From positions 20,752 to 84,751 of the forward strand of contig JAKBVZ010000020.1 in assembly GCA_021841005.1 (NCBI GenBank): 64,000 nt of DNA, given 5' to 3'. This stretch comes from Actinomycetes bacterium (GTDB lineage: Bacteria > Actinomycetota > Acidimicrobiia > Acidimicrobiales > JAMCPL01). The notes under the pieces were generated by a model. The model was given only the letters and a program-made list of their open reading frames with translations, made no database searches and was not told the origin of the DNA. This document shows positions 1 through 64,000 of the stretch, piece by piece (within the stretch, counting starts at the first letter, position 1; every line of letters starts with the position of its first letter). The position numbers and the translations under genes were made by a program.

Positions 1-131
1 CACCAGTATGCCGGTGTACGTCAACAAGGATGCGTGCATAGCAACTGTTGCCAATGACGAAATGCATGTAGGATCATGAGCGGGCAGGCGGGCTTCTGGA
101 ACAGGTAAGCCGACGGAACGGGAACGGGACA

Positions 132-563
132 ATGGACATGACAGGTATATCAAATATGTCGAGCATACGTATGAGGTGCCGGAAATGCGGGCGGATTGCA
201 GCCGGAGCGGCAGCGCTGTCTTTGGCAACGTCACTTGCAGCCTGTGGCGGGCTACCTGCTTCTCCTGCAGTGCAAAAAGGCATAACGCCGGGCAAGCTTC
301 CACAGGGTCCAGTAGCTGCGGTCGTGCAAACGAGATACGTTGCTTTCGAACCGTCCACGGTTACGATACACACGGGCCAGGCTGTGGAGTGGGTCATGGA
401 TGACGGCCCTATACCTGGGAATATCCACTTCCCGCGCCTTCATGTTACCAGCCCGACGGAATCAAGCGGAAAGTGGTACCACACCTTCCACAAGGCCGGC
501 GTCTATCGCTATGTATCCACCATTCACTCAACCATGTTTGGAAAAGTAATCGTCAAACCCTGA
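132..563 (+). CDS. Cupredoxin-fold lipoprotein (amicyanin/plastocyanin-like) with Ser in place of the Cys copper ligand
   Basis: Lipobox LAAC follows a basic/hydrophobic N-terminus. The C-terminal motif GNIHF...YRYVSTIHSTMFGKVIVKP aligns to the type-1 copper pattern H...C-x2-H-x2-M. The codon at the Cys position is tcc (Ser). Confidence 0.6.
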   Translation: MDMTGISNMSSIRMRCRKCGRIAAGAAALSLATSLAACGGLPASPAVQKGITPGKLPQGPVAAVVQTRYVAFEPSTVTIHTGQAVEWVMDDGPIPGNIHFPRLHVTSPTESSGKWYHTFHKAGVYRYVSTIHSTMFGKVIVKP

Positions 564-658
564 AGGTCAATACATCCTCTTTGACAATAGGTGCCGACGG
601 ACGTATACACGGAAAACCACCTCAGGTCAGCCGCCCCGTCCGTCTGCCTCTACATACC

Positions 659-2323
659 TCAAGGTTTGGGGATCGCGGAAGGCGGCGGTACCCAGGGTGC
701 CGAGGATCCACCACTTCCGAAACATTCAAGTTGCTTACCCACTGGTAAGCTGGGCCCCTCGTTATATCCGGGATATGTATAAAACGTACCGTGGTTGCAA
801 GCAATGAAAGCGCCGACTCCGTGAGTCACGGCTCCCTGCGCACTGTTGTTCCAGTAGGTTATCTGAAAATTGGACGGAGTCGTATAGTGGCCAGGCAGGA
901 ACGCCCACCCCCCCATAGATGCGTCCTGCACGGACGGGGGAAGCGACCACATCCCTCTCTGAAAACTTTGCGGGGTAAGATCAGGTCCCGCCTGCTGGAG
1001 GGCGCTGAATAGCAGGAGTACGCTCCCATACGCCGCTCCAGCAGTCACCACATTGATAAGTCCATGCAACTGGTGGCCAGTTGCCAGCTTGTAGGCAAGT
1101 ACGTACTCCTGATCCTGTGGTGGAGTCGTCTGGACAAACGACGTAATTGCGTGTGCCCACTCCGCCTTATCAGCAGGAGAACTCATTATGCCTCTAGTTA
1201 TCCCATCACCAAGCGTCATGGGTACCCACTCAGGATAGTAGTGCTGCTGTGCAGCGGCAGTTGCCATGAACGCGGGTGTAACCGGGTCACATCCGCATAT
1301 CACCGTAGTCACTCCCTTGTTGCGAAAATCGGCCATAACCGCAGTAGACTCGGTCTCCACGCTGCCAAAGTTGGTGATCGAGTAGACAAACTGAGCCGCC
1401 ACGGGAATATGCGCAGCCTTGAGGGCGCCCGTAACCTCCTGAGCGCATGGCCTTAGAAAGGCAGCATCGGGATATATTAGGCCTATCTTGGCAGGTAAAT
1501 CATGCAAGTGCTTTCCGGCAGCATATATGGCTGGGAGCCCGTAGATGGAGTTCTTCACTATCTCGACGACACTCTGCATGAATTTGGAACAACTAGCAAT
1601 GGTGGAGTATTCGTAAGGTGCATTTTGGGCAAACCAGGAGTGCGGCATGAACTCTCCGCCTATGGCGATTATGTGGTGCTGTGCCAGGGCTGTGTCGTAA
1701 GGTGGAGCAGAGTATAGCTCTGACATATCGGCAAAAGCATGGAGAGACGCTGCCGTCTGGGCATCCGCCTCGGCCTGTTTCTGGTCCTGCCCTAGTAATT
1801 CATTTACATAGCAACCCTGCCCGTTAAAGTACTTGATGACAACTTTCCTACCCCAGAGTTCGAAGTCCTTGTTGAAAAGGGATACATAGATATTCGTCAT
1901 CCTCTTGAAGAGTGCCTCTGAGGCAATCGAACTGCTCTCCATGCTGGCGAGTACTGAGCAAAGTCCTTCGTTGCTGGCGTAGTTGACCGATACGTTGATG
2001 GTCTTTGCAGTCACAGCCAGCGGATCAGCCTTATCGGTCGCTCCACCGTTGTTGCCGCGCCACTTCGGCACGCAGTACGGTGCATACAGCGACCAGGGAA
2101 CCTGCCTCCGACCGGGCGTACACACATATCCACCCACCGTCGTGCCCGCCAGCCCCTCGCCGGGAGGCTTGTAAGGAATAAACCCTACTCCATTCGAGGT
2201 CGATGGTACCGCAACCCCGGTGCTGTGAAGCGAGGGAACAAAGACCATCACAAGGGCAAACGCAACTACGCCTATCAGAAGCCCCTTGTAGCGGAGCACA
2301 ACGGCGAATAATTTCTTCTGCAT
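659..2323 (-). CDS. ABC transporter substrate-binding protein, branched-chain amino acid (Liv) type
   Basis: Long ORF with an N-terminal membrane anchor/signal (MQKKLFAVVLRYKGLLIGVVAFALVMVF). It lies directly downstream of the Liv-type permease/ATPase gene on the same strand. I moved the start to the ATG at 2323 (ORF track gives 2386). The family call rests on context and overall look, not a search. Confidence 0.6.
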   Translation of the reverse strand: MQKKLFAVVLRYKGLLIGVVAFALVMVFVPSLHSTGVAVPSTSNGVGFIPYKPPGEGLAGTTVGGYVCTPGRRQVPWSLYAPYCVPKWRGNNGGATDKADPLAVTAKTINVSVNYASNEGLCSVLASMESSSIASEALFKRMTNIYVSLFNKDFELWGRKVVIKYFNGQGCYVNELLGQDQKQAEADAQTAASLHAFADMSELYSAPPYDTALAQHHIIAIGGEFMPHSWFAQNAPYEYSTIASCSKFMQSVVEIVKNSIYGLPAIYAAGKHLHDLPAKIGLIYPDAAFLRPCAQEVTGALKAAHIPVAAQFVYSITNFGSVETESTAVMADFRNKGVTTVICGCDPVTPAFMATAAAQQHYYPEWVPMTLGDGITRGIMSSPADKAEWAHAITSFVQTTPPQDQEYVLAYKLATGHQLHGLINVVTAGAAYGSVLLLFSALQQAGPDLTPQSFQRGMWSLPPSVQDASMGGWAFLPGHYTTPSNFQITYWNNSAQGAVTHGVGAFIACNHGTFYTYPGYNEGPSLPVGKQLECFGSGGSSAPWVPPPSAIPKP

Positions 2324-2411
2324 TATCAATCTCCCATCCGGTTCGATATCAGGTGACCTACCTTTGGCATCTCCACGACACCGCAATCCCGCAGCCTCAG
2401 CTCCTTCATGA

Positions 2412-5400
2412 TCAGTTCCCTACTCCGGAAAGGACTCCCTCGTCCTTACCATGCGTACCACCTCCGGACGGCGGTGAGTCCTCCTCCGTCCCGAGATATG
2501 ACGCCATCACTTCAGGGTTCTCTAGGACATCGGCAGTGCCGCCTTCAGCTATCACCTCACCTATATGCATACAGACAAGGCGATCAGAGATGGAAGCAAC
2601 CAGCGGAACGTCGTGTTCTATGACCAGAAATGCTGCCCCCGTCTCTTCCCTCAATCCGAGTATCAGCTCACCCAAAGCCTCTGACTCACGCTGCGCTATG
2701 CCTGAAGTCGGCTCGTCCAGCAACAGTACCTTCGGCTCATGTGCGAGGAGACAGGTGAACTCGAGAATACGGCGGGTGCCGGTTGAAAGCTCGCTGACAA
2801 AGTTGCCGCGAAAACGCTCCAAGCCCATATCCCTGAGCAAGCGCAGGGCCTTGACATATATTTCCGCCTCCGACTCCTTGGCGGCAGCAAGGCCTAGAGT
2901 ACATGCAATCGGATCTTTCACCGCCACGTGCTGCTCGCAGGCTGTCGCTATAGCATCGAGCACCGTCATGGCCGGGAAAAGCCTTGCGTCCTGGAATACC
3001 CTGCCAAGCCCTCTCGAAGCTCTCTGCGAGGGAGCTAGCGCGGTGATGTCTTCACCCGACATGAAGACCCTCCCCTGATCAGGCTTGAGAAATCCCGAAC
3101 AAACATCGAAAAGTGTCGTCTTACCCGCACCGTTGGTACCGATAATACCAACTATCTCGCCAGGACCCACCTGCACGCTCACGTCATGCAACGCAGCAAC
3201 TCCTCCATACTGCTTCGACACGCCTACAACTTCAAATGCCGGCATAGTGCTACAGTCACTGCCAGCTTTCTTCTCACTGGCTGCAATCCCACCCGAACCG
3301 ACAGCGCTCGCAATCATGCCGCCCGAAGCCATACCGCCCATCGCAATACCGGGCTGCGCGGGTGCTGCGCTGGATGTTACAGGCTGTATGCGACTCTGTG
3401 TGGGTTCCGGCTCGCGCGATTCCGTTGAATACTCACTGCTCATTGAAGCCGAGGCGAAGCCTTGCGTAGCGGTCCTGCCTACCCTGGCTTTCATGGCCGC
3501 AGAAATGAAAACCGAACGTAACAACGTGGGCTGCTGGGAAAGATCCGGCGTCGGACCGCTGAAACGTATCCTCCCTCTTTCCATGAAAACGGCCCGATTG
3601 GATATCGCCGTAGCGACATTGATCGACTGCTCCACGACCACGATGGTCACACCACTCTTGGCGAGATCAGTGACAACTTTGAGCAGGTCATTGACAACCG
3701 TAGGAGCAAGTCCCAGAGACAGCTCATCAATCATCAACAACTTCGGTTTGCAGAGCAGGGCCTGGCTGAGCGCAAGCATCTGCTGCTCCCCTCCGGAAAG
3801 CAATTCCGCCTTGTTGCGCAATCTGTTACGCAACTGGGGAAAGAGCTGAAGTACCCGGTCAGTGGCAGCTTCGACAAACGCCAACGCATCATCACTTTTG
3901 GAATGCTTCACCATCCATGCACCCATAGTGAGGTTCTCCTCTACACTTAGAGATGGAAATATACCTCTTCCTCCCAGCACAGCCACAAGTCCTGACCTCA
4001 CGCGATCAACAGCACTCTTATCCGTGATCTCTCGGCCTACAAAGGAAATCTTGCCTTCTCCAGGCTGCATCAGTCCTGCCAGAGTCCGCAAGGTGGTCGT
4101 CTTGCCGGCTCCGTTGGTACCCAGAAGGGCAAGCACCTCTCCCTGGGCAATACTGAAATTGACGTTGTAGAGTACCTGCGAACTGCCTATTGAGAGATCG
4201 ACATCACTAGCAGCCATTATCGGTACCCGACCTGTTGGAGGTCCTGCATAGGGTGCGGCCGGATGTGACTTGCCAGCATCCTGCTGGGCATCCATGGTAA
4301 CCTCCAGATCTTCCAGGGCGCCAAGGCGCAAGGCGGCAGAGCGCGCCATACTCCTATGGGCAGCCCCATCCCATCCCTGGTTACCATCATGGTCAACCAA
4401 GATACCCGCAAGGATCGCCTCCCCATCTACGTCAACCTTGGAAGCAATTGGTACAGATGGGGCAGGCGTGCCGTGCAGATCTCCGGTAATGCCCCGGCGT
4501 TTCACAAACGTAGCGAGTAAGCGGTCCCTGGCCGCAAAATAGAGCCACCCGAGCCCTTCAGGAGCTATCATCAGGATGACAAGCAACCCAACTCCCTGAG
4601 CCAGGTACTGCCATGCACCAGGCAAATGCCCCATCAGCTCGAAGAACACTGCCCCAAGCAGCCCCCCCGAAAGAGATCCAAGACCGCCCACCACAACCAC
4701 GGCAAAAATCATAACTGACTCGTTGGGATCGAAACCTGCATACCCTATGCCCTGGTTCTGAAGGACCAGCAAGGAACCAGCCAACCCAGCTATGGCCCCT
4801 GAGATGGCGAATACCATCAGCTTAGCGCGGAAGGAGCTAATGCCGTAAGCCGATGCCGCTCTGGCATTATCCCTCATGGCCACTACAGCCCTACCGGCTC
4901 TAGAATTACGAAAATTGGCAGCTAGGTATATCCCCACAACCAATACAAGAGCCGACAGCACGTACATCCAACGTTGCGAGTTCAGGTCGAAACGACCAAA
5001 AAGCACTGGCCTGGGCACGTTGGCAGGATTGAATAGCGGGAAGAAAGTGGAGGACAGCAGCCAGGTGGATGTCATCACTGCGAATGCCAGTGTAATGACT
5101 GCAAGGTACAACCCCGGAATGCGCAATGCCGGTATACCCATCACAACTGCCGCCACTGCGCCTACCAACGCTGATATCAGCATGGCAAGCAGGAGTTCGA
5201 CATGTAAATGGACGAGAAGCGCTCCCGTGGTAGCTGCGCCCACTCCCGCAATAGCGTACTGCCCAAGGCTGATCTGACCGCCCCATCCTGACAACATCAC
5301 CACCGATACGGCCAGCAAGCCATATATCGCAACAAAGGTAAACGTAGTCAACCATGTGGCGTTGAACGTCAAGGGGAGCACCACAAGCACCACCGCACCC

Positions 5401-6512
5401 AGAACGAAATATCCAATCTGGCGAGCAGCCCTGATCTCTTTCATACTTGCCAGTGCCGCCGGTATGGGGCGTATCTCGCGAAACGCTACATATCCCCCAA
5501 ATCCTGCGTCACTCGTTCGCTTCTGTTCGCGGCGCCTGAAAAGCAACGCTACAAGTATGAAGAAGAATGCAGCCACTCTTACATACGTGCTCTGGTGATA
5601 TGACCAGTAGACACCCTGATCCAGAACCCTTAACGCGATTGACCAAACCACTGCCATCGGCAATGAATCCATACCGGCCAGCACGGCTGCCGCCAGCGGA
5701 ATAAGCAATGATTCAGGGCCAGTAGCAACTCCCAGGCTTATGCCCTTTATCGGCGCAGTCAGTATGGCAGCTATCCCCGACAGTACTGTCGCCACCACCC
5801 AAACGATCATGGACAACCGCTTCACGGGTATACCGAGTAGGGTTGCACGCTCTTCGGAATCCGCGGAAGCTCGTATGGCTACGCCCGTATCGGTAGTTTG
5901 GAAGAACCAGTATAGCCCCAGCAGTGCAAGAGGGACAACAGCCAGAGCAATAAGATAATTACCGTTGAAAGTAATGGGGTTGATAGTGAACGACGCCGAG
6001 AACGGAGTAGTAAAAGTGGTCGTAGGAGAGATATTGTGAAACATATCCGGGAGTGCCACCTCGCCGGCCCCGAGTATCTGTGCTATGCCAATGGTAGCGA
6101 CCGTGAATATAAGTCTTGGAGTCTTGGAAAACCATTTGACCACGACCAAATCTATGAGCACTCCTACGACCACGGCCACCAAGAGACCTACAACAATCGC
6201 CACCCAGTAATTCCAGTGCTCGCCAACAACCGCAACAACCGCAACAGCCGCTGCCATGCCACCCATAGCACTCTGGGCAAAATTGAATATCCTAGTTGCT
6301 CGGTATATCAGTACCAGCCCCATCGCTGTCAGCGATGTGAGGCCACCCAGTACCACCCCCTGGAAAATCACTCCGGGAGGCAGGCCTGAAGGAAGCACCT
6401 GGCGCAAGATAAGATAGGCTACTGCGATCCCGAGCACCCAAACCCCGGCAAATACTGCTTTTCGCTGTCGCTGTTTCATCTGCGGAAAGATCAGAGAGGA
6501 TAGCTCCATCAC
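2412..6512 (-). CDS. Four-domain fused Liv-type ABC importer (LivH-like permease + LivM-like permease + two ATPase domains)
   Basis: Uninterrupted 1366-codon ORF. Two polytopic permease halves occupy about aa 1-330 and 340-690. Two nucleotide-binding domains follow, with Walker A GTNGAGKTTT and GTNGAGKTTL and signatures LSGGEQQ and LSTGTRR. The C-terminus ENPEVMASYLG is LivG-type. A Gly/Ala/Met-rich linker separates the ATPase domains. The ATG at 6509 is the likely true start (AAGGAG 7 nt upstream). Confidence 0.85.
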   Translation of the reverse strand: MMELSSLIFPQMKQRQRKAVFAGVWVLGIAVAYLILRQVLPSGLPPGVIFQGVVLGGLTSLTAMGLVLIYRATRIFNFAQSAMGGMAAAVAVVAVVGEHWNYWVAIVVGLLVAVVVGVLIDLVVVKWFSKTPRLIFTVATIGIAQILGAGEVALPDMFHNISPTTTFTTPFSASFTINPITFNGNYLIALAVVPLALLGLYWFFQTTDTGVAIRASADSEERATLLGIPVKRLSMIVWVVATVLSGIAAILTAPIKGISLGVATGPESLLIPLAAAVLAGMDSLPMAVVWSIALRVLDQGVYWSYHQSTYVRVAAFFFILVALLFRRREQKRTSDAGFGGYVAFREIRPIPAALASMKEIRAARQIGYFVLGAVVLVVLPLTFNATWLTTFTFVAIYGLLAVSVVMLSGWGGQISLGQYAIAGVGAATTGALLVHLHVELLLAMLISALVGAVAAVVMGIPALRIPGLYLAVITLAFAVMTSTWLLSSTFFPLFNPANVPRPVLFGRFDLNSQRWMYVLSALVLVVGIYLAANFRNSRAGRAVVAMRDNARAASAYGISSFRAKLMVFAISGAIAGLAGSLLVLQNQGIGYAGFDPNESVMIFAVVVVGGLGSLSGGLLGAVFFELMGHLPGAWQYLAQGVGLLVILMIAPEGLGWLYFAARDRLLATFVKRRGITGDLHGTPAPSVPIASKVDVDGEAILAGILVDHDGNQGWDGAAHRSMARSAALRLGALEDLEVTMDAQQDAGKSHPAAPYAGPPTGRVPIMAASDVDLSIGSSQVLYNVNFSIAQGEVLALLGTNGAGKTTTLRTLAGLMQPGEGKISFVGREITDKSAVDRVRSGLVAVLGGRGIFPSLSVEENLTMGAWMVKHSKSDDALAFVEAATDRVLQLFPQLRNRLRNKAELLSGGEQQMLALSQALLCKPKLLMIDELSLGLAPTVVNDLLKVVTDLAKSGVTIVVVEQSINVATAISNRAVFMERGRIRFSGPTPDLSQQPTLLRSVFISAAMKARVGRTATQGFASASMSSEYSTESREPEPTQSRIQPVTSSAAPAQPGIAMGGMASGGMIASAVGSGGIAASEKKAGSDCSTMPAFEVVGVSKQYGGVAALHDVSVQVGPGEIVGIIGTNGAGKTTLFDVCSGFLKPDQGRVFMSGEDITALAPSQRASRGLGRVFQDARLFPAMTVLDAIATACEQHVAVKDPIACTLGLAAAKESEAEIYVKALRLLRDMGLERFRGNFVSELSTGTRRILEFTCLLAHEPKVLLLDEPTSGIAQRESEALGELILGLREETGAAFLVIEHDVPLVASISDRLVCMHIGEVIAEGGTADVLENPEVMASYLGTEEDSPPSGGGTHGKDEGVLSGVGN

Positions 6513-6822
6513 ATACTCCTTATCACAATTAGGTCATTCCCGCCAGCCGGTACATACCCGCAACTCCGATCCCTACAACCCACCTCACTCGGCTTGTTCC
6601 GCATGTACGTGGAGTGCGACATACATAGCATGTTGCCTGCCACCGGCAAGCCGCGTGACCCTACTTTCTGACATAGTATCAGGTGTCTTGGCGATAGACA
6701 TTGAATAATATACAAAAACAGCTATCTCGTGAAAGACATTATCCAATCGTCTACCTAGTGCCTGAACCCTGGTATATGTTGCGCATTATACTCTACCGGA
6801 GCGCTCCACTAGTATTATTGAT

Positions 6823-8748
6823 ATGAAGTTCAAAACCTCTTCTCGAATGACCACCGGTACAACGCAACCCATGGCCAGATCTACGCGGGCCGATCGGCTG
6901 GCTGATCGTTCCCTGGAAGGGCTCTGCAGGGCAATCCTCCCGGTGCATGCTAACGAAGATAACGTTGCGGCCAACACGGCAACCCTGAAGCGATTCCTCG
7001 GCTACCAGCCGGCTTATGTGAACGTCGCAACTCGAATGGGCGCCGGTGCAGTGGATCTCTTGGCGAGAGCCGTATCCGGTAGATCCCTACAGAACGCCAC
7101 CGCCGACGATCAGGAACGGGTGATGTCACTGTTGACCCGGACCACGCTCGGAAGCAACGCGATGGAAGGCCTCAAAGCCCTTGTGCTGCTGGCTGCCGGA
7201 TCGGAAATGGCAACTGCCGAAATACTCGAAACCGCGCGCAATACCGACATCGTGAGACCAGACGCTGCCTTGGACGTAACGCCCTCGATATCCTGGCCTC
7301 AGGCCAGCCACTTCGACGCCGTCGTGATAGGGTCTGGCGCAGGTGGAGCTATGGCTGCAATGGAGTTGGCGGGCGCAGGCATGAGTGTCGCCATTATCGA
7401 GGAAGGACGGCGCTGGACCGTTGAAGAGTTCCGTACCATCCATCCCTTGGATCGTTTCGCAGGGCTGTACAGGGACGGGGGATCCACCATGGCGCTGGGA
7501 CAGCCTCCGATCGTACTCCCGATAGGACGGGCGGTAGGTGGAACGACGGTGGTCAACTCGGGAACATGCTACAAGACTCCCAAGGAAGTATTGCTCGACT
7601 GGCGCGATAAAGCAGGCTTCAGCCTTGCGGATCCGGACTCCCTAATGCCGGAACTGGACAGGGTGTGGGAGCTGATCCAGGTAGGTCCCGTTCCGCTTGA
7701 TGTAATGGGCATAAATGGAAAGATCGTTATATCCGGCGCGGAAAAATTGGGTTGGTCCACCGGTCCGTTGGACAGGAACGCTCCCGGATGCGGCGGCACC
7801 TGCCAGTGCGCCATAGGATGCCCGAAGAACGCCAAGTTCGGCGTACATCTGAATGCCCTTCCCAGAGCCTGTGCATCAGGAGCTCGGATCATCTCGGAAG
7901 CAAGAGCGTCCCGAATCATGGTGGAGAACGGGCACGCTACAGGTGTACTAGCGTACCGATCAGACGGATCCACCTTCAAGGTGCTCGCTCCTCGCGTAAT
8001 CGTAGCTGCAGGCACTACGATGAGTCCGTTACTGCTCAGGAGAAGTGGACTCGGAAAACACCACATGATTGGGAGGAACATGGCCATTCATCCCGCAGTA
8101 GGAGTGGCGGGTCGCTTCGAGGAGCCAGTGGTGGCATGGCATGGCGTTCTACAGAGTGCATATGTCGATCAGATCCATGCCGAACATGGAGTGCTGCTGG
8201 AAGCCACCTCCACTCCACCAGGCATGGGATCCATGATCCTGCCGGGCTTCGGAGGCAAGCTGGTAACCGAGCTGGAGCAAGCAGATCATCTGGGCGCTCT
8301 CGGCGGGATGGTGGCCGATTTGTCTGTTGGCAGGGTCATCGGAAGGAACCAGGCGACCATTATCTACAATCTCTCGAAACGAGATGGCAGGAGACTCCTG
8401 GAAGCCATACGGGGAGCCGGCAAGGTACTACTGGCCGCAGGCGCCATGGAAATCCTCACGGGCATTCCCGGTCAATCACCGGTACGATCCGAGCAGGATC
8501 TGGACGACGCTATTTCTCGCGCTGATCCAAAGTCATTGCACCTGGCGGCTTTTCATCCTGTCGGGACAGTTGCAGCAGGATCGGATCCCGGCAGGTTCCC
8601 AGTTGAACCGACTGGATCACTACGAGGCACGAGCGGTGTGTGGGTAGCCGATGGATCCCTGATGCCAACCTGCCCCGGAGTGAACCCGCAAGTTACCATC
8701 ATGGCGCTCTCGCTGGCGGTCGCAAAAAGCATTATCGATCAGCAGTAG
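6823..8748 (+). CDS. GMC-family FAD-dependent oxidoreductase with about 150-aa N-terminal extension
   Basis: Rossmann FAD motif VVIGSGAGGAMAAMELAGAGMSVAIIEEG. C-terminal GMC-like region GVWVADGSLMPTCPGVNPQVTIMALS. Confidence 0.75.
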   Translation: MKFKTSSRMTTGTTQPMARSTRADRLADRSLEGLCRAILPVHANEDNVAANTATLKRFLGYQPAYVNVATRMGAGAVDLLARAVSGRSLQNATADDQERVMSLLTRTTLGSNAMEGLKALVLLAAGSEMATAEILETARNTDIVRPDAALDVTPSISWPQASHFDAVVIGSGAGGAMAAMELAGAGMSVAIIEEGRRWTVEEFRTIHPLDRFAGLYRDGGSTMALGQPPIVLPIGRAVGGTTVVNSGTCYKTPKEVLLDWRDKAGFSLADPDSLMPELDRVWELIQVGPVPLDVMGINGKIVISGAEKLGWSTGPLDRNAPGCGGTCQCAIGCPKNAKFGVHLNALPRACASGARIISEARASRIMVENGHATGVLAYRSDGSTFKVLAPRVIVAAGTTMSPLLLRRSGLGKHHMIGRNMAIHPAVGVAGRFEEPVVAWHGVLQSAYVDQIHAEHGVLLEATSTPPGMGSMILPGFGGKLVTELEQADHLGALGGMVADLSVGRVIGRNQATIIYNLSKRDGRRLLEAIRGAGKVLLAAGAMEILTGIPGQSPVRSEQDLDDAISRADPKSLHLAAFHPVGTVAAGSDPGRFPVEPTGSLRGTSGVWVADGSLMPTCPGVNPQVTIMALSLAVAKSIIDQQ

Positions 8749-8753
8749 GTTAC

Positions 8754-10448
8754 TTACCGGCGGTGCAGGACGCTCCGATCACCCTGACGTAGCCCGGTAA
8801 TTACGTCTCTGTACGTACTGGCCGAATCCAATCCCATTGCATCGGTTGGCAATATCTTCGTGCCCCTCTCCCTGTCGACACCATGTATGCCAAACCTCGG
8901 CTGGTAACTGCCCCATTCGTAATTATCCGCAAGAGTCCAGTGAAAGTAGGACCCTACGGGGATTCCCGCGTCGATGGCACTCACCATGGCGGCGAGGTTG
9001 TCCCGTATATAATCTGGCCGTTGGAGCAAATCAAGGCGCGGGTAAGACCTGCCATTATGCACCCTGTTGCACATACCATTTTCCACGATCCACAATGACT
9101 TACCGGGTAATACGTTCGCACGACAGTACGTGATCAATCCTTCGGGATTCTCGGGATCCTCCCATAGAGGCTTAGCAGGGAACCATACCCTTCCACCAGA
9201 AGTCCGGTGCCCAGGCATGGCTACATGATGAGTGGATACGGGGTCATAATAGTCTATCCCCACGAAGTCCAACGCCATCTCGTAGTCGCTTGCATACACT
9301 GCATCCACGGCCATCTGGCTGGTCGGCAACCTGGCCGGCAAGGTCTCCGCCCGGGGGTATCGAGCAGTGCCACCGCCGACCCTGCGTTTCAATCCTTTGG
9401 AAGCGCCTACCGGAGAGTATCTTGCCGCAAGATGCCTGACCACCTGCTCGGCTCTGCCTACAGGGGGTAACTCCGCATACCATTCCCGGCGGCGCTCACC
9501 TATCCAGGCATCCAGGTCATCACGGGATACCCCGTAGCTACGGGCTGCCATGACATCTATAAGCATCTTGTCGAACTCGTAAATACTGACACAGGTATTG
9601 TTGGTGGTGACATCAGCATCGGGCTGCAACTTGTGTATGACCTCGTAAGCAGCTATATGGGCAGCCATTAGATGATCCGCACAGGTTGCCGCCTCCGCAA
9701 TGGACCACTTACGGCCTGGAGGGAATATGCCGAATAGGTAAGACCCCATCGTTATCACATTCATCTCGTTGATGGTGACCCAGTTGGAAACGTGCTCTTT
9801 CAGACGGTTCACCGCTAGGTCGACCCATCCGGAAAATATGCCGGCAGCATCGGGCATCAGCCAGAAATCCTCTCCAAGCCAAGCTGGATGCGTAAAATGA
9901 TGAAGCGTCACCAGGGGCTCCAGTCCTCTCTCCCTGCACGCCTTTGCAATCGCCACGTATCGATCAAGTGCCGACGCATCCACTTCACCTTCAGCCGGCT
10001 GTACCCTAGCCCATTCGATACTAAACCGGAATGCATCACATCCCATGGCCTGGACGAGGTCGAGCATCTCTTCATAGCGGTTCCAGAAGTCGAGAGCGAT
10101 GCCGGATGGTTCTACCCGCCCAGCCATCTCCCACCACAGCCAGTTGTTCGCAGGCTCACCCGGCCCGTTGAAACCACCCTCCACCTGAAAACCTGCTGTG
10201 GCAACCCCGAAGTGGAACCCATCAGGCAGTATTTGCTGTGGCCCTGCCTGGGCACCGGACCCTACCTGCCGGGGTGACGAAGGAACCTGCCGGCTGGCGC
10301 GGCGCGACCCAGCCTGTCGACTAGGTCCGGCCTGTCCTCGTGACCCGGCCTGTCTACGGTTGCCAGCCCTCGAAGTGGCTGAACTGGCCCCTTGCTTGCC
10401 TGCATTTTCCCTAGTTTCGTCAGTCTCGCCTACCATCCCCAACAGCAT
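8754..10448 (-). CDS. Glycoside hydrolase family 1 (beta-glucosidase-like) with Arg/Gln-rich N-terminal extension
   Basis: GH1 hallmarks are present: FHFGVATAGFQVEGG, acid/base TINEMN, nucleophile WIVENG. The first 75 aa or so are low-complexity RQAGS-type repeats. Confidence 0.85.
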   Translation of the reverse strand: MLLGMVGETDETRENAGKQGASSATSRAGNRRQAGSRGQAGPSRQAGSRRASRQVPSSPRQVGSGAQAGPQQILPDGFHFGVATAGFQVEGGFNGPGEPANNWLWWEMAGRVEPSGIALDFWNRYEEMLDLVQAMGCDAFRFSIEWARVQPAEGEVDASALDRYVAIAKACRERGLEPLVTLHHFTHPAWLGEDFWLMPDAAGIFSGWVDLAVNRLKEHVSNWVTINEMNVITMGSYLFGIFPPGRKWSIAEAATCADHLMAAHIAAYEVIHKLQPDADVTTNNTCVSIYEFDKMLIDVMAARSYGVSRDDLDAWIGERRREWYAELPPVGRAEQVVRHLAARYSPVGASKGLKRRVGGGTARYPRAETLPARLPTSQMAVDAVYASDYEMALDFVGIDYYDPVSTHHVAMPGHRTSGGRVWFPAKPLWEDPENPEGLITYCRANVLPGKSLWIVENGMCNRVHNGRSYPRLDLLQRPDYIRDNLAAMVSAIDAGIPVGSYFHWTLADNYEWGSYQPRFGIHGVDRERGTKILPTDAMGLDSASTYRDVITGLRQGDRSVLHRR

Positions 10449-10572
10449 TGCACATTATCCACCCTGCGCGCATATCCAGGATAACCTCCCGCGACCTGCG
10501 CCAATCGAGAGCGTAATCCACCATCATCCACCATGCACGCAAATACAGAGCGAGCCTGCCTGGTATACGGCC

Positions 10573-10678
10573 CAAGCTACTATGCTTTCCCACTTCGCCT
10601 CACTGCGCCTGTGCTCCGAGCTGTAGGAGCGCCTGTTGCGCAAGCTACTATGCTTTCCCACTTCGCCTCACTGCGCCT
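10573..10678. repeat. 38-bp perfect direct repeat flanking a 30-bp hairpin-containing spacer (68-bp period)
   Basis: CAAGCTACTATGCTTTCCCACTTCGCCTCACTGCGCCT occurs at 10573-10610 and again at 10641-10678. The spacer contains GCTCC-N8-GGAGC. It lies in the divergent intergenic region between the GH1 gene and the 10725 ORF. Confidence 0.9.
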
Positions 10679-10724
10679 CCCCACTGCGCTCTGTACTCCA
10701 TGGTAGGAGTAGACTTTAACGATA

Positions 10725-11744
10725 ATGGGAAACAGTACTGACATGGAATACAGCGCTGGCGGCCGCGATACGCTATCCATGAAGTGGCGTCGCCAGCGCG
10801 GGCGCTTGGAGGTCTGGTACGCTACGGTATCAGACCCCAGAAGCCGTTCCGGTTTCTGGATGCATAATGAGCTGATCTCCCCCATCGGGGAAACCGGAAA
10901 GCCGTTCATCCATGGATGGGCTGCTTTGTTCCGCAAGGGAGAACACCCGGTCATGGAACGCTACGGTCCTGTAGAAGTAGATTGTGAAGGGTCTGATTGG
11001 AATACGGAGGGCAGTTCCATTCCATTCATACCGACGATAAGCGGTATTACCTTGACGCCATCGCGATTGTCGGGCAAGCTGCATCAGCTGCAATGGGATC
11101 TGATACTGGACGGCGAGGGTGCCACGAAACCCCTCTTCACCTTTCCCTCCTGGGCATGGTCGAAAGAGATACTCCCGGGAGCACAGGTGGTTCCCGTTCC
11201 GAGTGTCTCGGTATCCGGGAAGATCCACCTCGAAGGTACCATGGGTGCTCCCCTCGAGCTGTCCGGCCAGGCTAGAGGTAACCTTGCCCACATATATTCC
11301 CACAGCAACTCGAAGAAATGGGGATGGCTCCATGCAGACCTGGGGGATGGCAATGTCCTGGAAATCGTGTCCGCAGTGCCTACCCGACCCGGATTGTCCG
11401 CCCTACCACCATTCACGCTTCTCCAGCTCAGACTTGGCAGTACCGACTGGCCCCGCGACCCGATGTTGGCCGCACCATTGTTCAGATCCTCGCTCGGCCT
11501 TCCCCGCTGGTCGGTCCATGGAACCCTCGGACGCTGGCGAGTGAGGGTGAACGTCACCTTGCCAGAAACCGAAGCGATCACCGTGGCTTACAAGGATCCA
11601 GACGGCTCACCTGTCACGTGTACCAACTGTGAGGTGGCGGATGCCGAGATAATCCTCGAGCACAAGTCCGCATCTGGATGGAAAGTTGAGAACAAGTGGA
11701 TGCTGGATGGGTGTGCCCACGCAGAAATAGGAGATAGGCCATAG
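10725..11744 (+). CDS. Hypothetical protein
   Basis: 339-codon ORF with good coding look, tightly followed by the aldehyde dehydrogenase gene. I recognise no diagnostic motif; any resemblance to a beta-barrel fold (tocopherol-cyclase/AttH-like) is only an impression. Confidence 0.5.
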   Translation: MGNSTDMEYSAGGRDTLSMKWRRQRGRLEVWYATVSDPRSRSGFWMHNELISPIGETGKPFIHGWAALFRKGEHPVMERYGPVEVDCEGSDWNTEGSSIPFIPTISGITLTPSRLSGKLHQLQWDLILDGEGATKPLFTFPSWAWSKEILPGAQVVPVPSVSVSGKIHLEGTMGAPLELSGQARGNLAHIYSHSNSKKWGWLHADLGDGNVLEIVSAVPTRPGLSALPPFTLLQLRLGSTDWPRDPMLAAPLFRSSLGLPRWSVHGTLGRWRVRVNVTLPETEAITVAYKDPDGSPVTCTNCEVADAEIILEHKSASGWKVENKWMLDGCAHAEIGDRP

Positions 11745-11760
11745 ACAACGGAGGTAAGCC

Positions 11761-13290
11761 ATGGACAAGCTAGTAAAAGATACTGTGTTGGACGAGGTGG
11801 TAAAAGAGGATGCCGACGAAGCAGTAGTCGCATCCGCTCTCGAGCTGGCACGATCTGCGTTCGCTGAGTGGAAAACGGTTCCTATCTCCGAAAGGTCTCA
11901 GCTCCTGAGAGCCATCCGGTCCCAGTTGCTCAACCATATGGACGAGATGGTTGAAATCATGACCGAGGAAACCGGCAAGGTAATTACCGAAGCAATTGTA
12001 AGCGAGGTGGTTGTGGCCTGCGAAGTACTCAGTTACTACGCTTCCCGTGCTCAGGACATCCTGCGCACTCGGTCGGTATTCCCGGGGTTGTTGATCCATA
12101 AGCGCGCCTACATACGCTACGAGCCACTCGGGGTAATAGGCGTGATCAGCCCTTGGAACTACCCGCTGGTGCTTGCAATAGGTCCTGTAGCAACTGCTCT
12201 GGCAGCAGGCAATGCGGTCATACTCAAACCGTCCGAATACACACCAAAGACCGGTGTGCTCATCGCCAAGCTGATAGCTCGAGCAGGAGGTCCGGAAGGT
12301 TTGGTACAGGTGCTCACAGGGCATGGACCCACCGGTGAAGCCCTGGTACGATCGGGCGTGGACAAGATAGCATTTACCGGATCGGTAAGGAGCGGGAAGG
12401 CCGTGATGCGTGCAGCCGCAGATAATTTGACTCCGGTGCTTCTGGAGCTGGGAGGAAAAGATCCATTCATCGTGTGCAAGGACGCCGATCTCGATAGAGC
12501 AGCAAAGGCATGCGTCTGGGGATCTTTCACCAATTGCGGGCAAACATGCATGGCTACCGAACGCGTGTATGTGGTAAAAGAAGTCTACGACATATTCGTG
12601 GACAAGGTGTTGGCCCTGACCGCCCGGCTCCGTCAAGGCAATGGCCCAAGTGACGACATAGGCGCCGTTATCCACGAAGGTCAGCTCGGAATCATCGACA
12701 GCCATCTGGCCGACGCTCTGGACAAAGGAGCGAGAGTGGCCTACGGAGGCGAACATGTAGATGTAGCCGGCAGGCCTTCAATGCAGCCCACCGTTCTTCT
12801 GGACGTAGACCACTCGATGGCGGTAATGACAGAAGAGACATTCGGGCCATTGCTCCCGATCATGAAGGTCGAGGACGTGGACGAGGCATTGAAGCTGGCC
12901 AATGACAGCCGGTACGGGCTCAACGCATCTATCTTTGCCAAAGATCCCCAGACAATCGAGAGACTGGTGGCTGGTATCCGATCAGGCAACGTATGCGTGA
13001 ACGATGTAATGATATCTTATGGGATACCCGCACTACCCTTTGGCGGTATAGGTGATTCGGGATTTGGCAGGTCTCACGGACCTGAAGGGTTGAAAGAGAT
13101 GTCCCACCTGAAGTCGGTCGCCGAAGACCGCTTCGGACTCGGAAGGGAACCTTCCTGGATGCCCGTGCCTTCCTGGCTGGGCGGAGCGGTGAAGGCGAGC
13201 CTAAGGCTACTGTACCGGCCCGGGCGCGCAGGATCATACAACAGCGCCGGACAGCCACTGTACGTGAATGGCAACCGGGTGGAGTCTTGA
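11761..13290 (+). CDS. NAD(P)+-dependent aldehyde dehydrogenase
   Basis: ALDH motifs are present: ELGGKDP, catalytic-Cys region FTNCGQTCMATERVYV, EETFGPLLPI. Confidence 0.9.
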   Translation: MDKLVKDTVLDEVVKEDADEAVVASALELARSAFAEWKTVPISERSQLLRAIRSQLLNHMDEMVEIMTEETGKVITEAIVSEVVVACEVLSYYASRAQDILRTRSVFPGLLIHKRAYIRYEPLGVIGVISPWNYPLVLAIGPVATALAAGNAVILKPSEYTPKTGVLIAKLIARAGGPEGLVQVLTGHGPTGEALVRSGVDKIAFTGSVRSGKAVMRAAADNLTPVLLELGGKDPFIVCKDADLDRAAKACVWGSFTNCGQTCMATERVYVVKEVYDIFVDKVLALTARLRQGNGPSDDIGAVIHEGQLGIIDSHLADALDKGARVAYGGEHVDVAGRPSMQPTVLLDVDHSMAVMTEETFGPLLPIMKVEDVDEALKLANDSRYGLNASIFAKDPQTIERLVAGIRSGNVCVNDVMISYGIPALPFGGIGDSGFGRSHGPEGLKEMSHLKSVAEDRFGLGREPSWMPVPSWLGGAVKASLRLLYRPGRAGSYNSAGQPLYVNGNRVES

Positions 13291-13406
13291 TCGGGAGGTA
13301 TCGGCAATCTTGTAAATATGCCGGATATGCATTAGTGTGTCTGTAGGGTTGAAATTGAATAGGTTCAAATTCAGGATGTCCCGGCAAGTAAGGAGGTATC
13401 AATTAC

Positions 13407-13769
13407 ATGAGTTTTCTAGCTGACCCGCCATTGCTAGTGGCATCGGGTATCGCTATCGACTCGGTAGTATCCGATGAAGATACAGCGAAGAAGCTGGAAA
13501 TGGGGACATTGCTGGTTTTCCTGCTGGTGTCGACATCTCTCTATCTCAACCTGGGCTGGGTAAAGCGTTTCTGGCAGTTCTTCGGAGCAAAATCCGGACG
13601 AGATTTCATGTTCAACTCGGGAGTGCTCCCGCTAAGTGACGTAAATACCACCACCAGGAAGCACCTGCTATCGGTAGCCCTCTTTGCCACCTATCCTCTA
13701 TGGCTCCGGATGGGACGTAAGCTCGGGGCCAGGATGCGGGCAAACCGTTCAGCGCTCTCCGCACGCTGA
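13407..13769 (+). CDS. Small hypothetical membrane protein
   Basis: 120-codon ORF preceded by AAGGAGG. It has predicted hydrophobic segments. No recognisable family. Confidence 0.4.
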   Translation: MSFLADPPLLVASGIAIDSVVSDEDTAKKLEMGTLLVFLLVSTSLYLNLGWVKRFWQFFGAKSGRDFMFNSGVLPLSDVNTTTRKHLLSVALFATYPLWLRMGRKLGARMRANRSALSAR

Positions 13770-14128
13770 ACTGGCATACCTGCGACAATACGCTTCACAT
13801 CTTCACGCTTCACATCTTCGTCTATTCTTCGAGCACGTTGGGCAGCGAGGCATATTGACTGATTAGTCAATATGAAGCTACGGCATAGGATGCACAAGCA
13901 AAGCATCAGGCCACTAGAACATGTACCATCCGCCAGTGCAGCAAAACAGGCATCTACAGATACAACATAGATTATAGATTCCGGCGAAGGTGCGGACTTG
14001 GTGGCAGGAAGATCACAGTACATGGACCCCTCCGGTATGCCGATTGATGGATTAGTATAGTGTATCGTAAGTGCCAAGTATAAGCTAGCGCCAAATATAA
14101 GTACCCAATCATAAGGAGGTAAAAATCA

Positions 14129-14899
14129 ATGCCAGTCGTAGAACGGGATCGCAAGGGTCACGTAGAAATCATCACCATCGATCGCCCGGAGGCCAGGAAC
14201 GCAATCAACGGTGAAGTGACCTCGAAACTCTCCGAAGCATTCGATGAGATAGCCGATACCGAAGATGCTTGGGTAGTCATACTTACTGGAGCAGGCGATA
14301 AATCGTTCTCCGCTGGCATGGACCTCAAGGCTTTCGCTGCCGGTGAAGGAGCATCTATAATCGGCGCCAAGGGAGGCTTTGCAGGCATAGTGCAGAGAGA
14401 TTTCCCCAAACCGATTATCGCAGCCGTCAATGGCTCAGCTCTGGGAGGGGGATGCGAAATTGCCTTAGCCTGCGATCTTATCGTAGCAGCAGAACATGCC
14501 ACATTCGGTATCCCAGAAGTGAAACGTGGTCTTATAGCCGGCGCAGGCGGCCTCATAAGGCTGCAACGCAGGGTCCCGCTGGCCTTAGCCCTCGAAATGG
14601 GGCTCACTGGCGAACCGGTCAGCGCAGCCAGGGCAATAGAAATTGGCCTCGTGAACAGGGTTGTACCGGCCGACCGCCTGATGGACGAGGCGTTGGCACT
14701 TGCCGGGACCATAGCGGCGAACGCCCCCCTCGCCGTACGTTGGTCAAAAAAGGTAATCCGGGAGTCAGTCTTCATGACCGAGGAGGATGGATGGAAGCTC
14801 AATAGCGAAGCCGTTGGCGCGGTGTTCACCTCTGCGGATGCAATTGAGGGTCCCACCGCATTCGCTGAGAAGCGCAAGCCCAACTGGCAAGGTAAGTAG
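14129..14899 (+). CDS. Enoyl-CoA hydratase/isomerase (crotonase family)
   Basis: Typical crotonase sequence: ITIDRPEARNAI, VILTGAGDKSFSAGMDLK, AAVNGSALGGGCEIALACD. AGGAGG RBS upstream. Confidence 0.9.
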   Translation: MPVVERDRKGHVEIITIDRPEARNAINGEVTSKLSEAFDEIADTEDAWVVILTGAGDKSFSAGMDLKAFAAGEGASIIGAKGGFAGIVQRDFPKPIIAAVNGSALGGGCEIALACDLIVAAEHATFGIPEVKRGLIAGAGGLIRLQRRVPLALALEMGLTGEPVSAARAIEIGLVNRVVPADRLMDEALALAGTIAANAPLAVRWSKKVIRESVFMTEEDGWKLNSEAVGAVFTSADAIEGPTAFAEKRKPNWQGK

Positions 14900-14990
14900 C
14901 ACCAATTGGCAACCGTCAATCATATCGAGGGTGTGGTAGTTTTTACCATTACTATCTCGTAGCGATATGTAGCCATAGCAATTCACGGCA

Positions 14991-15419
14991 ATGACTTCGG
15001 CTCAACTGGCCACAGGTACTTTGGCTCCTGCCGTAACGGCCATCCGGCTATCGCTTCACGTACTGGCGGCAACAGTATGGGTGGGTGGGCAATTCACGGT
15101 GCTCGGGCTACTGCCTACAGTCAGGGGATTCGGTGCAGAAGCACCTACTCTCGTTGCAAGAGCACTGGCGAGGATTCTATGGCCTGCATACGCCATACTG
15201 GTACTCACAGGCATATGGAATATACTCGCCATCGGTGGGCCGGAGAATTCCACTTGGTGGATCGTACTGTGGGTAAAAATTGGCGTGGTCCTGCTAGCAG
15301 GAGCAAGCACCCTGCTCCACTCGAAAACAAAGAATAGGCGAGCAATGGCGGTATGGGGTGCCGTGGCGGGACTGTCATCCGTCGTTGCACTTGTACTGGG
15401 CGTATTTCTTGCTGGATAA
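14991..15419 (+). CDS. Integral membrane protein, CopD-like four-helix domain
   Basis: Four hydrophobic helices. The motif LHVLAATVWVGGQF resembles CopD/DUF2269-type proteins. The functional call is weak. Confidence 0.45.
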   Translation: MTSAQLATGTLAPAVTAIRLSLHVLAATVWVGGQFTVLGLLPTVRGFGAEAPTLVARALARILWPAYAILVLTGIWNILAIGGPENSTWWIVLWVKIGVVLLAGASTLLHSKTKNRRAMAVWGAVAGLSSVVALVLGVFLAG

Positions 15420-15602
15420 TCCTATTCATAGCCTTACGTACGTACCACGCATGGTAAACACCTACTCCGGGTGCAATGCAAGCAATGCAATTGTGGTATA
15501 GACTTAAAGGTAGTTGTAGTGCAATTGCACCGGTCGATGCAGTTGTACTCGACTGGTCATGCAACCGTCCATTGGACGATTGCACAAGCAGAGGAGGTTG
15601 AT

Positions 15603-15833
15603 GTGCACGGAGTGCTCATAGCTGACATATTTGGTCCCGATATTGTTGTCGTAGTACTGCTCGCGGTGGTACTACTCTTTGGAGGCAGCCAGTTGCCCAA
15701 ACTTGCCCGTTCCCTGGGATCGGCGTCTCACGAATTCAAGAAAGCCGTTGAAGAGGGCGGTAAGGCGGACCAGCCCGAACAGAACAACAGCAACGCTAAC
15801 AACACGGATTCCAGTAACGGCAAGACCGAATAG
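15603..15833 (+). CDS. tatA: Twin-arginine translocase subunit TatA/E
   Basis: The core IVVVVLLAVVLLFGGSQLPKLARSLGSASHEFKKAVEEG matches the TatA TM plus amphipathic helix. I moved the start to the GTG at 15603, 5 nt after GAGGAGG (ORF track starts at 15471). Confidence 0.8.
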   Translation: MHGVLIADIFGPDIVVVVLLAVVLLFGGSQLPKLARSLGSASHEFKKAVEEGGKADQPEQNNSNANNTDSSNGKTE

Positions 15834-15906
15834 TTGCTCGGCCAAGTCGAGCAAGTGAGCATCGTGCCGTGCCTCTTATAATGGGAGGTATCGTGCCGGT
15901 GAGAAC

Positions 15907-17181
15907 GTGCTGTTGTTCTGCGGGACGGACCAGCAAACAATAAAACGGAGCATGCTCTCTTACAATACCTCCTATGCAAAGCCTGGAGCCGGACTGCCCA
16001 ATTGGATCGTAGTGATCATAGCTGCTGCAGGTGGATTGGTAGTAGCCAACCTCTACTACGTCCAACCTCTTCTTCACGCTATAAGCATCGACTTCAGGAC
16101 CACGCCCGCAGCAGCAGGATTACTGGTTACCACGTCCCAACTGGGATTTGCCGCCGGTCTAATGTTGCTCGTTCCTCTCGGAGATCTCGTGGAAAGGCGA
16201 AGGATGGTCCTCGCACTCCTCGTCCTATCAGCCGTGGCTCTCGCAGCATTCGCCATGTCGCCCTCCTTGATCCTGCTCGAGATGCTGGCCGTGGCCATAG
16301 GCGCCACTTCCGTGGTGGCACAGGTACTCGTTTCTTTCGTAGCCACAGTGTCCACAGAAGAAAACAGGGGAGCAATGGTGGGACGGACGATGAGTGGATT
16401 GCTGCTTGGCATAGTACTCGCTCGAACCATATCCGGAGCACTGGCCCAGGTGGCCGGGTGGAGAAGCATCTACTGGACAGCAGCTGCAGCAATGCTGGCA
16501 ATGGCGCTCCTGCTCGGGTACGTACTACCTCGTTTGCAGCCGCAATTCAAGCATGGTTACCGGCGGCTCCTGCACTCAGTCGTTGCACTCTTTCTCGAAG
16601 AGCCGGTGCTCAGGCGGCGGTCACTCTATGGCGCTACCAGCTTCGCGGCGTTCAGCGTGCTCTGGACCAACCTGGCCTTCCTGCTCTCAGGGGCACCATA
16701 CCATTACGACACCATAGAGATAGGCATGTTTGGCCTGGCAGGAGCCACCGGCGCTCTATGCGCTTCCGTGGCGGGTAAACTCACCGATCAGGGTCACGCC
16801 CGCATAGCCTCCATAGTATTTTTTTCCACCACTACACTGGCTTTCGGTCTGCTCGCTCTGGGCGGAACATCCCTTCTGGCCTTGCTGGCAGGGATCATCT
16901 TGGTCGATCTCGGTGTATGGGGAGCGCAGGTCTCCAATCAATCGCTCATCTACCGTCTTCGCCCTCATGCACAAAGCCGTATCACGACCATATACATGAC
17001 CTCGTACTTCATCGGGGGAGCGATAGGCTCAGCAACTTCGGCAATCCTCTATACGAAGGAAGGATGGATCGCCACTTGCGTCCTAGGGGCGGCCTTTGGC
17101 TTGATAGCCATCATCTTCTGGCTGGCGGAACGGCATAGCTTGGGCGACTACTACAGTCAGCTCACCCCGGTACATAAGTAA
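15907..17181 (+). CDS. MFS transporter
   Basis: About 12 predicted TM helices, with an MFS-like loop motif LGDLVERRRM between TM2 and TM3. Start uncertain. Confidence 0.75.
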   Translation: MLLFCGTDQQTIKRSMLSYNTSYAKPGAGLPNWIVVIIAAAGGLVVANLYYVQPLLHAISIDFRTTPAAAGLLVTTSQLGFAAGLMLLVPLGDLVERRRMVLALLVLSAVALAAFAMSPSLILLEMLAVAIGATSVVAQVLVSFVATVSTEENRGAMVGRTMSGLLLGIVLARTISGALAQVAGWRSIYWTAAAAMLAMALLLGYVLPRLQPQFKHGYRRLLHSVVALFLEEPVLRRRSLYGATSFAAFSVLWTNLAFLLSGAPYHYDTIEIGMFGLAGATGALCASVAGKLTDQGHARIASIVFFSTTTLAFGLLALGGTSLLALLAGIILVDLGVWGAQVSNQSLIYRLRPHAQSRITTIYMTSYFIGGAIGSATSAILYTKEGWIATCVLGAAFGLIAIIFWLAERHSLGDYYSQLTPVHK

Positions 17182-17279
17182 GCGTCGGCAGACGCCGCTT
17201 CTCACCGGTTACCCTCTCTCTAGTCTCTTTACTCTCTTGATGATGGCCATAGTGCCCTAGCAGGTACCTACCTTAGATT

Positions 17280-18197
17280 ATGGCGCCGACTTTCCTATGT
17301 CCCCAAGAGACTAGTATTATGTGCTGTATGACTCATCTCAATGTGGAACGGCTGAAGGAACGGCCTCGCGGAACGAATCCCTCGAGAGACTCAGTTGCTC
17401 GGCATCTTAACCATCTACGTCCCGCCATCTTGGTGCCAGCACTCGGGTTGTTGCTCGCTGCCTGCAGCCTGCCCAACTACGGTGGCTACAAGGGAGCCAC
17501 GACCCAGGGACACGATACCCACCTACTCTATGCCGGGCTCTTCACCACGGCCATCGTAGTAGGAGGCATTACGCTCAGTTTGATCTTGTGGTCGGTATTT
17601 CGCTACAAGAAGAGATCGGATGCAATGCCTCGCCAGTTCCAGTACCATATCCCCTTAGAAATCACCTATACGGTCATCCCTATCATTATCGTATTGGTGG
17701 TTTTCTTTTTTACCGTAGGCGTGGAGAACAAAGTGGATGCAGTCAGCTCCAACCCGTATGTACAAGTAAAGGTTACCGCCTTCCAGTGGGGATGGAACTT
17801 CGATTACCCGCAATTACATGTGGACGTGCATGGCGTTACCCTGCAAAATCCAGAGATGGTGCTCCCGACCGGCAAGACCGCTCGCATCACCCTGGTCTCG
17901 GCCGACGTCGTCCATGGCTTCTACGTCCGCCAGTTCAATTTCAGCAGGTACGCTCAGCCTGGCGTCATCAATGTCTTCGACCTGACCATACGCCACTCAG
18001 CCACCTACCAGGGACAGTGCACACAGTTCTGCGGCCTCTATCATGCCGAGATGCTTTTCCGAGTGAAGTCAGTCCCTCCTGCACAGTTTCAGGCCTGGGT
18101 GCACCAGCAGCAGGCTACCGGACACGACAAAGCTGTGGCAAAGCAGCCGTCGCCGATCGTCAAGGTCAGGTCGACCAATTCCAGGACCAAGATATGA
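17280..18197 (+). CDS. ctaC: Cytochrome c oxidase subunit II
   Basis: Lipoprotein-type signal LLLAACS, two TM helices, and a CuA centre (HGFYV...CTQFCGLYHAEM). Directly upstream of ctaD. The true start is probably internal to the ORF. Confidence 0.85.
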   Translation: MAPTFLCPQETSIMCCMTHLNVERLKERPRGTNPSRDSVARHLNHLRPAILVPALGLLLAACSLPNYGGYKGATTQGHDTHLLYAGLFTTAIVVGGITLSLILWSVFRYKKRSDAMPRQFQYHIPLEITYTVIPIIIVLVVFFFTVGVENKVDAVSSNPYVQVKVTAFQWGWNFDYPQLHVDVHGVTLQNPEMVLPTGKTARITLVSADVVHGFYVRQFNFSRYAQPGVINVFDLTIRHSATYQGQCTQFCGLYHAEMLFRVKSVPPAQFQAWVHQQQATGHDKAVAKQPSPIVKVRSTNSRTKI

Positions 18198-18225
18198 GTA
18201 AAACATTACACGAAGGATCACCGAG

Positions 18226-19959
18226 ATGACCCTTATAGAAGAAAAAGCCGCTGCACCTGCACGTGTTCAAAGCCGACCTGAACCTGTACACCATGCCGAA
18301 CCGAGCGGCCTGGTAAAGTGGCTCACCAGCACAGATCACAAGGTGATCGGCAAATCGTACATGTTTACATCTCTTGCCCTCATGATTATTGGTGGGGCAA
18401 TGGCGTTGTTGATACGCGCCCAGCTGGCCAGCCCGCACAGCTCCCTCCTGTCTTTCCAGCAATACAACGAGCTGTTCACCATGCACGGCAGCATCATGAT
18501 CTACCTGTTTGTAGGTCCGTTCGCATTCGGTGGACTGGCCAACTATGTAGTACCACTGCAGATCGGGGCACCCGACATGGCATTTCCAAGGTTGAACGCG
18601 CTCTCGTACTGGCTGTATCTGGGCGGATCGATCATCATGCTTCTGGGTTTCTTTACTGCAAGCGGTGCTGCTGATTTCGGATGGGTGGCTTACGCTCCGC
18701 TTTCCAGTGCTGTCAATTCCCCTGGTGCTGGACCTGATGCATGGATAGCGGCACTGATCCTTACCGGTTTTTCCGCTATTTTTACAGGTGTCAACCTGGT
18801 AACTACAATCTTCTACCTGCGAGCGCCTGGCATGACAATGTTCAGAATGCCGATATTTGTATGGAATATGCTGGTGACCGCTATACTCATCCTGATTGCC
18901 TTCCCCGTGCTGACCAGTGCTCTCGTCATGCTCTACGCAGACCGGCATTTCGGTATGGATATCTTTTCCGTCAAGGGTGGTGGTGTCCCGGTCTTGTGGC
19001 AGAATCTGTTCTGGTTCTGGGGACATCCGGAAGTCTATATACTGGCATTGCCATTCTTCGGGGTGATCACAGAGATCATACCGGTCTTTTCGAAAAAGCC
19101 GATATTCGGCTACAAGGGTATGGTGTTTGCCACGCTTGCGATAGCGGCACTATCCACTGGAGTATGGGGACACCACATGTTCACCACTGGAGTGGTGTTG
19201 CTGCCGTTCTTCTCGTTACTGTCCCTGCTGATCGCGGTACCAACCGGGATAAAGTTCTTCAACTGGATAGCCACCATGTGGAGAGGCCAGATCACCTTTA
19301 CCACCCCCATGCTCTGCGCAATAGGTTTTCTCATCACCTTCCTGATCGGTGGTCTCACGGGGATGTTCCTCGCATCTCCACCAGTCGATTTTCAGATGCA
19401 TGACACTTACTTCGTGGTGGCCCACTTTCACAGCGTAATATTTGCCCTGGTAATTGCAGCAATCGGCGCACTGTACTTCTGGTGGCCCAAAATGTTCGGC
19501 TGGTACCTCAATGACAGGATAGGCAAGGTACAGTTCTGGCTGCTGTTTGTAGGCGTGAACGCCACCGTGATCCCATGGTATATCCTCGGCCTGCACGGCA
19601 TGCCTAGGCGTGTGGCAGTGTACAGTACGGGCATGGGGTGGCACGCACTGAATATCGCTGCAACCGTCGGTGCGGATATCACCGGTGTCTCATTCCTTGT
19701 ATTCCTCTTGAATGTCTACCTCTCTTGGGACAAGAAGGTACCTGCGCCCAACAATCCCTGGGACGGTACCACTTTGGAATGGTTTACAAGTTCGCCCCCT
19801 CCGACGCACAATTTTACGCGGATCCCACCCATTCGCTCGGAACGACCGGTCTGGGACTACAACCACCCAAATGCCGTAGCCATACCGGCTCACACAAATG
19901 AGAACAACGACAAGCATGCATCGCCTCCAACCGGTGCCGACGACGACGGAGGTGATTGA
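18226..19959 (+). CDS. ctaD: Cytochrome c oxidase subunit I
   Basis: Canonical heme-copper oxidase motifs are present (WFWGHPEVYIL, HHMFTTG, VAHFHSV). 577 aa. Confidence 0.95.
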   Translation: MTLIEEKAAAPARVQSRPEPVHHAEPSGLVKWLTSTDHKVIGKSYMFTSLALMIIGGAMALLIRAQLASPHSSLLSFQQYNELFTMHGSIMIYLFVGPFAFGGLANYVVPLQIGAPDMAFPRLNALSYWLYLGGSIIMLLGFFTASGAADFGWVAYAPLSSAVNSPGAGPDAWIAALILTGFSAIFTGVNLVTTIFYLRAPGMTMFRMPIFVWNMLVTAILILIAFPVLTSALVMLYADRHFGMDIFSVKGGGVPVLWQNLFWFWGHPEVYILALPFFGVITEIIPVFSKKPIFGYKGMVFATLAIAALSTGVWGHHMFTTGVVLLPFFSLLSLLIAVPTGIKFFNWIATMWRGQITFTTPMLCAIGFLITFLIGGLTGMFLASPPVDFQMHDTYFVVAHFHSVIFALVIAAIGALYFWWPKMFGWYLNDRIGKVQFWLLFVGVNATVIPWYILGLHGMPRRVAVYSTGMGWHALNIAATVGADITGVSFLVFLLNVYLSWDKKVPAPNNPWDGTTLEWFTSSPPPTHNFTRIPPIRSERPVWDYNHPNAVAIPAHTNENNDKHASPPTGADDDGGD

Positions 19960-19962
19960 CAG

Positions 19963-20355
19963 ATGAAGGTCGAAGGAGTTGTCCTGATCAGCATCGGGAT
20001 ATTCATGGCAATGGTATCCGTCGGCTACTGGTTCTGGTCAGGAGAACCCTCCGGTACGGCAATGCTCATAGGTTCTGTACTGCTTGGTCTGTTGCCAGGA
20101 GGATATTATTACTGGTGGGCGAAACACATGAGGCCCAGACCAGAGGATCGCCCCGATGCGACCATGAAAGAGGGAGCAGGTGTCATCGGCTCGTTCCCAC
20201 ATGGCTCCATGTGGCCACTGGTGTTTGGGGCCGGAGCTTTTCTTACCGGTCTCGCACTTGCGTTCGGGTGGTGGTTTCTACCCCCTGGAGCAGGCCTTAT
20301 AGTGGTGGCTACGTTAGGAGTTACAATGCAATCCAGACGTGGCGGCACGATATAG
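19963..20355 (+). CDS. ctaF: Cytochrome c oxidase subunit IV, actinobacterial type
   Basis: 130-aa four-helix protein immediately after ctaD. Its sequence style (YWFWSGEPSGTAML...GGYYYWW) is typical of actinobacterial CtaF. Confidence 0.75.
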   Translation: MKVEGVVLISIGIFMAMVSVGYWFWSGEPSGTAMLIGSVLLGLLPGGYYYWWAKHMRPRPEDRPDATMKEGAGVIGSFPHGSMWPLVFGAGAFLTGLALAFGWWFLPPGAGLIVVATLGVTMQSRRGGTI

Positions 20356-20364
20356 AGCTATAGA

Positions 20365-21351
20365 TCAGCGCGCAGGAACAGAAACCGCCGCAACCATCTC
20401 AAACACTACAAATACCACCCAGGGCAGAGCCGCCATGACAAGATATCTGCCCCGGCCGTGACCGTTCCACAGCCCGAACAGCAGGTATCCAGCGGTAACC
20501 ACGGTAAGCACAGCGCTTACGACAGCCGCATCCGGAAGGTGCCAGGGAGTAAATACCACGGCCACAAAGCCCAGGATGCAGCTCTGAAATGCCGCAGATC
20601 CTGCTACGTTACCAAACGCCAACCCATCAGACCCAGATCGCACCCAGAGTACGCTATTCAGCGTTTCCGGAAACTCTGTCGCCAGCGGTATCACGACAAG
20701 TGCAAGCACAAGCGGATCGACATGGAGCCTGCCGGCCACAATTCCGATCTGAGCCACAAAAATATCCGAACCGGCAACAAGACAGGCAACTGACAGAAGG
20801 AGTTGCAGCGTAACCAGGCTCCAATGCGGTTTCTCGCCGCGATGGAACGTAACATGAAGCGGCTCGGGCATGCCCCCCGTTGAAGTACTCTTCTTCAGGG
20901 TAACGCCCACATATACTGCATACAACACGATTAGGCAGAACCCCCATATGACATGGATCACATGGTCAAATGGCATGATTACCAGGGACCCGGAGAAAGC
21001 ACCGAGAAATACCCCTAGGTCCAGACGACTCTGCGACTTCGGTACTGAGAGTGCCGGCTGGGAACGGCGGAGCATCACAGCCACTCCGGTAATCGCCGCT
21101 CCCAGGCCGAGAAGCATGAACGACGAGCCGAGTACGGCCCCTGTCGCTATCGCTGTGGAATGCGGTCGGGCCGCTGCGATTGCCACAATGGGTACAATGG
21201 TCTCCGGTAACGACGTGCCCAGCGCAGCCAGCAGGCTCCCGGTAGCACCGGTACCCAGCTCCAGCAGGAACCCTGCCCATTCCACTGCATTAGTGAAGAG
21301 TTCCGCACCAGCCACAATGGCAACGACGCTTACGATAAAAAGAAATACCAT
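20365..21351 (-). CDS. Ca2+/cation antiporter (CaCA family, Na+/Ca2+ exchanger-like)
   Basis: Two alpha-repeat signatures (GTSLPETIV and ATEFPETLNS) in a polytopic membrane protein. Confidence 0.8.
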   Translation of the reverse strand: MVFLFIVSVVAIVAGAELFTNAVEWAGFLLELGTGATGSLLAALGTSLPETIVPIVAIAAARPHSTAIATGAVLGSSFMLLGLGAAITGVAVMLRRSQPALSVPKSQSRLDLGVFLGAFSGSLVIMPFDHVIHVIWGFCLIVLYAVYVGVTLKKSTSTGGMPEPLHVTFHRGEKPHWSLVTLQLLLSVACLVAGSDIFVAQIGIVAGRLHVDPLVLALVVIPLATEFPETLNSVLWVRSGSDGLAFGNVAGSAAFQSCILGFVAVVFTPWHLPDAAVVSAVLTVVTAGYLLFGLWNGHGRGRYLVMAALPWVVFVVFEMVAAVSVPAR

Positions 21352-21431
21352 ACCGTACTCATGGCATACTCCTCATAGCTTCCCCAGGGGATTGCAGAGC
21401 GCATTCAGTCAAGGGAGAATACGCCGACCAG

Positions 21432-21674
21432 TTATCCCTCGATCACATCACCGAGCAGATCGACCTCCACCCCTACAGACCTCAACCACGAAAGCGCAGA
21501 CTCCACGTTGTCCGGCTCCCCTCCGATCTCGCATAGGATCCAGCCCTCTCCATCATCCACATTGGCCTTTCTAATGTTTGGCTCGACATCGTGATCCTTC
21601 ACCAAGCGAGCCAGAACCGGCTCGCGTACCAATTGCTCAGGGAATATCAGCTTCACCCTGACTTTCACCGACAC
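21432..21674 (-). CDS. Stand-alone NIL-domain protein
   Basis: The 80-aa protein (KVRVKLIFPEQLVREPVLARLVKDHDVEPNIRKANVDDGEGWILCEIGG) matches the NIL domain found at the C-terminus of MetN-type ATPases. Confidence 0.7.
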   Translation of the reverse strand: MSVKVRVKLIFPEQLVREPVLARLVKDHDVEPNIRKANVDDGEGWILCEIGGEPDNVESALSWLRSVGVEVDLLGDVIEG

Positions 21675-21683
21675 TCACCTTCC

Positions 21684-22481
21684 TCACCACATGCCTCCGC
21701 CTGTCCGGTAGCCCTCGAGATCCAGCACAACATACTTGAAGCCTACTCCATACACGGCATGCAATATCTCCATCCGCATGTCCATAGCTGCCGGCAGCTC
21801 ATCCGCACCAATCTCCAATCGAGCTATTTCCCCATGGTGCCTCACGCGTACCTGCCTGAGCCCGAGTTTCCTGAGCGCATTTTCAGCACGTGCAACTTGA
21901 GAGAGCATGCCTACTTCTATAGGAGTACCGTGAGGAATACGTGACGACAGGCAAGCCATTGAGGGCTTGTCCCATATATCCAGGGACAACGATCCAGCTA
22001 TCGACCGGACTTCCTCTTTGCCTATACCGGCTCGCACGAAGGGGAACACCGCTCCGCGTTGCTGCGCAGCTGCTTGGCCTGGCCGGACGTCACTGAGGTC
22101 GTCCAGATTGACTCCGAGCACCACGGTGGCACCCTCATCTTCTGCTATGGGTTCCAATGCGTCCATCAGGGCGTTCTTGCAGTGATAGCATCGATCGGAT
22201 CCATTAGATACGTAGTCCGGGTTATCGAACTCTTCCGTATGTACTTCCCGCAGGCGTAACCCCCACTGCCGAGCATATTTCCTGCATGCCTCCAACTCCG
22301 TTGCCGCCAACGAGGCCGACACTGCCGTCACGCAAAGGGCACCCGGCGGTCCCAGAACGCTGTTAGCCACCCATGCCAGCAGTCCTGAATCCACCCCACC
22401 TGAAAAAGCCACCACCACCTTGCCAAGATCATGCAACTCTTTCTCCAGCGCTGCAAGCTTGACCGGTGGTCGGCTGGACAT
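21684..22481 (-). CDS. LarE-like PP-loop ATP-dependent sulfur transferase (TIGR00268-like)
   Basis: PP-loop VVAFSGGVDSG. Cys motifs RCYHCK and MACLSSR. I moved the start to the ATG at 22481, directly after the hemQ stop (ORF track gives 22649). Confidence 0.7.
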   Translation of the reverse strand: MSSRPPVKLAALEKELHDLGKVVVAFSGGVDSGLLAWVANSVLGPPGALCVTAVSASLAATELEACRKYARQWGLRLREVHTEEFDNPDYVSNGSDRCYHCKNALMDALEPIAEDEGATVVLGVNLDDLSDVRPGQAAAQQRGAVFPFVRAGIGKEEVRSIAGSLSLDIWDKPSMACLSSRIPHGTPIEVGMLSQVARAENALRKLGLRQVRVRHHGEIARLEIGADELPAAMDMRMEILHAVYGVGFKYVVLDLEGYRTGGGMW

Positions 22482-22486
22482 TGCCA

Positions 22487-24839
<2,353 letters not shown>

Positions 24840-24915
24840 TTATCTTTGCCGGTAAGTCCTCAGGCGGCCACAGTCCACACACGGACCAGCAGCCACCAGA
24901 GAAGTATATCATCAC

Positions 24916-24942
24916 TTAGCACTCTAGTCTGTCGAGTGCTAA
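24916..24942. promoter_or_regulatory. CIRCE (HrcA operator) upstream of groEL
   Basis: Perfect consensus TTAGCACTC-N9-GAGTGCTAA, 100 nt upstream of the groEL start codon. Confidence 0.9.
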
Positions 24943-24949
24943 TAGCTAA

Positions 24950-25048
24950 TCACTTTCAGGATGATCGTGCAAGTACGCCTTCCGCTGCGGCCACTATGCC
25001 GCAGCCCGTGCATTACGGCTGTCACTTTCAGGATGATCGTGCAAGTAC
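24950..25048. repeat. MIRU-like element, locus A: 27-bp direct repeat flanking a 45-bp hairpin core (72-bp period)
   Basis: TCACTTTCAGGATGATCGTGCAAGTAC occurs at 24950-24976 and at 25022-25048. The core contains CTGCGGCCACTATGCCGCAG (7-bp stem, 6-nt loop). Confidence 0.9.
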
Positions 25049-25355
25049 ACTGTTCCGCGCCTCAATACTCAATATATGTGCACTGCGCAATGCATCGACC
25101 CGTTTTCATATCGACACGTTGCCACCACCACCAAATTGACATGAAATTGCAATGCAACGGTAAAGAGTTTGTCATATTTGTGGGTTATAGTATGTTTGGT
25201 AGCAAGTAGGCGCTCATCGGGCAACCTGAACGGCCGTTCGAATCTGAAAGGGCGTTCGTGCGTCTATTGCCAAGGATGCGATTCATATACGCAACCGCTA
25301 CAAGTGGCGTGCACTCTCCGGGAGGAGTGCCTTGACCGGACAGGAGAGTGAAACC

Positions 25356-28300
25356 ATGTCATTTGGAAAGAGAGGCCGCAGATTAAGGGTATTGTCGGGT
25401 ATTTTGCCGGGCGTGCTACCGGTAGCAATTGTGGCAGCCGTATTGCTGCCTCTCCTGGCCACAGCAGCAAATGCAGCTACAGTTCCCCAGGTGGTAAACG
25501 TTTCAGCAAGCGTGGCTGGTGGTTCTGGCTCAGCTGGAGGATGGGAGGTATCCAACGCCGCTCAACTGCCCGTCAGCGCTCTTACCGCAATATCCTGCCC
25601 TGCCACTGGTGATTGCGTGGCTGTGGGCCAGGGATTGTCCGGCAATACGATATCCGCCGTGACCTCGAATGGCGGGCTGGATTGGACAGTGCAGCAACTG
25701 CCTAGTGAGGTAGGCTCGCTTACCGGGATATCCTGCCCGACTACGCAAGCGTGCTTTGCTGTGGGGCAGGCATCCGAACCTTACAACAGCTTCACCCCAG
25801 GTGGAATCGTCGTATCCACCAGTAATGGTGGCTCCAGCTGGACTATCCAGGACATCCCCGGAGGAGTATCGTCGCTGACCGGCATCTCGTGTGCAGCTTC
25901 ATCCGATTGCTGGGTAGTGGGAAGCAACACTGCGTCTGTACCGGTAATGCTCAGTACCACAAACGGTGGTACCACTTGGACCGCTACTACACCCCCGGCT
26001 CCCGCCGGTAATCTTGATGTAATATCCTGTCCTGCTACAACTCACTGCGTAGCCACCGGTGCCAGTGGCGCAGTAGTAGTCACATCTGACGGGGGGAAGA
26101 CGTGGACAGTCCCACCCGTACCAAACGACACCACCAATCTTGATTCCGTATCATGCGCGGATGTCATGTTCTGCATGACCGTGAATATCCTTCCTTACAG
26201 CGGCAACTTCCGGGTCCGGAACGAGTCATCCACAGGTTTAGTAAGCTCATTTCAAACCTCCGCAGGCTCGGCTACAGCCCAGTCTGTATGGGTCACCACC
26301 GACGGAGGAACCACCTGGACAGTAGAGCAGGTGCCATCCAATATTATTCAACTGGCAGGTGTCTCATGCGCGCCTGCGTCCTCCAGCACCATCACAGGAA
26401 CAGCCTCTACCGTCTACACACCTTGTACTGCAATAGGTACGGAAGTCACCTCCGGCACACCCGATAATCCAATTACAGAAAACACGGTCGTACTCGCGTC
26501 CACTGACGGCGGATCGACCTGGAATACGGAGAACACTTCACCATCGACGGTTAATCTATTGGCGATATCGTGCAACGATATCACTGATTGCGTAGCCGTA
26601 GGTGCTGAGTCTCCCAACACCTCAACGACCTCACTGCCCACCCTGCTTGGAGGGTCCGAAACCAGTATAGCGTTGTCCACCACAGACGGAGGCAACGCAT
26701 GGAATCTTACGAACGTCCCTACTGCCAGCCAGGTACTCCTGAATGTGAACTGTGCCAGCACATCTGACTGCGTGGCGGTCGGCTCCACCACGGGAACCGG
26801 TGGAAGCACTGCAGCTCTCGCACTTTCCACCTCCAACGGGGGACAGACTTGGAGGCCGGAAAATCCACCTGCCAATGCGCCATTGCTGGATGTCTCCTGC
26901 CCGACTACGACTCAGTGTACAGCGGTGGGCGGTAATCCTATAGGGGGAATCTTCGGCCCCGGACCTGCAACCATTGTAAGCACTTCCAATGGAGGATCTT
27001 CGTGGACATCCGGGACTATACCGAACAATTTGTTGAGCATCCTCGGGGTCTCTTGCGCTTCTGTCAATTTCTGCGTATCCGTGGGTGCAGGGTTCCCTCC
27101 CAATGCCAAATCCGGGTATTCCTTGTCCAGCATAGTAGGTGTCATCCTTGTCAGCACCGATGGTGGCACCTCATGGAAAGAGCCGGCTTCATATCCAGGC
27201 GATGTGCTTTCCTCCGTGTCATGTCCTACAGTGTCCACGTGCTACGCATCAGGCAGTTCCATTCTCGGATCTGAGGGATTCAATGGGTTACCGGGAATGG
27301 TGGTGAAGACCATCAACGGTGGAAGCACGTGGTCGGTACTGCAGCCTGCCGGCAAGGACACCCCCGAACTGAACGGCATTGCATGTTCCTCTGCCACCCA
27401 GTGCGTCGTATCCGGAGGATCGTTACTGAACGGCCTTGAGGGCGGGAGCGGTGTAAGTGGCGGCTTGGGGTTCACCACCACAAACGGTGGAGCAAGCTGG
27501 AATAAATCCGCCTTCCCTTCAGGATCGCAGCCAGTCATGCGAATTTCCTGCGCAAATACTCAGGACTGCTGGGCAGCCAGTGGTGAATTATTCTCACCTT
27601 CTTCCGGAGGCATTCTGGCCAGCACCGATGGAGGAGTACAGTGGACCGAGCAGGCACTGCCCGTACAGCCTATGTCCATGTTCGGGGTATCGTGTCCCTC
27701 GACCACCGGCTGCTACGCTGCCGGATTGACGCCAAGCCAAAGCATTCTGCTCTCGACAACGACCGGAGGCTGGCTGGTGCCTGCTATTAGCTCTGTCAGC
27801 CCTAGCGACGGTTTCTCCTACGGTGGAACTACAGTGACCCTGTCAGGTACCGGATTCGTTCAAGGTCACACGGTGGTCAATTTCGGCACTGCGCCAAGTC
27901 CATCCGTAGATGTCCAGTCATCTTCTGAGCTGACCGCGGTGGCACCACCGGGAAGCGGAACTGTCAATGTCACGGTTCAAACTCCTGGCGGGACGACCAC
28001 CCCTACCAGTCATACCACCTTCAGTTACCAGCCTGCCGGCAGCTACACCTCTAGGGCAGCTTCCCCTTTCACGCCGGTCACTCCTTACCGTATAGCGGAC
28101 ACAAGACTGGGCTCCGGTGAGCCCTACGCGGGCCAGACCCTTGACACTGGCAGCGTGCTGAGCGTCAAGATCGGAGGTACCCAGCCTCAAGGGAGTGGCA
28201 ACGGTATACCCATCAGCGCCACAGCGGCAGTGATCAACGTAACCGCCGTCAACGCCGCTTCTCCAGGCTACCTGACCGTATGGCCAGCCGGGTATTCCAA

Positions 28301-29333
28301 GAGCACCTCCTCCGCGGTCAACTATTCCGGTACTGCGCCGGTCGCCAATCTGGTGACCGTTCCAATTGGACTGAACGGCCAGGTAAATGTATATGCCTCC
28401 AGCGGGCCGGTGGACGTGGTAATGGACGCGGAAGGCTGGTACGGCCCTGCAGGTACCAGCGGCTTTACCGCGATTAGTCCTTATCGTATAGCGGATACAA
28501 GGCCAGACTCCGGTGAGCCTTACGCGGGACAGACCCTTGCTCCCCATCGTGTGCTCACCATAAAGACCACTGGAACCGGCGCTACGCCCGCCAACGGCGG
28601 TGCCGGCGTTCCGATCACTGCCACTGCCGTAGACTTGAACGTAACCGCCGTCAACGCCGCTTCTCCAGGCTACCTGACCGTATGGCCAGCCGGCCAGGCA
28701 CGCCCGTTGGCATCCACAGTCAACTTCTCAGCACCTCCTATAATCTCGCCGGTGATACTGGATGGAAACCCGGCAACCTCATCGGGTCCCTTGCCTGTAT
28801 CGAACTCGGTTGCAGTAGCAGTGTCCTCCTCTGGTGAAATAAGCATTTATAACGGTTCGCAGGGAAGTATCAACGTAGTGGTGGACGTACAAGGCTGGTT
28901 CTCCACCCCAGACAGTACGAGCGCCTCTGGAAGTTCTCCTTTAAAGTTCACGCCAGTCAATCCCTACCGTATAGCGGACACGAGACCGGGTTCCGATGAG
29001 CCCTACGCGGGACAGACTCTTGCTCCCCATGGTGTGCTCACCATAAAAGCAGGTGGGACAGCCCCTCTGGGCAATGCCAACGGCGGTACCGGCATTCCGA
29101 TCACTGCCACCGCTGTAGTACTGAACGTTACCGTTGCCACCTCCGATGCATCAGGCTACCTGACCGTATGGCCGGCAGGCCAGGCACGCCCGTTGGCATC
29201 CAATACCAACTATGGAAAGGACACGATAATTGCAAGCCAAGTGGTCGTCCCTCTCGGATCAGGAGACAGCATCTCGATTTACAACTCAGCCGGCTACACC
29301 AACGTAGTGGTGGACGTGGAAGGCTGGTTCTGA
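25356..29333 (+). CDS. Large secreted protein: 14 BNR/Ycf48-like propeller units + IPT/TIG domain + three copies of an uncharacterised PYRIADTR domain
   Basis: Signal peptide MSFGKRGRRLRVLSGILPGVLPVAIVAAVLLPLLATAANA. There are 14 units, each pairing [IV]SC-x5-C-x-[AV]xG with S-x-[DN]-G-G-x-x-W. An IPT-like segment follows (SVSPSDGFSYGGTTVTLSGTGF). Then come three 128-161 aa repeats. I moved the start to the ATG at 25356, after GGAGAG. Confidence 0.8.
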   Translation: MSFGKRGRRLRVLSGILPGVLPVAIVAAVLLPLLATAANAATVPQVVNVSASVAGGSGSAGGWEVSNAAQLPVSALTAISCPATGDCVAVGQGLSGNTISAVTSNGGLDWTVQQLPSEVGSLTGISCPTTQACFAVGQASEPYNSFTPGGIVVSTSNGGSSWTIQDIPGGVSSLTGISCAASSDCWVVGSNTASVPVMLSTTNGGTTWTATTPPAPAGNLDVISCPATTHCVATGASGAVVVTSDGGKTWTVPPVPNDTTNLDSVSCADVMFCMTVNILPYSGNFRVRNESSTGLVSSFQTSAGSATAQSVWVTTDGGTTWTVEQVPSNIIQLAGVSCAPASSSTITGTASTVYTPCTAIGTEVTSGTPDNPITENTVVLASTDGGSTWNTENTSPSTVNLLAISCNDITDCVAVGAESPNTSTTSLPTLLGGSETSIALSTTDGGNAWNLTNVPTASQVLLNVNCASTSDCVAVGSTTGTGGSTAALALSTSNGGQTWRPENPPANAPLLDVSCPTTTQCTAVGGNPIGGIFGPGPATIVSTSNGGSSWTSGTIPNNLLSILGVSCASVNFCVSVGAGFPPNAKSGYSLSSIVGVILVSTDGGTSWKEPASYPGDVLSSVSCPTVSTCYASGSSILGSEGFNGLPGMVVKTINGGSTWSVLQPAGKDTPELNGIACSSATQCVVSGGSLLNGLEGGSGVSGGLGFTTTNGGASWNKSAFPSGSQPVMRISCANTQDCWAASGELFSPSSGGILASTDGGVQWTEQALPVQPMSMFGVSCPSTTGCYAAGLTPSQSILLSTTTGGWLVPAISSVSPSDGFSYGGTTVTLSGTGFVQGHTVVNFGTAPSPSVDVQSSSELTAVAPPGSGTVNVTVQTPGGTTTPTSHTTFSYQPAGSYTSRAASPFTPVTPYRIADTRLGSGEPYAGQTLDTGSVLSVKIGGTQPQGSGNGIPISATAAVINVTAVNAASPGYLTVWPAGYSKSTSSAVNYSGTAPVANLVTVPIGLNGQVNVYASSGPVDVVMDAEGWYGPAGTSGFTAISPYRIADTRPDSGEPYAGQTLAPHRVLTIKTTGTGATPANGGAGVPITATAVDLNVTAVNAASPGYLTVWPAGQARPLASTVNFSAPPIISPVILDGNPATSSGPLPVSNSVAVAVSSSGEISIYNGSQGSINVVVDVQGWFSTPDSTSASGSSPLKFTPVNPYRIADTRPGSDEPYAGQTLAPHGVLTIKAGGTAPLGNANGGTGIPITATAVVLNVTVATSDASGYLTVWPAGQARPLASNTNYGKDTIIASQVVVPLGSGDSISIYNSAGYTNVVVDVEGWF

Positions 29334-29335
29334 GA

Positions 29336-29611
29336 TCAGCCGCCGGCGACAGCAGGAACGACCGAGAGGGTCTGCCCATCCGTGACAGGTGTGTCCAGGC
29401 CATCGAGAAAACGGACATCCTCATCGGCTAGGAACACATTGACAAACCTCCGCAGACTGCCGGACTCGTCAAACAATCTCTCACCGATACCTGGGTACTT
29501 GGCATCAAGTTCCCTCAGCGTGTCTCCGACAGTCGCTCCACTGATACTGACCTCACCCAGTCCATCGGTGAGTTCCCGTAGCTGCGATGGTATCCTTACT
29601 GTAACGCTCAT
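29336..29611 (-). CDS. MoaD/ThiS-family sulfur-carrier protein (MetO/CysO-like), C-terminal GG
   Basis: 91-aa beta-grasp-like protein ending in AVAGG. It lies downstream of the threonine-synthase-like gene. Start is the ATG at 29611, preceded by GAGGAG (ORF track extends to 29665 through the repeat). Confidence 0.75.
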   Translation of the reverse strand: MSVTVRIPSQLRELTDGLGEVSISGATVGDTLRELDAKYPGIGERLFDESGSLRRFVNVFLADEDVRFLDGLDTPVTDGQTLSVVPAVAGG

Positions 29612-29764
29612 CTTCTGTGCTCCTCTTCTAGGTCTGCTGCGGCCACTATGCCGCAACTCGTGCACCGTGTGTTGCTCATCTTCTGTGCTCCTCTTCTAGG
29701 TCTGCTGCGGCCACTATGCCGCAACTCGTGCACCGTGTGTCGCTCATCTTCTGTGCTCCTCTTC
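29606..29764. repeat. MIRU-like element, locus D: 2.3 tandem copies of a 68-bp unit between metM-like and metO-like genes
   Basis: The 23-bp junction GCTCATCTTCTGTGCTCCTCTTC is present at 29606, 29674 and 29742. It is the complement of SD plus ATGAGC. The copies are separated by two 45-bp cores containing CTGCGGCCACTATGCCGCAA. Minus-strand mini-ORFs lie at 29676..29747 and 29608..29679. Confidence 0.95.
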
Positions 29765-29806
29765 CCGTGAGTCATACTACCAGTGCCTGTGTGTGGAGAC
29801 CATCCG

Positions 29807-31051
29807 TCATACACCGGAAATGCGGCCGGCCATTGCCTCGGCAAAGGCATCCATCCTGGCTGCGATGGTAACTGTTGGGTGGACAGAGTCGGTTAGAGCC
29901 TCGACGGTCTTGAGACCGTGACCGGTCACGAAGATGACCACCTTCTCCTCCGGCTTGATCACCCCTTCCGACACCAGCTTGGCGAGTGAAGCCACGGTCA
30001 CTCCACCTGCCGTTTCAGCAAATATACCTTCCGTTCTCGCCAGTAGCTTGATACCTTCGATTATCTCGCCGTCCGTCACGCTGGCAAACGAGCCTCCCGT
30101 GGACCGGACCGTATCGAGAGCGTACCAGCCATCAGCAGGGTTCCCTATGGCGAGCGACTTAGCGATTGTATCGGGTTTTACAGGTCTTATGACATCCTTG
30201 CCTGCCCGGAACGCATCGGCTACCGGAGAACATCCAAGCGCCTGTGCGCCTGATATCCGAACCGCTGGTTCCTCGGCAAGCAGCCCCACGGTATACAGCT
30301 CCTTGAACCCCTTTGCGATCTTCGTCAGCTGGCTGCCGGAAGCCACAGGAACCACCACGTGATCGGGAGTGGTCCATCCCATCTGCTCCGCCACTTCGAA
30401 CGCCAGCGTCTTGGAACCTTCCGCGTAGTAGGGACGCAGGTTCACATTCACAAAGGCCCAATCGTCGTGCTCACTGGTCAACTCCGCACACAACCTGTTC
30501 ACGTCATCATAAGTCCCTTCCACCGCAACCAGATGTCCGCCATATACCGCAGTCGTAATCACCTTTGCGACCTCCAGGTCATGCGGTATGAACACCAGTG
30601 ACTCCACCCCTCCTCGGGCCGCGTGCGCCGCTACGGCATTGGCGAGATTCCCTGTAGATGCGCAAGCCACCACTTTGAAACCCAGCTCACGAGCTTTGGC
30701 GAGTGAGACAGATACCACCCTGTCCTTAAAAGAACCGGTAGGGTTGGCCGTATCGTTCTTTACCCAGAGCGATTGCAATCCCAACTCGGAGCCGAGCCTA
30801 CCTGCCCGCACAAGAGGAGTGAAACCGGTTCCCATGGACAGATCGTCATTTCCCAGCACCGGAAGGAGTAGTCCGTATCTCCAGATACTACGCGGGCCTG
30901 CCTCTATGGACTCCCGGCTGATCCCCTCCTTAATACAATCGTAGTCGTAGTCCACTTCGAGCGGCCCGAAACAAAAGTCGCATACATGCAGCGCCTCCGC
31001 GGGATAGAGCCGTCCGCACTCCCTGCACTTCAGACCATTTACGCAATTCAC
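29807..31051 (-). CDS. Threonine-synthase-family PLP enzyme with N-terminal Cys4 zinc ribbon (MetM-like candidate homocysteine synthase)
   Basis: PLP lysine motif TGSFKDR. N-terminal CRECG...CDFC. Start is GTG, 5 nt after GAGGAGG. A SAM riboswitch lies upstream and a sulfur-carrier gene downstream. Confidence 0.8.
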   Translation of the reverse strand: MNCVNGLKCRECGRLYPAEALHVCDFCFGPLEVDYDYDCIKEGISRESIEAGPRSIWRYGLLLPVLGNDDLSMGTGFTPLVRAGRLGSELGLQSLWVKNDTANPTGSFKDRVVSVSLAKARELGFKVVACASTGNLANAVAAHAARGGVESLVFIPHDLEVAKVITTAVYGGHLVAVEGTYDDVNRLCAELTSEHDDWAFVNVNLRPYYAEGSKTLAFEVAEQMGWTTPDHVVVPVASGSQLTKIAKGFKELYTVGLLAEEPAVRISGAQALGCSPVADAFRAGKDVIRPVKPDTIAKSLAIGNPADGWYALDTVRSTGGSFASVTDGEIIEGIKLLARTEGIFAETAGGVTVASLAKLVSEGVIKPEEKVVIFVTGHGLKTVEALTDSVHPTVTIAARMDAFAEAMAGRISGV

Positions 31052-31166
31052 AGCAACCTCCTCATCATCGGTCGGGCATTGGCACCTGGTCTACCTTCAT
31101 AAGACATCACAGGTTGCCGCGGCTTCACAGGGCCCGTCCCTCAGCCGCTCTGGATGATGACAGCTG
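31052..31166 (-). promoter_or_regulatory. SAM riboswitch of the SAM-I clan (S-box-like core, apparently no internal P4)
   Basis: The minus-strand RNA reads UCAUCAUCCAGAGCGGCUGAGGGACGGGCCCUGUGAAGCCGCGGCAACC...GGUGCCAAUGCCCGACCGAUGAUGAGGAGG. It matches the S-box conserved blocks (AGAG-GGC-GAGGGA-GGCCC-UGAA-CC-GCAACC...GGUGC-AA). The P1 3-prime strand runs into the Shine-Dalgarno sequence. Confidence 0.8.
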
Positions 31167-31241
31167 GATGGCTACTGATGATTCATCCAAATGTCAATTT
31201 AAAGTATAGCACTGCTTACAAGGAGCGATAACCAGAGCTCA

Positions 31242-32699
31242 TTGACCCAGGTCACAAGAGACTTTGCCGATGCTGAGCACGGGGAAGTCAGTTTGCGATA
31301 TGCTATTTTCACCATGCTCGATGTCGAAGTCATAGTCGCATCGAATAGGGGCCCAGTCTCATTCGCACTCGACACAAAAAATAATCCCGTAGTGGCTTCA
31401 AGCGGGGGAGGTCTTGCAGGCACTCTCAGAAGGCTCCTGATTGGCAAGGGCGCCACATGGGTAGCGTGCTCCATGGGAGAAGCGGACACCAAGGCTGCAA
31501 GCTCTGGGCTGGCCGGAGCCGGAGCCGGCGAGGGCATCAATCTTGTAATGGTAAACCTGGATCCTGGCATCTACCACATGGCCTACGATACTGTCGCCAA
31601 TTCCACCCTCTGGTTCCTGCATCATCACATGATGGATCTGTCACGTGCACCGAGATTCGGCAAACGCTGGATGGAGGCATGGAAAGGCTACAGGGATTAC
31701 AATCAAGCATTCGCTGGTGAAATTGCCCAAGTTGCCGATAACGACGCATGTGTACTTGTCCAGGATTACCACCTTGCACTTCTACCGGGCATTCTCGCTG
31801 GAATCCGTCCAGACCTTCGTTGCATCCATTTCTCACATACCCCTTTCGCTGCCCCTGATTTCTTCGGTGTGCTGCCAACCGCTGTAGGCCGGGAACTCAT
31901 CACGGCCATGAGCACGGCCAAGAATTGCGGTTTCCATACCGAAAAATGGGCTGACTCTTACCGTAGGTCATGCATCTCTACGGGAATCGATTCACCTACC
32001 ACTTTTGTCTCTTCTCTCGGAGTGGACGCTGGCCTACTGCGCGAGGAGGCTCGAAGCGCCAAGTGCTCTGAAGCCAAGTCATGGGTGGAAAATGTGGCAG
32101 ACGGGCGTAGGCTCATTGTACGGACAGACAGGATGGAGCCATCCAAGAACGTGCTGCGCGGTCTCTGGGCATTTGACGAATTGCTGGCCGAACACCCTCA
32201 GTGGATAGAGCAGGTCGTGTTCCTGGTGCTCACCTACCCTTCCCGGCAGAACCTTCCCGAGTACCTGGCATACGCTTCCGAAGTGGAGACCACCGTGGAT
32301 TACCTGAATGACAAGTGGTCGACCAAATCCTGGACTCCAGTGGTGCTCGATCTCTCGGACGACTACTACAAGTCCCTGGCCGCACTATCGCTTTACGATC
32401 TACTTATGGTCAATCCGGTGAGAGATGGCTTGAACCTGGTCGCAAAGGAGGGTCCGCTGGTCAACGAGCGCAACGGCTCACTCCTTCTCAGCCGGGAAGC
32501 AGGCACTTTCGGCGAACTCAGCCAAGCCGCCATCGCCGTCAATCCTTACGATGTGGGCGAAACCGCTACCGCTGTTCATAAGGCGTTGCTGCTCGACGAT
32601 TCTGAACGTGCATCCCGCTCAACCAAGCTGGAGGAGCTTGCATCGACACGTACACCCGAGGACTGGCTGGATGATCAGCTCTCCCAGGCCCTAGCTTGA
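31242..32699 (+). CDS. otsA: Alpha,alpha-trehalose-phosphate synthase (GT20)
   Basis: GT20 features are present (VIVASNRGPVSF, VQDYHLALLPGIL, VNPVRDGLNLVAKEG). Start uncertain. Confidence 0.9.
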   Translation: MTQVTRDFADAEHGEVSLRYAIFTMLDVEVIVASNRGPVSFALDTKNNPVVASSGGGLAGTLRRLLIGKGATWVACSMGEADTKAASSGLAGAGAGEGINLVMVNLDPGIYHMAYDTVANSTLWFLHHHMMDLSRAPRFGKRWMEAWKGYRDYNQAFAGEIAQVADNDACVLVQDYHLALLPGILAGIRPDLRCIHFSHTPFAAPDFFGVLPTAVGRELITAMSTAKNCGFHTEKWADSYRRSCISTGIDSPTTFVSSLGVDAGLLREEARSAKCSEAKSWVENVADGRRLIVRTDRMEPSKNVLRGLWAFDELLAEHPQWIEQVVFLVLTYPSRQNLPEYLAYASEVETTVDYLNDKWSTKSWTPVVLDLSDDYYKSLAALSLYDLLMVNPVRDGLNLVAKEGPLVNERNGSLLLSREAGTFGELSQAAIAVNPYDVGETATAVHKALLLDDSERASRSTKLEELASTRTPEDWLDDQLSQALA

Positions 32700-32715
32700 G
32701 TCAAATGCTACCGCT

Positions 32716-33300
32716 TCAGCCCTTCTTGTGGCCTTTCATGATGGTGACATGACTGGCGGATATCGCTCCTGTAGAGGTGGCAGGTCCGATCACTCTCACC
32801 CGTTCGCCTACATGCAACGAGGACGCTGCAGCCGGCTTGCCTGCCGCTGAGTAGACAGTTGAGCTACTGGTCACCACGTTGTCTGTCTTGCCCGACTTCG
32901 TCGTCATGGTAAATCCGGTTGGAGACACAGCGGAAATCTTCCCCGCAGCCTCTGGAGGCTCGACAACCACTTCCTTTGCGGTAGAGCTAGATGCGCCCTT
33001 CACGAGTACCACTTTTACATGATCGCCATTGGCAAGCGAGGAGAAAGACGTAGCCACCCCATTGTCCTTGTACTTCGTCGACCCGGTGAGCGTTATGTTC
33101 AGTGTCGAGGACTTGAGGGTAAGAGTAAAGCCGTGTGCCGACAGAGCGGTCACCACGCCACTCAGGGCTTTCTTTTGGGATGGCGTCGAACTCGTCGAAC
33201 TCGGCACTTTAGCAGTGGCGGATGGTGCGGGACTCGACGAGCACGCTGCGGTACCGATGGCTATTGCAGCTATAGCGATGAGCTTGCTCATACGGCTCAT
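32716..33300 (-). CDS. Lipoprotein with two DUF5666-like repeats
   Basis: Lipobox AIGTAAC. There are two similar modules (GFTLTLKSSTLNITLTGSTKY...GDHVKV and GFTMTTKSGKTDNVVTSSSTVY...GERVRV). I moved the start to an internal ATG at 33300. Confidence 0.6.
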   Translation of the reverse strand: MSRMSKLIAIAAIAIGTAACSSSPAPSATAKVPSSTSSTPSQKKALSGVVTALSAHGFTLTLKSSTLNITLTGSTKYKDNGVATSFSSLANGDHVKVVLVKGASSSTAKEVVVEPPEAAGKISAVSPTGFTMTTKSGKTDNVVTSSSTVYSAAGKPAAASSLHVGERVRVIGPATSTGAISASHVTIMKGHKKG

Positions 33301-33552
33301 ACGCGAGCCATGGCCGCTGCTGCATCTGCCGCCGGTCGACCATCGGTGTGCCCTGCCTGCGTATTTGGCCGTAGCGTCCTCTACGCCTGCGATGCCTGCA
33401 ATGTCTGCAGCACCCGTCGACACACCGGACGGATTGTTGTTGCTCATGTGTATTCCTTTCTGTATCTCTGTATTGATATTCTGCATGACCTACCTATATG
33501 ACTGTCCTGTCTGGCTTTCCTGTCTATCTACGATATATTGGCGTTTGCATAT

Positions 33553-36500
33553 CTAAAGATGCTCCGCCGCATCACCCGCCAGGTTCCCACCCGCCAGGTT
33601 CCCGGAAACTTCCCCGCCATCTTCATCTTCATCCCTGTGCCTTCCAAGCAGCTTGCCCACCAGGCGGGCACCGTCATCAATATAGGAATAGAACACCGGG
33701 ACCACCAGCAACGAAAGTGCTGTCGAGGAGAGCAAGCCGCCGATCAGCACGGTGCCAATAGGCATTCGCTCGGAAGCCCCTACGCCGGTAAGCAAGGCAA
33801 GCGGCAGCATGGCACCGACCATAGTGGCGGTGGTCATCAAGATCGGCCTTATCCTGGTGGCCCCAGACTCCACGATCGCATCATTACGAGCATAGCCACG
33901 CTTGCGGAGCGTCTTGGTGTAATCCACCAGTAGAATCGAGTTCTTTGCCACCAAGCCCATCAGCATGATCATCGCGAGCAATGCAAATATCGACATGGAA
34001 AGCCCTGATGCCCAGAGCGCGAGCAAGGCTCCTACTGTGGCAAGGGGCACGGCGAACATCACTGAAAGTGGATCCAGGAAGGACTCGTAAAGGGCAGCAA
34101 GAAGCATGTACACGAGCAGTACTGACAATAGAAGTGCTCCTATCAGCGGTCCGAAGGCTCTTGACTGAGCCAGAGCCTCTCCCCCCACCTGCAGAGCATA
34201 TCCGGTGGGCAACCCAACGGTCTTGGCGGCGCTCATAAGAGCCGCCTCAGCAGGACCCGAGTTCCCTGAAGTGCTCGATGCGGAGACGGATACTGCATAT
34301 TCCCGATTGATCTGTACTATGCTGCCGGGCCCGGGCGCAACGCTCAAGTCGGCAACAGTGGACAGCGGCACCGTTCCGTGCCCTGTGGGTATTGGTATTG
34401 ACGAAAGCTCGGCCGGAGTGAACTTCACTCCTCCGTCCAACTGCATGACTACCGGTTCTGAAGGCGCTGTCGACGAAGTGATGAGCGGTGGCACCTTCAC
34501 TCCACCGAGAGCGGAAGCAATAGTGGAACCGATGGTGGAAGTGGTCACACCAAGGTAAGCCGCCTCAGCATGGTTTACATTGATGGCCAACTCTGGTGTA
34601 GGAGCAGGTATGTTGTTGGATACCTGAGAGACAGCTGGACTCTTTTCCGCTGCGTTGGTGATCGACGTCGCTATGCTCTCCAACTCGTTGAGGTCAGGAC
34701 CGACTATGGACACCGTGGCGGCACGAGCACCACCAGCAACAAACGGATTGCTTACATGGGCATGAGCGACCAGGCCAGGGTATTTTCGCTCCATTGCAAC
34801 GACTCGTTTCTCGTATGTCTTAATCGATGGCCGGCTGCCGCGGGGACCAAGGTCTAGGGTAATCTGTCCCAAATTGTGCCCCGTGCCTGATCCTGCACTA
34901 TATCCTGCCGAGACAAATACATTCGTTACGCCCTGCAAACCCTGCAACCTCTTGGAAAATGCCGCGAGGGTGGTCTGATCGGTCGAGAGCGGAGTACCTG
35001 GCGGTAGGGTGGCCTTCACCGTTACTACCCCGTTGTCCTCAGGGGGGACAAAAGTTGTGGGCACCACGCCGGAAGTAACGATGAGAACACTTGCAACCGC
35101 CGACACGATTCCCACGCTGAGCACTATAATCCGATGTCTGAGGGCCCACCTCACCACGTGCCGGTACCACTCACGCATCCAGTCGAACCCGGCATCGAAG
35201 CGCATACCTATTCTCGTGGACAACGTACCACTCTTCTGCTCCTTCCCAAGCCAGCGAGAGGCAAGCATGGGGGTAAGCGTGAACGACACCAGGAGGGAAA
35301 AGAGGGTAGCCGCTACAATGGTAAGACCGAACTCCCTGAAGAGCTGACCCACATTGCCCGAAACAAACGCCACCGGGGCATACACAACCACATCGGTCAA
35401 GGTAATAGCTACGGCCGCGGCCCCTATCTCCATCCGACCATCGACCGCAGCATCTGCAGGCGCCTTGCCCATGGCGCGATGACGATTGATATTCTCAAGT
35501 ACTACGATAGAATCATCAACCAGTATTCCAATGAGCAGTGACAGGGCCATCAGTGAAATAAGATCCAGGCTGAAATGGAGGAAATACATTACAAGGAAAG
35601 TGGATATCAGCGATACGGGTATGGCAATCATGACGATTGCCGTATTGGCCAACCTGTGCAGGAACACCAGCAGTATCAGTGCAGCTATGAGTATGCCAAG
35701 GAACAGATCCATCTCCACGTTGGACAGGGCACCTCTCACGTAGTTGGTCACATCGCCTATAATCGTGCTTGTAACCCCCGGAGGAAGTTTGCTCTGCAGC
35801 CCTGCCAGCGCTGATCGTATTGCCGTATCCACTTGCAAGGAGTTAGCGGTGGACGATGCGCTCACGACAAGACCGACCGCCGGACTACCATTCAAGGTGG
35901 CGACCGACTGCTTCTGGGCAAGACCCTGCGTGACACTGGCCACGTTGCCGAGAAGTACATTCCCGCCCGAGCGGGAAGCCACTGGTATGGAGGCAAGCTG
36001 CGCCACCGAGTTGTACCCTCCATGGACTCGAGCAAGTAGCTCGTGTTCTCCAACCACGGTTACGCCACCGGTGACTGATGTATTCTGCGCATGTAGAGCA
36101 CCTGCCACCTCGCTCATCGATACGCCATAAGCGCTGAGCGCAGTGCTCGAGACGTTGACGGTCACCACTTGAGGCTGCCCGCCGACAACAGTAACCTGGG
36201 AAACCCCTGGAATCTCCTGCAATGAAGGCGCCACCAGAGTGGATGCCAGGTTGAACAGCTGCGAGGACGCCAGCGGGCCCGAGAGGGCAATGTTCATCAT
36301 GGGCAACGCGTTTGGATTGGCTTTCAGTATCGAGGGTGGGCTTGCTGTGGATGGAAGTGACCTCGCCAACTTCTGCAGGGCAAGTGACACGCTTGCCGCC
36401 TGCTGATCAATATTGGTCCCTCCGGTAAACTCCATGGAAACCGATGAACGCCCTGGTGAAGAAGTTCCCACCATCGTAACGATACCGGACTCTGAAGAAA

Positions 36501-36783
36501 GTGCCTTCTCTATAGGGTCGGTAATGGCACTGGCCACTGTTGCCGCATTGGTTCCTGGATCTGATACCGATACGCGCAAGTAAGGAAAATTGACGTTCGG
36601 CAGGCGCCTGACCGGCAATCTTGTAAATGCCACCAAGCCAAAGAGCACGAAGAAGCCAAGCACCATGATGATGGTGACCGGTCGCCGCACCGACAGCGAG
36701 GTCAGATTAAAACGCGTATGCGTAACGGCGTTTCTCTCCTGTCCCTTCTTCCCGCTGGTCTCCCCGCCGGTCTGGACTCCCAC
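33553..36783 (-). CDS. RND efflux transporter, AcrB/HAE-type
   Basis: 1076-aa, 12-TM protein with two large loops. AcrB-like N-terminus (SVRRPVTIIMV) and conserved TM4 region GILVDDSIVVLENI. Confidence 0.9.
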   Translation of the reverse strand: MGVQTGGETSGKKGQERNAVTHTRFNLTSLSVRRPVTIIMVLGFFVLFGLVAFTRLPVRRLPNVNFPYLRVSVSDPGTNAATVASAITDPIEKALSSESGIVTMVGTSSPGRSSVSMEFTGGTNIDQQAASVSLALQKLARSLPSTASPPSILKANPNALPMMNIALSGPLASSQLFNLASTLVAPSLQEIPGVSQVTVVGGQPQVVTVNVSSTALSAYGVSMSEVAGALHAQNTSVTGGVTVVGEHELLARVHGGYNSVAQLASIPVASRSGGNVLLGNVASVTQGLAQKQSVATLNGSPAVGLVVSASSTANSLQVDTAIRSALAGLQSKLPPGVTSTIIGDVTNYVRGALSNVEMDLFLGILIAALILLVFLHRLANTAIVMIAIPVSLISTFLVMYFLHFSLDLISLMALSLLIGILVDDSIVVLENINRHRAMGKAPADAAVDGRMEIGAAAVAITLTDVVVYAPVAFVSGNVGQLFREFGLTIVAATLFSLLVSFTLTPMLASRWLGKEQKSGTLSTRIGMRFDAGFDWMREWYRHVVRWALRHRIIVLSVGIVSAVASVLIVTSGVVPTTFVPPEDNGVVTVKATLPPGTPLSTDQTTLAAFSKRLQGLQGVTNVFVSAGYSAGSGTGHNLGQITLDLGPRGSRPSIKTYEKRVVAMERKYPGLVAHAHVSNPFVAGGARAATVSIVGPDLNELESIATSITNAAEKSPAVSQVSNNIPAPTPELAINVNHAEAAYLGVTTSTIGSTIASALGGVKVPPLITSSTAPSEPVVMQLDGGVKFTPAELSSIPIPTGHGTVPLSTVADLSVAPGPGSIVQINREYAVSVSASSTSGNSGPAEAALMSAAKTVGLPTGYALQVGGEALAQSRAFGPLIGALLLSVLLVYMLLAALYESFLDPLSVMFAVPLATVGALLALWASGLSMSIFALLAMIMLMGLVAKNSILLVDYTKTLRKRGYARNDAIVESGATRIRPILMTTATMVGAMLPLALLTGVGASERMPIGTVLIGGLLSSTALSLLVVPVFYSYIDDGARLVGKLLGRHRDEDEDGGEVSGNLAGGNLAGDAAEHL

Positions 36784-36792
36784 GTGACTCCG

Positions 36793-38406
36793 CTAACCCT
36801 TCTTCCCGCCAAATCCTCCGAAGCCGCCTGCTCCTCCACCACCGGCTCCTCCACCACCACCCTTGGTGCCCTTTTTCGAGGTTGGAGCAGGAACGGTCAG
36901 CGTTCCCGACAGATTGGCGAGCCCGGCCACCGCCGTACCGGTCACGGTGGATGGTACGGTAATGCTGCCGCTGATCTTCACGTGTCCACCGTTCGCAAGG
37001 TAAGTCTGCCCTACGGCGACCACTTTCGTGCCCGCCGGGATACCCGTAACCATCGTGGTGGTACCATCCGATATTCCTGCGGTTACATTGACAAGCGATA
37101 CAGTGTGGTCGGAATGGATCTCGAACACCTGCGATATGCCATTGATGTTCACTATAGCCTCTGACGGCACGAGGACGGCGGGTGAATACTTTTTGGTGAT
37201 CACATTTACCACAGCGGATTCACCGCTCAGCAACCAGCTTGGCTGCGCCCCCGGTGTAAGCGTCACCGTAAAGGTCAACGAGCTTGGATTGCTGGTCGGC
37301 GATATCGCCTGGACCGTAACTGGCAACGGAGTAGGTGCACCTGGTGTCAAAGCACTGGCCTGCTCGCCGGCATGGATAAGAGCGAGATCCTGCTGTGCCA
37401 GCGGAGCTTGTAGTGTCAGTGCCGTAGTCTCTACAGTTGCCAGGGTGGTTCCCGATCCTACCTGTTGCCCGGTAATGGCGGGAACGGAAACCACAACCCC
37501 GGCAAATGGCGCCCTTACTGTCTCTTGGGCGATCTCTGCCTGAACCAGTTGTACCTGGCTCTGAGCTTGTATCAATGCAGTAGTGGAAGCAGGGCTTTCT
37601 GCCTGCACCAGCTGGTACTGAGCTGCACGCATAGCAGCTTGGGCTGCCGACAGGTTGGCCTGATCCAGAAGGACATCCTGCTGTGCCGTACCAAGGCCGG
37701 ACTGGTCGCTGGTGGCACTGTCACTGTCCGATGATTTCTCAGAAGCGTCCACCTGAGCTGTCTGCTCGGCTTGCTCGGCGTTGTCCAGGCTTACTTGGGC
37801 TTGATCCAGTGCCGCCTGAGCCTTTGCTACCCCTGCTTGTGCAGTAAGGATTGCCGCCTGCTGATTGGATGAATTAGTGGTCTGGGCATTTTGAAGGATG
37901 CCCTGAGCAGCCGCCAGTTGCGCCGCCAGCGTGGGACTGGTAACCGTAGCAACCGGCTGGCCGGCCTGCACCAGCTGACCTGCCGTCACGTCGACCGCTG
38001 TAACGGTACCGGAATTCGTAGCCACCAAAGTCAGCGTGGCCCGTGGCAACACCGTACCTGAAAGGGTCAACTGGTACGTAGCGGTGCCGGAGACAGACGA
38101 CGCCGCTATCACGGAGCTCACACCACTAGCCTTGTGATGCCCCTTCTTGCCCTTCTTGCCGTGTCCCCCATGATGGCCATGATGCCCGCCGGCAAGGATA
38201 ATGCCACCGCTGGAACCGGGCGAGCCGGCAAATGCGCTGGAACTCATACCGAGACCGGCAACAGTCATTGCAAGCGCGACGGCGAGCAGGAGCTTGATCC
38301 ACCTCGACTTATGCACATAGGTGGAAGCCGCCTTGGATACGGTGATGCAGATACCTCTGGTAATACGAGTTATCCTTGCGGTAAGTCCGGAAATGATCGC
38401 CTTCAC
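36793..38406 (-). CDS. RND/efflux periplasmic adaptor (HlyD/MFP family) with His-rich N-terminal and Gly-rich C-terminal tails
   Basis: Coiled-coil, Ala/Gln-rich hairpin region plus beta-barrel segments. N-terminal GGHHGHHGGHGKKGKKGHHK. C-terminal GGGGGAGGGGAGGFGGFGGKKG. Abuts the RND gene. Confidence 0.8.
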   Translation of the reverse strand: MKAIISGLTARITRITRGICITVSKAASTYVHKSRWIKLLLAVALAMTVAGLGMSSSAFAGSPGSSGGIILAGGHHGHHGGHGKKGKKGHHKASGVSSVIAASSVSGTATYQLTLSGTVLPRATLTLVATNSGTVTAVDVTAGQLVQAGQPVATVTSPTLAAQLAAAQGILQNAQTTNSSNQQAAILTAQAGVAKAQAALDQAQVSLDNAEQAEQTAQVDASEKSSDSDSATSDQSGLGTAQQDVLLDQANLSAAQAAMRAAQYQLVQAESPASTTALIQAQSQVQLVQAEIAQETVRAPFAGVVVSVPAITGQQVGSGTTLATVETTALTLQAPLAQQDLALIHAGEQASALTPGAPTPLPVTVQAISPTSNPSSLTFTVTLTPGAQPSWLLSGESAVVNVITKKYSPAVLVPSEAIVNINGISQVFEIHSDHTVSLVNVTAGISDGTTTMVTGIPAGTKVVAVGQTYLANGGHVKISGSITVPSTVTGTAVAGLANLSGTLTVPAPTSKKGTKGGGGGAGGGGAGGFGGFGGKKG

Positions 38407-38463
38407 ATATTCAATTCAACACCCCCAACATGAAAAACAGATTAAGAATGGTTAAAGACTTCC

Positions 38464-40134
38464 CTAATCTTTACGGTTGGCGATCGCAGGAAGCTTCACG
38501 ATGACCTGAGTGTAACTTGTCTTGTCATAATGGATATCGTTTTCCGTGCCCGCTCCGACACTGGCTTCAGTGGTACCCTCGGTTGTAGCTGGAGTTGCGG
38601 CATCCGTGATGGCACTCGTAGTGTCTCTCGTAACATCTTGTGTCACACCATGTCTTGCTCTATGTCTCACGCTATGTCTCATATGCTCGGCGCTGCCTGT
38701 TGCAGCACTACCTCCAGTAGCTGTCGTGATGCTTGACGTGGTAGCCGGCGTGGCGCTTTGAATGGTAACGGTGCCACCGTGCGCCTCGACGATTTGCCGT
38801 GTAATCGCCAGCCCCAAACCGAAACCTGGCACCTGCCGCGATCCCTGGCCACGATAGAATCGGTCGAATACATGCTCGAGATCTCTCGCCGGGATGCCTG
38901 GTCCGCTGTCACGAATTGACAGCTCCCCGTCGTGCAATGTCACATCCACCGCCTTGCCAGGTGGACTCCATTTGGCGGCATTGTCGAGGATGTTGGAGAT
39001 GGCTCGCTCCAATCTGGACCTCGATCCACTTACTGAAAACGGTTCGAGACGACTCTCCACTATAATGTCCGGATAGGCCAATTCTACGCGACTGATACAC
39101 GTCATCACAATCTCGTCAAGGTCTACCGCCTCATCAGACCCAGGCATGGCGACACCTTCATCTTCACGAGCAAGATCCACAAGGTCGCCAACCAGCAGGG
39201 CCAAGCTGTCAAACTGCTCCCGGACGTCAGCCACAAGCTGAGCCCGCTCGACGGCCGGTAGGGACTCGTCCCCTGCCAGTACCTCTACATTTGTCCTCAA
39301 CCCCGCAAGAGGGGTCCTCAGCTCATGGGATGCATCGGCCACAAGCTGACGCTGCGAACGCTGGGTGGCTTCCAGGACGCCAAGCATAGAATTGAGGGTA
39401 TGGGCAAGACGCCCGATCTCGTCCAGCTTGCCCACTGCTATGCGCTCATGGAGATCGCCTGTGGCCTTCACCGCCTCAACTGCCCTGGTAAGCCGTCTGA
39501 TCGGCCTGAGAGCGGCCCCGGTGACCAGTAGCCCGAGCAGGAGAGCAAAGAGGATGCCAGCCGAGCTCACTATTACAAGCACAAGAAGGAGACGGCTCAA
39601 CTCGTCACGAATCGATCCCACCGGCTTGATCACCTGGATGGCTTGGCCGGCAATGTACGGAGCCACCAGCATTCTCACGGGAACCCCGGAAATGGTAAGA
39701 TCCTCGAATGTACCTCTTGCGCTTCCCTCACCAGCTGCCGCGTGGCGGGCTAATGCCGTCACAGGCAGGTGGACGCTGGCATCCTGCGCTGCAATGACCA
39801 CTCCCTTGCTGTCTACTACCTGCACTAGCGTAGGCAACTCGGAAAGGCGGGCCAGTGTAGCTTTGCGAGGCTTGACGACCCTGGTTATACCGTGCTCGAA
39901 TACCAGTCCTTCTTCCCGTCGAAGTGCCGCATCCACTCTATGATACAGATCATGACGTACCACGATATAGACTGCAGTGGATGAAAGCAGGACGCCGGCT
40001 GCAACAGCCGCTGCCACCGCAAGCACCACCTTGGCCTTCCAGCTCAAAGAATGTCGAACCGACACGTCCCACATCCCTGCCAAAGCCAGCCCTGACTTCC
40101 ACCTGCCTGTACCGCCATCATCGTCGTTCTCCAT
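38464..40134 (-). CDS. Sensor histidine kinase (HAMP-HisKA-HATPase) with low-complexity insertion near the C-terminus
   Basis: H-box ADASHELRTPL, N-box LDNAAKW, G1 DSGPGI, G2 GFGLGLAI. An insert of about 85 aa, rich in Thr/Ala/His/Arg, precedes the final strand (VIVKLP). Confidence 0.9.
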   Translation of the reverse strand: MENDDDGGTGRWKSGLALAGMWDVSVRHSLSWKAKVVLAVAAAVAAGVLLSSTAVYIVVRHDLYHRVDAALRREEGLVFEHGITRVVKPRKATLARLSELPTLVQVVDSKGVVIAAQDASVHLPVTALARHAAAGEGSARGTFEDLTISGVPVRMLVAPYIAGQAIQVIKPVGSIRDELSRLLLVLVIVSSAGILFALLLGLLVTGAALRPIRRLTRAVEAVKATGDLHERIAVGKLDEIGRLAHTLNSMLGVLEATQRSQRQLVADASHELRTPLAGLRTNVEVLAGDESLPAVERAQLVADVREQFDSLALLVGDLVDLAREDEGVAMPGSDEAVDLDEIVMTCISRVELAYPDIIVESRLEPFSVSGSRSRLERAISNILDNAAKWSPPGKAVDVTLHDGELSIRDSGPGIPARDLEHVFDRFYRGQGSRQVPGFGLGLAITRQIVEAHGGTVTIQSATPATTSSITTATGGSAATGSAEHMRHSVRHRARHGVTQDVTRDTTSAITDAATPATTEGTTEASVGAGTENDIHYDKTSYTQVIVKLPAIANRKD

Positions 40135-40210
40135 CTCCGTAGGTCCTGTGTTCTCGACACAATCGGTCTTGCCCGCTCCGGCTCCGGTGGCATCTCACGG
40201 AACATCACTT

Positions 40211-40933
40211 TCATCCACCGATCCTTTCATCATGTGAACCGATTTCGTTCTGTGTCGAACTTCTCAATACATAACCGACTCCCCTGACCGTCTGGATCAG
40301 TCTGGGCGCACCACCAATCTCGGTCTTGCGCCGCAAGTAGCTTATGTACACATCCAAAGAGTTGGATGCAGGTCCGAAGTCGTATTCCCACACTTCCGCT
40401 GATATCACGTCACGAGTCAATACCCGCTCTGCGTGCAGCATGAGGAGTTCCAGCAGCCTGAACTCGGTCCTGGTGAGAACCAGCTCAGCATCTCCACGGG
40501 TCACCTTCCTGGTGGCGGTATTGCATTCAAGGTCTTCATAGCGCAATGTCTCAGGATCATCGGGACTTATACGTCTGAGCAATGCCCGCATCCTGGCAAG
40601 AAGTTCTTCCAACGCGAACGGCTTCACAAGATAATCATCCGCTCCTGCGTCGAGCCCCTCCACCCTGTCTGATATCGCATCCCGAGCTGTCAGCATCAGC
40701 ACAGGAACAGTATCGCCGGCAAGCCTGAGCCTGCGACATATTTCGAGTCCATCCGGATCAGGAATGGAAACATCCAGGATAATTGCATCGGGACTACTCG
40801 TATTCAAGTAACTCAGCGTGTCCTGGCCGGTCGTAGCGATATCGACAGCAAACCCATGAAGCGTAAGTGCCCGCTGGAGCGCTTTCAGCAGGCCCGGATC
40901 GTCATCCACGACAAGCAGGGTGGCGCTACTCAC
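40211..40933 (-). CDS. OmpR-family response regulator
   Basis: Receiver domain (LVVDDDPGLL, D in ILDVSIPDPDG, K in YLVKPF) plus a winged-helix output domain (LTRTEFRLLELL...RGVGYVL). Confidence 0.92.
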   Translation of the reverse strand: MSSATLLVVDDDPGLLKALQRALTLHGFAVDIATTGQDTLSYLNTSSPDAIILDVSIPDPDGLEICRRLRLAGDTVPVLMLTARDAISDRVEGLDAGADDYLVKPFALEELLARMRALLRRISPDDPETLRYEDLECNTATRKVTRGDAELVLTRTEFRLLELLMLHAERVLTRDVISAEVWEYDFGPASNSLDVYISYLRRKTEIGGAPRLIQTVRGVGYVLRSSTQNEIGSHDERIGG

Positions 40934-41061
40934 GACTGCGACATCACCCCAATACCCAACGTGAAATCTGAATCGCTATACAATATAGATAGTCTTGAAA
41001 TGCTAAGAGCCGGGGAGAGCGCGGGAGCAAGGACAATCATAAGAAGGCATCTACCCGTAGA

Positions 41062-41874
41062 TCACATATGCACTGCAAGGGTATTCACCAGCAAGTTCAG
41101 CATCTTTGCCACACTGGCCGGTCCAGCCAACAGGATATCGGCGCGCTCCAAAAGATCTCCTGGAATCTCAGGACTGTTCACCGCCACCCGCAATACCACA
41201 CTTCCAGATCGCGACAGTACGTCCAATGCATCGTATGCCTTGAGGTCACCGGCATCGTCACCAATGTAGCAGATCCTCTTCCGGCCATCCACCAGTTTCG
41301 TCACCGTGCTTCCCTTGTCGACATTGACAGGCACCCTAACTTCTATCGCCATCCTGCCCGGCTGCAGTTCCAATCCGTATACGTCAGCAAGCCGCACCGC
41401 AATCTGAAGCGCCTCTTGGGCCAACTCGGGAGCATTCCGCCAGTGCAACGCAAACCCAAGTCCCTTGTCCTCCAAGAATACACCGGCAGGCCGATCTTTC
41501 CACGCTTCGTCATGAGCGAGCCTGATCCGCTCTTCCCAACGGTTGGCGCCCGGCTCCATAAGCCTCTTGCCATCTACAAGCATCTCGAGCCCGTACATTC
41601 CGGCCAATATGACATCGTTGCCGGCACCGGCCAGCCTGTCCTCCAGGAAATCAAGCGGCCGACCGGAAATCACCGCTACGGTTGCCAGATGGTGAGCCAA
41701 GATGCCGAGCAACTCTGGAATACCAGACACGGCTACCGCTCTGCCTGGTTCAGGTACTATATCAGCCACAGTGCCGTCGAAATCAAGAAGGAGCGCTGTC
41801 GATTGGCCGTCAGCAGCCAGCCAGCCGGCCAGCTGCTCCTCTCCGGTTGGACATCCCTCCGGTACGCTACACAT
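41062..41874 (-). CDS. otsB: Trehalose-6-phosphate phosphatase (HAD family)
   Basis: HAD motif I LLDFDGTVADIV, motif with ISGRP, and C-terminal YIGDDAGD. Confidence 0.8.
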   Translation of the reverse strand: MCSVPEGCPTGEEQLAGWLAADGQSTALLLDFDGTVADIVPEPGRAVAVSGIPELLGILAHHLATVAVISGRPLDFLEDRLAGAGNDVILAGMYGLEMLVDGKRLMEPGANRWEERIRLAHDEAWKDRPAGVFLEDKGLGFALHWRNAPELAQEALQIAVRLADVYGLELQPGRMAIEVRVPVNVDKGSTVTKLVDGRKRICYIGDDAGDLKAYDALDVLSRSGSVVLRVAVNSPEIPGDLLERADILLAGPASVAKMLNLLVNTLAVHM

Positions 41875-41905
41875 GACTGCAGCTTAGCCGTGGATGTAAC
41901 TGATC

Positions 41906-43174
41906 TTACTTCATGCGTGATGCAGCGGAACCTGGCAATCTCCTGCCCGATACAGTGCAGTTTACTATCGCCACCCAGTGCCCTTTCTCACCAGCCACCC
42001 ACGGCACCAGATTCCTGTTACGGATCTCCTCTGACCACTGGTCGACAGCCTCCGTAATGTCTCGACCAAACCCGTTGACCACCACGCTCCAGCCTTCATG
42101 TATGCTCTCATCCAGCTGATCGATCTCCATGGATACAGGATGGAACGATGCTCCTTCAAGCTTCATGCCCGGATCTGTACGGAATGCTATGGTACGGCCA
42201 TCAAGTAGGTAGTTGACCACAAAAATGCGGGGCTCCTTGTTGTCGAGTATGGCAAGCCGCCCAACCGAGTGACTTTGCAGCAGGGCAAAACACTCGTTTT
42301 CAGATAGTTCTTCGAGATAGCCGCGACCTGCCGCCGTGGTGACGTTACGCCCTTGAGCCTGTCCTGTGTCCTGATCCTGGTCCTGCTCGCCGACCTGTAC
42401 CTGGACCGCATCGCGCGCTCCTGATGCCTGGTCACTTCTCCCGCCATGCGTCATCAGCAGATCTTTATCCTTTGTGGCAGCATCCACCGTATTTCCTTTC
42501 CCAACGTCATCTTTCGCTGCACCATCGTGTACAACCACAACAGGGCATGTAGCATGCGATACGAGGAACTGGCTCGTCGATCCAATGAACAGATCAGCAA
42601 CCAGCCTTCGGTGGTGCCTTCCGACCACCAAAAGATCAGCATTCCTGCAAGCATTGAGGAGAACCCGGGATGGGCTACCGTTCACTGCGCGGGAGACTAT
42701 TTCCAGATCATCCAGACCAGTTACGTGGCTCTTAAGCGATTCCAGTGCCTTGTCGATCACGCCATCGGCCCACTGCTGGATTTCCAGCTCCGTTGGAATC
42801 GGCGGTACGTAAGCACCCGAAAGAGCCTCAAAGGGATACTGCCATGCATGCACCACTTGCAATACAGCGCCTCGTAAGCTGGCTTCTCGCGCAGCCCAGA
42901 ACAGCGCCCTCAGTGACGTAGGCGTACCATCCACCCCTGCCACAATCGTCGGTTTGCGATTTGCCCAGCCTGGCTCACCATCATTTCCTAGTATATTGGT
43001 GTCGCCGGCTTCACTGGCAGGTTCTCTCAGCGGTTCGCTGCCGGTCATACCGTTATCGCCGGTTCGCTGCCGGTTATCAGGCTCGCGCTCTTCATCAGCC
43101 CCTGATCCATCACTCACAACCATACTGAAACCTCCTTTGCACCAAAGATCACCATCGATCCCTGCAACATGCAC
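41906..43174 (-). CDS. Universal stress protein domain fused to a pyridoxamine-5-phosphate-oxidase-like (FMN split-barrel) domain
   Basis: Usp core (IVAGVDGTPTS...LLVVGRHHR...GSTSQFLVSHATCPVVVV) is followed by a PPOX-like C-terminus (ECFALLQSHSVGRLAILDNKEPRIFVVNYLLDGRTIAFRT). Confidence 0.7.
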   Translation of the reverse strand: MHVAGIDGDLWCKGGFSMVVSDGSGADEEREPDNRQRTGDNGMTGSEPLREPASEAGDTNILGNDGEPGWANRKPTIVAGVDGTPTSLRALFWAAREASLRGAVLQVVHAWQYPFEALSGAYVPPIPTELEIQQWADGVIDKALESLKSHVTGLDDLEIVSRAVNGSPSRVLLNACRNADLLVVGRHHRRLVADLFIGSTSQFLVSHATCPVVVVHDGAAKDDVGKGNTVDAATKDKDLLMTHGGRSDQASGARDAVQVQVGEQDQDQDTGQAQGRNVTTAAGRGYLEELSENECFALLQSHSVGRLAILDNKEPRIFVVNYLLDGRTIAFRTDPGMKLEGASFHPVSMEIDQLDESIHEGWSVVVNGFGRDITEAVDQWSEEIRNRNLVPWVAGEKGHWVAIVNCTVSGRRLPGSAASRMK

Positions 43175-43320
43175 CTCGATACTCTGTATTATGCGCCCGT
43201 ACGTAACCTACCGCAACGGGGATGCCACCTAGCACGGCACCGTAGGACCACGGAAATTTTGTAAAAGTCACGTACGTAATAAAAAATAGATCAAACTTGA
43301 GCATCTGTGCATCATGTCTC

Positions 43321-43349
43321 TTGACATATACTATAATAGGATTTATACT
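43321..43349 (+). promoter_or_regulatory. Sigma-70-type promoter for hsp20
   Basis: TTGACA-17 nt-TATACT, with the -10 element ending about 45 nt upstream of the hsp20 ATG. Confidence 0.55.
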
Positions 43350-43394
43350 GTTAGTAGTTAGAGAAAACCATACAGGACAAGTAGAAAGGAGAAA

Positions 43395-43871
43395 ATGACT
43401 ATGCTCATGAGATTCGATCCATTCAGAGAAACTGACCGTTGGGCTGACCAGGCCTTGGCTGCACTGGCAGGATTGCCCGGAAGGGTTGGCTCCATGCCGC
43501 TCGATGCCTACCGCCACGGGGACGAGTTGACCATCTATGTAGATCTGCCAGGGGTAGATCCTGGCTCGATCGAGCTAACGGTGGAAAAGAACGTTCTTAC
43601 CGTAGCCGCAGAGCGCAGAGGACTGGAGGAAGAAGATAGTGAGGTGCTGGTGAATGAGCGTCCTACGGGTAAGTTCACAAGACAGCTGTTCTTGGGCGAG
43701 GGCCTCGATACAAGCAAGGTGGAGGCCTCTTACGACAAGGGGGTTCTCAGAGTGCTCATCCCCGTAGCCGAGCAGGCGAAGCCCCGTAAGGTACAGATAG
43801 CCACCGGTGGGAGCAACGGCAGCACACCGATAGAAGCAGGATCGAGAGAAACCGCGCCTACGGGATCGTGA
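43395..43871 (+). CDS. Small heat-shock protein (Hsp20/alpha-crystallin)
   Basis: Alpha-crystallin domain: DAYRHGDELTIYVDLPGVDPGSIELTVEKNVLTV...GKFTRQLFLGEGLD...ASYDKGVLRVLIP. Confidence 0.92.
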   Translation: MTMLMRFDPFRETDRWADQALAALAGLPGRVGSMPLDAYRHGDELTIYVDLPGVDPGSIELTVEKNVLTVAAERRGLEEEDSEVLVNERPTGKFTRQLFLGEGLDTSKVEASYDKGVLRVLIPVAEQAKPRKVQIATGGSNGSTPIEAGSRETAPTGS

Positions 43872-44265
43872 CCTGCGAAGTGGCCCACCTCCCACTGGCC
43901 GGTCGTCTGGTTGTGCTGCCATAAGCAACGCAACACGGTCGTGGAGAATGGTAGGGAGCTTGATATCATTGCCTGGGCAACGTACTGGCGATATACGTTG
44001 CCCAGGTATTACTATGCCATCCGCTTCACACTGGTTATCCACTTATCCACCACGCAAGGCCAGTTGCTTGTAGTGCTCGTTGCTGCCAGAAGATCCGGTA
44101 TGCACAGAACCGCCCCTATTTGCCATAACGGCGTAATGGCCAAAGTGCCCACATGCATACCGTAATCTCAACGTGAGACTAACCAAAAATATGCCATCCT
44201 GCTGCAACTCGCGCTATCGTATAGACTTACTCTTTGGCAAGCGCGTCGTGTCATATCGATGGCGA

Positions 44266-44339
44266 GCCGGTGTGGCGCAGTTGGCTAGCGCAGGCGATTT
44301 GTAATCGTCAGGTCGTGGGTTCGAATCCCACCACCGGCC
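44266..44339 (+). tRNA. tRNA-Thr (anticodon UGU)
   Basis: A hand-folded cloverleaf fits. Acceptor GCCGGTG/CACCGGC, D-arm GCGC-AGTTGGCTA-GCGC, anticodon arm GGCGA-TTTGTAA-TCGTC, T-arm GTGGG-TTCGAAT-CCCAC. 74 nt, no encoded CCA. Confidence 0.9.
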
Positions 44340-44521
44340 CTTTACAAGTGCTGATCACAAGCAGGGACAACTAGCAAGAATTGCATATACAAAATCAGCC
44401 AACCAATGACCAGGTAAGCTGTCTCTTTGCATTTGGTTATGAGACGGCAGAGCCAGTGGGAATCCCGAATACTCGGTCCCGCGTAGCCACAGCGATGGAC
44501 GCATAGGCTATTCTATTTGCC

Positions 44522-45874
44522 ATGACCCAACACGCCAAGCAAGGAACTTACGGTACCAGAGGTAGATCAGGAAAACAGGTGGACGAAAGCTCGATGGCTG
44601 GACTGTCTGCATTGAGCGCGCCCAGCCGGAAGCCGGTTGTAGGAGCGGCAATCGTCATCATCATTGCAGTGCTCGTCATTCTTCAGCTGGCACGAAGTGT
44701 TCCACCCGCCAGCATAAGCTTGACAAGTTCCAGCGCGCCGCTTACCTTCCCCGGTTCGGTTCCGAGCCTTCCCTGGCCAGCAAGCGGCGAGGCTGCACTG
44801 GCTATCGGCGGTATAGGTACCATCGGCGTCCATGGAGGGAATCAGCCACAACCCACTTGGAGCGTTGCAAAGCTCATGACCGCCTACCTGGTGCTTAAAG
44901 CTCACCCGCTCCAGCCAGGCGCCTCGGGACCCTCTCTCAGCGTCACCCCGGCAGATGTCGCCATCTACAACCATGACGTTGCCCAAGGCGACTCTGTGGT
45001 ACCGGTCACCGCAGGTGAAACACTGACCGAACGCCAAGCGCTGGAAGCACTGCTCATTCCCTCGGGAGATAACATAGCTCCGATTCTTGCCAACTGGGTT
45101 GCTGGATCGGAATCAGCCTTTGTTGCAAGGATGAATGCACAGGCGGCTGCTCTGGGCATGTCCAATACCCACTATGCAGACGCAAGTGGAGTGAACCCGG
45201 CCACGGTAAGCACTGCTGCCGACCAGCTCAAACTATTGGAATTCGTCTGGCAAGTGCCAGCGCTCAGGCATACGACCGAAATGGCCCAGGTAACCACCCT
45301 ACCAGCGCCATCGAACTGTGCAACGTGCATATACAACAACGATGCCATGATCGGTCATTATGGTTTCATTGGAGGGAAGACCGGGTCGGCCACCAACGGA
45401 GCTTTCTCGTTCGTCGCCCAAAAGACCATCGGAGGCCAACCCAGAACCATCTTCGGATCGGTAATGGGGCAGGTGGCATCATCGACCCCGACCCTGCCGA
45501 TGCCCCCCAATGCCAATAACCCGCTCAGTGTAATCGATCAGGCAGAAGCGGCGGCATATAACCTCGTGGACGCGCTCGGCAGTTTTCCTTTGGGACAATC
45601 CTCCCTCCCCGCCGGTACGTCACTGGGAACCATCTCAGTACCCTGGGCATCAAGCATCAAGGCGGTCACCAGCAGACCGCTCACCTTTTATGGTTATCCT
45701 GGCATCCACACCTCTATGACCGTGCGGAAAAGGAAGCTCGGCACTACGGTTTCCGCTCACCAGGTAGTCGCCACCCTTACCATCACTGCAGGCAACAGCA
45801 CCACCACAGTAAATCTCATGGCATCATCGGCCATACCAAGCCCAACGGTAACCTGGAAGCTGACCCGACTGTGA
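44522..45874 (+). CDS. D-alanyl-D-alanine carboxypeptidase (serine peptidase S11, PBP5-like)
   Basis: N-terminal TM anchor. Active-site motifs SVAK (SxxK) and SGDN (SxN), plus GGKTGS (KTG). Confidence 0.85.
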   Translation: MTQHAKQGTYGTRGRSGKQVDESSMAGLSALSAPSRKPVVGAAIVIIIAVLVILQLARSVPPASISLTSSSAPLTFPGSVPSLPWPASGEAALAIGGIGTIGVHGGNQPQPTWSVAKLMTAYLVLKAHPLQPGASGPSLSVTPADVAIYNHDVAQGDSVVPVTAGETLTERQALEALLIPSGDNIAPILANWVAGSESAFVARMNAQAAALGMSNTHYADASGVNPATVSTAADQLKLLEFVWQVPALRHTTEMAQVTTLPAPSNCATCIYNNDAMIGHYGFIGGKTGSATNGAFSFVAQKTIGGQPRTIFGSVMGQVASSTPTLPMPPNANNPLSVIDQAEAAAYNLVDALGSFPLGQSSLPAGTSLGTISVPWASSIKAVTSRPLTFYGYPGIHTSMTVRKRKLGTTVSAHQVVATLTITAGNSTTTVNLMASSAIPSPTVTWKLTRL

Positions 45875-46005
45875 CTTATTCCGGTTTTACTTTGAAGGAC
45901 CGGAACAGCTCGGCATGTTTGTCAGACAGTAGCCCAGTAAGAGCACACGCACAATCACCCAACACCAGTAAGCAAGAACTACCCGGCCGGCGGTTGGAGC
46001 ACGAT

Positions 46006-46244
46006 TAGAGGCTCAGCGGATAGGCATCTCGGGCTCGTCGTCCCCCTGGCTTCGCATCGCTGTGAAGTCGTGTATTGTCCATGCACGGAAGCTAGCCCTT
46101 CTGCCTCCACCTTGCACTACTCGCCCGGATGAACGCCTCCCTGATCTAAGCCGACAATCTACCAAGTCGCTACGGCCACTATGCCGTAGCCCGTGCGCTG
46201 GACCACGCCTCCCTGATCCAAGCTGCCTATCCGCTGAGCCTCTA
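46006..46244. repeat. 239-bp unit bounded by perfect 21-bp inverted repeats, containing MIRU-like locus B (19-bp direct repeat, 72-bp period)
   Basis: TAGAGGCTCAGCGGATAGGCA at 46006-46026 is the exact reverse complement of 46224-46244. Inside the unit, ACGCCTCCCTGATC[T/C]AAGC at 46133 and 46205 flanks a core with CTACGGCCACTATGCCGTAG. Confidence 0.85.
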
Positions 46245-46483
46245 GAGCATTGCGAACCTGATCCTATTGGAAAGAACCGAGCCAGGTGACCGTCGCAAAA
46301 GCGCGCCATCCTCGGTGAGTGCTATGCCGTGTATCCTCTCAAGAAGATCCAGGCACGTATCAAACCGCTAATAATCTCGGTACTTGACTCAGTTCCTTCC
46401 ATATACCCACAATCACATTATACTCCTGCCATCCCGTAATTACCACAAAAAATATGAAGGGCGTTGCGCTCCCCTTCGCTCAA

Positions 46484-47851
46484 TCACATTGTAGCGATAT
46501 TGCCAAACCGAGCATACCGATCCACAAACGACAAACGTACCAAACCAGTAGGACCATTCCTATGCTTGGCAATAATTACCTCCGCTGTTCCCCTATCCGG
46601 GGAATCTTGATTATATATCTCATCTCGATATATAAACAACACCACATCTGCGTCCTGTTCAATCGAACCGGATTCGCGCAGGTCTGCAAGCATCGGTCTC
46701 TTGTCCTGGCGCATCTCCAGGTTCCTCGACAGCTGGGACAGAGCGAGGACAGGAACATGCAGTTCCCTGGCCAGAATCTTGAGACCTCTGGATATCTCAG
46801 ATACTTCTACTTGGCGGTTCTCCGCATTATGCCGTCCGGTCATAAGTTGCATATAGTCCACCACGATCAGCCCTAGTCCACGATTGGAAGACATCAGCCT
46901 CCGCGACTTTGCCCTTATGTCCATGACGGTAAGATTTGGATTGTCGTCTATGAAGATTGGTGCATCATCCAGCTTGTTTATAGCGCCCCATATTTTGGCC
47001 CAGTCCGACTGGGAAAGGTGACCACTTCTCAGATGCTTTACGTCCACCTGGGATTCCGAAGATATAATGCGCTGCGATAACTCCAGGTGGCTCATCTCCA
47101 ACGAGAAAAGAAGTACGGGTATCTTGGAACGGATGGCGGCGTGGGTCAGCGCGCCCAATGCAAAACTGGTCTTGCCCATTGATGGCCGTGCTCCAACCAC
47201 CACCAGATTCGACGGCTGCAAGCCTGAAAGGTACTCATCGAGTCCTGTGTAACCAGTGGCGACGCCGGTAATCTGATGACCTGCTTCCTGGATGCGTTCC
47301 AGCGTCTCGACACTCTCTTTCAACAGCTCTGTAATGGGTTTCAAACTGTCAATAACTCTCCGGCTTGCGACCTCGAATATCATGGACTCTGCTCGGTCAA
47401 CTACTTCCAGGACATTTTCAGGGATTTCATAACCCATTTCCGCAATATCGCTCGCAACAACAATCAGCCGGCGTAGTAAAGACCGCTCCTCTACGATCCC
47501 GGCATAGTGCGAGGCGGAACTGATTGAGGGAGTGGATGCTTGAAGCGAGATCAGAACCGAAGGGTCTTCAAGGATCTCCGCATGACCCATTCTCCTGAGC
47601 TCTTCAGCCACCGTAACAGGATCTACGGGTTCCCCCTTGGTATACAGAGAACAGATGGCGGAAAAGATGTACCCGTGTGCAGGCTTGTAAAAATCTCCCG
47701 CCTGGCATCGTTCCAGCGCTACTGCAACGGCATCCCTGGATAGCAGCATAGAACCAAGCAGCGATTCCTCGGCCTCGATATTGTGTGGGGGAACCCTCCC
47801 ATTGAGAGGCTTTGCCGGTAAATGCTGTGAATGGGCGAGAGTCTGTACCAT
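46484..47851 (-). CDS. dnaB: Replicative DNA helicase DnaB (no intein)
   Basis: The N-terminus PPHNIEAEESLLGSMLL and Walker A GARPSMGKTSFAL are present. 455 aa. Confidence 0.97.
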   Translation of the reverse strand: MVQTLAHSQHLPAKPLNGRVPPHNIEAEESLLGSMLLSRDAVAVALERCQAGDFYKPAHGYIFSAICSLYTKGEPVDPVTVAEELRRMGHAEILEDPSVLISLQASTPSISSASHYAGIVEERSLLRRLIVVASDIAEMGYEIPENVLEVVDRAESMIFEVASRRVIDSLKPITELLKESVETLERIQEAGHQITGVATGYTGLDEYLSGLQPSNLVVVGARPSMGKTSFALGALTHAAIRSKIPVLLFSLEMSHLELSQRIISSESQVDVKHLRSGHLSQSDWAKIWGAINKLDDAPIFIDDNPNLTVMDIRAKSRRLMSSNRGLGLIVVDYMQLMTGRHNAENRQVEVSEISRGLKILARELHVPVLALSQLSRNLEMRQDKRPMLADLRESGSIEQDADVVLFIYRDEIYNQDSPDRGTAEVIIAKHRNGPTGLVRLSFVDRYARFGNIATM

Positions 47852-48097
47852 TACCTACAGTATGCGCCTTTCACCTGTGAGCATGCCACGGCATAAACCT
47901 GTGATATGCCTGTGGATTCCCTGACTTTTCCTCTGGACAAGCTGTGCAAATAATAGCTGCGAACAAAACAGCCGTGCGCGCACCTGATCACAGATGCCGA
48001 CATTTCCGCCATTTTCCACGAGGTGTCTCGTAGGCCACCATGATAAGCCGTACCGCTATAATTGATCATGGTTTCAGGCTACACAGGGCCTGTAACA

Positions 48098-48550
48098 CTA
48101 TTCCTCTGCCATGACCTCCAGCGTGACCTCAGAATCCACTCCCGGATAGAGATTCAATGTGACCACGTGGACACCCAGTGATTTTATGGGAGCAGCAATG
48201 TGGACTGACTTCCGGTCGACTTCCACGCCGGTTTGGATACGCACAGAATCGCTCACATCAGCAGCCGTAACAGACCCGAACAGACGTCCCTCGGGTCCTG
48301 CTTTGGCATAGACCTTGATAGTGGCTTCTTCCAAAATCGTCCTGATGGATTGAGCGGATTCCATGTCTCTGGCCTCTTTGAGATCCCGGGCACGGCGCAT
48401 GGCTTCAGCCTGTTTCGTCATTTTCTCCGTAGCGGCAAGTGCACTTCTCGAAGGCAAAAGCTTGTTACGAGCATAACCATCTGCAACTTCGACAATGTCG
48501 CCTTTCCTACCAAGATCATTGACATCCGTCCGTAGCAGCACCCTCATCAC
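48098..48550 (-). CDS. rplI: 50S ribosomal protein L9
   Basis: [32 protein letters not shown] is typical of L9. Its start overlaps the rpsR stop (GTGATG). Confidence 0.95.
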
Positions 48551-49239
48551 TGAATGTCTCCCCCGGTACCGCCCTCATCTTCCCTGTCACCGGAAGCCAC
48601 CGTACCACCCGGATCTGTAATGTCCGAGTCGGTCACGGCGCCCGCCGGAGCGCCCGGACCAGCTGGATCCGACCCGCCCGTCGGCACCTCTGAGCTACCT
48701 GAATCCAACGGGCCACCTGGAATCTCCGAGCCATCCGTACTCCCGGCAACATCCAGCCTTTCCGTAGAACCCCTACCGGTCTTGCCGGCACCACCTCCCC
48801 TGCTGGGATTATCCGTCCTGCCCCGTGGTCTTGCTCTGGACCCTTCGGAATCCCGTATCGGGCGGTCGGTATGATTCATGTGCTCACCCGTGACAGCTCT
48901 CTCGCCATCTCCTGGGAGGATATCACCCATATCCAGCGAGTAGGAAGACTGCCTGCGAGTTCCCGTTCTTTCAGCGCTAACGCGCTGGGCATATGGTAAC
49001 AATGCTACTTCACGCGCAGTCTTGACAGCTATGGCTATATCATGCTGATGCTGAGTGCAGTTACCCGTGACGCGCCTTGCCTTGATCTTGCCCCGCTCGC
49101 TAACATATCTCTTCAAGAAATCCACATCCTTGTAATCCACCCACTCTATATCATCAATACAGAGCAAGCAGGGCTTTTTTCTGTACTTACGCCCTGTGTC
49201 TTTCGTAACTTTGCGATTTTTCATACCATTTCTTCCCAT
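48547..49239 (-). CDS. rpsR: 30S ribosomal protein S18 with about 145-aa disordered C-terminal extension
   Basis: S18 core ([63 protein letters not shown]) is followed by a Gly/Asp/Ser/Pro-rich tail. I chose the start at the ATG at 49239 (GAGGAG 10 nt upstream), just after the ssb stop. Confidence 0.85.
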
Positions 49240-49240
49240 A

Positions 49241-49747
49241 TCAGAAAGGCTCCTCACTTTCATCGTAATGCACGGCACCCGGCTCGTCTTCCGCATAGTG
49301 CTTGGATGACGGTGCACCGTATGGACTACGACGAGAAAATCCTGGCGCAGGCGTACCGGTCTCCCCAGCCCCGCTTGCTTCCCTGCGCTCATTCTTTACA
49401 ATCTGTGCAGTAGCCCACCGCAAACTGGGACCCACTTCATCCGCCGTGATCTCGACCTTGTAACGATGCTCGCCGTCTGGAGTCTCCCAGGACCTTTGAT
49501 CAAGCCGACCCGTTACGATCACGCGAGTACCCTTTGACAATGACTCACTGGCATTTTCCGCCATCTCACGCCAGCATATCACATCAAAAAACGATACGTT
49601 CTCTTCCCAATCCTGTGTCTGCCGGTTCTGCCAGCGCCTGTTGACAGCCAACCCGAAAGCCGCTTTGGCAATCCCACTGGGGGTATAGCTCAGTTCCGGA
49701 TCTCTGGTCACATTACCAATCAATACAACCGTATTACCATTTGACAT
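49241..49747 (-). CDS. ssb: Single-stranded DNA-binding protein
   Basis: OB-fold N-terminus ([21 protein letters not shown]) and an acidic C-terminal tip (DESEEPF). Confidence 0.95.
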
Positions 49748-49824
49748 TTTATATCACTCCCACTCTTTAAGAAGGCACCGTTCAAGCATACTCAAAATAT
49801 CCAAAAACCCACAAGATCATATAC

Positions 49825-50181
49825 TCAGACAGCAACCCTGGACATTCTCGACAACTCCCTCGCCTCACTCCATTTGACCTGCTTAGTGTAGTTGTCAGGA
49901 AGTTTGACAACCTTATGACGAATAATCTCATCCATAAGGTAAAACGCGCGCTCAATCTGACCTATGCCACTTCCGTCAGCTTCAAAGCGAAAGAGCGCGT
50001 AGCTTCCTTCGTCATGATGATCAATACTGTAGGCCAGCGTTCTCTTGCCAAGACTTTCAGTTGTGACCACCGTAGCGCCGGCAGAACGTAAAGTGTCCTC
50101 TGCCCGCTTTATGGCACTTTCCAGAACACCTGGCTCGAGCTTGGTATTGAAAATTACCATAGCTTCATAAAGTCGTTGCAT
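49825..50181 (-). CDS. rpsF: 30S ribosomal protein S6
   Basis: YEAMVIFNTKLE...RTLAYSI...GSYALFRF is typical of S6. First gene of the rpsF-ssb-rpsR-rplI operon. Confidence 0.93.
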   Translation of the reverse strand: MQRLYEAMVIFNTKLEPGVLESAIKRAEDTLRSAGATVVTTESLGKRTLAYSIDHHDEGSYALFRFEADGSGIGQIERAFYLMDEIIRHKVVKLPDNYTKQVKWSEARELSRMSRVAV

Positions 50182-50366
50182 GATCTAATCTGTCTCCTTC
50201 GGTCCTGAGTCACATCCCTTGCAATAATGGATGATCCTCTCTAGGGCCCCCGTAGGGGCAGGTAGCGTAATAATCAGGTCAGTATATCACAAGGAACCGG
50301 GCCAATGCGCTCCCGTGCGTTCAATTTCAATACCCAATTTCACCGGCTGCCGCAGTTGCGCGGCGG

Positions 50367-51182
50367 TCAATGATAAGACTCCTCGTCTGAAGGATACCTG
50401 CCCGCTCTGACATCCTCTGACCATGACGATACCGCTCTAATGGCATCGTCAGCCAGAGTTGCATACCTTCGCACAAACTTGGGTACCCTTTCGCTCAGAC
50501 CCAACAGATCGTGAAATACCAGTACCTGGCCATCACAGTCGGCACCCGCTCCGATCCCGATGGTCGGCACCGGAACGCTCGCAGTGACCTCGGCAGCAAC
50601 TGCCCGAGGCACCGCCTCCAGCACGATGGCAAAGCATCCCACTTCGGCCAAGCCAATCGCATCCTGAACCAGCATCTCGACAGCCAACGGATCTTTGGCC
50701 TGCACTCTATGGCCTCCCAGGCGATGTATGGACTGTGGCGTCAATCCGATATGTCCCATGACAGGAATCTCGGCGGCAACCAAGGCTTCAATCGCCGACC
50801 GCCTGATCCGCCCTCCCTCCAATTTGACCGCTCCAGCGCCGGCTCTGATGATAGCAGCGGCATTTCGTATCGTATCGGCATCACCAAGGTGATACGAGAG
50901 CCAGGGCATGTCCCCGACAACCAAGGCATTAGGCTTGACGCTACTGACAGCAGCCACATGGACAACCATATGCTCCACGGTCATATTCAAGGTGTCGCTC
51001 TGTCCATGCACCGTCATGGCGGCGCTGTCGCCGACAAGAATAATGTCGACACCTCCCGCATCAGCTATCCGAGCTCCAGGAGCGTCGTATGCCGTCAGCA
51101 CGACTATAGGGGCACTGCTTTTTGACCTCTTACGTACCTTGATGTCCGGAACGGTAACTTGTGGAGCCATAGCTATACCCAT
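50367..51182 (-). CDS. panB: 3-methyl-2-oxobutanoate hydroxymethyltransferase
   Basis: VLTAYDAPGARIADAGGVDIILVGDSAAMTVHG and KLEGG motifs. Confidence 0.93.
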   Translation of the reverse strand: MGIAMAPQVTVPDIKVRKRSKSSAPIVVLTAYDAPGARIADAGGVDIILVGDSAAMTVHGQSDTLNMTVEHMVVHVAAVSSVKPNALVVGDMPWLSYHLGDADTIRNAAAIIRAGAGAVKLEGGRIRRSAIEALVAAEIPVMGHIGLTPQSIHRLGGHRVQAKDPLAVEMLVQDAIGLAEVGCFAIVLEAVPRAVAAEVTASVPVPTIGIGAGADCDGQVLVFHDLLGLSERVPKFVRRYATLADDAIRAVSSWSEDVRAGRYPSDEESYH

Positions 51183-51277
51183 ATTAGCCTAATCAGGTGG
51201 TTCCACGGGCTGCGGCATAGTGGCCGCAGCGGATCTGGAGATAGCTATACCCATATTAGCCTAATCAGGTGGTTCCA
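51169..51277. repeat. MIRU-like element, locus C: 37-bp direct repeat flanking a 35-bp hairpin core (72-bp period) at the DUF5318/panB junction
   Basis: ATAGCTATACCCATATTAGCCTAATCAGGTGGTTCCA occurs at 51169-51205 and at 51241-51277. The core contains CTGCGGCATAGTGGCCGCAG. A minus-strand mini-ORF lies at 51189..51254. Confidence 0.95.
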
Positions 51278-51718
51278 GGCACAATCCGGGCACACTTCCA
51301 CCACGTAACAAGCCACTTGACGGCCATGGACACGCATTTTCAGCTTGGTGATCTCGCTGGAATCAGTCACACAGCGACCTCCTGACGGGAGGCCATTGCC
51401 AAATGCATATGTAACGTGGACCGTATGACCATCTTGGCAAATCGGACAACTTTCTGCAGATGGCCTACCTACATTGCGTGCGGCCCTCAGCAGCTCGGGG
51501 TGGGCATCGCAGATATCCCTCTTGGAAACGCGACCCTTACGGAACTGAGCGATGAGCGACTCGCGAATCACTCCATACTCGACACCAGCCATCAGCTCTC
51601 CCGAAGGGTTCGGCTTTAAGCGACGAGAGGGCTGCATGCTCGCGCCACTCGATCTATTCCCGTTAAGGATATCCGAGGACACATCTCCAACGTCTCCACC
51701 AATATCTCCACCAGTCAT
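51245..51718 (-). CDS. DUF5318-like conserved actinobacterial protein (Cys-rich)
   Basis: Conserved-looking core (RKGRVSKRDICDAHPELLRAARNVGRPSAESCPICQ...VVEVCPDCAWNHL). It sits in the typical position divergent from padR-ino1. Its last 11 codons lie inside repeat copy 2. Confidence 0.65.
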   Translation of the reverse strand: MTGGDIGGDVGDVSSDILNGNRSSGASMQPSRRLKPNPSGELMAGVEYGVIRESLIAQFRKGRVSKRDICDAHPELLRAARNVGRPSAESCPICQDGHTVHVTYAFGNGLPSGGRCVTDSSEITKLKMRVHGRQVACYVVEVCPDCAWNHLIRLIWV

Positions 51719-51786
51719 GCCCTACAGGCTAATCGCTTATGAGATGTGAAGCACAACATGGCTTTCGACGTTCTCGATTTGCATTA

Positions 51787-51804
51787 GTGTCGATATATCG
51801 ATAC
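51787..51804. promoter_or_regulatory. Candidate PadR operator (18-bp near-perfect palindrome)
   Basis: GTGTCGATATATCGATAC contains the perfect 12-bp core TCGATATATCGA. It lies 10 nt upstream of the padR ATG in the divergent intergenic region. Confidence 0.4.
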
Positions 51805-51814
51805 AATATATCTA

Positions 51815-52501
51815 ATGCTTGAAATTGCACTTCTTGGAGTCCTCTCAGATGCTGACCTTCACGGTTACGAGATACGAAAACGTCTCAAGGAAGAGGGTCT
51901 CATCATGAATCTCTCGTTCGGAACCCTGTATCCTGCCTTGGCTCGCCTCGAGCGCTCCGGAGCAATAGAGTCATACCTTCAAGCCCCTACATCGGCCAAG
52001 CGTACGCGGACTCCGCTTACAGGATCCCTGACGGGGGAGAGAGCGGTGGCTGGATCACTGATGCACCAGCCCGTCAAGTCCACCCGGAACAAGAAAGTGT
52101 ACCGGCTGACTCCCGCCGGACAGGTACTCTTCAGAGAACTACTTGATTCTGACAGTTCAAATGGTGCTGATCGTCGCTCATTCGATATACGGTTGGCTTT
52201 CGCGCGATACCTCCCACCTTCCGCAAGACTCAAACTTCTCGAACGCAGGCGTGCGCGGATCATGGAAGACCTGGAACAGGCCAGATTGGTCTCGCAGGAA
52301 ACCCGCAAGCAAACCAAGAAATACGGAAACGCCCTGATCGAGCACAATATCGAGTCCATGGAACGTGATATGGCCTGGCTCAACAAGTTGATCACGGCGG
52401 AAATCGCATCTCGTGATGACACGACTAAGAGGTCGGTTGCAACGCGCACCACCAAAGCTCACTTACCTACAGAGATAATAAGTCCAGGCTCAGAGATCTA
52501 G
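51815..52501 (+). CDS. PadR-family transcriptional regulator
   Basis: The N-terminal winged helix (LLGVLSDADLHGYEIRKRLKEEG...FGTLYPALARLERSG) is typical of PadR. Located upstream of ino1, as in mycobacteria. Confidence 0.85.
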   Translation: MLEIALLGVLSDADLHGYEIRKRLKEEGLIMNLSFGTLYPALARLERSGAIESYLQAPTSAKRTRTPLTGSLTGERAVAGSLMHQPVKSTRNKKVYRLTPAGQVLFRELLDSDSSNGADRRSFDIRLAFARYLPPSARLKLLERRRARIMEDLEQARLVSQETRKQTKKYGNALIEHNIESMERDMAWLNKLITAEIASRDDTTKRSVATRTTKAHLPTEIISPGSEI

Positions 52502-52541
52502 CCGGTCGCCCTCTTCTCACAACAGACAAAGGAGATAATAT

Positions 52542-53624
52542 ATGAGCACAAAGAAGGAACCAATAAAATTGGCAATCGCAGGCATAGGAAACTGCGCCAG
52601 TTCGCTTGTACAAGGCCTCGAGTACTATAAGGATGCAGATCCGCAGGATACTATTTCAGGGCTTATGCATGTCGTGTTGGGAGGTTACCACATCTCGGAT
52701 ATAAAAGTAGTGGCAGCTTTCGACATCGACAGCGCCAAAGTCAGTACGGATCTGTCAAAGGCGATCTTTGCGGGGCAAAACAACACGATACGTTTCTCGA
52801 AAGTAGGGTATCAGGATGTACCTGTCAAGCGGGCGCCCACTATGGACAGTTGCGGCATGTACTACGGGGAAATGATGGAGGAATCTCCGGCAGAACCCGT
52901 GGATGTGGCAGAGGAACTGCGGAAAAGTGGAGCACAGGTACTCGTCAGTTACTTGCCCGTGGGATCGGAGAAGGCTCAGCGTCATTACGCAGAGGCATGC
53001 CTGGAGGCGGGAGTCGCCTTCATCAATGCCATACCGGTGTTCATTGCGAGTGACCCGGCATGGGCAGACCGGTTCACCAAGGCCGGCATTCCCATAATCG
53101 GAGATGACATAAAGAGCCAGGTAGGTTCCACAATATTGCACAGGATCATTACAAGGCTCATGGAGGACAGGGGCGTCAGCATCGACCACACATACCAGCT
53201 CAATTTCGGGGGCAACATGGACTTCATGAACATGCTGGAACGATCTAGGCTCGAATCGAAGAAAATCTCCAAGACACAAGCAGTCACCAGCCAGATCGAC
53301 TCATCCCATCTAGAAGCATCTGATGTTCACATCGGCCCGTCGGATCATGTTCCCTGGTTGAATGACAGAAAATGGGCATACATAAGGCTGGAGGGTAGAA
53401 ATTTCGGTGATGCCCCGCTCTCCGTGGAACTGAAGCTGGAGGTATGGGACTCACCCAACTCGGCTGGCGTCATGATAGATGCCATCCGGTGCGCTCGCCT
53501 GGCGATTGACAGAGGTATTGGCGGGCCTCTCGTGGCACCGAGCGCATACTTCATGAAATCTCCACCAGTGCAATATCACGACAATATAGCTCACGACATG
53601 GTAGAACAGTTCATAGCCGGGTAA
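52542..53624 (+). CDS. ino1: Inositol-3-phosphate synthase
   Basis: Actinobacterial Ino1 signature N-terminus [22 protein letters not shown]. 360 aa. Confidence 0.9.
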
Positions 53625-53796
53625 GCGACTCCTCTAAAGGTCGGCATCAGCCAGCCTTTAGCACGAAAAAGCAGGTAAGAGGCTGAACCTCTAAGTATAC
53701 CGAAAGAATGCGGATCAGACACTTGCGCGCCACATTGTGGGCAATTCAAGTAATTCAACGGCATCCACCAGTTCTCCAGAATTAAGATTGCCCTGT

Positions 53797-55209
53797 TTAG
53801 TACTCAGGAGCGGTACGATGCTTCCACCATTCGTCCAACTCCCTGTACGCTTCGCTCTCGGAGAGAGGCCCCCTGTCCATTCTGAGCTCCAGTAGAAAGG
53901 AGAGCGCCTCGCCAACCTCGTGCCCAGGCGGTATACCAAGATGCTCCATGACTTGGACCCCATTCAGGTCCGGCCTTATTGCGTCGAGTTCTTCGCGCAA
54001 TCTAAGTTCCTCTATGCGCCTCTCGAGTTCGTCCATCCTGAGGTTGAGCTTCCTGGCCTTGTCAGGATCGCGGGTGGTGCAGTCACATCTGGTCAGTTCG
54101 TTGAGCCAACTGAGCAACGGACCTGCATCTCGGACATACCTTCGTACAGCACTGTCTGTCCAACCGAATCTATACGTGTGAAACCTGAGATGTAGCTCCA
54201 CCAGCCCTGACACGGTTTCGATATCCTCCTTGGAATATCTGAGCTGCTTCATGCGCATCCTTGCCATTCTAGCGCCAACGACATCATGGTGGTAAAAGGA
54301 AACTCCGCCCGACGAAAATGACCGCGTGGCGGGTTTGCCTACATCATGGAAGAGAGCCGCAAGTCTGAGCAGCCTTTCGGGACTGCTCTTGTCCACCACT
54401 GCCAGCGTATGCGCCAGCACATCCTTATGACGATGAATAGGATCCTGCTCCAATCCAAGCGCCGGCAACTCGGGAAGGAACTCACCGGCTAATCCAGTAT
54501 CGACAAGAAATTTCAGCCCACTTGATGGTCTGTTCACCACCAGCAACTTGTCCAGTTCATCGCGAATACGCTCACGCGACACCACCTCTATACGTCCAGC
54601 CAGTTCAGATACAGCAGATACCAGCTCGTCTACCGGAACGAGATGATACCCTGCAATAAGCCTGGCAGCTCGCAGCATTCTAAGTGGATCATCGGAGAAA
54701 GACTTTTCAGGGCTGGACGGGGTTCTCAGCCTTCCCGCGGCAAGGTCATTCACCCCTCCGAAAGGATCGATCAGTTCCAGCGACGGAAGTGAAAGTGCCA
54801 TCGAATTCACCGTAAAATCCCTGCGAACGAGATCTTCTTCGAGCGAATCACCGAATGTGACTTCTGGATTGCGTGTCCCCGGGTTGTACACTTCGGCCCT
54901 GTAGGTAGTGATCTCGTAGCGCAACCCGTCCTTTAGCGCGGCTATTGTACCGAACTGCTTGCCTTGGATCCATACATTGTCCGCCCAGCCACCAACCAGT
55001 GCTTGGATTTCATCCGGGCGCGCATCGGTGGCAAAGTCCAGGTCCGGCATGGCATCAGGCAAGCCAGGCACGCCAACGCTGGCACTTTTTCCTAGAATGA
55101 GATCACGAACCGTTCCGCCGACCAGGTACAATTGCTTGCCGGCAGCCTGGAAACGATCACAGAGCTTTCCGGTCATGCTGACAATCTCATGTACTCGTTC
55201 TGGAATCAT
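53797..55209 (-). CDS. cca: CCA-adding tRNA nucleotidyltransferase with HD domain
   Basis: PolyA_pol head (YLVGGTVRDLILG, DLDFAT) plus an HD region (LFHDVGKP). Confidence 0.88.
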   Translation of the reverse strand: MIPERVHEIVSMTGKLCDRFQAAGKQLYLVGGTVRDLILGKSASVGVPGLPDAMPDLDFATDARPDEIQALVGGWADNVWIQGKQFGTIAALKDGLRYEITTYRAEVYNPGTRNPEVTFGDSLEEDLVRRDFTVNSMALSLPSLELIDPFGGVNDLAAGRLRTPSSPEKSFSDDPLRMLRAARLIAGYHLVPVDELVSAVSELAGRIEVVSRERIRDELDKLLVVNRPSSGLKFLVDTGLAGEFLPELPALGLEQDPIHRHKDVLAHTLAVVDKSSPERLLRLAALFHDVGKPATRSFSSGGVSFYHHDVVGARMARMRMKQLRYSKEDIETVSGLVELHLRFHTYRFGWTDSAVRRYVRDAGPLLSWLNELTRCDCTTRDPDKARKLNLRMDELERRIEELRLREELDAIRPDLNGVQVMEHLGIPPGHEVGEALSFLLELRMDRGPLSESEAYRELDEWWKHRTAPEY

Positions 55210-55249
55210 GGTGAATAATCTACCCTAGCCGAGCTAACATCATTCCAGT

Positions 55250-57544
55250 GTGAAAATCAGCTTGGATAACCGGTACGCCGGCAGTGACAGATCTCATTGC
55301 AAATCTTTGACGCGAGCAATTGCCGAGTTCTGGCAGGCTTCGCAAATTCTTTCGTTCTCCTTTGCCTCGCTCGGCTCGCTTGCTGTAGCTCTTGTATTTG
55401 TTGCACTCCTACTCTCGCAGGCAGGCTCCGGTACAAGCATTCATGAAGGCGTAACACGCAATGTGGTGCAGGCAGGCAACCCAACTAGAGCCGACACCTT
55501 AACCTCTACTACGATACATCCGCGATTGAACCTAGTCAACCAGACGCCATGGGCAAATCTTACCCATCCTTACAACCTGCGTTTTGACCTCACGGGCAAC
55601 CCAGCAAGTGGCACAGCACGCCCTACCCAAGCCGCTGCGTCACCACTCAAACTGCCACACAATCTCCTTGCCAGCTATTCAGTAACCGTGTTGCTGTACA
55701 ACAGATTGATCAGCCAATCGGCCTTTCAGGCATCCTTGGGCAATGTTTCCAGTGGATCGGTCCTCACCCAGTCAACACCCATACCCCTCAGCAATCTCGC
55801 ACAGTACACAGGGGGAAATTTCAGTTTGACAATCGACATCAGCGATGGCTACACAAGTACCTCCTTGCCATCTTCGTTCACTGCCGGTCTGTCGTGCATG
55901 CCGGGCAGCGGCACATGCCACGGTGTCTACCCGCTGCAGCTTGCCCTCCAGGCGACTCGTCCTGATGGTTCGGTCTCCACGGTATCCAGCCTCGACACGT
56001 ATATGATTTACATACACACAACACCCCCGACTCAAAAGCTACATGTATCCTGGATAGTTCCACTGATGTTACCGGCGCAAGCGATCGGAGCCGGCGGCGC
56101 TCCTCTACCCGTATCCCGTAATTCACTGAGGGCATTTACCGCTACACTGAACGCCATCAAGAACAACCCGGCAACCCCAGTCACTCTATTTCCCGAACCG
56201 GCAGCCTTGCACCAGATTACAATGATGGCCTCTAACGGAAACAGTACTGCTCGCACCGCGCTGAATGACCTGACCGTCATAGATTCTGAACCAAATGATG
56301 AACTAATCTCAGGTCCTTACGTACCGATAAACGTAAGTCAACTTGCCTCCGCCAATCTGACACAACAGATAGGCGACCAACTGAACCAGGGCAAAACCAT
56401 AATGGCAAACGCACATCTTCATTCATACGGACATCTCTGGTTACCGTCCATGCCGCTCTCTGATCAAGGAGCCTCCGCTTTGCAGGCATTGGGCATAACC
56501 AATCTAGCCATACATATGTCAAACCTGAATACCCAGTATACGAATTTGACACCTACCAATCCCTTCACGCTGAACTTGGGTACACATCACAGTGTCACTG
56601 GTTATCCTCTGGACAGCAGTTCCAACAGCATACTGTCCCAGGTACCTACAATTGGCTCAGCGCTGGCAGCATATGATCTTCTTGCCAATTTCGCTATAGT
56701 ATATTTTGAAGCCCCGTTCGAACCCACTCCCAGAGGCATTATAGTATTTCACAACCAAAATCAGCCTATACCAGCAGCTTTTGTAAACACCTTTCTGGGC
56801 CTACTGGACAGCAACCCGGTGATTCAGCCAGTAACGTTTTCCCAATACTTGAAGCAAGTTCCCTCACTGCCGAATGCCGGTGATCGTAGCTTGATACTCA
56901 GCACCGCCCAGGCGCGCATTATGACCATGCCCCCAAAACTATACTCTGCAATCACGCAATCATATAGCCGTCTCGTAGCCTTCGAGTCATCTTTTACCAG
57001 TGGTACCGTTTCCCAGTCACTATACGATATGTTCCTGTCCAGTTTTGACAGTACGTTCTCCACTCATTCTGCCATTTCAGCTATCAGCGGTTTCAATCAG
57101 AGAATTTCGAGATACTTACACAACGTGTCCATCATCTCCGATAAAACCGTCACTTTTACGTCTTCAAAAGCCACAATACCGATCACCTTGACATCTAAAT
57201 TAAAATATCCCGTGAAAATCCGTCTCGAACTGCAGGGCAGTGGTATCCAACCAATATCAGGCCGGTATAAGCAAGTCACCCTTAAACATAGCACCACTGT
57301 TGTATACATTCCGTTAATTATTCGTGCTACTGGTTATTTCAAAATTACGGTAAGACTGGTTTCCGTGAAGGGAAATATGACCATTGCTGCTGCACGCCTG
57401 CCAGTCCGGTCTACTGCCATCTCTTCAGTGGCAGTTGTATTATCGATTGGAGCCATCCTGATATTGTTAGGGTGGTGGCTGCATACTCTTAAACTCAAAC
57501 ATTCAACAGAGAGGCATGTGCCGAAACACGTGCAACGCACCTGA
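55250..57544 (+). CDS. Large conserved hypothetical membrane-anchored protein (Rv3909/DUF6049-like by position)
   Basis: 764-codon ORF with an N-terminal TM helix and a C-terminal TM helix (AVVLSIGAILILLGWWL). It sits immediately upstream of murJ, as its mycobacterial counterpart does. Confidence 0.6.
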   Translation: MKISLDNRYAGSDRSHCKSLTRAIAEFWQASQILSFSFASLGSLAVALVFVALLLSQAGSGTSIHEGVTRNVVQAGNPTRADTLTSTTIHPRLNLVNQTPWANLTHPYNLRFDLTGNPASGTARPTQAAASPLKLPHNLLASYSVTVLLYNRLISQSAFQASLGNVSSGSVLTQSTPIPLSNLAQYTGGNFSLTIDISDGYTSTSLPSSFTAGLSCMPGSGTCHGVYPLQLALQATRPDGSVSTVSSLDTYMIYIHTTPPTQKLHVSWIVPLMLPAQAIGAGGAPLPVSRNSLRAFTATLNAIKNNPATPVTLFPEPAALHQITMMASNGNSTARTALNDLTVIDSEPNDELISGPYVPINVSQLASANLTQQIGDQLNQGKTIMANAHLHSYGHLWLPSMPLSDQGASALQALGITNLAIHMSNLNTQYTNLTPTNPFTLNLGTHHSVTGYPLDSSSNSILSQVPTIGSALAAYDLLANFAIVYFEAPFEPTPRGIIVFHNQNQPIPAAFVNTFLGLLDSNPVIQPVTFSQYLKQVPSLPNAGDRSLILSTAQARIMTMPPKLYSAITQSYSRLVAFESSFTSGTVSQSLYDMFLSSFDSTFSTHSAISAISGFNQRISRYLHNVSIISDKTVTFTSSKATIPITLTSKLKYPVKIRLELQGSGIQPISGRYKQVTLKHSTTVVYIPLIIRATGYFKITVRLVSVKGNMTIAAARLPVRSTAISSVAVVLSIGAILILLGWWLHTLKLKHSTERHVPKHVQRT

Positions 57545-57566
57545 CGGGTTCGAGGCTTACCAACCA

Positions 57567-59171
57567 ATGCACACCGATGCAAATTCCAAAGATTCTGGCC
57601 AAAGCATTTCCCGTGCTACTCTGTCCATGGCCGTTGGTACGGCACTGTCCAGGCTTACCGGGCTCCTACGGATATTTGCCTTAGCCTACGCTCTGGGTTT
57701 TGGTGCATTGGCGGACTCTTACAACCTATCCAACACTTTGCCTAATATCATTCATGATCTGGTGCTTGGTGGCATTCTGACTGCAACATTCGTGCCCGTA
57801 TTCGTGGAACACATTGAAAACAAGGCTGACAATGCGTATGACGATATTTCCGCCATCCTAAGTGTATCCATGGTGGTGCTTCTGGCAACAACAGTATTAT
57901 TTCTTGTCTTTGCACCTTACATTGTCAATTTGATCGATCTCTATGCCAGTTCTGCCACGCGCTTACATGAAACCTCTCTCAGTATCGATCTTCTCAGATT
58001 GTTTGTTCCCCAGGTAGCCTGTTACGGACTGTTCGGACTGGCTACGTCGCTGCTGAATGCACACAGAAAGTTCACCCTGCCTGCCTTCGCTCCAGTAGTC
58101 AACAACATCATCACGATAACCGTGCTGATCGCATTTGGCCTGATTGCAAGGCATCTGGATTCCACCTGGCTGGTCGACCACAGGGACGCGCTCCTGCTAC
58201 TAGGACTCGGTACGACCAGCGGCATTCTAATGCAGTTTCTGATCCTTCTTCCAAGTCTCCGCAGGTTGGACCTACGCCTTCATTGGAATCCTTCGTTCTC
58301 CCATCCAGCAGTCAGGAAAATTGTCCGCTTGGGTGCATGGACAGTCGGCTTCGTGATCGCCAATCAAATATCCCTCCTGATCGTTCTGGCAATCGCCCAG
58401 CATCTAGAGGTAGGTGCCCTATCCGCTTATACGTACGCGTACTCGTTCTTTCAGGTTCCATTCGGCGTCATAACCGTATCGGTAATGGGAACTGCGGTAC
58501 CTGCACTGGCCAGTAACTGGTTCGCCCGTAATCACCGTGCCTTCAACCATACTTTCTCCATTGGACTGACAAGGATACTGGCCGTAGTCCTGCCGGCGAC
58601 GGCAGTGGAGGTTATAACGGCCAGACCTCTTATTGCATTGTTGCTCGGTCATGGTACGGGCAATTTTGCCTCCACGGCGTTGACCGGTCAGGCGCTGGCA
58701 ATGCTGGCACTCGGTTTACCAGGGTTCTCCGTATTCATGTACTGTATGGCCACCCTCCAGTCAGTTCAGCGTATGCGAACGGTATTCGTCTTCTACCTGA
58801 TCCAGAATGCCGTCAACATAATGCTTGCATTGACGCTTCCCAAGTTGTTGGGACTTAGAGGGTTGATGCTCTCTATTGCAATCTCATACGATCTTATTGC
58901 TATATTTGCAATATTCTATGTGCGGCGGCAGCTAATGCCAGGCATGCCAAGACCTCCGCTACGAATCGTAGCCAGGATAATTACAGCTACATGCTTCCTC
59001 GCTGTAGCCATGGCGGCTGGACTCGGTATCTCCGGATCAAATACAGTGCAATGGCTGCTCATCCGGGTAATAACCGCACTGCTAGGAGGAGGGATGATCT
59101 ATCTCCTGATCTCGATTCTACTGGGAACCATCGATAGGCGCTTTCGCCAGGCGAGTCATCCACGTAAGTAA
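57567..59171 (+). CDS. murJ: Lipid II flippase MurJ (MviN)
   Basis: The N-terminus (SMAVGTALSRLTGLLRIFALAYALG) and polytopic body are typical of MurJ. I moved the start to the ATG at 57567, after the upstream stop (ORF track gives 57516). Confidence 0.88.
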   Translation: MHTDANSKDSGQSISRATLSMAVGTALSRLTGLLRIFALAYALGFGALADSYNLSNTLPNIIHDLVLGGILTATFVPVFVEHIENKADNAYDDISAILSVSMVVLLATTVLFLVFAPYIVNLIDLYASSATRLHETSLSIDLLRLFVPQVACYGLFGLATSLLNAHRKFTLPAFAPVVNNIITITVLIAFGLIARHLDSTWLVDHRDALLLLGLGTTSGILMQFLILLPSLRRLDLRLHWNPSFSHPAVRKIVRLGAWTVGFVIANQISLLIVLAIAQHLEVGALSAYTYAYSFFQVPFGVITVSVMGTAVPALASNWFARNHRAFNHTFSIGLTRILAVVLPATAVEVITARPLIALLLGHGTGNFASTALTGQALAMLALGLPGFSVFMYCMATLQSVQRMRTVFVFYLIQNAVNIMLALTLPKLLGLRGLMLSIAISYDLIAIFAIFYVRRQLMPGMPRPPLRIVARIITATCFLAVAMAAGLGISGSNTVQWLLIRVITALLGGGMIYLLISILLGTIDRRFRQASHPRK

Positions 59172-59407
59172 TCCAATGGTGCATGCGTCTATATAACCGC
59201 AGTTATGTAACCGGCAGTACAACGGCGACAGTCCTGTAAATATCGTGATGACATCCCGCGTAACCACCCGGTGGATGATTACGTACAGCAGAAACATAGG
59301 CACACCAACCAGCTAGGACGTCGTCCGGCCTGCGAGTACGAGCGACTATTCGTGAGACGCTACACTAAGATAGGCGTGTCCTGCCTAAACTGAGGAGGTT
59401 GTATGAC

Positions 59408-60256
59408 ATGATCAAAATCATTACCGATAGCGCATGTGACATTCCTGATGACATGCTTGCTGCCGGCGAAATCGAAATGGTTCCACTTACCGTACGATTC
59501 GGGGAACACGAGTTCAAGGACCGGGTGGAGTTGCCGACCTCCGAGTTCTGGAAAATGCTCGCCGCTACAGGCTTGATGCCCCAGACCTCGGCACCATCGC
59601 CCGGAGATTTCCAGAAAGCGTTCGATGATGCTTTCGCCAATGGTGCAAGTGGGATATTGTGTATCACAATATCGTCCGGATTATCTGCCACATATCAGTC
59701 TGCGCTGACCGCGGCGCAAGCCTATCCACAATCCACACCGGTGGTGGTGGTGGATACAGCCATGGCATCCATGGGTGAAGGCTTAATAGTGTTGAAAGCG
59801 ATGGATTTGCTGCCAGAGGATATTACTCTTGATGAAATGCGCACGAAACTGCTGAAGGCACGGAGTGATATATTATTATATGCAGTCATTGACAGCCTAG
59901 ATTTTCTCAGGCAGGGAGGTCGGATAGGTGGTGCCTCAGCGTTGCTCGGTTCCATGCTATCCATAAAACCGATTATAACCATGAGAAATGGAAAAATAGA
60001 GCCAGACTCGAAACAGCGTACCAGGGCAAGAGCTTTGGAATACATCGCGGAAAAAATTCGCGGTCAGCAAATTGCCAAACTGGCCATTGTAAGTGGGAAT
60101 TCCGGAGATGTCGACATGCTTGTGAGCAAACTCAAGGAGATACAGCCAGAGATCACGCCAATGGTTACTGATCTCAGCGCAATCGTGGGAAGCCACTCTG
60201 GACCGGGTACTCTTGGAATATGCGTGGAAGTAGATCATGATGCCAGAAATACCTGA
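59408..60256 (+). CDS. DegV-family fatty-acid-binding protein
   Basis: MIKIITDSACDIP...SAPSPGDF...ITISSGLSATYQSA is typical of DegV. The ATG at 59408 lies 9 nt after GAGGAGG. Confidence 0.88.
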   Translation: MIKIITDSACDIPDDMLAAGEIEMVPLTVRFGEHEFKDRVELPTSEFWKMLAATGLMPQTSAPSPGDFQKAFDDAFANGASGILCITISSGLSATYQSALTAAQAYPQSTPVVVVDTAMASMGEGLIVLKAMDLLPEDITLDEMRTKLLKARSDILLYAVIDSLDFLRQGGRIGGASALLGSMLSIKPIITMRNGKIEPDSKQRTRARALEYIAEKIRGQQIAKLAIVSGNSGDVDMLVSKLKEIQPEITPMVTDLSAIVGSHSGPGTLGICVEVDHDARNT

Positions 60257-60536
60257 AGACTGGGCCCATCAGGCTGCTGGCGGCCTTGATGCTGCTGTGA
60301 CCAAGCTGTACAACTTGACAGTACGGCCCGCTTACCTTGTAGGCAGGATTGTTACCTTTGGCCTTATTGTTGCTGTTCTCGCGCTGGTAAGCTCCATCGC
60401 CGTTTATATTGGTATTGTAAGATTACTTGATACCTACGCATTTGGAAACAGAGTTTGGATCACTGACCTGGCAATAGGTGGGGTTATGATATTTAGTGGC
60501 TTTTTACTGTGGTCCAAGCGTAGGTCACATAAGTGA
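60237..60536 (+). CDS. Small two-TM membrane protein
   Basis: 99-codon ORF overlapping the degV end by 20 nt, with two hydrophobic helices. No family recognised. Confidence 0.45.
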   Translation: MMPEIPEDWAHQAAGGLDAAVTKLYNLTVRPAYLVGRIVTFGLIVAVLALVSSIAVYIGIVRLLDTYAFGNRVWITDLAIGGVMIFSGFLLWSKRRSHK

Positions 60537-60557
60537 ATATGTTGGAGGATATTTGAT

Positions 60558-61538
60558 ATGCCAATGGTACATGCTGCTGATAAAATATATAATGTAGTTA
60601 TACTGGGTTCCGGACCTGCAGGGTTGACTGCTGCAATTTATACAGCCAGAGCGACATTGGATCCACTGATGATAGAGGGTGAAGCGGATCCAACTGGTGA
60701 CCAGCCAGGTGGTCAGCTAATGCTCACTACTGATATTGAAAATTTTCCTGGATTTCCTGATGGCATAGAAGGTCCAGAACTCATGCAACGCTTCCGTCAA
60801 CAGGCTGAACGCTTTGGAACCACCATAGTGTCCGGCGGCGCCACCAAAGTCGACCTCTCCGAGCGTCCATTCTCGATATGGATAGCCGACCCAGCAAATT
60901 CCGAAATGTCAATAAGGAGCCACAGCTTGATCATTGCCACCGGTGCACATGCCCTTCATCTCAACGTCCCTGGTGAGGAACGCCTCATAGGACATGGTGT
61001 GTCCACCTGCGCCACATGTGATGGCTTTTTTTTCCGCGATCAAAACATTGCGGTAGTCGGAGGCGGTGACTCTGCCCTTGAAGAAGCTATTTTTCTGACT
61101 CGCTTCGCACGCCAGGTAACAGTAATCCACAGGCGAGACGAATTCAGGGCTTCACGTATCATGGTGGAAAGGGCTGTAGCAAACGAAAAAATAACCTTCC
61201 TGCTCGAATCCAGGGTACTCGAGGTCATGGGCAATACCAAGGTGGAAGGTTTGAAAATAGAAAACGTACGCACAGGATCTAAATCCTTGCTTGGGGTCAC
61301 CGGACTATTCGTCGCCATAGGACATGAGCCTAATAGTGGTATTTTCAAGGGACAACTGGAGCTGGACAGCAACGGGTATATTGTCACCCAACCTAATTCA
61401 TCCAGGACGAATGTGCATGGAGTCTTTGCATGTGGAGACGTACAAGACAGGGTATATCGTCAAGCCATTACAGCAGCAGGCACGGGCTGTATGGCTGCCC
61501 TGGACGCTGAGCACTGGATACGTGAAAACGTAGAATAG
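60558..61538 (+). CDS. trxB: Thioredoxin-disulfide reductase
   Basis: Motifs present: VVILGSGPAGLTAAIY, redox-active CATCDG, GGGDSALEEA. Confidence 0.95.
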   Translation: MPMVHAADKIYNVVILGSGPAGLTAAIYTARATLDPLMIEGEADPTGDQPGGQLMLTTDIENFPGFPDGIEGPELMQRFRQQAERFGTTIVSGGATKVDLSERPFSIWIADPANSEMSIRSHSLIIATGAHALHLNVPGEERLIGHGVSTCATCDGFFFRDQNIAVVGGGDSALEEAIFLTRFARQVTVIHRRDEFRASRIMVERAVANEKITFLLESRVLEVMGNTKVEGLKIENVRTGSKSLLGVTGLFVAIGHEPNSGIFKGQLELDSNGYIVTQPNSSRTNVHGVFACGDVQDRVYRQAITAAGTGCMAALDAEHWIRENVE

Positions 61539-61627
61539 TACGTCCCTCTAACAGCGCGCCACAAGTTGCCACCTACACCAATCCGTATTCCAAGGTCTGT
61601 ACAGCCCATATTACATAGGAGAATACC

Positions 61628-62605
61628 CTGCAACCCCTAAAATTTGGTGATACCGGCGATAACGTCGCTGATCTGCAGCAACGACTATCAGCAATTGGAT
61701 TCGATATCTCTCCCGATATAAGAGGGTATTTCGGTCAAGGCACTGTGGCGGCTGTTGAGGCTTTTCAATACCGCCGAGGACTGGACATTACCGGAATATG
61801 TACCCAACTCACCTGGGACACACTTGTTGAGGCTTGCTACAGGCTGGGTGATAGAATCCTCTATCTCGCTCAGCCTCTGATGAAAGGTGATGATATAGCT
61901 GAGTTGCAACGACGGCTCTCTGCATTGGGGTTTGACATCGGTAAAGTCGATGGTATGTTTGGTAAAGATACTGCAAATGGACTTGCGGAGTTCCAGTCCA
62001 ACGTTGGCCTTCACGCCGATTCCGTATGCGGATACCGAACTTTGGCGGAACTGGACCGGGTATTATTTCGTCATTCCGACACAGAATTGGTAGCCAGTGT
62101 AAAAGACCGCGAGAAGTTACGTCATAGACCAAAGACCCTTGCTAAGACAACGGTATTTATAGCGAATAGCGGTGGTCTTGACGTCTTGGTCTCAGCATTG
62201 AAACGCGGTATCTCAGACAGCAGTGCCACTGTACTTCAGATGACTCATCCCAGTGGATCTGTGCAAGCTGCTTCCGCAAATGCCGTCGGTGCCGACGTTT
62301 GTTTGGCACTACTGCTGACCGATTCGCCAAAAGGTACAGTCATCTCCTATTATGCCGGCCATACTTATGAATCCCCAGGTGGTAGGCGGTTGGCGGAATT
62401 GTCTGGACAATATTTAAAGGATTTCCTGAATACAAATGACGTCACGATCAAAGGCATGTCTGTTCCGATCCTTCGCGAAACCAAAATGCCCTCCATCTTG
62501 TGCCAGATCGGTCCAGCCTCTTATGTTGTGAAGTTTACATCCTCATTCGCCGCCGCACTGGCCCATGCCCTTATTGATTGGGCCATCCGTCCCATTGTTG
62601 ACTGA
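61628..62605 (+). CDS. CwlM-like protein: two peptidoglycan-binding domains + degenerate amidase_3 domain
   Basis: PG_binding_1 repeats (GDTGDNVADLQQRLSAIGF and GDDIAELQRRLSALGF) are followed by an amidase_3-like body. The first repeat lies upstream of the track start (GTG at 61745). There is no ATG/GTG/TTG between the in-frame stop at 61616 and 61745, so the start is unresolved; CTG at 61628 after AGGAG is a guess. Confidence 0.7.
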   Translation: MQPLKFGDTGDNVADLQQRLSAIGFDISPDIRGYFGQGTVAAVEAFQYRRGLDITGICTQLTWDTLVEACYRLGDRILYLAQPLMKGDDIAELQRRLSALGFDIGKVDGMFGKDTANGLAEFQSNVGLHADSVCGYRTLAELDRVLFRHSDTELVASVKDREKLRHRPKTLAKTTVFIANSGGLDVLVSALKRGISDSSATVLQMTHPSGSVQAASANAVGADVCLALLLTDSPKGTVISYYAGHTYESPGGRRLAELSGQYLKDFLNTNDVTIKGMSVPILRETKMPSILCQIGPASYVVKFTSSFAAALAHALIDWAIRPIVD

Positions 62606-62738
62606 AACAGTATCCACGGCATTACTCTTAGGTACAGAATCAGATGGACTGTTAGAAGAGGACCAACCCATGAGCTTTATCCACAGCTTTATGCACATCC
62701 TGTGGATAAAGCTCATGATTGTCTTTATGCTTGGACTA

Positions 62739-63824
62739 CTAGTCTACCATGACCTTGTATATTCTCTCAAGGTCCTCTATCGTATAAAACTCGATAATGA
62801 GTTTACCTTTCTTCCCTCCGAGATCCACATGTACCCTGGTATTGAGATAATCAGCCAACAACGTCTCCAACTCCAATATCCCTGGAGCTTTCGATACATG
62901 CTCATCTGGACCATTTCCGAGTTTATCTGTTTCACGCCGTAATGTCTTTGCCCGCTGTGCCGCAGAGAACAAATCCTCCGGAAGATCAGAGTGCCTGCTG
63001 TCTCTACCAGCACTATCTTCGCTATCATCGATTTGAGTGTGGCTGGCATAATTATTGGAGTCATCGTGGTCTGCTCTGTGTGACATTGCCTCACCTTCAT
63101 CAAGTGAATGAGACAAGCTGGAATCTGCATCCTGGCGATTATCGCCGTCTATCTGGTGTTGTACCAGCTGTTTGATAATGTCTTCAACCATTCTAACGGT
63201 AAGGTTTTCGGAAACAATGCGCTGTGCAATCTCTTCCTGCATAACTCTATCTGGAGTTGCCAGTAGCGCTCGCGCGTGCCCAGCACTAATACTGTTATCT
63301 GCAAGTACCTTCTGAACTGTGGCCGGAAGTTGTAATAGTCTTAGCGTGTTAGATATTGCGGAACGACTTTTTCCTACTCGCCGGGCCACCTGATCATGTG
63401 TATATCCGAAGTCATCAATAAGCTGCTGATAGGCCGCCGCTTCTTCCAGCGAGTTGAGATCCTCTCTGTGTAGGTTCTCAATAAGAGCTTTCTCCAGGCT
63501 GCCGCTCTCGTCCGTCTCATGCACAATCACCGTGATTGTCTGCAGTCCCGCTCGCCTAGCTGCACGCCACCGTCGTTCGCCGGCAATGATTTCGTATTCT
63601 TTCGCTCCAACCTGTCTGACTAAGATCGGCTGCAGCAATCCCACCTCTCTAATCGAACCAGCAAGTGAGGCCATTTTCTCTTCGTTAAAAACCATCCTTG
63701 GTTGTAACTGATTAGGTCTCACGTCTCCAATTGGAACTTCTCTGAGCTTGTCATCTCCATAGTTGACGGATTCAGCTGGTATCAAGGCACCCAGCCCTCT
63801 CCCAAGTCCACTACGCCTCGCCAT
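62739..63824 (-). CDS. parB: Chromosome partitioning protein ParB
   Basis: GLGRGLGALIP, ParB box LIENLHREDLN, HTH region, and a long Asp/Ser-rich linker before the C-terminal dimerisation segment. Confidence 0.93.
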   Translation of the reverse strand: MARRSGLGRGLGALIPAESVNYGDDKLREVPIGDVRPNQLQPRMVFNEEKMASLAGSIREVGLLQPILVRQVGAKEYEIIAGERRWRAARRAGLQTITVIVHETDESGSLEKALIENLHREDLNSLEEAAAYQQLIDDFGYTHDQVARRVGKSRSAISNTLRLLQLPATVQKVLADNSISAGHARALLATPDRVMQEEIAQRIVSENLTVRMVEDIIKQLVQHQIDGDNRQDADSSLSHSLDEGEAMSHRADHDDSNNYASHTQIDDSEDSAGRDSRHSDLPEDLFSAAQRAKTLRRETDKLGNGPDEHVSKAPGILELETLLADYLNTRVHVDLGGKKGKLIIEFYTIEDLERIYKVMVD

Positions 63825-64000
63825 AATTAATCTCCTTTGCTAGTTCCCGATATGCTATAGATCCCTTTGATAGAGGATCAAACACGGTTACTGGCTGGCC
63901 AAACGAAGGGGCCTCGGATATTCTTACCGTCCTAGGTACCATCGTCTTGCACACTTTGTCACCAAAGTGTTTTCTCACCTCCCCGGCCACTTCGTCCGAC
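63811..64000 (-). CDS. parA: ParA/Soj partitioning ATPase, C-terminal fragment (gene runs off the window)
   Basis: My translation of the minus strand gives SDEVAGEVRKHFGDKVCKTMVPRTVRISEAPSFGQPVTVFDPLSKGSIAYRELAKEINYGEA*. The stop overlaps the parB start by 14 nt. Confidence 0.85.
   Translation of the reverse strand, partial: SDEVAGEVRKHFGDKVCKTMVPRTVRISEAPSFGQPVTVFDPLSKGSIAYRELAKEINYGEA

Follow-up and report, generated by a model that had tools for sequence, protein, structure and literature searches.

A lineage-restricted hairpin element of Acidimicrobiales with long target duplications and a near-constant sum of insert and duplication

The MIRUs of mycobacteria are 40-100 bp units that lie between operon genes in actinobacterial genomes and carry small ORFs overlapping neighboring start and stop codons, and their filled versus empty orthologous sites suggest transposition; the direct repeats reported at filled sites are tetranucleotides (PMC3184786). 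MITEs duplicate a short target of fixed length, and the Rickettsia palindromic elements (RPEs) are palindromes that sit in frame in genes, where they add peptide (PMC3184786). For IS1549 and IS1634 (IS1634 family), the available part of PMC2266710 gives variable direct repeats of 8-514 bp at insertion and proposes no mechanistic model. REPs and REPINs, which go with RAYT transposases, are short, GC-rich hairpins that are dispersed, noncoding, mostly extragenic, and present in both orientations. REPs typically occur in inverted pairs or clusters, and we know of no target duplications flanking them; to our knowledge, RPEs also lack long target duplications. The units of CRISPR arrays typically measure 68-74 bp, and Cas1-Cas2 is the only described integrase class known to us that duplicates a target of 23-40+ bp around an insert of 30-45 bp. 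Off-array integration creating new arrays was reportedly seen by Nivala et al. in 2018 (cited in PMC6698737). In this study, we describe a hairpin element whose geometry is a long duplication with insert and duplication together measuring ~70 bp; among the bacterial repeat families, we found no description of such an arrangement.

The element was studied in a 64,000-nucleotide stretch of DNA (the window) from an Acidimicrobiales MAG (species A); the window lies close to oriC. A search for the core CTGCGGCCACTATGCCGCAG with up to 3 mismatches returned exactly the five copies at four loci that an earlier note on this DNA had listed, against a chance expectation of 0.01, and there was no sixth. 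The cores lie at 24985(+), 29637(+), 29705(+), 46170(+), and 51210(-), in both orientations as claimed, with four on the plus strand and one on the minus strand. The hairpin fold bore out the proposed CACTAT loop of 6 nt, and the stem, given as 7 bp, is in fact 8 bp long (GCTGCGGC-CACTAT-GCCGCAGC). A covariance model run over 231 kb placed 12 copies at 46-62 bits, clear of noise at 13 bits or less, which together with the five window cores upholds the proposal of a distinct dispersed family. The expectation of many copies genome-wide did not hold in the sole whole genome scanned, the species-B representative MAG JAMCPL01, which contained only 3 exact core matches; the covariance model added none in the 231 kb. 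Alignment of the 12 copies showed that only ~32 nt are conserved between loci, namely, a short left arm ending in (G)TCYG, the hairpin, and CCGTGCA; the element has no gene of its own. The 45-mer has a folding energy of ~ -20 kcal/mol (z ~ -3). The absence of a U-tract after the stem indicates that the hairpin is not an intrinsic terminator. We also found no evidence that the hairpin is kept up after insertion: across copies, 9 of the 96 stem cells lack a pairing partner, with mismatches accumulating in old orthologous copies, and the two compensatory stem pairs were equaled in 67 of 500 shuffles, so that the covariation is not significant.

No known Rfam family was detected at the element in a window-wide scan and two low-threshold regional scans; a match to CRISPR-DR16 had an E value of 6 and was discarded as noise. 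Plasmid and phage collections gave no match to the element, and the core was found solely in one uncultured Acidimicrobiales lineage (species A and B). The copies, inserted next to housekeeping genes, are mostly intergenic and occupy operon junctions, a promoter region, the interior of another mobile element, and an in-frame position within coding sequence. We read it as a lineage-restricted, nonautonomous mobile element that is no member of the MITE or REP families and apparently none of the MIRU family.

The window loci are W1 (groEL/CIRCE promoter region), W2 (thrC-thiS junction), W3, and W4 (DUF5318/panB), and their features are collected in Table 1.

Table 1. Coordinates of target duplications and inserts at the four loci of the window.
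Feature	Coordinates	Strand	Details
W1 target duplication copy 1	24950..24976		27 nt, TCACTTTCAGGATGATCGTGCAAGTAC
W1 insert	24977..25021	+	45 nt; left arm GCCTTCCG, 8-bp-stem hairpin 24984-25005, right arm CCCGTGCATTACGGCTG
W1 target duplication copy 2	25022..25048		Perfect 27-nt repeat of copy 1, period 72
W2 target duplication copy 1	29606..29628		23 nt; minus strand GAAGAGGAGCACAGAAGATGAGC
W2 insert unit 1	29629..29673	+	45 nt; core 29637-29656
W2 target duplication copy 2	29674..29696		23 nt, period 68
W2 insert unit 2	29697..29741	+	45 nt; core 29705-29724
W2 target duplication copy 3	29742..29764		23 nt, period 68
W3 flank repeat copy 1	46133..46151		19 nt, 1 mismatch to copy 2
W3 insert	46152..46204	+	53 nt; core 46170-46189
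W3 flank repeat copy 2	46205..46223		19 nt, period 72
W4 target duplication, panB-proximal copy	51169..51205		37 nt; panB RBS and start region
W4 insert	51206..51240	-	35 nt; core 51210-51229; right arm reduced to CCCG
W4 target duplication, other copy	51241..51277		37 nt perfect, period 72

The flank repeats of 27, 23, 19, and 37 nt described previously were recovered, perfect at W1 and W4 and with one mismatch at W3, and so were the periods of 72, 68, 72, and 72. The claim that every copy is bracketed by such repeats stood for all copies in the window and failed in the sister species B, where a perfect core at L013, 1570(-), has no flank repeat. In species C, a relative, W1 is empty, with one homologous copy of the 27-mer directly beside CIRCE, and W2 is empty, with the 23-mer RBS-ATG sequence present once. 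The W4 site is empty in both species B and species C; there, the 37-mer occurs once and DUF5318 and panB overlap or abut. The ancestral flank is therefore single at W1, W2, and W4 and the repeat was made at insertion, as the earlier note had supposed. The alignment of species A and B at W4 displays insertion and target duplication directly: exactly 72 nt (51206-51277) are present in A alone. These empty sites with single flanks argue for a mobile element, and the sequence comparisons make it highly probable that it inserts with a long target duplication of 22-37 bp.

The insertions differ in age. W1 and W2 are common to species A and B (88-94% DNA identity) in diverged form, and their cores in species B are each 3 positions off the 22-nt hairpin consensus. 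W3 and W4 were seen in species A, and the orthologous species-B sites are without them; W4 is recent, with 37/37 identical repeat positions and a perfect core. Further copies were found in species B at L008, at L010, and twice at L013. The L010 copy is an in-frame 24-codon addition within a YkuD gene and is accompanied by a second, decayed unit with the same 72-nt period. At L013b, the duplication covers an RBS and ATG and creates an ATGA-coupled small ORF as at W2. The W3 copy carries a compensatory G-C to A-T stem change and lies inside a separate 239-bp inverted-repeat element (46006-46244), and its borders are ambiguous. The surrounding element, which has terminal inverted repeats of 19 bp and a duplicated TA, is MITE-like.

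In several cases, the duplicated stretch carries expression signals of the neighboring genes: an RBS and ATG at W2 and L013b, the stop and start of overlapping genes at W4, and a likely -35 region at W1. The last of these is a putative -35 sequence (TTGCAC, minus strand) in the first W1 copy, upstream of the groEL CIRCE operator. At W4, the copy distal to panB holds the last codons and stop of the DUF5318 gene (51245-51718, minus strand). At W2, GAAGAGGAGCACAGAAGATGAGC supplies both the RBS and the ATG of the minus-strand ThiS-family gene (29336-29611), and each unit forms a 23-codon ORF whose TGA overlaps the true thiS ATG as ATGA. This reading frame remains open in species B, although ~5 of its 23 residues differ between A and B, mostly through nonsynonymous changes (read by eye). 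TRF reported 2.4 copies at 97% for W2. Unit number was directly observed to differ among 10 species-A assemblies, with two units in five and one (unit 2 absent) in the other five, a pattern that short-read collapse could mimic. The thrC-thiS junction thus behaves in a MIRU-like manner, with a duplicated RBS and start, small ATGA ORFs, and one or two units.

The earlier observation of a fixed period with a varying duplication length was extended beyond the window. Across eight independent insertions, the periods are 72, 68, 72, 72, 71, 71, 72, and 71. Five of them have clean borders, with target duplications of 22-37 nt and inserts of 35-49 nt, and it is on these small sets that the length rule rests. 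In the five clean copies, duplications of 27, 23, 37, 22, and 27 nt accompany inserts of 45, 45, 35, 49, and 45 nt, respectively, and the two lengths are anticorrelated (r = -0.96, p = 0.01, n = 5). Their sum stays at 68-72 and has a standard deviation of 1.7 versus 5-6 for either part (n = 5), so the rule itself, a total of ~70 bp (68-73) for element and duplication, is directly observed. A scan of 84 kb of species A for local direct repeats (score ≥13, period 30-130) returned 8, against 0.05 expected from shuffles, and the period was 68-74 in 7 of them.

The claimed likeness to MIRUs held for the small ORFs and duplicated start at thrC-thiS and did not hold for the sites, which extend beyond operon junctions; the duplications also differ from the tetranucleotides of MIRUs. 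As with MIRUs, units in the same size range lie between operon genes of an actinobacterial genome, filled and empty orthologous sites suggest transposition, and tandem unit number appears to differ among assemblies (here at W2, the other loci being invariant). MIRU-type junction ORFs that overlap neighboring start or stop codons are present at W2, at L013b, and partly at W4, and absent at W1, W3, L010, and L013a. The whole unit is conserved in MIRUs, whereas here conservation covers only ~32 nt, and a further 22-37 nt per unit are locus-specific target duplication. The hosts also differ, being mycobacterial for MIRUs and Acidimicrobiales here, and the sequence appears unrelated, judging from the Rfam scans and the lineage restriction. 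The element is therefore a MIRU analogue, not a member.

With REPs and REPINs, the element shares a short, dispersed GC-rich hairpin that is mostly extragenic, noncoding, and found in both orientations; membership was rejected, since beside the palindrome there are long target duplications and each copy stands alone or in a direct tandem array via the flank. MITEs are likewise small nonautonomous elements that duplicate their target and show filled as well as empty sites, but they measure ~100-400 bp versus 35-49 bp here. MITE membership was also rejected: the two ends of the insert do not form an inverted repeat, only the central hairpin and short arms being conserved in 12 copies, and the duplications of the clean copies (22, 23, 27, 27, and 37 nt) are not short and fixed. 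Long, variable direct repeats at insertion recall IS1549 and IS1634, the former actinobacterial. Unlike the 35-49 bp element, these are complete insertion sequences that encode a DDE transposase and end in inverted repeats, and the available part of PMC2266710 mentions no trade-off between the lengths of element and repeat. The gene tables of the examined loci contained no transposase gene. The in-frame L010 copy resembles an RPE, although RPEs are larger (~105-146 bp) and show no sequence relation. A target of ~23-37 bp duplicated around a 35-49 bp insert, giving a ~70 bp unit, also resembles a Cas1-Cas2-made CRISPR unit; relative to an array, however, the arrangement is inverse, with a local duplicated part, a constant insert, and a duplication length that is not fixed.

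Taken whole, our best explanation joins a nonautonomous element, a long duplication, the ~70 bp length rule, a ruler, and later slippage, and we consider its chances to be even. A trans-acting enzyme would recognize the hairpin and join the element into a target that may be opened by two opposite-strand nicks 22-37 nt apart. Gap filling would duplicate the stretch between the nicks and yield target-insert-target, with a shorter right arm pairing with a longer duplication. No candidate for the mobilizing enzyme was seen in the window or any examined locus. The constant sum of element and duplication suggests that the second cut is measured from the element and not from the first cut, and such a fixed distance could come from DNA wrapped once around the complex. 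The ruler mechanism taken alone is possible but doubtful. Also doubtful is the broader proposal of a new DNA-integration mechanism with a ~70 bp molecular ruler and an insert/duplication trade-off, for example, through a second strand transfer one protein-wrapped turn away. The insertions may be tolerated in a compact genome because the long duplication leaves the signals of both neighbors intact (-35 box, RBS and start codon, stop codon, overlapping gene ends), and this tolerance would extend to overlapping genes and in-frame coding sites. Slippage or unequal recombination between the two long repeats would add units and produce a minisatellite, as at thrC-thiS, and the same recombination could remove the element without a scar.

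Several features of the inserts would also suit capture during break repair, in which staggered breaks are closed by end joining (Ku/LigD or microhomology mediated), overhang fill-in makes the duplication, and an abundant small hairpin DNA, possibly multicopy single-stranded DNA of the retron type or a piece of a plasmid, serves as filler. Duplication length varies, and inserts have a nearly constant left end and a variable right end, as for DNA with one defined terminus. Short matches of the element ends to the target (W1 left arm, W4 TG) also blur the limits of the inserts. Moreover, species A contains core-less duplications at window positions 10570-10678 (period 68) and at the parS locus L048 (8869-8979, period 74), the latter with a unique 37-nt filler, which suggests that a ruler may belong to a general, core-independent duplication or repair process rather than to the element. 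Under random capture, however, filler and duplication would not be expected to add up to a constant length, and the same core, with conserved arms, was taken up at least 8 times. The plasmid and phage collections held no source molecule, and no reverse transcriptase, Ku, or LigD genes were seen at the examined loci. We regard this account as unlikely.

The length rule could also postdate insertion if a fixed insert of ~45 nt were placed with a ~27 nt duplication and later exchange between repeats traded repeat against insert at an unchanged period. Lengths of 27 and 45 nt are found exactly or nearly at W1, L010, and W3 (if its decayed repeat was 27 nt), and repeat decay trivially shrinks the apparent duplication and enlarges the insert at a constant period. 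Exchange itself is shown by concerted evolution at W1, where arm and flank covary within species A and likewise within species B: in each species, the flank and the 8 nt past the repeat have derived states in common. The W1 flank in species C starts with GCCATCG, and the left 8 nt of the W1 insert are probably target derived, which would put the true duplication at 27-35 nt and the insert at 37-45 nt. Against this reading, W2 is clean relative to its empty site yet has 23 + 45 = 68 nt, so that duplication length varied at insertion, and W4 is recent yet has 37 + 35 nt. No obvious recombination route would extend a repeat into a nonhomologous insert at exact length, and we think it improbable that the period arose in this way.

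An integrase of the CRISPR-adaptation type (Cas1-Cas2 or a casposase relative) acting ectopically, with the hairpin as favored substrate and the units lying off array, would match the repeat-length and spacer-length geometry of 22-37 nt around 35-49 nt, and the parS locus shows that a unique-sequence insert also occurs. Unlike spacers, one and the same insert recurs, at 8 sites or more. The duplications differ by as much as 15 nt, whereas Cas1-Cas2 repeat-size rulers fix repeat length, according to studies cited in PMC6698737. No CRISPR array or cas gene was present in the ~230 kb examined, and this origin appears quite unlikely. That the hairpin is not selfish but functional (an mRNA stabilizer, processing site, or protein-binding palindrome, with the small ORFs for translational coupling, a role suggested for MIRUs) is very unlikely, given that its stable fold, two compensatory changes, and gene-start locations with ATGA-coupled ORFs (W2 and L013b), one still open in species B, are set against both orientations relative to transcription, promoter and coding sites, unpaired stem cells, shuffle-matched covariation, a changing W2 peptide, and the missing U-tract, and that function would leave the origin unexplained.

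In summary, our preferred reading remains insertion of a hairpin element with a long duplication, perhaps measured from the element. If true, the ruler mechanism would provide a concrete origin for operon-embedded MIRU-type minisatellites, in which insertion would duplicate a long stretch with the RBS and start codon and the units would then be amplified, and it would represent a natural source for proto "repeat-spacer-repeat" units.

The window contained five matches (up to three mismatches) to the 20-mer core CTGCGGCCACTATGCCGCAG, compared with 0.01 expected in shuffled sequence, and these fell at four loci, W1 to W4, each with a short hairpin insert between direct repeats of local flanking DNA. 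The direct repeats were found independently of the core, by a separate repeat search. At W2, two tandem units come with three copies of the flank repeat, and Tandem Repeats Finder described this array as 2.4 copies at 97%. The hairpin consists of an 8-bp stem (GCTGCGGC / GCCGCAGC) with a CACTAT loop, and folding of the 45-nt insert gave about -20 kcal/mol (z of about -3). The coordinates and numbers given for these copies in the earlier note were correct except for the stem, which it had put at 7 bp.

Coordinates of the hairpin element copies, core-less repeats, and neighboring features (window positions unless a locus is named)
Feature	Position	Core match (strand)	Flank direct repeat	Period	Context
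W1	24950-25048	24985 (+)	27 nt, perfect, at 24950 and 25022	72	upstream of groEL, just past CIRCE operator
W2	29606-29764	29637 (+), 29705 (+)	23 nt, at 29606, 29674, and 29742	68	between SAM-riboswitch-controlled threonine-synthase-like gene and ThiS-family gene
W3	46133-46223	46170 (+)	19 nt, one mismatch, at 46133 and 46205	72	between D-Ala-D-Ala carboxypeptidase gene and dnaB
W4	51169-51277	51210 (-)	37 nt, perfect, at 51169 and 51241	72	precisely at junction of DUF5318 gene and panB
Decayed copy, oriC side	L048 477-569		22 nt	71	
Core-less repeat	10570-10678		41 nt, one mismatch	68	divergent intergenic region, GH1 glycosidase gene / unannotated ORF
Core-less repeat, parS locus	L048 8869-8979		37 nt, perfect	74	between gidB and parA, about 1.1 kb past window end
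Species C repeat	L033 9411-9509		20 nt	79	between PadR and DUF5318 genes
CIRCE operator	24916-24942				
SAM riboswitch	31062-31160 (-)				
239-bp MITE-like element	46006-46244				
111-nt relative of MITE-like element	L039 2501-2611				species B
145-bp segment	53663-53807				between inositol-1-phosphate synthase and poly(A) polymerase genes
parB	62739-63824, with parA to dnaN beyond (L048)				window end
(GATGTA)n tract	L052 16312-16412				
(ACT)n tract	L013 1-95				locus start

The window was 100% identical to contig DAHYFJ010000005.1 of the MAG GCA_027390655.1, and its organism, placed in the Acidimicrobiales by protein neighbors, is referred to here as species A. Exact-protein look-ups provided a sister, species B (JAMCVI01 and DAIDLQ01; DNA identity to A of 88-94%), to which JAMCPL01 very likely also belongs, and a farther relative, species C (JBTSSU01; ThrC 94% and PanB 81% identical). 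Orthologous sites in these relatives show that the flank repeats are target duplications made at insertion. The earlier note had named empty orthologous sites as a test of its element family, and they carried a single flank copy at W1 and W2 in species C and at W4 in both B and C. The W4 site of species B holds one copy of the 37-mer, TGGAATCACCTGATCAGGCTGGTATGGGCATAGCTAT, with a 10-nt overlap of the DUF5318 gene and panB, while that of species C holds a homologous single copy, with the two genes 2 nt apart; gapped alignment of A and B left a single stretch, 51206-51277, that is confined to A and measures exactly 72 nt. At the W2 site of species C, a single GAAAAGGAGCACAGAAGATGAGC leads directly into the thiS coding sequence, and thus the duplication is 23 nt and the insert 45 nt. 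The W1 site of species C has one homologue of the 27-mer, adjoining CIRCE.

W1 and W2 are also filled in species B at the same positions; therefore, these insertions are older than the A/B split. The species B cores at both sites are each 3 positions off the 22-nt hairpin consensus, and its W1 repeats have two mutual differences and a 1-nt indel that brings the period to 73. W4, whose repeats and core are all perfect, is younger than the split. Further species B copies occur elsewhere, at loci L008 and L010 and twice in L013 (L013a and L013b). Insertions have thus recurred over time: the element is mobile, and its length leaves no room to encode anything.

As judged from sequence, the long duplication keeps both neighboring genes intact. 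At W4, the end of the DUF5318 gene, with its final codons and stop, is preserved in one repeat copy and the start region of panB in the other. An ORF of 23-24 codons begins at the duplicated start codon of W2 and of L013b and passes through the element; with a period of 2 mod 3 and a gene that begins ATGA, its TGA stop overlaps the authentic ATG. The L010 element lies in frame within the N-terminal part of an L,D-transpeptidase (YkuD; 72 nt, or 24 codons) and duplicates the peptide SYDPAGNHT, with a second, decayed unit of equal period upstream. The W1 repeat likely contains the predicted -35 hexamer of groEL. Two W2 units were present in five assemblies and one in five others, counts in which short-read collapse is possible, and one single-unit assembly represents a strain with flanking SNPs. 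This copy-number variation is likely real.

The periods of eight independent insertions were 72, 68, 72, 72, 71, 71, 72, and 71, with a recognizable repeat of 13 to 37 nt. Some of this spread reflects decay, which trivially trades repeat for insert, and the length test was therefore limited to the five copies whose repeats are perfect or nearly so. Their duplications of 27, 23, 37, 22, and 27 nt accompanied inserts of 45, 45, 35, 49, and 45 nt, respectively (r = -0.96, p = 0.01), and the standard deviation of the sum was 1.7, compared to 5-6 for each part alone. The left arms of these five copies were short and varied little in length (5-11 nt, ending (G)TCYG). Their right arms reached 4 to 24 nt past the hairpin and compensated for the duplication, the two together coming to 40-46 nt. 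Insert borders are not fully sharp. The species C flank also contains the 8 nt found left of the W1 hairpin (GCCYTCYG), and in each of A and B these vary in concert with the downstream flank; they are thus target-derived, so that the W1 duplication measures 27-35 nt. We consider it unlikely that the geometry was fixed at 27 + 45 and that exchange between repeats later blurred it. Compensation between long duplications and insert length is an unusual property that rests on few copies.

Among local direct repeats in 84 kb of species A, seven of eight had periods of 68-74, compared with 0.05 expected at any period. The core is absent from two of the seven, which weakens the idea of a ruler exclusive to the hairpin element. 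One of these, seen in every strain examined, surrounds the 27-nt segment GTGCTCCGAGCTGTAGGAGCGCCTGTT, which is similar to the downstream RBS region. A reading of it as a diverged member of the family was rejected, since the one heptamer in common, ACTATGC, is expected by chance, and it looks like an ordinary 68-bp tandem repeat. The other, fixed in three assemblies, has a parS-like site (TGTTTCACGTGAAACC) per copy and a unique 37-nt spacer, with the same geometry of about 70 bp as the hairpin element. In species C, the direct repeat GCAGGCAGCCGGATAGATGC surrounds a 59-nt unique insert, possibly a comparable target-insert-target arrangement around other DNA.

Taken together, the sites establish insertion with a target duplication of 22-37 nt, a near-constant total, and unit numbers that differ between assemblies. 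We hypothesize that a trans-acting enzyme recognizes the hairpin, which probably serves mobilization, and joins the element to two far-apart target nicks. The position of the second nick would be set by its distance from the element rather than from the first nick, in which case a shorter element would give a longer duplication. Gaps would be filled by repair synthesis, and slippage between the long repeats would add units or could delete the element scarlessly. The insertions could instead reflect end-joining repair of staggered breaks that captures abundant hairpin DNA, although this seems improbable, and off-array integration by a Cas1-type integrase appears quite improbable; no transposase, cas, RT, or HUH gene was present in any fetched locus. 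That the hairpin is a selected regulatory structure is very doubtful, given that neither covariation nor the small-ORF peptide gave any sign of selection on the element after insertion. Compensatory G-C to A-T stem changes occurred in two copies (W3 and L013b), but 67 of 500 shuffles equaled that number and the covariation was not significant, and the differences between A and B in the W2 small-ORF peptide were mostly non-synonymous by hand reading of the sequences. Unpaired stem cells (9/96) were found mostly among old orthologous copies. Donor-flank transduction, with insert arms taken from the duplicated flank of other copies, was rejected on a chance-compatible 5-mer and 6-mer match, and diverged tandem duplication on hand alignment of insert and adjacent target in the same register, with random-level identity (about 26% at W4 and 27% at parS).

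Core scans covered a genome set with a single representative of each species (596 Gb), metagenome contigs from JGI, and viral contigs, in which CTRCGGCCACTATGCCGYAR had 13, 9, and 0 matches, respectively. True matches occurred only in the MAG JAMCPL01 (species B), as three exact matches at three loci; all others fell by chance in coding sequence of unrelated taxa, with no flank repeat. The many copies genome-wide that the first reading had expected were thus unsupported in the one whole genome scanned. A covariance model built from 12 copies and searched against 231 kb from all three species and a relative more distant than these recovered those 12 alone (46-62 bits; next best, 13 bits), with no diverged copies past them and none in the species C sequence. 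Extension of species A by 10 kb beyond the window at either end yielded one older, decayed copy on the oriC side, with 4 changes in the 22-nt hairpin, and no further copy on the other side. There was no Rfam family match at gathering or permissive thresholds and no meaningful blastn match of the 45-mer in plasmids and phages. The family is low-copy, young, and lineage-specific.

Several features of the surrounding sequence were also observed. The genes parAB, gidB, rnpA, dnaA, and dnaN lie a few kb from the window, which ends in parB and continues as parA-gidB-jag-yidC-yidD-rnpA-(rpmH)-dnaA-dnaN within 10 kb; this order indicates that the window abuts the chromosomal replication origin. GC skew is negative over the entire window. 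The CIRCE operator is canonical (TTAGCACTC-N9-GAGTGCTAA), with the W1 insertion immediately distal. A SAM riboswitch (72 bits) precedes the genes for the threonine-synthase-like PLP enzyme and the ThiS-family protein, which suggests that SAM controls a methionine or cysteine pathway dependent on a sulfur carrier. The W3 hairpin copy is hosted by a MITE-like element that ends in perfect 19-bp inverted repeats (GAGGCTCAGCGGATAGGCA) and has duplicated its TA target; the species B site is empty and has one TA. A shorter relative that lacks the hairpin core occurs in species B only, and the 19-bp terminal repeat occurs also in species C and L035. A 145-bp segment of species A, single-copy in the sequence examined, is missing at the orthologous B position. 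Long microsatellites at L052, where the JGI assembly has the tract and the NCBI assembly of that locus does not, and at L013 may be assembly artifacts or hypervariable tracts.

DDE transposons usually make target duplications of a few base pairs, far shorter than the 22-37 bp seen here. Membership among MITEs fails on terminal inverted repeats and short fixed duplications, and among REP/REPIN elements on duplications and arrangement. The CRISPR repeat-spacer unit is closest in geometry, but the constant and variable parts are swapped in the hairpin element. MIRUs are closest in behavior: some copies of the hairpin element likewise sit at operon junctions and carry small ORFs that overlap neighboring genes, and unit number probably varies, and to that extent the comparison made in the earlier note stands. 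The element resembles MIRUs by analogy and is not one of them, however. It probably has no sequence relation to MIRUs, whose repeat spans the entire unit and for which the direct repeats on record are tetranucleotides alone (PMC3184786). IS1549 and IS1634 are reported to generate long, variable direct repeats of 8-514 bp, no mechanistic model being offered there (PMC2266710), and, unlike the hairpin element, are full insertion sequences. We conclude that the element is a small non-autonomous repeat type with long duplications that compensate for insert length; the initial observation is confirmed, and its interpretation is partly supported.

Small dispersed repeats such as REP, MITE, MIRU, and RPE are common in bacteria, and the origin and spread of several are unclear, with the origin of MIRU-type minisatellites being an open case. 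The filled and empty sites described here are clean enough for a direct reading, as an element of 35-49 bp plus a target copy of 22-37 bp, about 70 bp in total. Should the length rule fail, this would be merely a low-copy, lineage-specific repeat family of an uncultured actinobacterium. If it holds genome-wide, it would point to an unusual ruler in the enzyme responsible for integration or repair, and it would explain how the element lands without lethality on overlapping genes, promoters, and start codons, how insertions are instantly converted to unstable minisatellites, and how scarless loss is possible in principle.

Follow-up and report, generated by a model that had tools for sequence, protein, structure and literature searches.

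Ycf48 (HCF136) is the nearest relative, by sequence, of the propeller region described here. It is a single propeller of ~330 aa for photosystem II assembly. Its four-strand blades carry an Asp-box, and their hairpins contain no Cys pair. GH74 xyloglucanases (5jwz, 6p2m, 2cn3) have two tandem 7-bladed Asp-box propellers per chain. Among surface anchors, CWB2 (PF04122; Cwp proteins of Clostridioides difficile) and SLH are both triple, terminal modules found on diverse surface proteins and hydrolases, with many paralogues. Proteins that carry three CWB2 motifs in tandem are anchored through them to the polymer PSII (PMC4973711); for SLH trimers, the ligand is secondary cell wall polymer (PMC6081394). 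In C1q, TNF, BclA C-terminal domain and viral jelly-roll trimers, three rolls appear as one unit.

The gene analyzed here, from an uncultured actinobacterium, lies in a window of 64,000 nucleotides, the window being the whole stretch of DNA analyzed. Unlike Ycf48, its product has two propellers, 14 Cys pairs, an IPT domain and three copies of a C-terminal repeat of ~130 aa, which we named DTR. We read it, with a probability of about one half, as a Sec-exported, non-enzymatic surface protein composed of propellers, an IPT spacer and a DTR triple module that would act as an envelope-glycan anchor. Its features are as follows.

25356..29333, + strand: whole CDS, 1325 aa plus stop, ATG start
25356..25475, + strand: putative Sec-type signal peptide, aa 1-40, read from the sequence
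25581..26735, + strand: predicted propeller 1, units 1-7, aa 76-460, from Cys-pair/Asp-box units, AlphaFold2 and Foldseek; boundary with propeller 2 approximate
26736..27779, + strand: predicted propeller 2, units 8-14, aa 461-808, on the same evidence; final Asp-box degenerate
27780..28028, + strand: IPT/TIG Ig-like spacer, aa 809-891, PF01833, E 1.2e-12
28065..28451, + strand: predicted DTR jelly-roll copy 1, aa 904-1032, from repeat motifs, profile and AlphaFold2
28461..28910, + strand: predicted DTR jelly-roll copy 2, aa 1036-1185, on the same evidence; insertion of ~25 aa with low confidence
28944..29330, + strand: predicted DTR jelly-roll copy 3, aa 1197-1325, on the same evidence; reaches the C-terminus

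In the putative signal peptide, judged by eye, a basic n-region (KRGRRLR) precedes a long hydrophobic core and a cleavage-like site (ANA↓A). The protein ends with neither an LPXTG motif nor a membrane anchor in its own sequence. An IPT/TIG-like domain had been proposed to follow the propellers, and PF01833 identified it at full length, with aa 809-891 covering profile positions 1-84 of 84.

The paired-cysteine propeller region

The structure of aa 41-900 was modeled using AlphaFold2 (pLDDT 84.9, pTM 0.76). Units 5-7 of propeller 1 contain long low-confidence insertions. The top 22 Foldseek matches were all GH74 double propellers (E 1e-20 to 3e-15, ~850-900 aligned columns). Further matches were to Ycf48, as a single propeller (TMt 0.65-0.67), and to Aip1 with its two 7-bladed propellers. 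Pfam PF14870 (PSII_BNR) scored 56.9 bits against a cut-off of 27, in three stretches, and the seven blades with an Asp-box each that characterize its superfamily were seen in the AlphaFold2 model, the Ycf48 TMt values and the 13 Asp-boxes. The family profile, searched against PDB sequences, found Ycf48 (E 2.8e-11) and sialidases. These results supported the assignment of the modeled region to two tandem 7-bladed propellers of the Ycf48/BNR type in a GH74-like arrangement.

Two other assignments were rejected. Ycf48 proper did not fit, as the NCBIfam equivalog NF010237 scored 51.5 bits against a cut-off of 326 and the architecture is not that of a single-propeller lipoprotein. The 10-bladed propeller of sortilin/Vps10 (PF15902) scored 40.9 bits against a cut-off of 33; this score arose from short Asp-box stretches, and the fold TM was ~0.2.

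All 28 cysteine residues fall into 14 consecutive pairs, 13 of them CX5C and one CX18C (338/357). Asp-boxes of the form [ST]x[DN]GGxxW were found 13 times, and that of unit 14 is degenerate (STTTGGW). In 10,000 protein shuffles, CX5C occurred 0.57 times on average and at most 5 times, versus 13 observed, and the Asp-box occurred at most once, versus 13 observed. DSSP analysis of the AlphaFold2 model indicated that the Cys pair brackets the hairpin between strands 1 and 2 of the four-strand unit. Blade disulfides are likely, because both Cys were retained at 765 of 771 aligned positions in 56 homologues (about 30-38% identical).

The preliminary description had proposed 14 Cys-pair units with an Asp-box-like motif, arranged as two 7-bladed propellers. 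The motif counts agreed with it, apart from the degenerate 14th Asp-box, and so did the model with its matches to GH74, Ycf48 and Aip1. Its suggestion that each blade is pinned by a probable disulfide gained from the position and retention of the pairs, and we likewise grade it as likely. Its remark that ordinary Ycf48 repeats lack the Cys pair was also correct; Ycf48 has no Cys at those alignment positions.

The Cys-pair blade also occurs in other proteins and is the mark of a large metagenomic family, whose members often have 14 units and sometimes about 26-27. Searching the family profile against PDB sequences returned no solved relative with Cys-pair blades, and no description of Cys-pair BNR blades was found in the literature. 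The blade offers a clean, testable case of a propeller repeat stabilized by a putative disulfide in exported actinobacterial proteins.

GH74 enzymes were the best structural matches (E 1e-20), and there was a weak match to the NCBIfam F510_1955 glycosylhydrolase model (42.8 bits against a cut-off of 175). Both would fit a double propeller that is a divergent GH74-like glycoside hydrolase or another enzyme, with the three DTR domains as its CBM. However, apart from one Asp-box Asp, no D/E/K/R/H column reached 75% conservation in 57 family members, and none reached 80% in the 17 closest. The catalytic Asp pair, which lies in the inter-propeller cleft of GH74, was judged by this column conservation and not by a structure-based alignment. 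The family profile hit Ycf48 among PDB sequences and no GH74 at E <= 0.01. Identity to GH74 was 12-14%, and the two propellers appear to be oriented unlike those of GH74, because TMt was about 0.48 and rmsd 9-10 Å. The Cys pairs, the IPT domain and the DTR modules are further features that distinguish this protein from GH74. GH74 membership was dropped for want of a conserved catalytic pair and a sequence match, and we consider an enzyme very improbable. The propellers are better read as a binding scaffold, because the family conserves no catalytic acidic residues. The conserved residues are framework C, G, W and P only, and the surface loops vary freely; a ligand-binding scaffold shows this pattern.

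Sequence and predicted fold of the DTR repeat

The repeats open with PYRIADTR at aa 910, 1042 and 1203 and close with GW[YF] at aa 1027, 1180 and 1323. These motifs located the three copies of the C-terminal domain that had been noticed before. The copies are mutually 54-65% identical, and at the DNA level copies 2 and 3 share blocks of 80-94% identity. In the family, copies within one protein were 50% identical, whereas those of different proteins were 41-44% identical. Each DTR domain contains the invariant polar residues R, D, R, N, T, S, N, N and D.

Pfam gave no match in the DTR region of this protein or of 54 sampled members. DTR has no Pfam family; a G7C tailspike C-terminal domain appeared below threshold (E 0.0033, 17.6 bits against a cut-off of 26). 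No NCBIfam model matched, and nothing was found in PDB sequences at E <= 10. The earlier view that the domain has no known function therefore holds. No description of it was found in the literature, including a candidate S-layer preprint, which was checked for relevant terms.

The 425-aa triple module was modeled using AlphaFold2 with a pLDDT of 91.5 and a pTM of 0.90. The secondary structure is all beta, each domain having 8 strands, and linkers of 3-9 residues join the domains. The module is thus predicted to fold as a rigid, all-beta jelly-roll unit. Its weak fold matches were jelly-rolls only, namely CBM22, Vip3 and Cry domains, the Bd2133 fibre tip and C1q/BclA-like viral proteins; C1q-like phage proteins, the STIV triple jelly-roll and tandem CBM22 also appeared. 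The strongest multi-domain match was a viral protein with a BclA C-terminal domain (TMq 0.46). Foldseek TM-scores of the triple module against the PDB were low, at 0.21 or less. The predicted eight-stranded roll is shared with C1q, TNF, the BclA C-terminal domain and viral jelly-roll trimers. A difference is that DTR has its three rolls in one polypeptide, and the TM-scores to these proteins are low and sequence similarity is absent.

DTR was rejected as a homologue of SLH (PF00395) or CWB2 (PF04122), as it has no Pfam match and its predicted fold is an all-beta jelly-roll. The SLH and CWB2 folds differ from the jelly-roll. DTR has no sequence relationship to either, its predicted jelly-roll comprises ~125 aa, and its taxa differ from theirs.

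Distribution and possible roles of the DTR module

A single-domain DTR profile retrieved 38,022 cluster representatives among 1.84 billion (clustered at 50% identity). DTR thus has at least 38,000 representatives at this identity, yet it is without a Pfam or NCBIfam model. Three copies were present in 182 of 185 proteins. They were also present in all complete ORFs (82/82) from a genome scan seeded with a 7-sequence, single-domain DTR alignment. Among the best 136 proteins of the profile search, 120 had three copies, and the remainder had 6 or 9, or 4-5; counts of 4-5, seen in a few proteins, look like 6 with degenerate copies. Nine copies were seen in one protein. The module was terminal in 110 of 120 proteins (C-terminal in 94, directly after the signal peptide in 16). 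A hydrophobic N-terminal window was detected in 158 of 218 DTR proteins by a crude hydrophobicity heuristic, the sole basis for regarding DTR proteins as exported.

The genome scan found DTR in Actinomycetota, Dormibacterota and Acidobacteriota, a taxon list that is biased and incomplete because the scan depends on the motif GYLTVWPAG. The domain was common in diderm Acidobacteriota, where it lay on long contigs. DTR occurs nearly always threefold, at the ends of extracellular enzymes. Its lineages, from soil, peat and mine drainage, are abundant and mostly uncultured. Several paralogues were found per genome, sometimes in tandem arrays.

Confirmed fusion partners were CHAP, glucosaminidase, GH25, M23, YkuD with PG_binding_1, C39-like and CAP domains. 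Further partners were Amidase_2, SpoIID, S8, A4, M6, sedolisin, GH43, NPCBM, RHS and other propellers, together with the NCBIfam 'choice-of-anchor' Z and P domains. By kind, the partners include peptidoglycan hydrolases, proteases and domains resembling adhesins. Secreted proteases are numerous among them, which would suit a substrate-targeting or folding-aid domain as well as an anchor. One partner set already has PG_binding_1, which also speaks against an anchor. So does the result for phages: tblastn gave no DTR match among 50,697 phage records and PHROGs contain no DTR family, and therefore phage lysins and receptor-binding proteins lend no support. A secretion signal resembling the T9SS C-terminal domain was rejected, because the module is also found internally or just behind the signal peptide, and because monoderm as well as diderm phyla have it.

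Two features of the SLH and CWB2 classes were found in DTR. It forms a fixed set of three as one unit (3 copies, or 6/9; pTM 0.90), and it sits at one end of many surface proteins and wall hydrolases that are unrelated to one another, with genomes encoding several paralogues. In addition, homologous Cys-pair double propellers carry three CWB2 domains in the same C-terminal slot (P0062). By analogy, the DTR triple module may do the job that triple SLH and triple CWB2 do in other bacteria.

The anchored surface protein that we prefer would work as follows. After Sec export, a CX5C disulfide would close the hairpin between the innermost two strands of each blade. The double propeller would form a ligand-binding scaffold in a GH74-style arrangement, and IPT/TIG would space it from the DTR domains. 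These would pack as a single-chain pseudo-trimer and bind a glycan polymer of the envelope or matrix non-covalently. In this way they would hold the propellers at the cell surface, and thousands of other proteins would have hydrolases or proteases held there likewise. Peptidoglycan or a wall polymer cannot be the ligand in every case, because the peptidoglycan of diderm Acidobacteriota is unreachable from outside.

The DTR triple module might instead be a CBM- or lectin-like head directed to a substrate, either an environmental polysaccharide or other cells. The protein would then be released, or it would be an adhesin with DTR at its distal tip. Consistent with such a head are the weak jelly-roll matches, which include CBM22, CBM-like domains from the Vip3 and Cry toxins and receptor-binding heads of the fibre-tip or C1q-like kind. 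The partners GH43, NPCBM and many proteases and the abundance in diderm Acidobacteriota also agree with it. However, a copy number so strongly fixed at three is rare in CBMs, and DTR occupies the CWB2 slot of homologous propeller proteins. The fusions to remodelers of the cell's own wall (YkuD L,D-transpeptidase, SpoIID, Amidase_2) also point to the wall of the producer. We regard this reading as unlikely.

Still less probable is a structural or oligomerization unit without a specific ligand, such as a C1q/TNF-like folding nucleus, an S-layer-like lattice contact or a cleavable secretion or folding aid comparable to the PPC and P-domains of proteases. Its predicted rigidity (pTM 0.90), the greater likeness of copies within a protein (50%) than between proteins (41-44%) and the frequent attachment to secreted peptidases would agree with this. 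In contrast, the invariant polar residues of each domain exceed the needs of pure packing, and the partner set reaches well past proteases. In about 13% of proteins the module directly follows the signal peptide, a misfit with a C-terminal pro-domain.

An anchoring role in the envelope, if real, would account for the display of wall hydrolases, proteases and adhesins by these organisms. Tens of thousands of 'hypothetical' proteins could then be annotated better, and DTR would provide a handle for surface display or labeling of uncultured Acidimicrobiia, Dormibacteria and Acidobacteria. More tentatively, and rather doubtfully at this breadth, the triple module may be a third, previously unrecognized class of three-repeat envelope anchor beside SLH and CWB2. 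It would be a C1q/TNF-like pseudo-trimer tethering tens of thousands of extracellular proteins to surface glycan in Actinomycetota, Dormibacterota and Acidobacteriota, and the Cys-stapled propeller would be a new display scaffold for variable binding surfaces.

Gene start and surroundings

The open frame spans 25332..29333 (+). The public record (P0001) uses TTG at 25332 as the start, giving 1333 aa, and the ATG at 25356 gives 1325 aa. GGAGAG is located 7 nt 5' of this ATG. The ATG start is supported because conservation with the 85%-identical L003 orthologue starts at MSFG.

The gene had been described as divergent from groEL, with no obvious partner genes. Indeed, groEL (23190..24815) is on the - strand and the CDS on the + strand, and the neighbors are groEL, a chlorite-dismutase-like gene, ThiS, a PALP enzyme and OtsA. 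It had also been called the largest gene in the window, which was wrong. The ORF at 2412..6512 (-), a fused Liv-type ABC permease and ATPase, has 1366 aa and exceeds it. Compared with the 85% of this protein, identity to L003 was 99% for PALP and 95% for ThiS, indicating that the protein diverged faster than its neighbors.

Gene model and domain order

The propeller gene lies in a + strand reading frame that was open over 25332-29333. Its ATG at 25356 gives a product of 1325 aa, and GGAGAG lies 7 nt 5' of this codon. The public record of the protein (P0001) starts at a TTG at 25332, giving 1333 aa. When the protein was aligned with an 85%-identical orthologue, conservation started precisely at MSFG, so the ATG at 25356 was accepted as the start. 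The gene and start proposed in the preliminary description were thus real. The N-terminus reads as a putative Sec signal peptide, with a run of basic residues, then an extended hydrophobic core and finally ANA|A. At its C-terminus the protein closes with VVVDVEGWF, and neither a sortase signal nor a membrane anchor was read there. Pfam placed an IPT domain after the propellers, as anticipated from the sequence. It is followed by three copies of a repeat of about 130 aa starting with PYRIADTR, which we named DTR.

Features of the propeller gene
25356-29333, + strand: propeller gene, 1325 aa
aa 809-891: IPT/TIG domain (Pfam)
aa 904-1032, 1036-1185 and 1197-1325: three C-terminal DTR repeats, downstream of IPT/TIG

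Predicted propellers and their cysteine pairs

In the N-terminal 800 aa, Pfam detected PSII_BNR (56.9 bits, cut-off 27) and short Sortilin-Vps10 stretches. The score for the NCBIfam Ycf48 equivalog was 51.5, far below its cut-off of 326. An AlphaFold2 model of aa 41-900, made from 57 homologues, had a pLDDT of 84.9 and a pTM of 0.76, and low confidence was limited to the insertions of units 5-7. In a Foldseek search against PDB, the first 22 ranks were GH74 chains (E 1e-20 to 3e-15, ~850-900 aligned columns, TMt ~0.48, rmsd 9-10 Å). GH74 enzymes have two tandem 7-bladed propellers, as predicted here. Single Ycf48 propellers matched with TMt 0.65-0.67, and Aip1, which has two 7-bladed propellers, with TMt 0.51. 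These matches supported a predicted double 7-bladed propeller, in agreement with the model and with what had been suggested before. The modest TM-score against GH74 implies that the two predicted propellers are set in a different mutual orientation. A sortilin-like propeller was rejected, as sortilin aligned in Foldseek with a TM-score of only ~0.2.

A GH74 enzyme was also considered. Among PDB sequences, GH74 gave no match to the family profile at E <= 0.01, while Ycf48 matched at E 2.8e-11. Save one Asp-box Asp, no conserved acidic or basic columns were found (≥75% in 57 members, ≥80% in the 17 closest). At the sequence level, these tests ruled out a GH74 enzyme. The conserved columns contained framework residues only (C, G, W, P, A and T). 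As the frame is conserved while the surfaces vary freely, this pattern is the sequence signature of a putative binding scaffold.

The protein has 28 cysteines, every one in 14 consecutive pairs (13 CX5C and one CX18C). It also has 13 [ST]x[DN]GGxxW Asp-boxes plus a degenerate 14th, and the units are 34-70 aa each. In 10,000 protein shuffles, CX5C occurred 0.57 times on average and at most 5 times, and Asp-boxes at most once. The observed 13 CX5C pairs and 13 Asp-boxes stood far above the shuffles, in line with the 14 units described earlier. DSSP analysis of the model assigned four strands to each unit, with the Asp-box between strands 3 and 4, like in BNR blades. One cysteine of each pair ends strand 1 and the other begins strand 2, closing the first hairpin. 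In 56 homologues (about 30-38% identity), both cysteines were kept in 765 of 771 aligned positions and one alone in only 3, making them the most conserved residues of the family. Ycf48 has no cysteines at the aligned positions, which bore out the earlier remark that the pair is foreign to Ycf48 repeats. Disulfides are common in exported actinobacterial proteins, so every blade is likely stapled by one. The propellers belong to a known superfamily, of which they are a new member marked by a distinctive, family-wide Cys staple. Such blades are not peculiar to this protein; among its relatives (337 at E <= 1e-5), many had 12-14 CX5C pairs and some had 24-27.

A further repeat was observed in isolate FK_Sedi_A_Bin.93. 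Its paralogues with three DTR copies at L015 (2-4813), L011 (2-4810) and L018 carry about 19-25 copies of another, 41-aa repeat, GGGLTSVSCPSASFCAAVDxxGNALTYNGTSWS. It retains the CX5C hairpin and has YNGTSW in place of the Asp-box, and by sequence it seems to form a second class of Cys-pair repeats. Several of these genes adjoin one another.

The triple DTR module

The C-terminal triple domain, noted before as having no recognised function, was unmatched in the libraries searched. Pfam had no model for it, whether the propeller protein or a random sample of 54 members was searched, and NCBIfam and PHROGs had none. There were zero matches among PDB sequences at E <= 10 and no tblastn match in 50,697 phage records. 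The module appears undescribed in these libraries and in the limited literature searched. A search of 1.84 billion cluster representatives (50% identity) with a single-domain profile found 38,022 proteins at E <= 1e-3, including 12,766 at E <= 1e-30.

The copy number was mostly three. Three copies were found in 182 of 185 proteins with the triple query, and the 3 exceptions were cut at the protein end or were partial records. In a scan of genomes with one single-domain motif as the seed, all 82 complete ORFs had three copies; one or two copies occurred only at locus ends or frame breaks. Among the best 136 proteins of the single-domain profile, 120 had three copies, 6 had six and one had nine. 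The few proteins with 4 or 5 copies showed a domain-sized gap or a weak extra match. Proteins with 6 or 9 domains (P0271-P0274, P0295 and P0322) consist of two or three triple modules, contiguous in some and split by other sequence in others. Of 120 proteins, 94 had the module at the C-terminus, 16 had it straight after the signal peptide and 10 had it at an internal position. The conserved motifs of each domain are P-x-R-x-x-D-T-R, N-V-T, P-x-G, P-x-x-S-x-x-N, N and D-x-x-G. Copies resembled each other more within one protein (50%) than between proteins (41-44%), and in the propeller gene copies 2 and 3 were 80-94% identical in blocks at the DNA level, indicating that the copies are homogenised while their number stays fixed.

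An AlphaFold2 model of the 425-aa triple module from 48 sequences had a pLDDT of 91.5 and a pTM of 0.90, with eight strands per domain and very short linkers. A pTM of 0.90 across three domains implies that their mutual positions are fixed in the predicted structure. Such a rigid unit, together with copy numbers clustering at 3, 6 and 9, speaks for a putative closed, three-fold assembly rather than an open rod. Fold matches were weak and were jelly-rolls throughout, namely a CBM22 tandem, Vip3 and Cry domains, the STIV triple jelly-roll, PM2 P2 and the Bd2133 fibre tip (probability 1.0, TMt 0.54). In the viral library, a BclA-C-terminal-domain protein was the best multi-domain match (TMq 0.46), and C1q-like phage proteins were also found.

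Partner domains of DTR
Peptidoglycan enzymes, Pfam-confirmed: CHAP, glucosaminidase, GH25, M23, YkuD with PG_binding_1
Further peptidoglycan enzymes: Amidase_2, SpoIID
Proteases and related: C39-like, CAP, S8, A4, M6, sedolisin, S41
Other enzymes and toxin-like domains: GH43, RHS
Binding or stalk: TIG (13 of 54 sampled members), fn3, PKD, He_PIG
Binding or stalk, propellers: RCC1, FG-GAP, PQQ
Choice-of-anchor: NCBIfam Z and P domains

The name choice-of-anchor denotes domains found with alternative anchoring signals. In P0062, a homologous Cys-pair double propeller, three CWB2 repeats fill the slot that the triple DTR module has in the propeller protein. Three tandem CWB2 motifs tether Clostridioides difficile proteins to the polymer PSII (PMC4973711), and secondary wall polymer is the ligand of SLH trimers (PMC6081394). 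By analogy, we infer that DTR may work like these three-repeat anchors. The protein would be exported by Sec, after which the propellers would fold and the hairpins of their blades become oxidised. The IPT domain would be a spacer between the propellers and the DTR module. The module would hold a surface or matrix glycan non-covalently and keep the protein at the cell surface, while the variable propeller faces engage a ligand. We give this composite explanation even odds (about 0.5). The analysis establishes the domain anatomy, the predicted folds, the copy-number pattern and the range of partners; disulfides, three-fold packing, glycan binding and anchoring are inferred from these.

Several DTR proteins were found in single genomes, and FK_Sedi_A_Bin.93 has at least six DTR loci. 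Kitasatospora kazusensis JCM 14560 (L079) is another carrier. Some DTR genes form tandem arrays (L063, L071, L074 and L082). In these Acidobacteriaceae MAGs, three or four triple-module genes lie head to tail, and the partners include a sedolisin pro-domain, InlB B-repeats and He_PIG domains. In the genome scan, whose seed motif GYLTVWPAG makes the taxon list biased and incomplete, the module was common in Acidobacteriota, on contigs up to 2.9 Mb. As these are diderm, peptidoglycan cannot be the DTR ligand everywhere, and this taxonomic spread is the main weakness of the anchoring view. Less probably, the triple module may be a substrate-directed CBM, or it may be purely structural.

Genomic neighbourhood of the propeller gene

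The identical protein is encoded on contig DAHYFJ010000005.1 of metagenome-assembled genome GCA_027390655.1, and close relatives come from MAGs labelled Actinomycetota. The neighbours are a divergent groEL, a chlorite-dismutase-like gene, ThiS, a PALP enzyme and a GT20 trehalose-phosphate synthase. The survey confirmed the divergent placement from groEL, and none of these neighbours hinted at a functional partner, as the preliminary description had stated. Its claim that this is the largest gene in the window was wrong, since the ORF at 2412-6512 encodes 1366 aa.

Other features in the window
2412-6512, - strand: 1366-aa ORF with two BPD_transp_2 permease stretches and two ABC ATPase domains in one polypeptide, parts of a branched-chain amino-acid (Liv-type) transporter
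24916-24942: perfect CIRCE operator (TTAGCACTC-N9-GAGTGCTAA)
24950-24976 and 25022-25048: two identical 27-nt direct repeats (TCACTTTCAGGATGATCGTGCAAGTAC), 72 nt apart
29336-31051, - strand: ThiS-like sulfur-carrier gene adjoining the PALP enzyme
33553-40134, - strand: in a row, full-length AcrB-type RND pump (E 2e-237), HlyD-type membrane-fusion protein and HAMP histidine kinase

No outer-membrane factor for the RND pump was seen among the scanned genes, which is noteworthy given the presumed monoderm host.

In a single comparison with the orthologous locus L003 (isolate FK_Sedi_A_Bin.79), identities were 99% for PALP, 95% for ThiS and only 85% for the propeller protein. The lower value would fit an exposed, fast-evolving surface protein. 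L003 has ~2.4 kb of additional DNA (4388-6777) between the propeller gene and ThiS, absent from the window. The ThiS-like/PALP pair, immediately downstream and convergent, resembles CysO-CysM in its arrangement. The ThiS start differs between two public gene calls (91 aa plus a 55-aa ORF, or 123 aa).

The CIRCE operator precedes the divergent groEL by ~100 nt, and none is expected by chance. It implies that groEL would be under HrcA control; it is unlikely to bear on the propeller gene. The 27-nt direct repeats sit within the 540-nt groEL/propeller intergenic region and could be a putative regulator binding site.

Follow-up and report, generated by a model that had tools for sequence, protein, structure and literature searches.

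The window, i.e., the whole stretch of 64 kb of DNA that was analyzed, encodes on its minus strand a metM-metO operon, which is headed by a SAM riboswitch (31062..31160; Rfam RF00162, 72.2 bits compared to a gathering score of 44.4). The metM-like gene (29807..31051) encodes a PLP enzyme of the threonine-synthase family (ThrC-like) with an N-terminal Cys4 motif (NCBIfam TIGR00260, E=1e-87), and its product on other contigs matches Pfam PALP. The metO-like gene (29336..29611) encodes a sulfur carrier of 91 aa with a ThiS/MoaD fold and a C-terminal GG (NCBIfam SAMP1/MoaD; Pfam ThiS). The MetM/MetO homocysteine pathway was described earlier (10.1101/2024.10.14.618325). By its predicted domains, its gene order and the SAM riboswitch the locus fits a MetM/MetO operon, and the gene labels given in a preliminary description of this DNA agree with the ThrC-like PLP gene, the GG-ending ThiS/MoaD carrier and the upstream riboswitch. 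No terminator was found between metM and metO, and the hairpin present in their spacer was ruled out as an intrinsic terminator as it has no T tract.

The 68-bp array in the metM-metO spacer

In the spacer, Tandem Repeats Finder detects a repeat at 29605-29764 with a period of 68, 2.4 copies and 97% matches. This bears out the tandem 68-bp unit of the preliminary description and also its statement that each unit carries the SD and the start of metO, as the array (29600-29764) contains three exact copies of the metO SD plus ATG and two 23-codon ORFs joined by ATGA. The sequence GAAGAGGAGCACAGAAGATGAGC occurs exactly three times, always on the minus strand (29606-29628, 29674-29696 and 29742-29764), with no occurrence expected from a shuffled-sequence control. 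Each 68-bp unit is composed of a 24-29-nt copy of the metO translation-initiation region and a 39-44-nt insert containing an 8-bp GC hairpin with the loop ATAGTG.

Read along the minus strand, the array starts with copy 1 of the metO initiation region (29736..29764; SD GGAG, ATG and first codons, exact 23-nt match), a region of which relatives possess only a single copy. It is followed by insert 1 (29697..29735), a hairpin-core fragment with core matches, a covariance-model match of 65.5 bits and a predicted hairpin; its layout is CGGTGCACGAG-TTGCGGC-ATAGTG-GCCGCAG-CAGACCTA with the stem-loop at 29704-29725. Copy 2 of the initiation region (29668..29696) is an exact repeat, and insert 2 (29629..29667; stem-loop 29636-29657) has the same sequence as insert 1 with core and covariance-model matches. 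The third copy (29600..29628) is the native SD, ATG and first codons of metO and equals the single copy at the empty site of the relatives. The single T/C difference noted earlier between the two full units was confirmed, i.e., T at 29673 and C at 29741.

Copies 1 and 2 start the two mini-ORFs contained in the ORF list. Mini-ORF 1 (29676..29747, minus strand) encodes MSDTRCTSCGIVAAADLEEEHRR and ends in a TGA overlapping the start codon of mini-ORF 2 (29608..29679, minus strand), which encodes MSNTRCTSCGIVAAADLEEEHRR and of which the TGA overlaps the metO ATG (29611-29609). On the minus strand each TGA constitutes the last three bases of an ATGA, and the SD of the unit is the authentic metO SD with a spacing of 8 nt to the ATG. 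ORF list and sequence thereby support the earlier claim of two ATGA-coupled mini-ORFs of 72 nt carrying the SD and start of metO, both encoding 23 aa and measuring 72 nt with the stop. The mini-ORF starting with MSNTRC (29608..29679) is the 3' portion of an open frame that extends over 29608..29850, and recorded gene calls in L001 and L005 contain a 55-aa ORF in the frame of mini-ORF 2. In annotation, the mini-ORFs should not be taken for genes; a 55-aa “protein” over the repeats has already entered gene calls of other contigs.

The first duplicated SD follows the TGA of metM (29807-29809) at a distance of 42 nt and the unit ORF does not overlap this stop, so the chain of mini-ORFs is not coupled to metM. 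Masking of the SDs by structure was ruled out, as they are mostly unpaired in the minimum-free-energy fold prediction. With its native initiation region undisturbed in the last copy and predicted to be mostly unpaired, metO would not need the upstream ORFs.

The hairpin core and its flanking duplications

The inserts belong to a family with a conserved core of ~32 nt (TGCAYGRG-YTRCGGC-ATAGTG-GCCGYAG-CRGA) that folds into a GC-rich hairpin with a stem of 8 bp and a loop of 6 nt. Five matches of the core were found in the 64-kb window compared to 0.04 expected, all of them intergenic, and covariance-model matches reach 57-65 bits. Next to metO, the core is present at three sites of the window, i.e., the groEL promoter, the DUF5318/panB junction and the dnaB/PBP spacer, and at all three it is flanked by duplicated local DNA with a period of 72. 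Upstream of groEL (24950..25048, minus strand) a 27-nt exact direct repeat surrounds a 45-nt core insert directly upstream of the CIRCE operator; in the sister species this site has a 35-nt repeat, a 38-nt insert and a period of 73. At the DUF5318/panB junction (51169..51277, plus strand) a perfect 37-nt direct repeat, consisting of the last 11 codons and the stop of DUF5318 plus the AT of the panB ATG, surrounds a 35-nt core insert. An older member in the convergent spacer between a PBP-like gene and dnaB (46133..46244, minus strand) has a decayed 27-nt repeat with four mismatches and a compensatory change in the stem.

When exact direct repeats (13 nt or longer, offsets 20-300) are listed for the window, they have, with few exceptions, an offset of 68 or 72, the exceptions being three short repeats (13-15 nt) and a 136-nt echo of the metO array. 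All but one of the repeats with offset 68 or 72 surround the hairpin core. The hairpin of a further candidate locus with a period of 68 (10570-10678) is not recognized by the covariance model, and the nearest relative is too diverged there for defining an empty site.

Across the family, 98% of the stem cells pair, with one compensatory change and otherwise G-U/G-T wobbles. The DNA folding energy of the core hairpin ranges from -7.5 to -11 kcal/mol and the stem folds in either orientation. The orientation of the core is not fixed: it is sense at metO (minus strand) and antisense at panB (plus strand), as had been stated earlier, and at groEL it lies upstream of the CIRCE operator. At panB, the antisense core gives an unrelated 21-codon ORF ending 6 nt before the next ATG, whereas the metO units meet at ATGA junctions, showing that the -4 coupling is not family-wide. 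An ORF-linked role of the core is thus unsupported, as it is antisense at panB and located in non-translated DNA upstream of groEL. The preliminary description had further argued that the metO period of 68, being 72 minus the 4-nt overlap, reproduces the 72-nt unit of the other loci. This is not supported: at metO, the 72 nt are the length of an ORF, whereas elsewhere 72 is the DNA increment; the numerical match looks like a coincidence.

Comparing the geometry of seven or eight members, the duplication amounts to ~24-37 nt and the total to 68-73 nt, with insert ends differing between the copies. The insert corresponds to a segment of roughly constant length placed in variable register on a common source sequence. 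An element at L025:477 measures ~36 + 35 nt if decayed ends are allowed for, and two structures without core, at parS in L025 and at L030:13063, have exactly 37 + 37 nt. A strict 37 + 35 geometry for all copies was dropped: given its homology to the panB insert arm CGGATCTG, the right arm at metO, CAGACCTA, has to be counted as insert.

Beyond the locus, an exact 22-nt pattern of the core was searched in 185,579 species-representative genomes. True additional copies were limited to two decayed ones in one Actinomycetota MAG; outside the lineage there were otherwise only two Pseudomonas contigs, which were taken as chance matches, having a different context and no similarity beyond the 22-nt pattern. 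Two metagenome scans and one viral scan gave no match, and in blastn searches of phage and plasmid collections no match of the core rose above chance level. The same was true for Rfam at gathering and E-value thresholds, hence the core does not correspond to a known RNA. Pfam searches of the 30 window proteins revealed housekeeping functions only and no mobilizing enzyme. The variable insert arms match no other compared sequence and bear no sign of donor-flank remnants.

Empty sites and copy number in relatives

Relatives with MetM 94% and 83% identical carry no unit at metO. Their empty site (L019, L020 and L024) reads GGAAAAGGAGCACAGAAG followed by ATGAGCGTTACAG, with no core, and the corresponding metM-metO spacers of 59 and 86 nt contain a single SD/ATG copy; the shorter length equals 195 - 2 × 68. 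The groEL site is empty in L019 and the panB site in L028, in which DUF5318 and panB are 2 nt apart. The sister species (~94% nucleotide identity) has one metO unit, in four assemblies. In the window species, two units are present in four assemblies (the window, L001, L002 and L005) and one unit in five assemblies, with a G or an A variant and including the distinct haplotype L006. The metO locus thus behaves as a VNTR at the sequence level, and the recent, copy-number-variable amplification suggested in the preliminary description is borne out by zero units in relatives, one in the sister species and one or two in the window species.

An assembly artefact, i.e., expansion or collapse of the tandem repeat or a chimeric join, is extremely improbable. 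It could be suspected as the short contigs L009 and L010 end within the core, and as some of the 1-unit contigs come from k-mer-based short-read assemblers able to collapse tandem repeats. However, the window and three independent assemblies (two NCBI MAGs and one ENA assembly) carry the 2-unit form with exactly the same sequence, which speaks against the artefact considered earlier as a possible objection. A single unit is present in a 134-kb JGI contig as well as in the sister-species contigs and the divergent L006 haplotype, making a general collapse unlikely. Moreover, the structure with flanking duplications recurs at independent loci.

Between window and sister species, the insert differs in 8 of 44 nt (18%) and the SD/ATG repeat in 0 of 24, compared to ~4-7% in the flanking genes. 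The mini-ORF of the sister species is still open, with 23 codons and the ATGA overlap. Its peptide has 5 of 23 residues replaced, and the codon changes comprise five nonsynonymous and two synonymous ones, so a functional mini-ORF peptide is unsupported by conservation. The length and the ATGA coupling retained in two species would agree with weak selection favoring translation across the unit.

Origin of the array and comparison with known systems

The comparison of filled with empty sites shows that a hairpin piece of 39-44 nt entered the metM-metO spacer and that the adjacent 24-29 nt of the target were duplicated on both sides of it. By the same comparison, the insertion added 68 nt to an ancestral spacer of 59 nt and predates the split from the sister species of ~94% identity. 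We propose, with a probability of about 0.7, that a small hairpin element, non-autonomous and lineage-specific (Acidimicrobiales-like), left the array behind as its scar: it copied the RBS and start of metO upon insertion and was later tandemly amplified. The second unit, present in part of the window species, may have arisen when the direct repeats recombined unequally or replication slipped between them, and the same process could delete units again. As the duplication spans the whole initiation region, metO would retain an untouched SD/ATG. Each upstream copy would start a 23-codon ORF that crosses the hairpin and is terminated by the TGA within the next ATGA. Ribosomes starting at the mini-ORFs would be handed over to metO by termination-reinitiation, and the insertion would be close to neutral for metO expression. 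The mini-ORFs are probably translated with re-initiating ribosomes, as a tolerated consequence of the insertion and not as its reason, and their peptide would have no function of its own. By analogy to a proposal made for MIRUs, we read them as by-products that might keep the insertion harmless, because the peptide is unconserved and the core occurs also in opposite orientation and in untranslated DNA.

The preliminary description had interpreted the array as a purpose-built translational relay or leader peptides, in which the mini-ORFs pass ribosomes from metM to metO or tune metO with the unit number as a rheostat. The authentic SD with its 8-nt spacing and the ATGA overlap in each unit, the open 23-codon ORF with its overlap in the sister species, and the strain-variable unit number would fit this interpretation, and downstream genes can receive ribosomes from short coupled ORFs (PMC12548453). 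However, metO has the same SD/ATG in the unit-free relatives, its native initiation region is intact and predicted to be mostly unpaired, the first SD follows 42 nt past the metM stop with no coupling, and the peptide evolves as if neutral. The SD/ATG copies are better explained as target-site duplications from the insertion of an interspersed hairpin element, which is also found antisense at panB and untranslated at groEL and in the dnaB spacer. A relay is therefore quite unlikely, and the mini-ORFs should not be annotated as a designed regulatory one. It is highly doubtful that the unit represents a host-useful RNA hairpin that adjusts the MetM:MetO ratio, as a site of processing or a stability barrier, in the way REP elements within E. 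coli operons do: the element is missing in relatives with the same operon, near-identical strains differ in copy number and the groEL copy lies upstream of the operator, probably outside the transcript. These observations contrast with a stem that is maintained via wobble and compensatory changes, folds in either orientation and is co-transcribed at metO, as no terminator was found.

Two further explanations concern the movement of the element. An ectopic CRISPR-type integration by a Cas1-Cas2-like integrase, with rulers for a ~37-bp repeat and a ~35-bp spacer, would duplicate the target at non-CRISPR sites and use the hairpin region as favored fragment source. To our knowledge, duplications in this size range are made, among known enzymes, mainly by CRISPR integrases, and such rulers would account for the perfect 37-nt duplication with 35-nt insert at panB, the 35 + 38 nt of the sister-species groEL site, the ~36 + 35 nt at L025:477, the two core-less structures of exactly 37 + 37 nt, and the near-constant insert length in variable register on a common source. 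The period of ~72 is likewise CRISPR-like, and the 2-unit metO array formally resembles a repeat-spacer-repeat-spacer-repeat. We nevertheless consider this explanation unlikely, since the metO copy has 24-29 + 39-44 and not 37 + 35 nt, the duplication length is inconstant, the “repeat” is local and the same “spacer” is found at nearly every site. Neither cas genes nor a CRISPR array were found in ~75 kb of this genome or in the other compared sequences, the core is a CRISPR repeat in none of the 185,579 species-representative genomes scanned, and the Rfam CRISPR-DR match does not exceed chance (E=7). Neither of the 37-nt inserts, at parS and at L030, has a second copy in the compared sequences or a match among viral contigs. 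Replication template switching (copy-choice/MMBIR-like), in which a nascent strand would leave the target, copy a hairpin-containing donor elsewhere and return upstream, yielding the insert and its adjacent duplication with no dedicated enzyme, is quite improbable. About one copy per 12 kb and a recurrent increment of 68-73 nt are hard to obtain from sporadic errors, and the closest core-free relative, a species with ~94% MetM identity and similar genes, has no core in ~55 kb. This has to be set against the variable insert end-points, the junction similarities CAGA (groEL), CA (panB) and GA(A)G (metO), the similarity continuing past the perfect repeat with 2-4-nt indels, and a stable core hairpin that could plausibly stall replication.

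For the hairpin element as proposed here, our best guess is an enzyme-mediated integration, in which the target would be nicked with a stagger of ~2.5-3.5 helical turns and then filled in, with a replication template switch as the main alternative. A tiny hairpin element adding ~72 nt per event and duplicating 24-37 nt hints at integration with an unusually wide stagger. Variable ends and a 24-37-nt duplication at a constant total of 68-73 nt are not predicted by simple cut-and-fill transposition. It is conceivable, although we lean against it, that the hairpin family and the core-less 37 + 37-nt structures record a DNA-insertion process undescribed in bacteria, driven by a ruler-type integrase (Cas1-like or unknown) or coupled to replication, with a quantum of ~72 nt. 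This quantum would consist of a ~35-nt fragment, taken in variable register from a hairpin-bearing source, and a ~37-nt target duplication (3.5 helical turns). If this were true, insertions in tight gene junctions would be self-repairing, as a whole RBS, gene end or promoter element is copied, and VNTRs and coupled mini-ORFs would arise as a side effect.

Among known repeats, MIRUs (mycobacterial interspersed repetitive units) form the basis of MIRU-VNTR typing. Their units, 40-100 bp long, occupy spacers of operons alone or as tandem arrays, vary in number between strains and have empty and filled sites (PMC12548453; PMC3184786), and they are described as inserting at start codons with -4 coupling, minimizing the impact on expression (PMC12548453). 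The MIRU unit is conserved over its whole length between loci, brings its own ORF ends, is oriented with the genes and has only 4-nt direct repeats (PMC3184786). The metO array resembles MIRUs, except for its unusually long (24-37 nt) target duplications, a likeness judged from the layout of the unit against published descriptions. Similarities are the Actinomycetota host, a 68-bp unit between co-transcribed genes with 0, 1 or 2 copies across relatives and strains, filled and empty sites among relatives, and a unit ORF in gene orientation with the 4-nt ATGA overlap at both junctions. Unlike in MIRUs, the unit ORF does not overlap the upstream stop, only the ~32-nt core is common to the loci with the rest being the locus-specific duplication, and SD, ATG and ATGA derive from the 24-29-nt duplication of the host gene's own start. 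Moreover, the orientation is not fixed, and copies are located also in promoter and convergent spacers.

REP, BIME and REPIN sequences are extragenic GC-rich imperfect palindromes of ~30-35 nt, present in either orientation, in lineage-specific bursts and also within operons; BIME arrays vary in copy number. REPs have no flanking target duplications and REPINs are inverted doublets mobilized by RAYT transposases. The hairpin element is similarly a short extragenic GC-rich palindrome (8-bp stem, 6-nt loop, five copies per 64 kb), but it is present as single hairpins with 24-37-nt local duplications at every copy, and no inverted doublets were found; no RAYT was seen in ~75 kb of this genome. 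MITEs such as Correia, RUP and ERIC have fixed duplications of 2-10 bp and TIRs matching a parent IS. Most MITEs are below 200 bp, although some reach ~400 bp; they have terminal inverted repeats, and their insertion is evident from filled and empty sites and from the target duplications around them (PMC3184786). The element is likewise non-autonomous, intergenic and hairpin-forming, with filled and empty sites and flanking duplications; in contrast to MITEs its conserved part is ~32 nt, its insert ends are variable and its duplications vary from 24 to 37 nt. With duplications of this length, it belongs to neither REPs nor MITEs as usually defined. Long direct repeats of variable length upon insertion are shared with the actinobacterial and mollicute IS1634/IS1549 group of the IS4 superfamily, for which repeats of 8-514 bp but no accepted mechanism were described (PMC2266710). 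These are, however, full-length IS with large transposases, and neither a gene of this kind nor matching terminal repeats were detected here.

Insertion into a 2-nt junction, as between DUF5318 and panB, or onto a start codon, as at metO, can leave both genes intact. Finally, the relatives and strains provide a natural series of 0, 1 and 2 units before the same gene, which is usable for testing duplicated initiation regions and termination-reinitiation.

The metO array and the corresponding sites in relatives

The metM-like gene (29807-31051, minus strand), which encodes a threonine-synthase-family PLP enzyme, and the metO-like gene (29336-29611, minus strand), which encodes a ThiS/MoaD-type protein of 91 aa with GG at its end, are preceded by a SAM riboswitch (31062-31160, minus strand), and as judged from sequence this neighbourhood agrees with the thiocarboxylate route to homocysteine via MetM/MetO. 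No terminator-like site was found between metM and metO. Tandem Repeats Finder reported a period of 68 with 2.4 copies and 97% matches at 29605-29764, and three minus-strand copies of the 23-mer GAAGAGGAGCACAGAAGATGAGC follow each other at a spacing of 68 nt, where none is expected by chance. Read on the minus strand, the interval has the order F-I-F-I-F, with a repeat block F of 29 nt (GAAGAGGAGCACAGAAGATGAGCnnnACA) and an insert block I of 39 nt (CGGTGCACGAGTTGCGGCATAGTGGCCGCAGCAGACCTA), the latter carrying a GC-rich stem of 8 bp with the loop ATAGTG. The two 23-codon mini-ORFs of the preliminary description are present, each closing on the TGA of an ATGA of which the last holds the metO start, and a single base separates the two full 68-nt units. 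In L001 and L005, two contigs of the window species, a 55-aa ORF with a 4-nt metO overlap is recorded across both units (2837-3004, i.e., about 29608-29775 of the window, minus strand), which is probably spurious.

In relatives with a MetM identity of 94% (contigs L019, L020) and 83% (L024) the metM-metO spacer comprises 86 and 59 nt. These spacers terminate in GGAAAAGGAGCACAGAAG/ATGAGCGTTACAG with a single SD/ATG block and without the core, the hairpin-bearing sequence of about 32 nt, and the 59-nt ancestral-type spacer equals 195 - 2x68. At groEL of the 94%-MetM relative the upstream block is single and lies next to the CIRCE operator; at panB of the same relative, the DUF5318 stop and the panB ATG are separated by 2 nt and the 37-nt block is single, and about 55 kb of its sequence yielded no core. 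The empty sites at metO, groEL and panB show that the metO F blocks are target-site duplications of the metO initiation region, which arose from entry of a hairpin-bearing fragment.

A family of hairpin-bearing inserts

The core is present at three further sites in the window, i.e., 24981-25012 (minus strand), 46166-46197 (minus strand) and 51204-51242 (plus strand), with five core matches in the window compared to 0.04 expected, and at every one of these sites a direct repeat of local sequence lies on both sides of it. As the core occurs at other loci within locus-specific flanks, the metO unit is not self-contained. When every offset between 20 and 300 was scanned across the window, exact direct repeats of 13 nt or longer fell at offsets 68 and 72, apart from three short repeats (13-15 nt) at 29, 54 and 288 and the 136-nt echo produced by the metO array. 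The core lies between all 68/72-offset repeats except one.

The duplication at metO is 24 nt long if exact (29 nt with two mismatches) and the insert 44 nt (39 nt), totalling 68. The copy upstream of groEL has a period of 72, composed of an exact 27-nt duplication and an insert of 45 nt, and in the sister species a 35-nt duplication with two mismatches and an insert of 38 nt sum up to 73. A perfect 37-nt duplication and an insert of 35 nt form the period of 72 at the DUF5318/panB junction, and between dnaB and a PBP-like gene a decayed 27-nt duplication with mismatches and an insert of about 45 nt again give 72. Just past the right end of the window, a further copy lies upstream of a parA-like gene (L025:477, on the contig continuing there), with the loop variant ATGGTG, a period of 71, a duplication of 22 nt exact (about 36 nt with small indels) and an insert of 49 nt (about 35 nt). 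The same architecture is found in an unrelated Actinomycetota MAG at L012 and L014 with periods of 71 and 72, the L014 copy having a 27-nt duplication with mismatches and an insert of about 45 nt.

The stretch just 5' of the groEL repeat is more similar between copies within a species than across species, which points to concerted evolution and to a duplication that originally measured 35 nt or more. Conservation of the insert is limited to about 32 nt and its outer ends vary among copies, as though pieces of comparable length had been cut in different registers from one source; several copies show short similarities at the insert junctions. Within the core stem 98% of cells are paired, with one compensatory change, and of the five unilateral stem changes, four produce G-T/G-U wobbles on the strand with ATAGTG, a weak hint that the ATAGTG single strand might be the active form. 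The short-read contigs L009 and L010, which carry metO, break exactly within the core, which is where a multi-copy repeat would be expected to interrupt assembly. The window abuts the chromosomal origin region (dnaA, dnaN, rnpA, yidC, gidB and parAB at or just past its right end), where the element occurs about once per 12 kb.

Copy number and proposed route of integration

The metO and groEL insertions are common to the window species and its sister species (nucleotide identity of 94.0% for metM, 95.7% for metO and 93.5% for groEL), in which the metO locus has one 68-nt unit. The insertion and its length of 68 nt, being shared, thus predate the split. Within the window species, an identical MetO is accompanied by two units in the window, L001, L002 and L005 and by one unit in L003, L004, L006, L007 and L008, so that the suspected copy-number variability is borne out. 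The lone unit is either a G variant or an A variant, and deleting 68 nt from the two-unit allele in one register or another yields either of them. Such a pattern is expected if 24-29-nt direct repeats undergo unequal exchange or slippage, a process that could also excise the element precisely. Although assembler collapse is possible for some short contigs, a real polymorphism is the better reading given the sister-species contigs and the separate haplotype of L006 (15 differences in the 280 nt upstream).

No transposase, integrase, Cas protein or reverse transcriptase is encoded within the window. Among three routes we favor, with modest confidence, enzyme-mediated integration with a very wide stagger, long and variable duplications having a precedent in the IS1634/IS1549 group. 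Ectopic CRISPR-type integration would agree with copies of 37 + 35 nt, but the metO geometry does not fit and no cas gene seen supports it; we consider this route unlikely. Replication template switching appears slightly less probable still, as it would account for the variable insert ends and the junction similarities but fits poorly to the element density and the recurrent increment. Two core-less structures have exactly 37 + 37 nt. One is a perfect 37-nt direct repeat with parS (TGTTTCACGTGAAAC) between gidB and parA, about 1 kb past the right end (L025:8869-8979), with copies 37 unrelated nt apart, a period of 74 and the geometry of the panB copy lacking the hairpin core. The other, in the core-free relative (GCA_054636795.1, L030:13063-13173), is a perfect 37-nt direct repeat with a 37-nt gap and a period of 74, whose insert has no second copy in the sequences compared and no viral match.

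Compared with known families, the metO locus behaves like a MIRU-VNTR, but the element differs from MIRUs in whole-unit conservation and in short direct repeats, both of which define them. The core resembles REP elements, with which the target duplication does not match, and the element departs from MITEs in duplication length and terminal repeats. It is filed as a small interspersed hairpin repeat that matches none of these in full. This element, itself moderately surprising, explains the tandem mini-ORFs.

Mini-ORFs and neighbouring genes

Every duplicated block supplies GGAG and, at a distance of 8 nt, an ATG with AGC as the next codon, and the 68-nt period places the mini-ORF frame on the TGA within the next ATGA, making translation and re-initiation plausible. 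Four results argue that the mini-ORFs are by-products and not a dedicated regulatory device such as the relay proposed before. Relatives have the same metO initiation region with zero units. The native metO copy is intact and the SDs are mostly unpaired in the predicted minimum-free-energy fold. Between window and sister species, 8 of 44 nt are changed in the insert and 0 of 24 in the repeat, and the mini-ORF codons (MSDTRCTSCGIVAAADLEEEHRR versus MSGTRCTNCGIAAVADLKEEHRR) carry five amino-acid-changing and two silent differences. Finally, the core is antisense at panB, where the copied ATG starts an unrelated 21-codon ORF with its stop 6 nt short of the next ATG, and at groEL the element lies upstream of the CIRCE operator. 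The mini-ORF has remained open and ATGA-coupled in both species; with nine substitutions, chance would be expected to leave it so more often than not. The equation of 68 with 72 minus 4 sets an ORF length against a DNA period, and we regard the match as coincidental. We infer only that it may matter that a 72-nt period would set the copied ATG in the metO frame, whereas 68 nt closes the frame exactly at the metO start.

The duplication covers the SD, ATG and first codons at metO, the DUF5318 end (its last 11 codons and stop) together with the AT of the panB ATG at panB, and the block directly upstream of CIRCE at groEL. The distal copy supplies the end of the upstream gene and the proximal copy the start of the downstream one, and since both neighbours retain complete signals, an otherwise disruptive insertion into a start codon or a gene junction of 2 nt would become tolerable. 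MIRUs are described as elements that 'insert themselves at start codons', their ORF being coupled at -4 (PMC12548453); the logic of harmless insertion proposed for them would apply here via copied host sequence instead of element-carried sequence.

The CIRCE operator upstream of groEL is canonical (TTAGCACTC-N9-GAGTGCTAA, 24916-24942); the hairpin element and its 27-nt duplication lie directly upstream, and the -35 region (TTGCAC) may be duplicated. Between metO and groEL, the window and sister species have a gene for a secreted-looking protein of 1333 aa (25332-29333, plus strand) with weak BNR/Sortilin-like matches, a TIG domain and internal repeats of about 400-490 nt; it is absent in the 94%-MetM relative, where groEL directly follows metO. 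A second structure with a 68-nt period (10570-10678, plus strand), which the covariance model of the core hairpin does not recognize, consists of a 41-nt direct repeat with one mismatch and copies 27 nt apart. It has a weak hairpin (AAGC-TACTAT-GCTT), a decamer GCATAGTRGC like the core loop region and a GTAGGAG SD-like motif in both units, and a tocopherol-cyclase-family gene (PF14249) is located 46 nt downstream of it. Moreover, a 27-nt inverted repeat (46006-46032/46218-46244, 93% complementary, arms 185 nt apart), one arm of which overlaps the duplicated flank of the dnaB-spacer element, may belong to a separate repeat family or form a long, terminator-like structure where genes converge.
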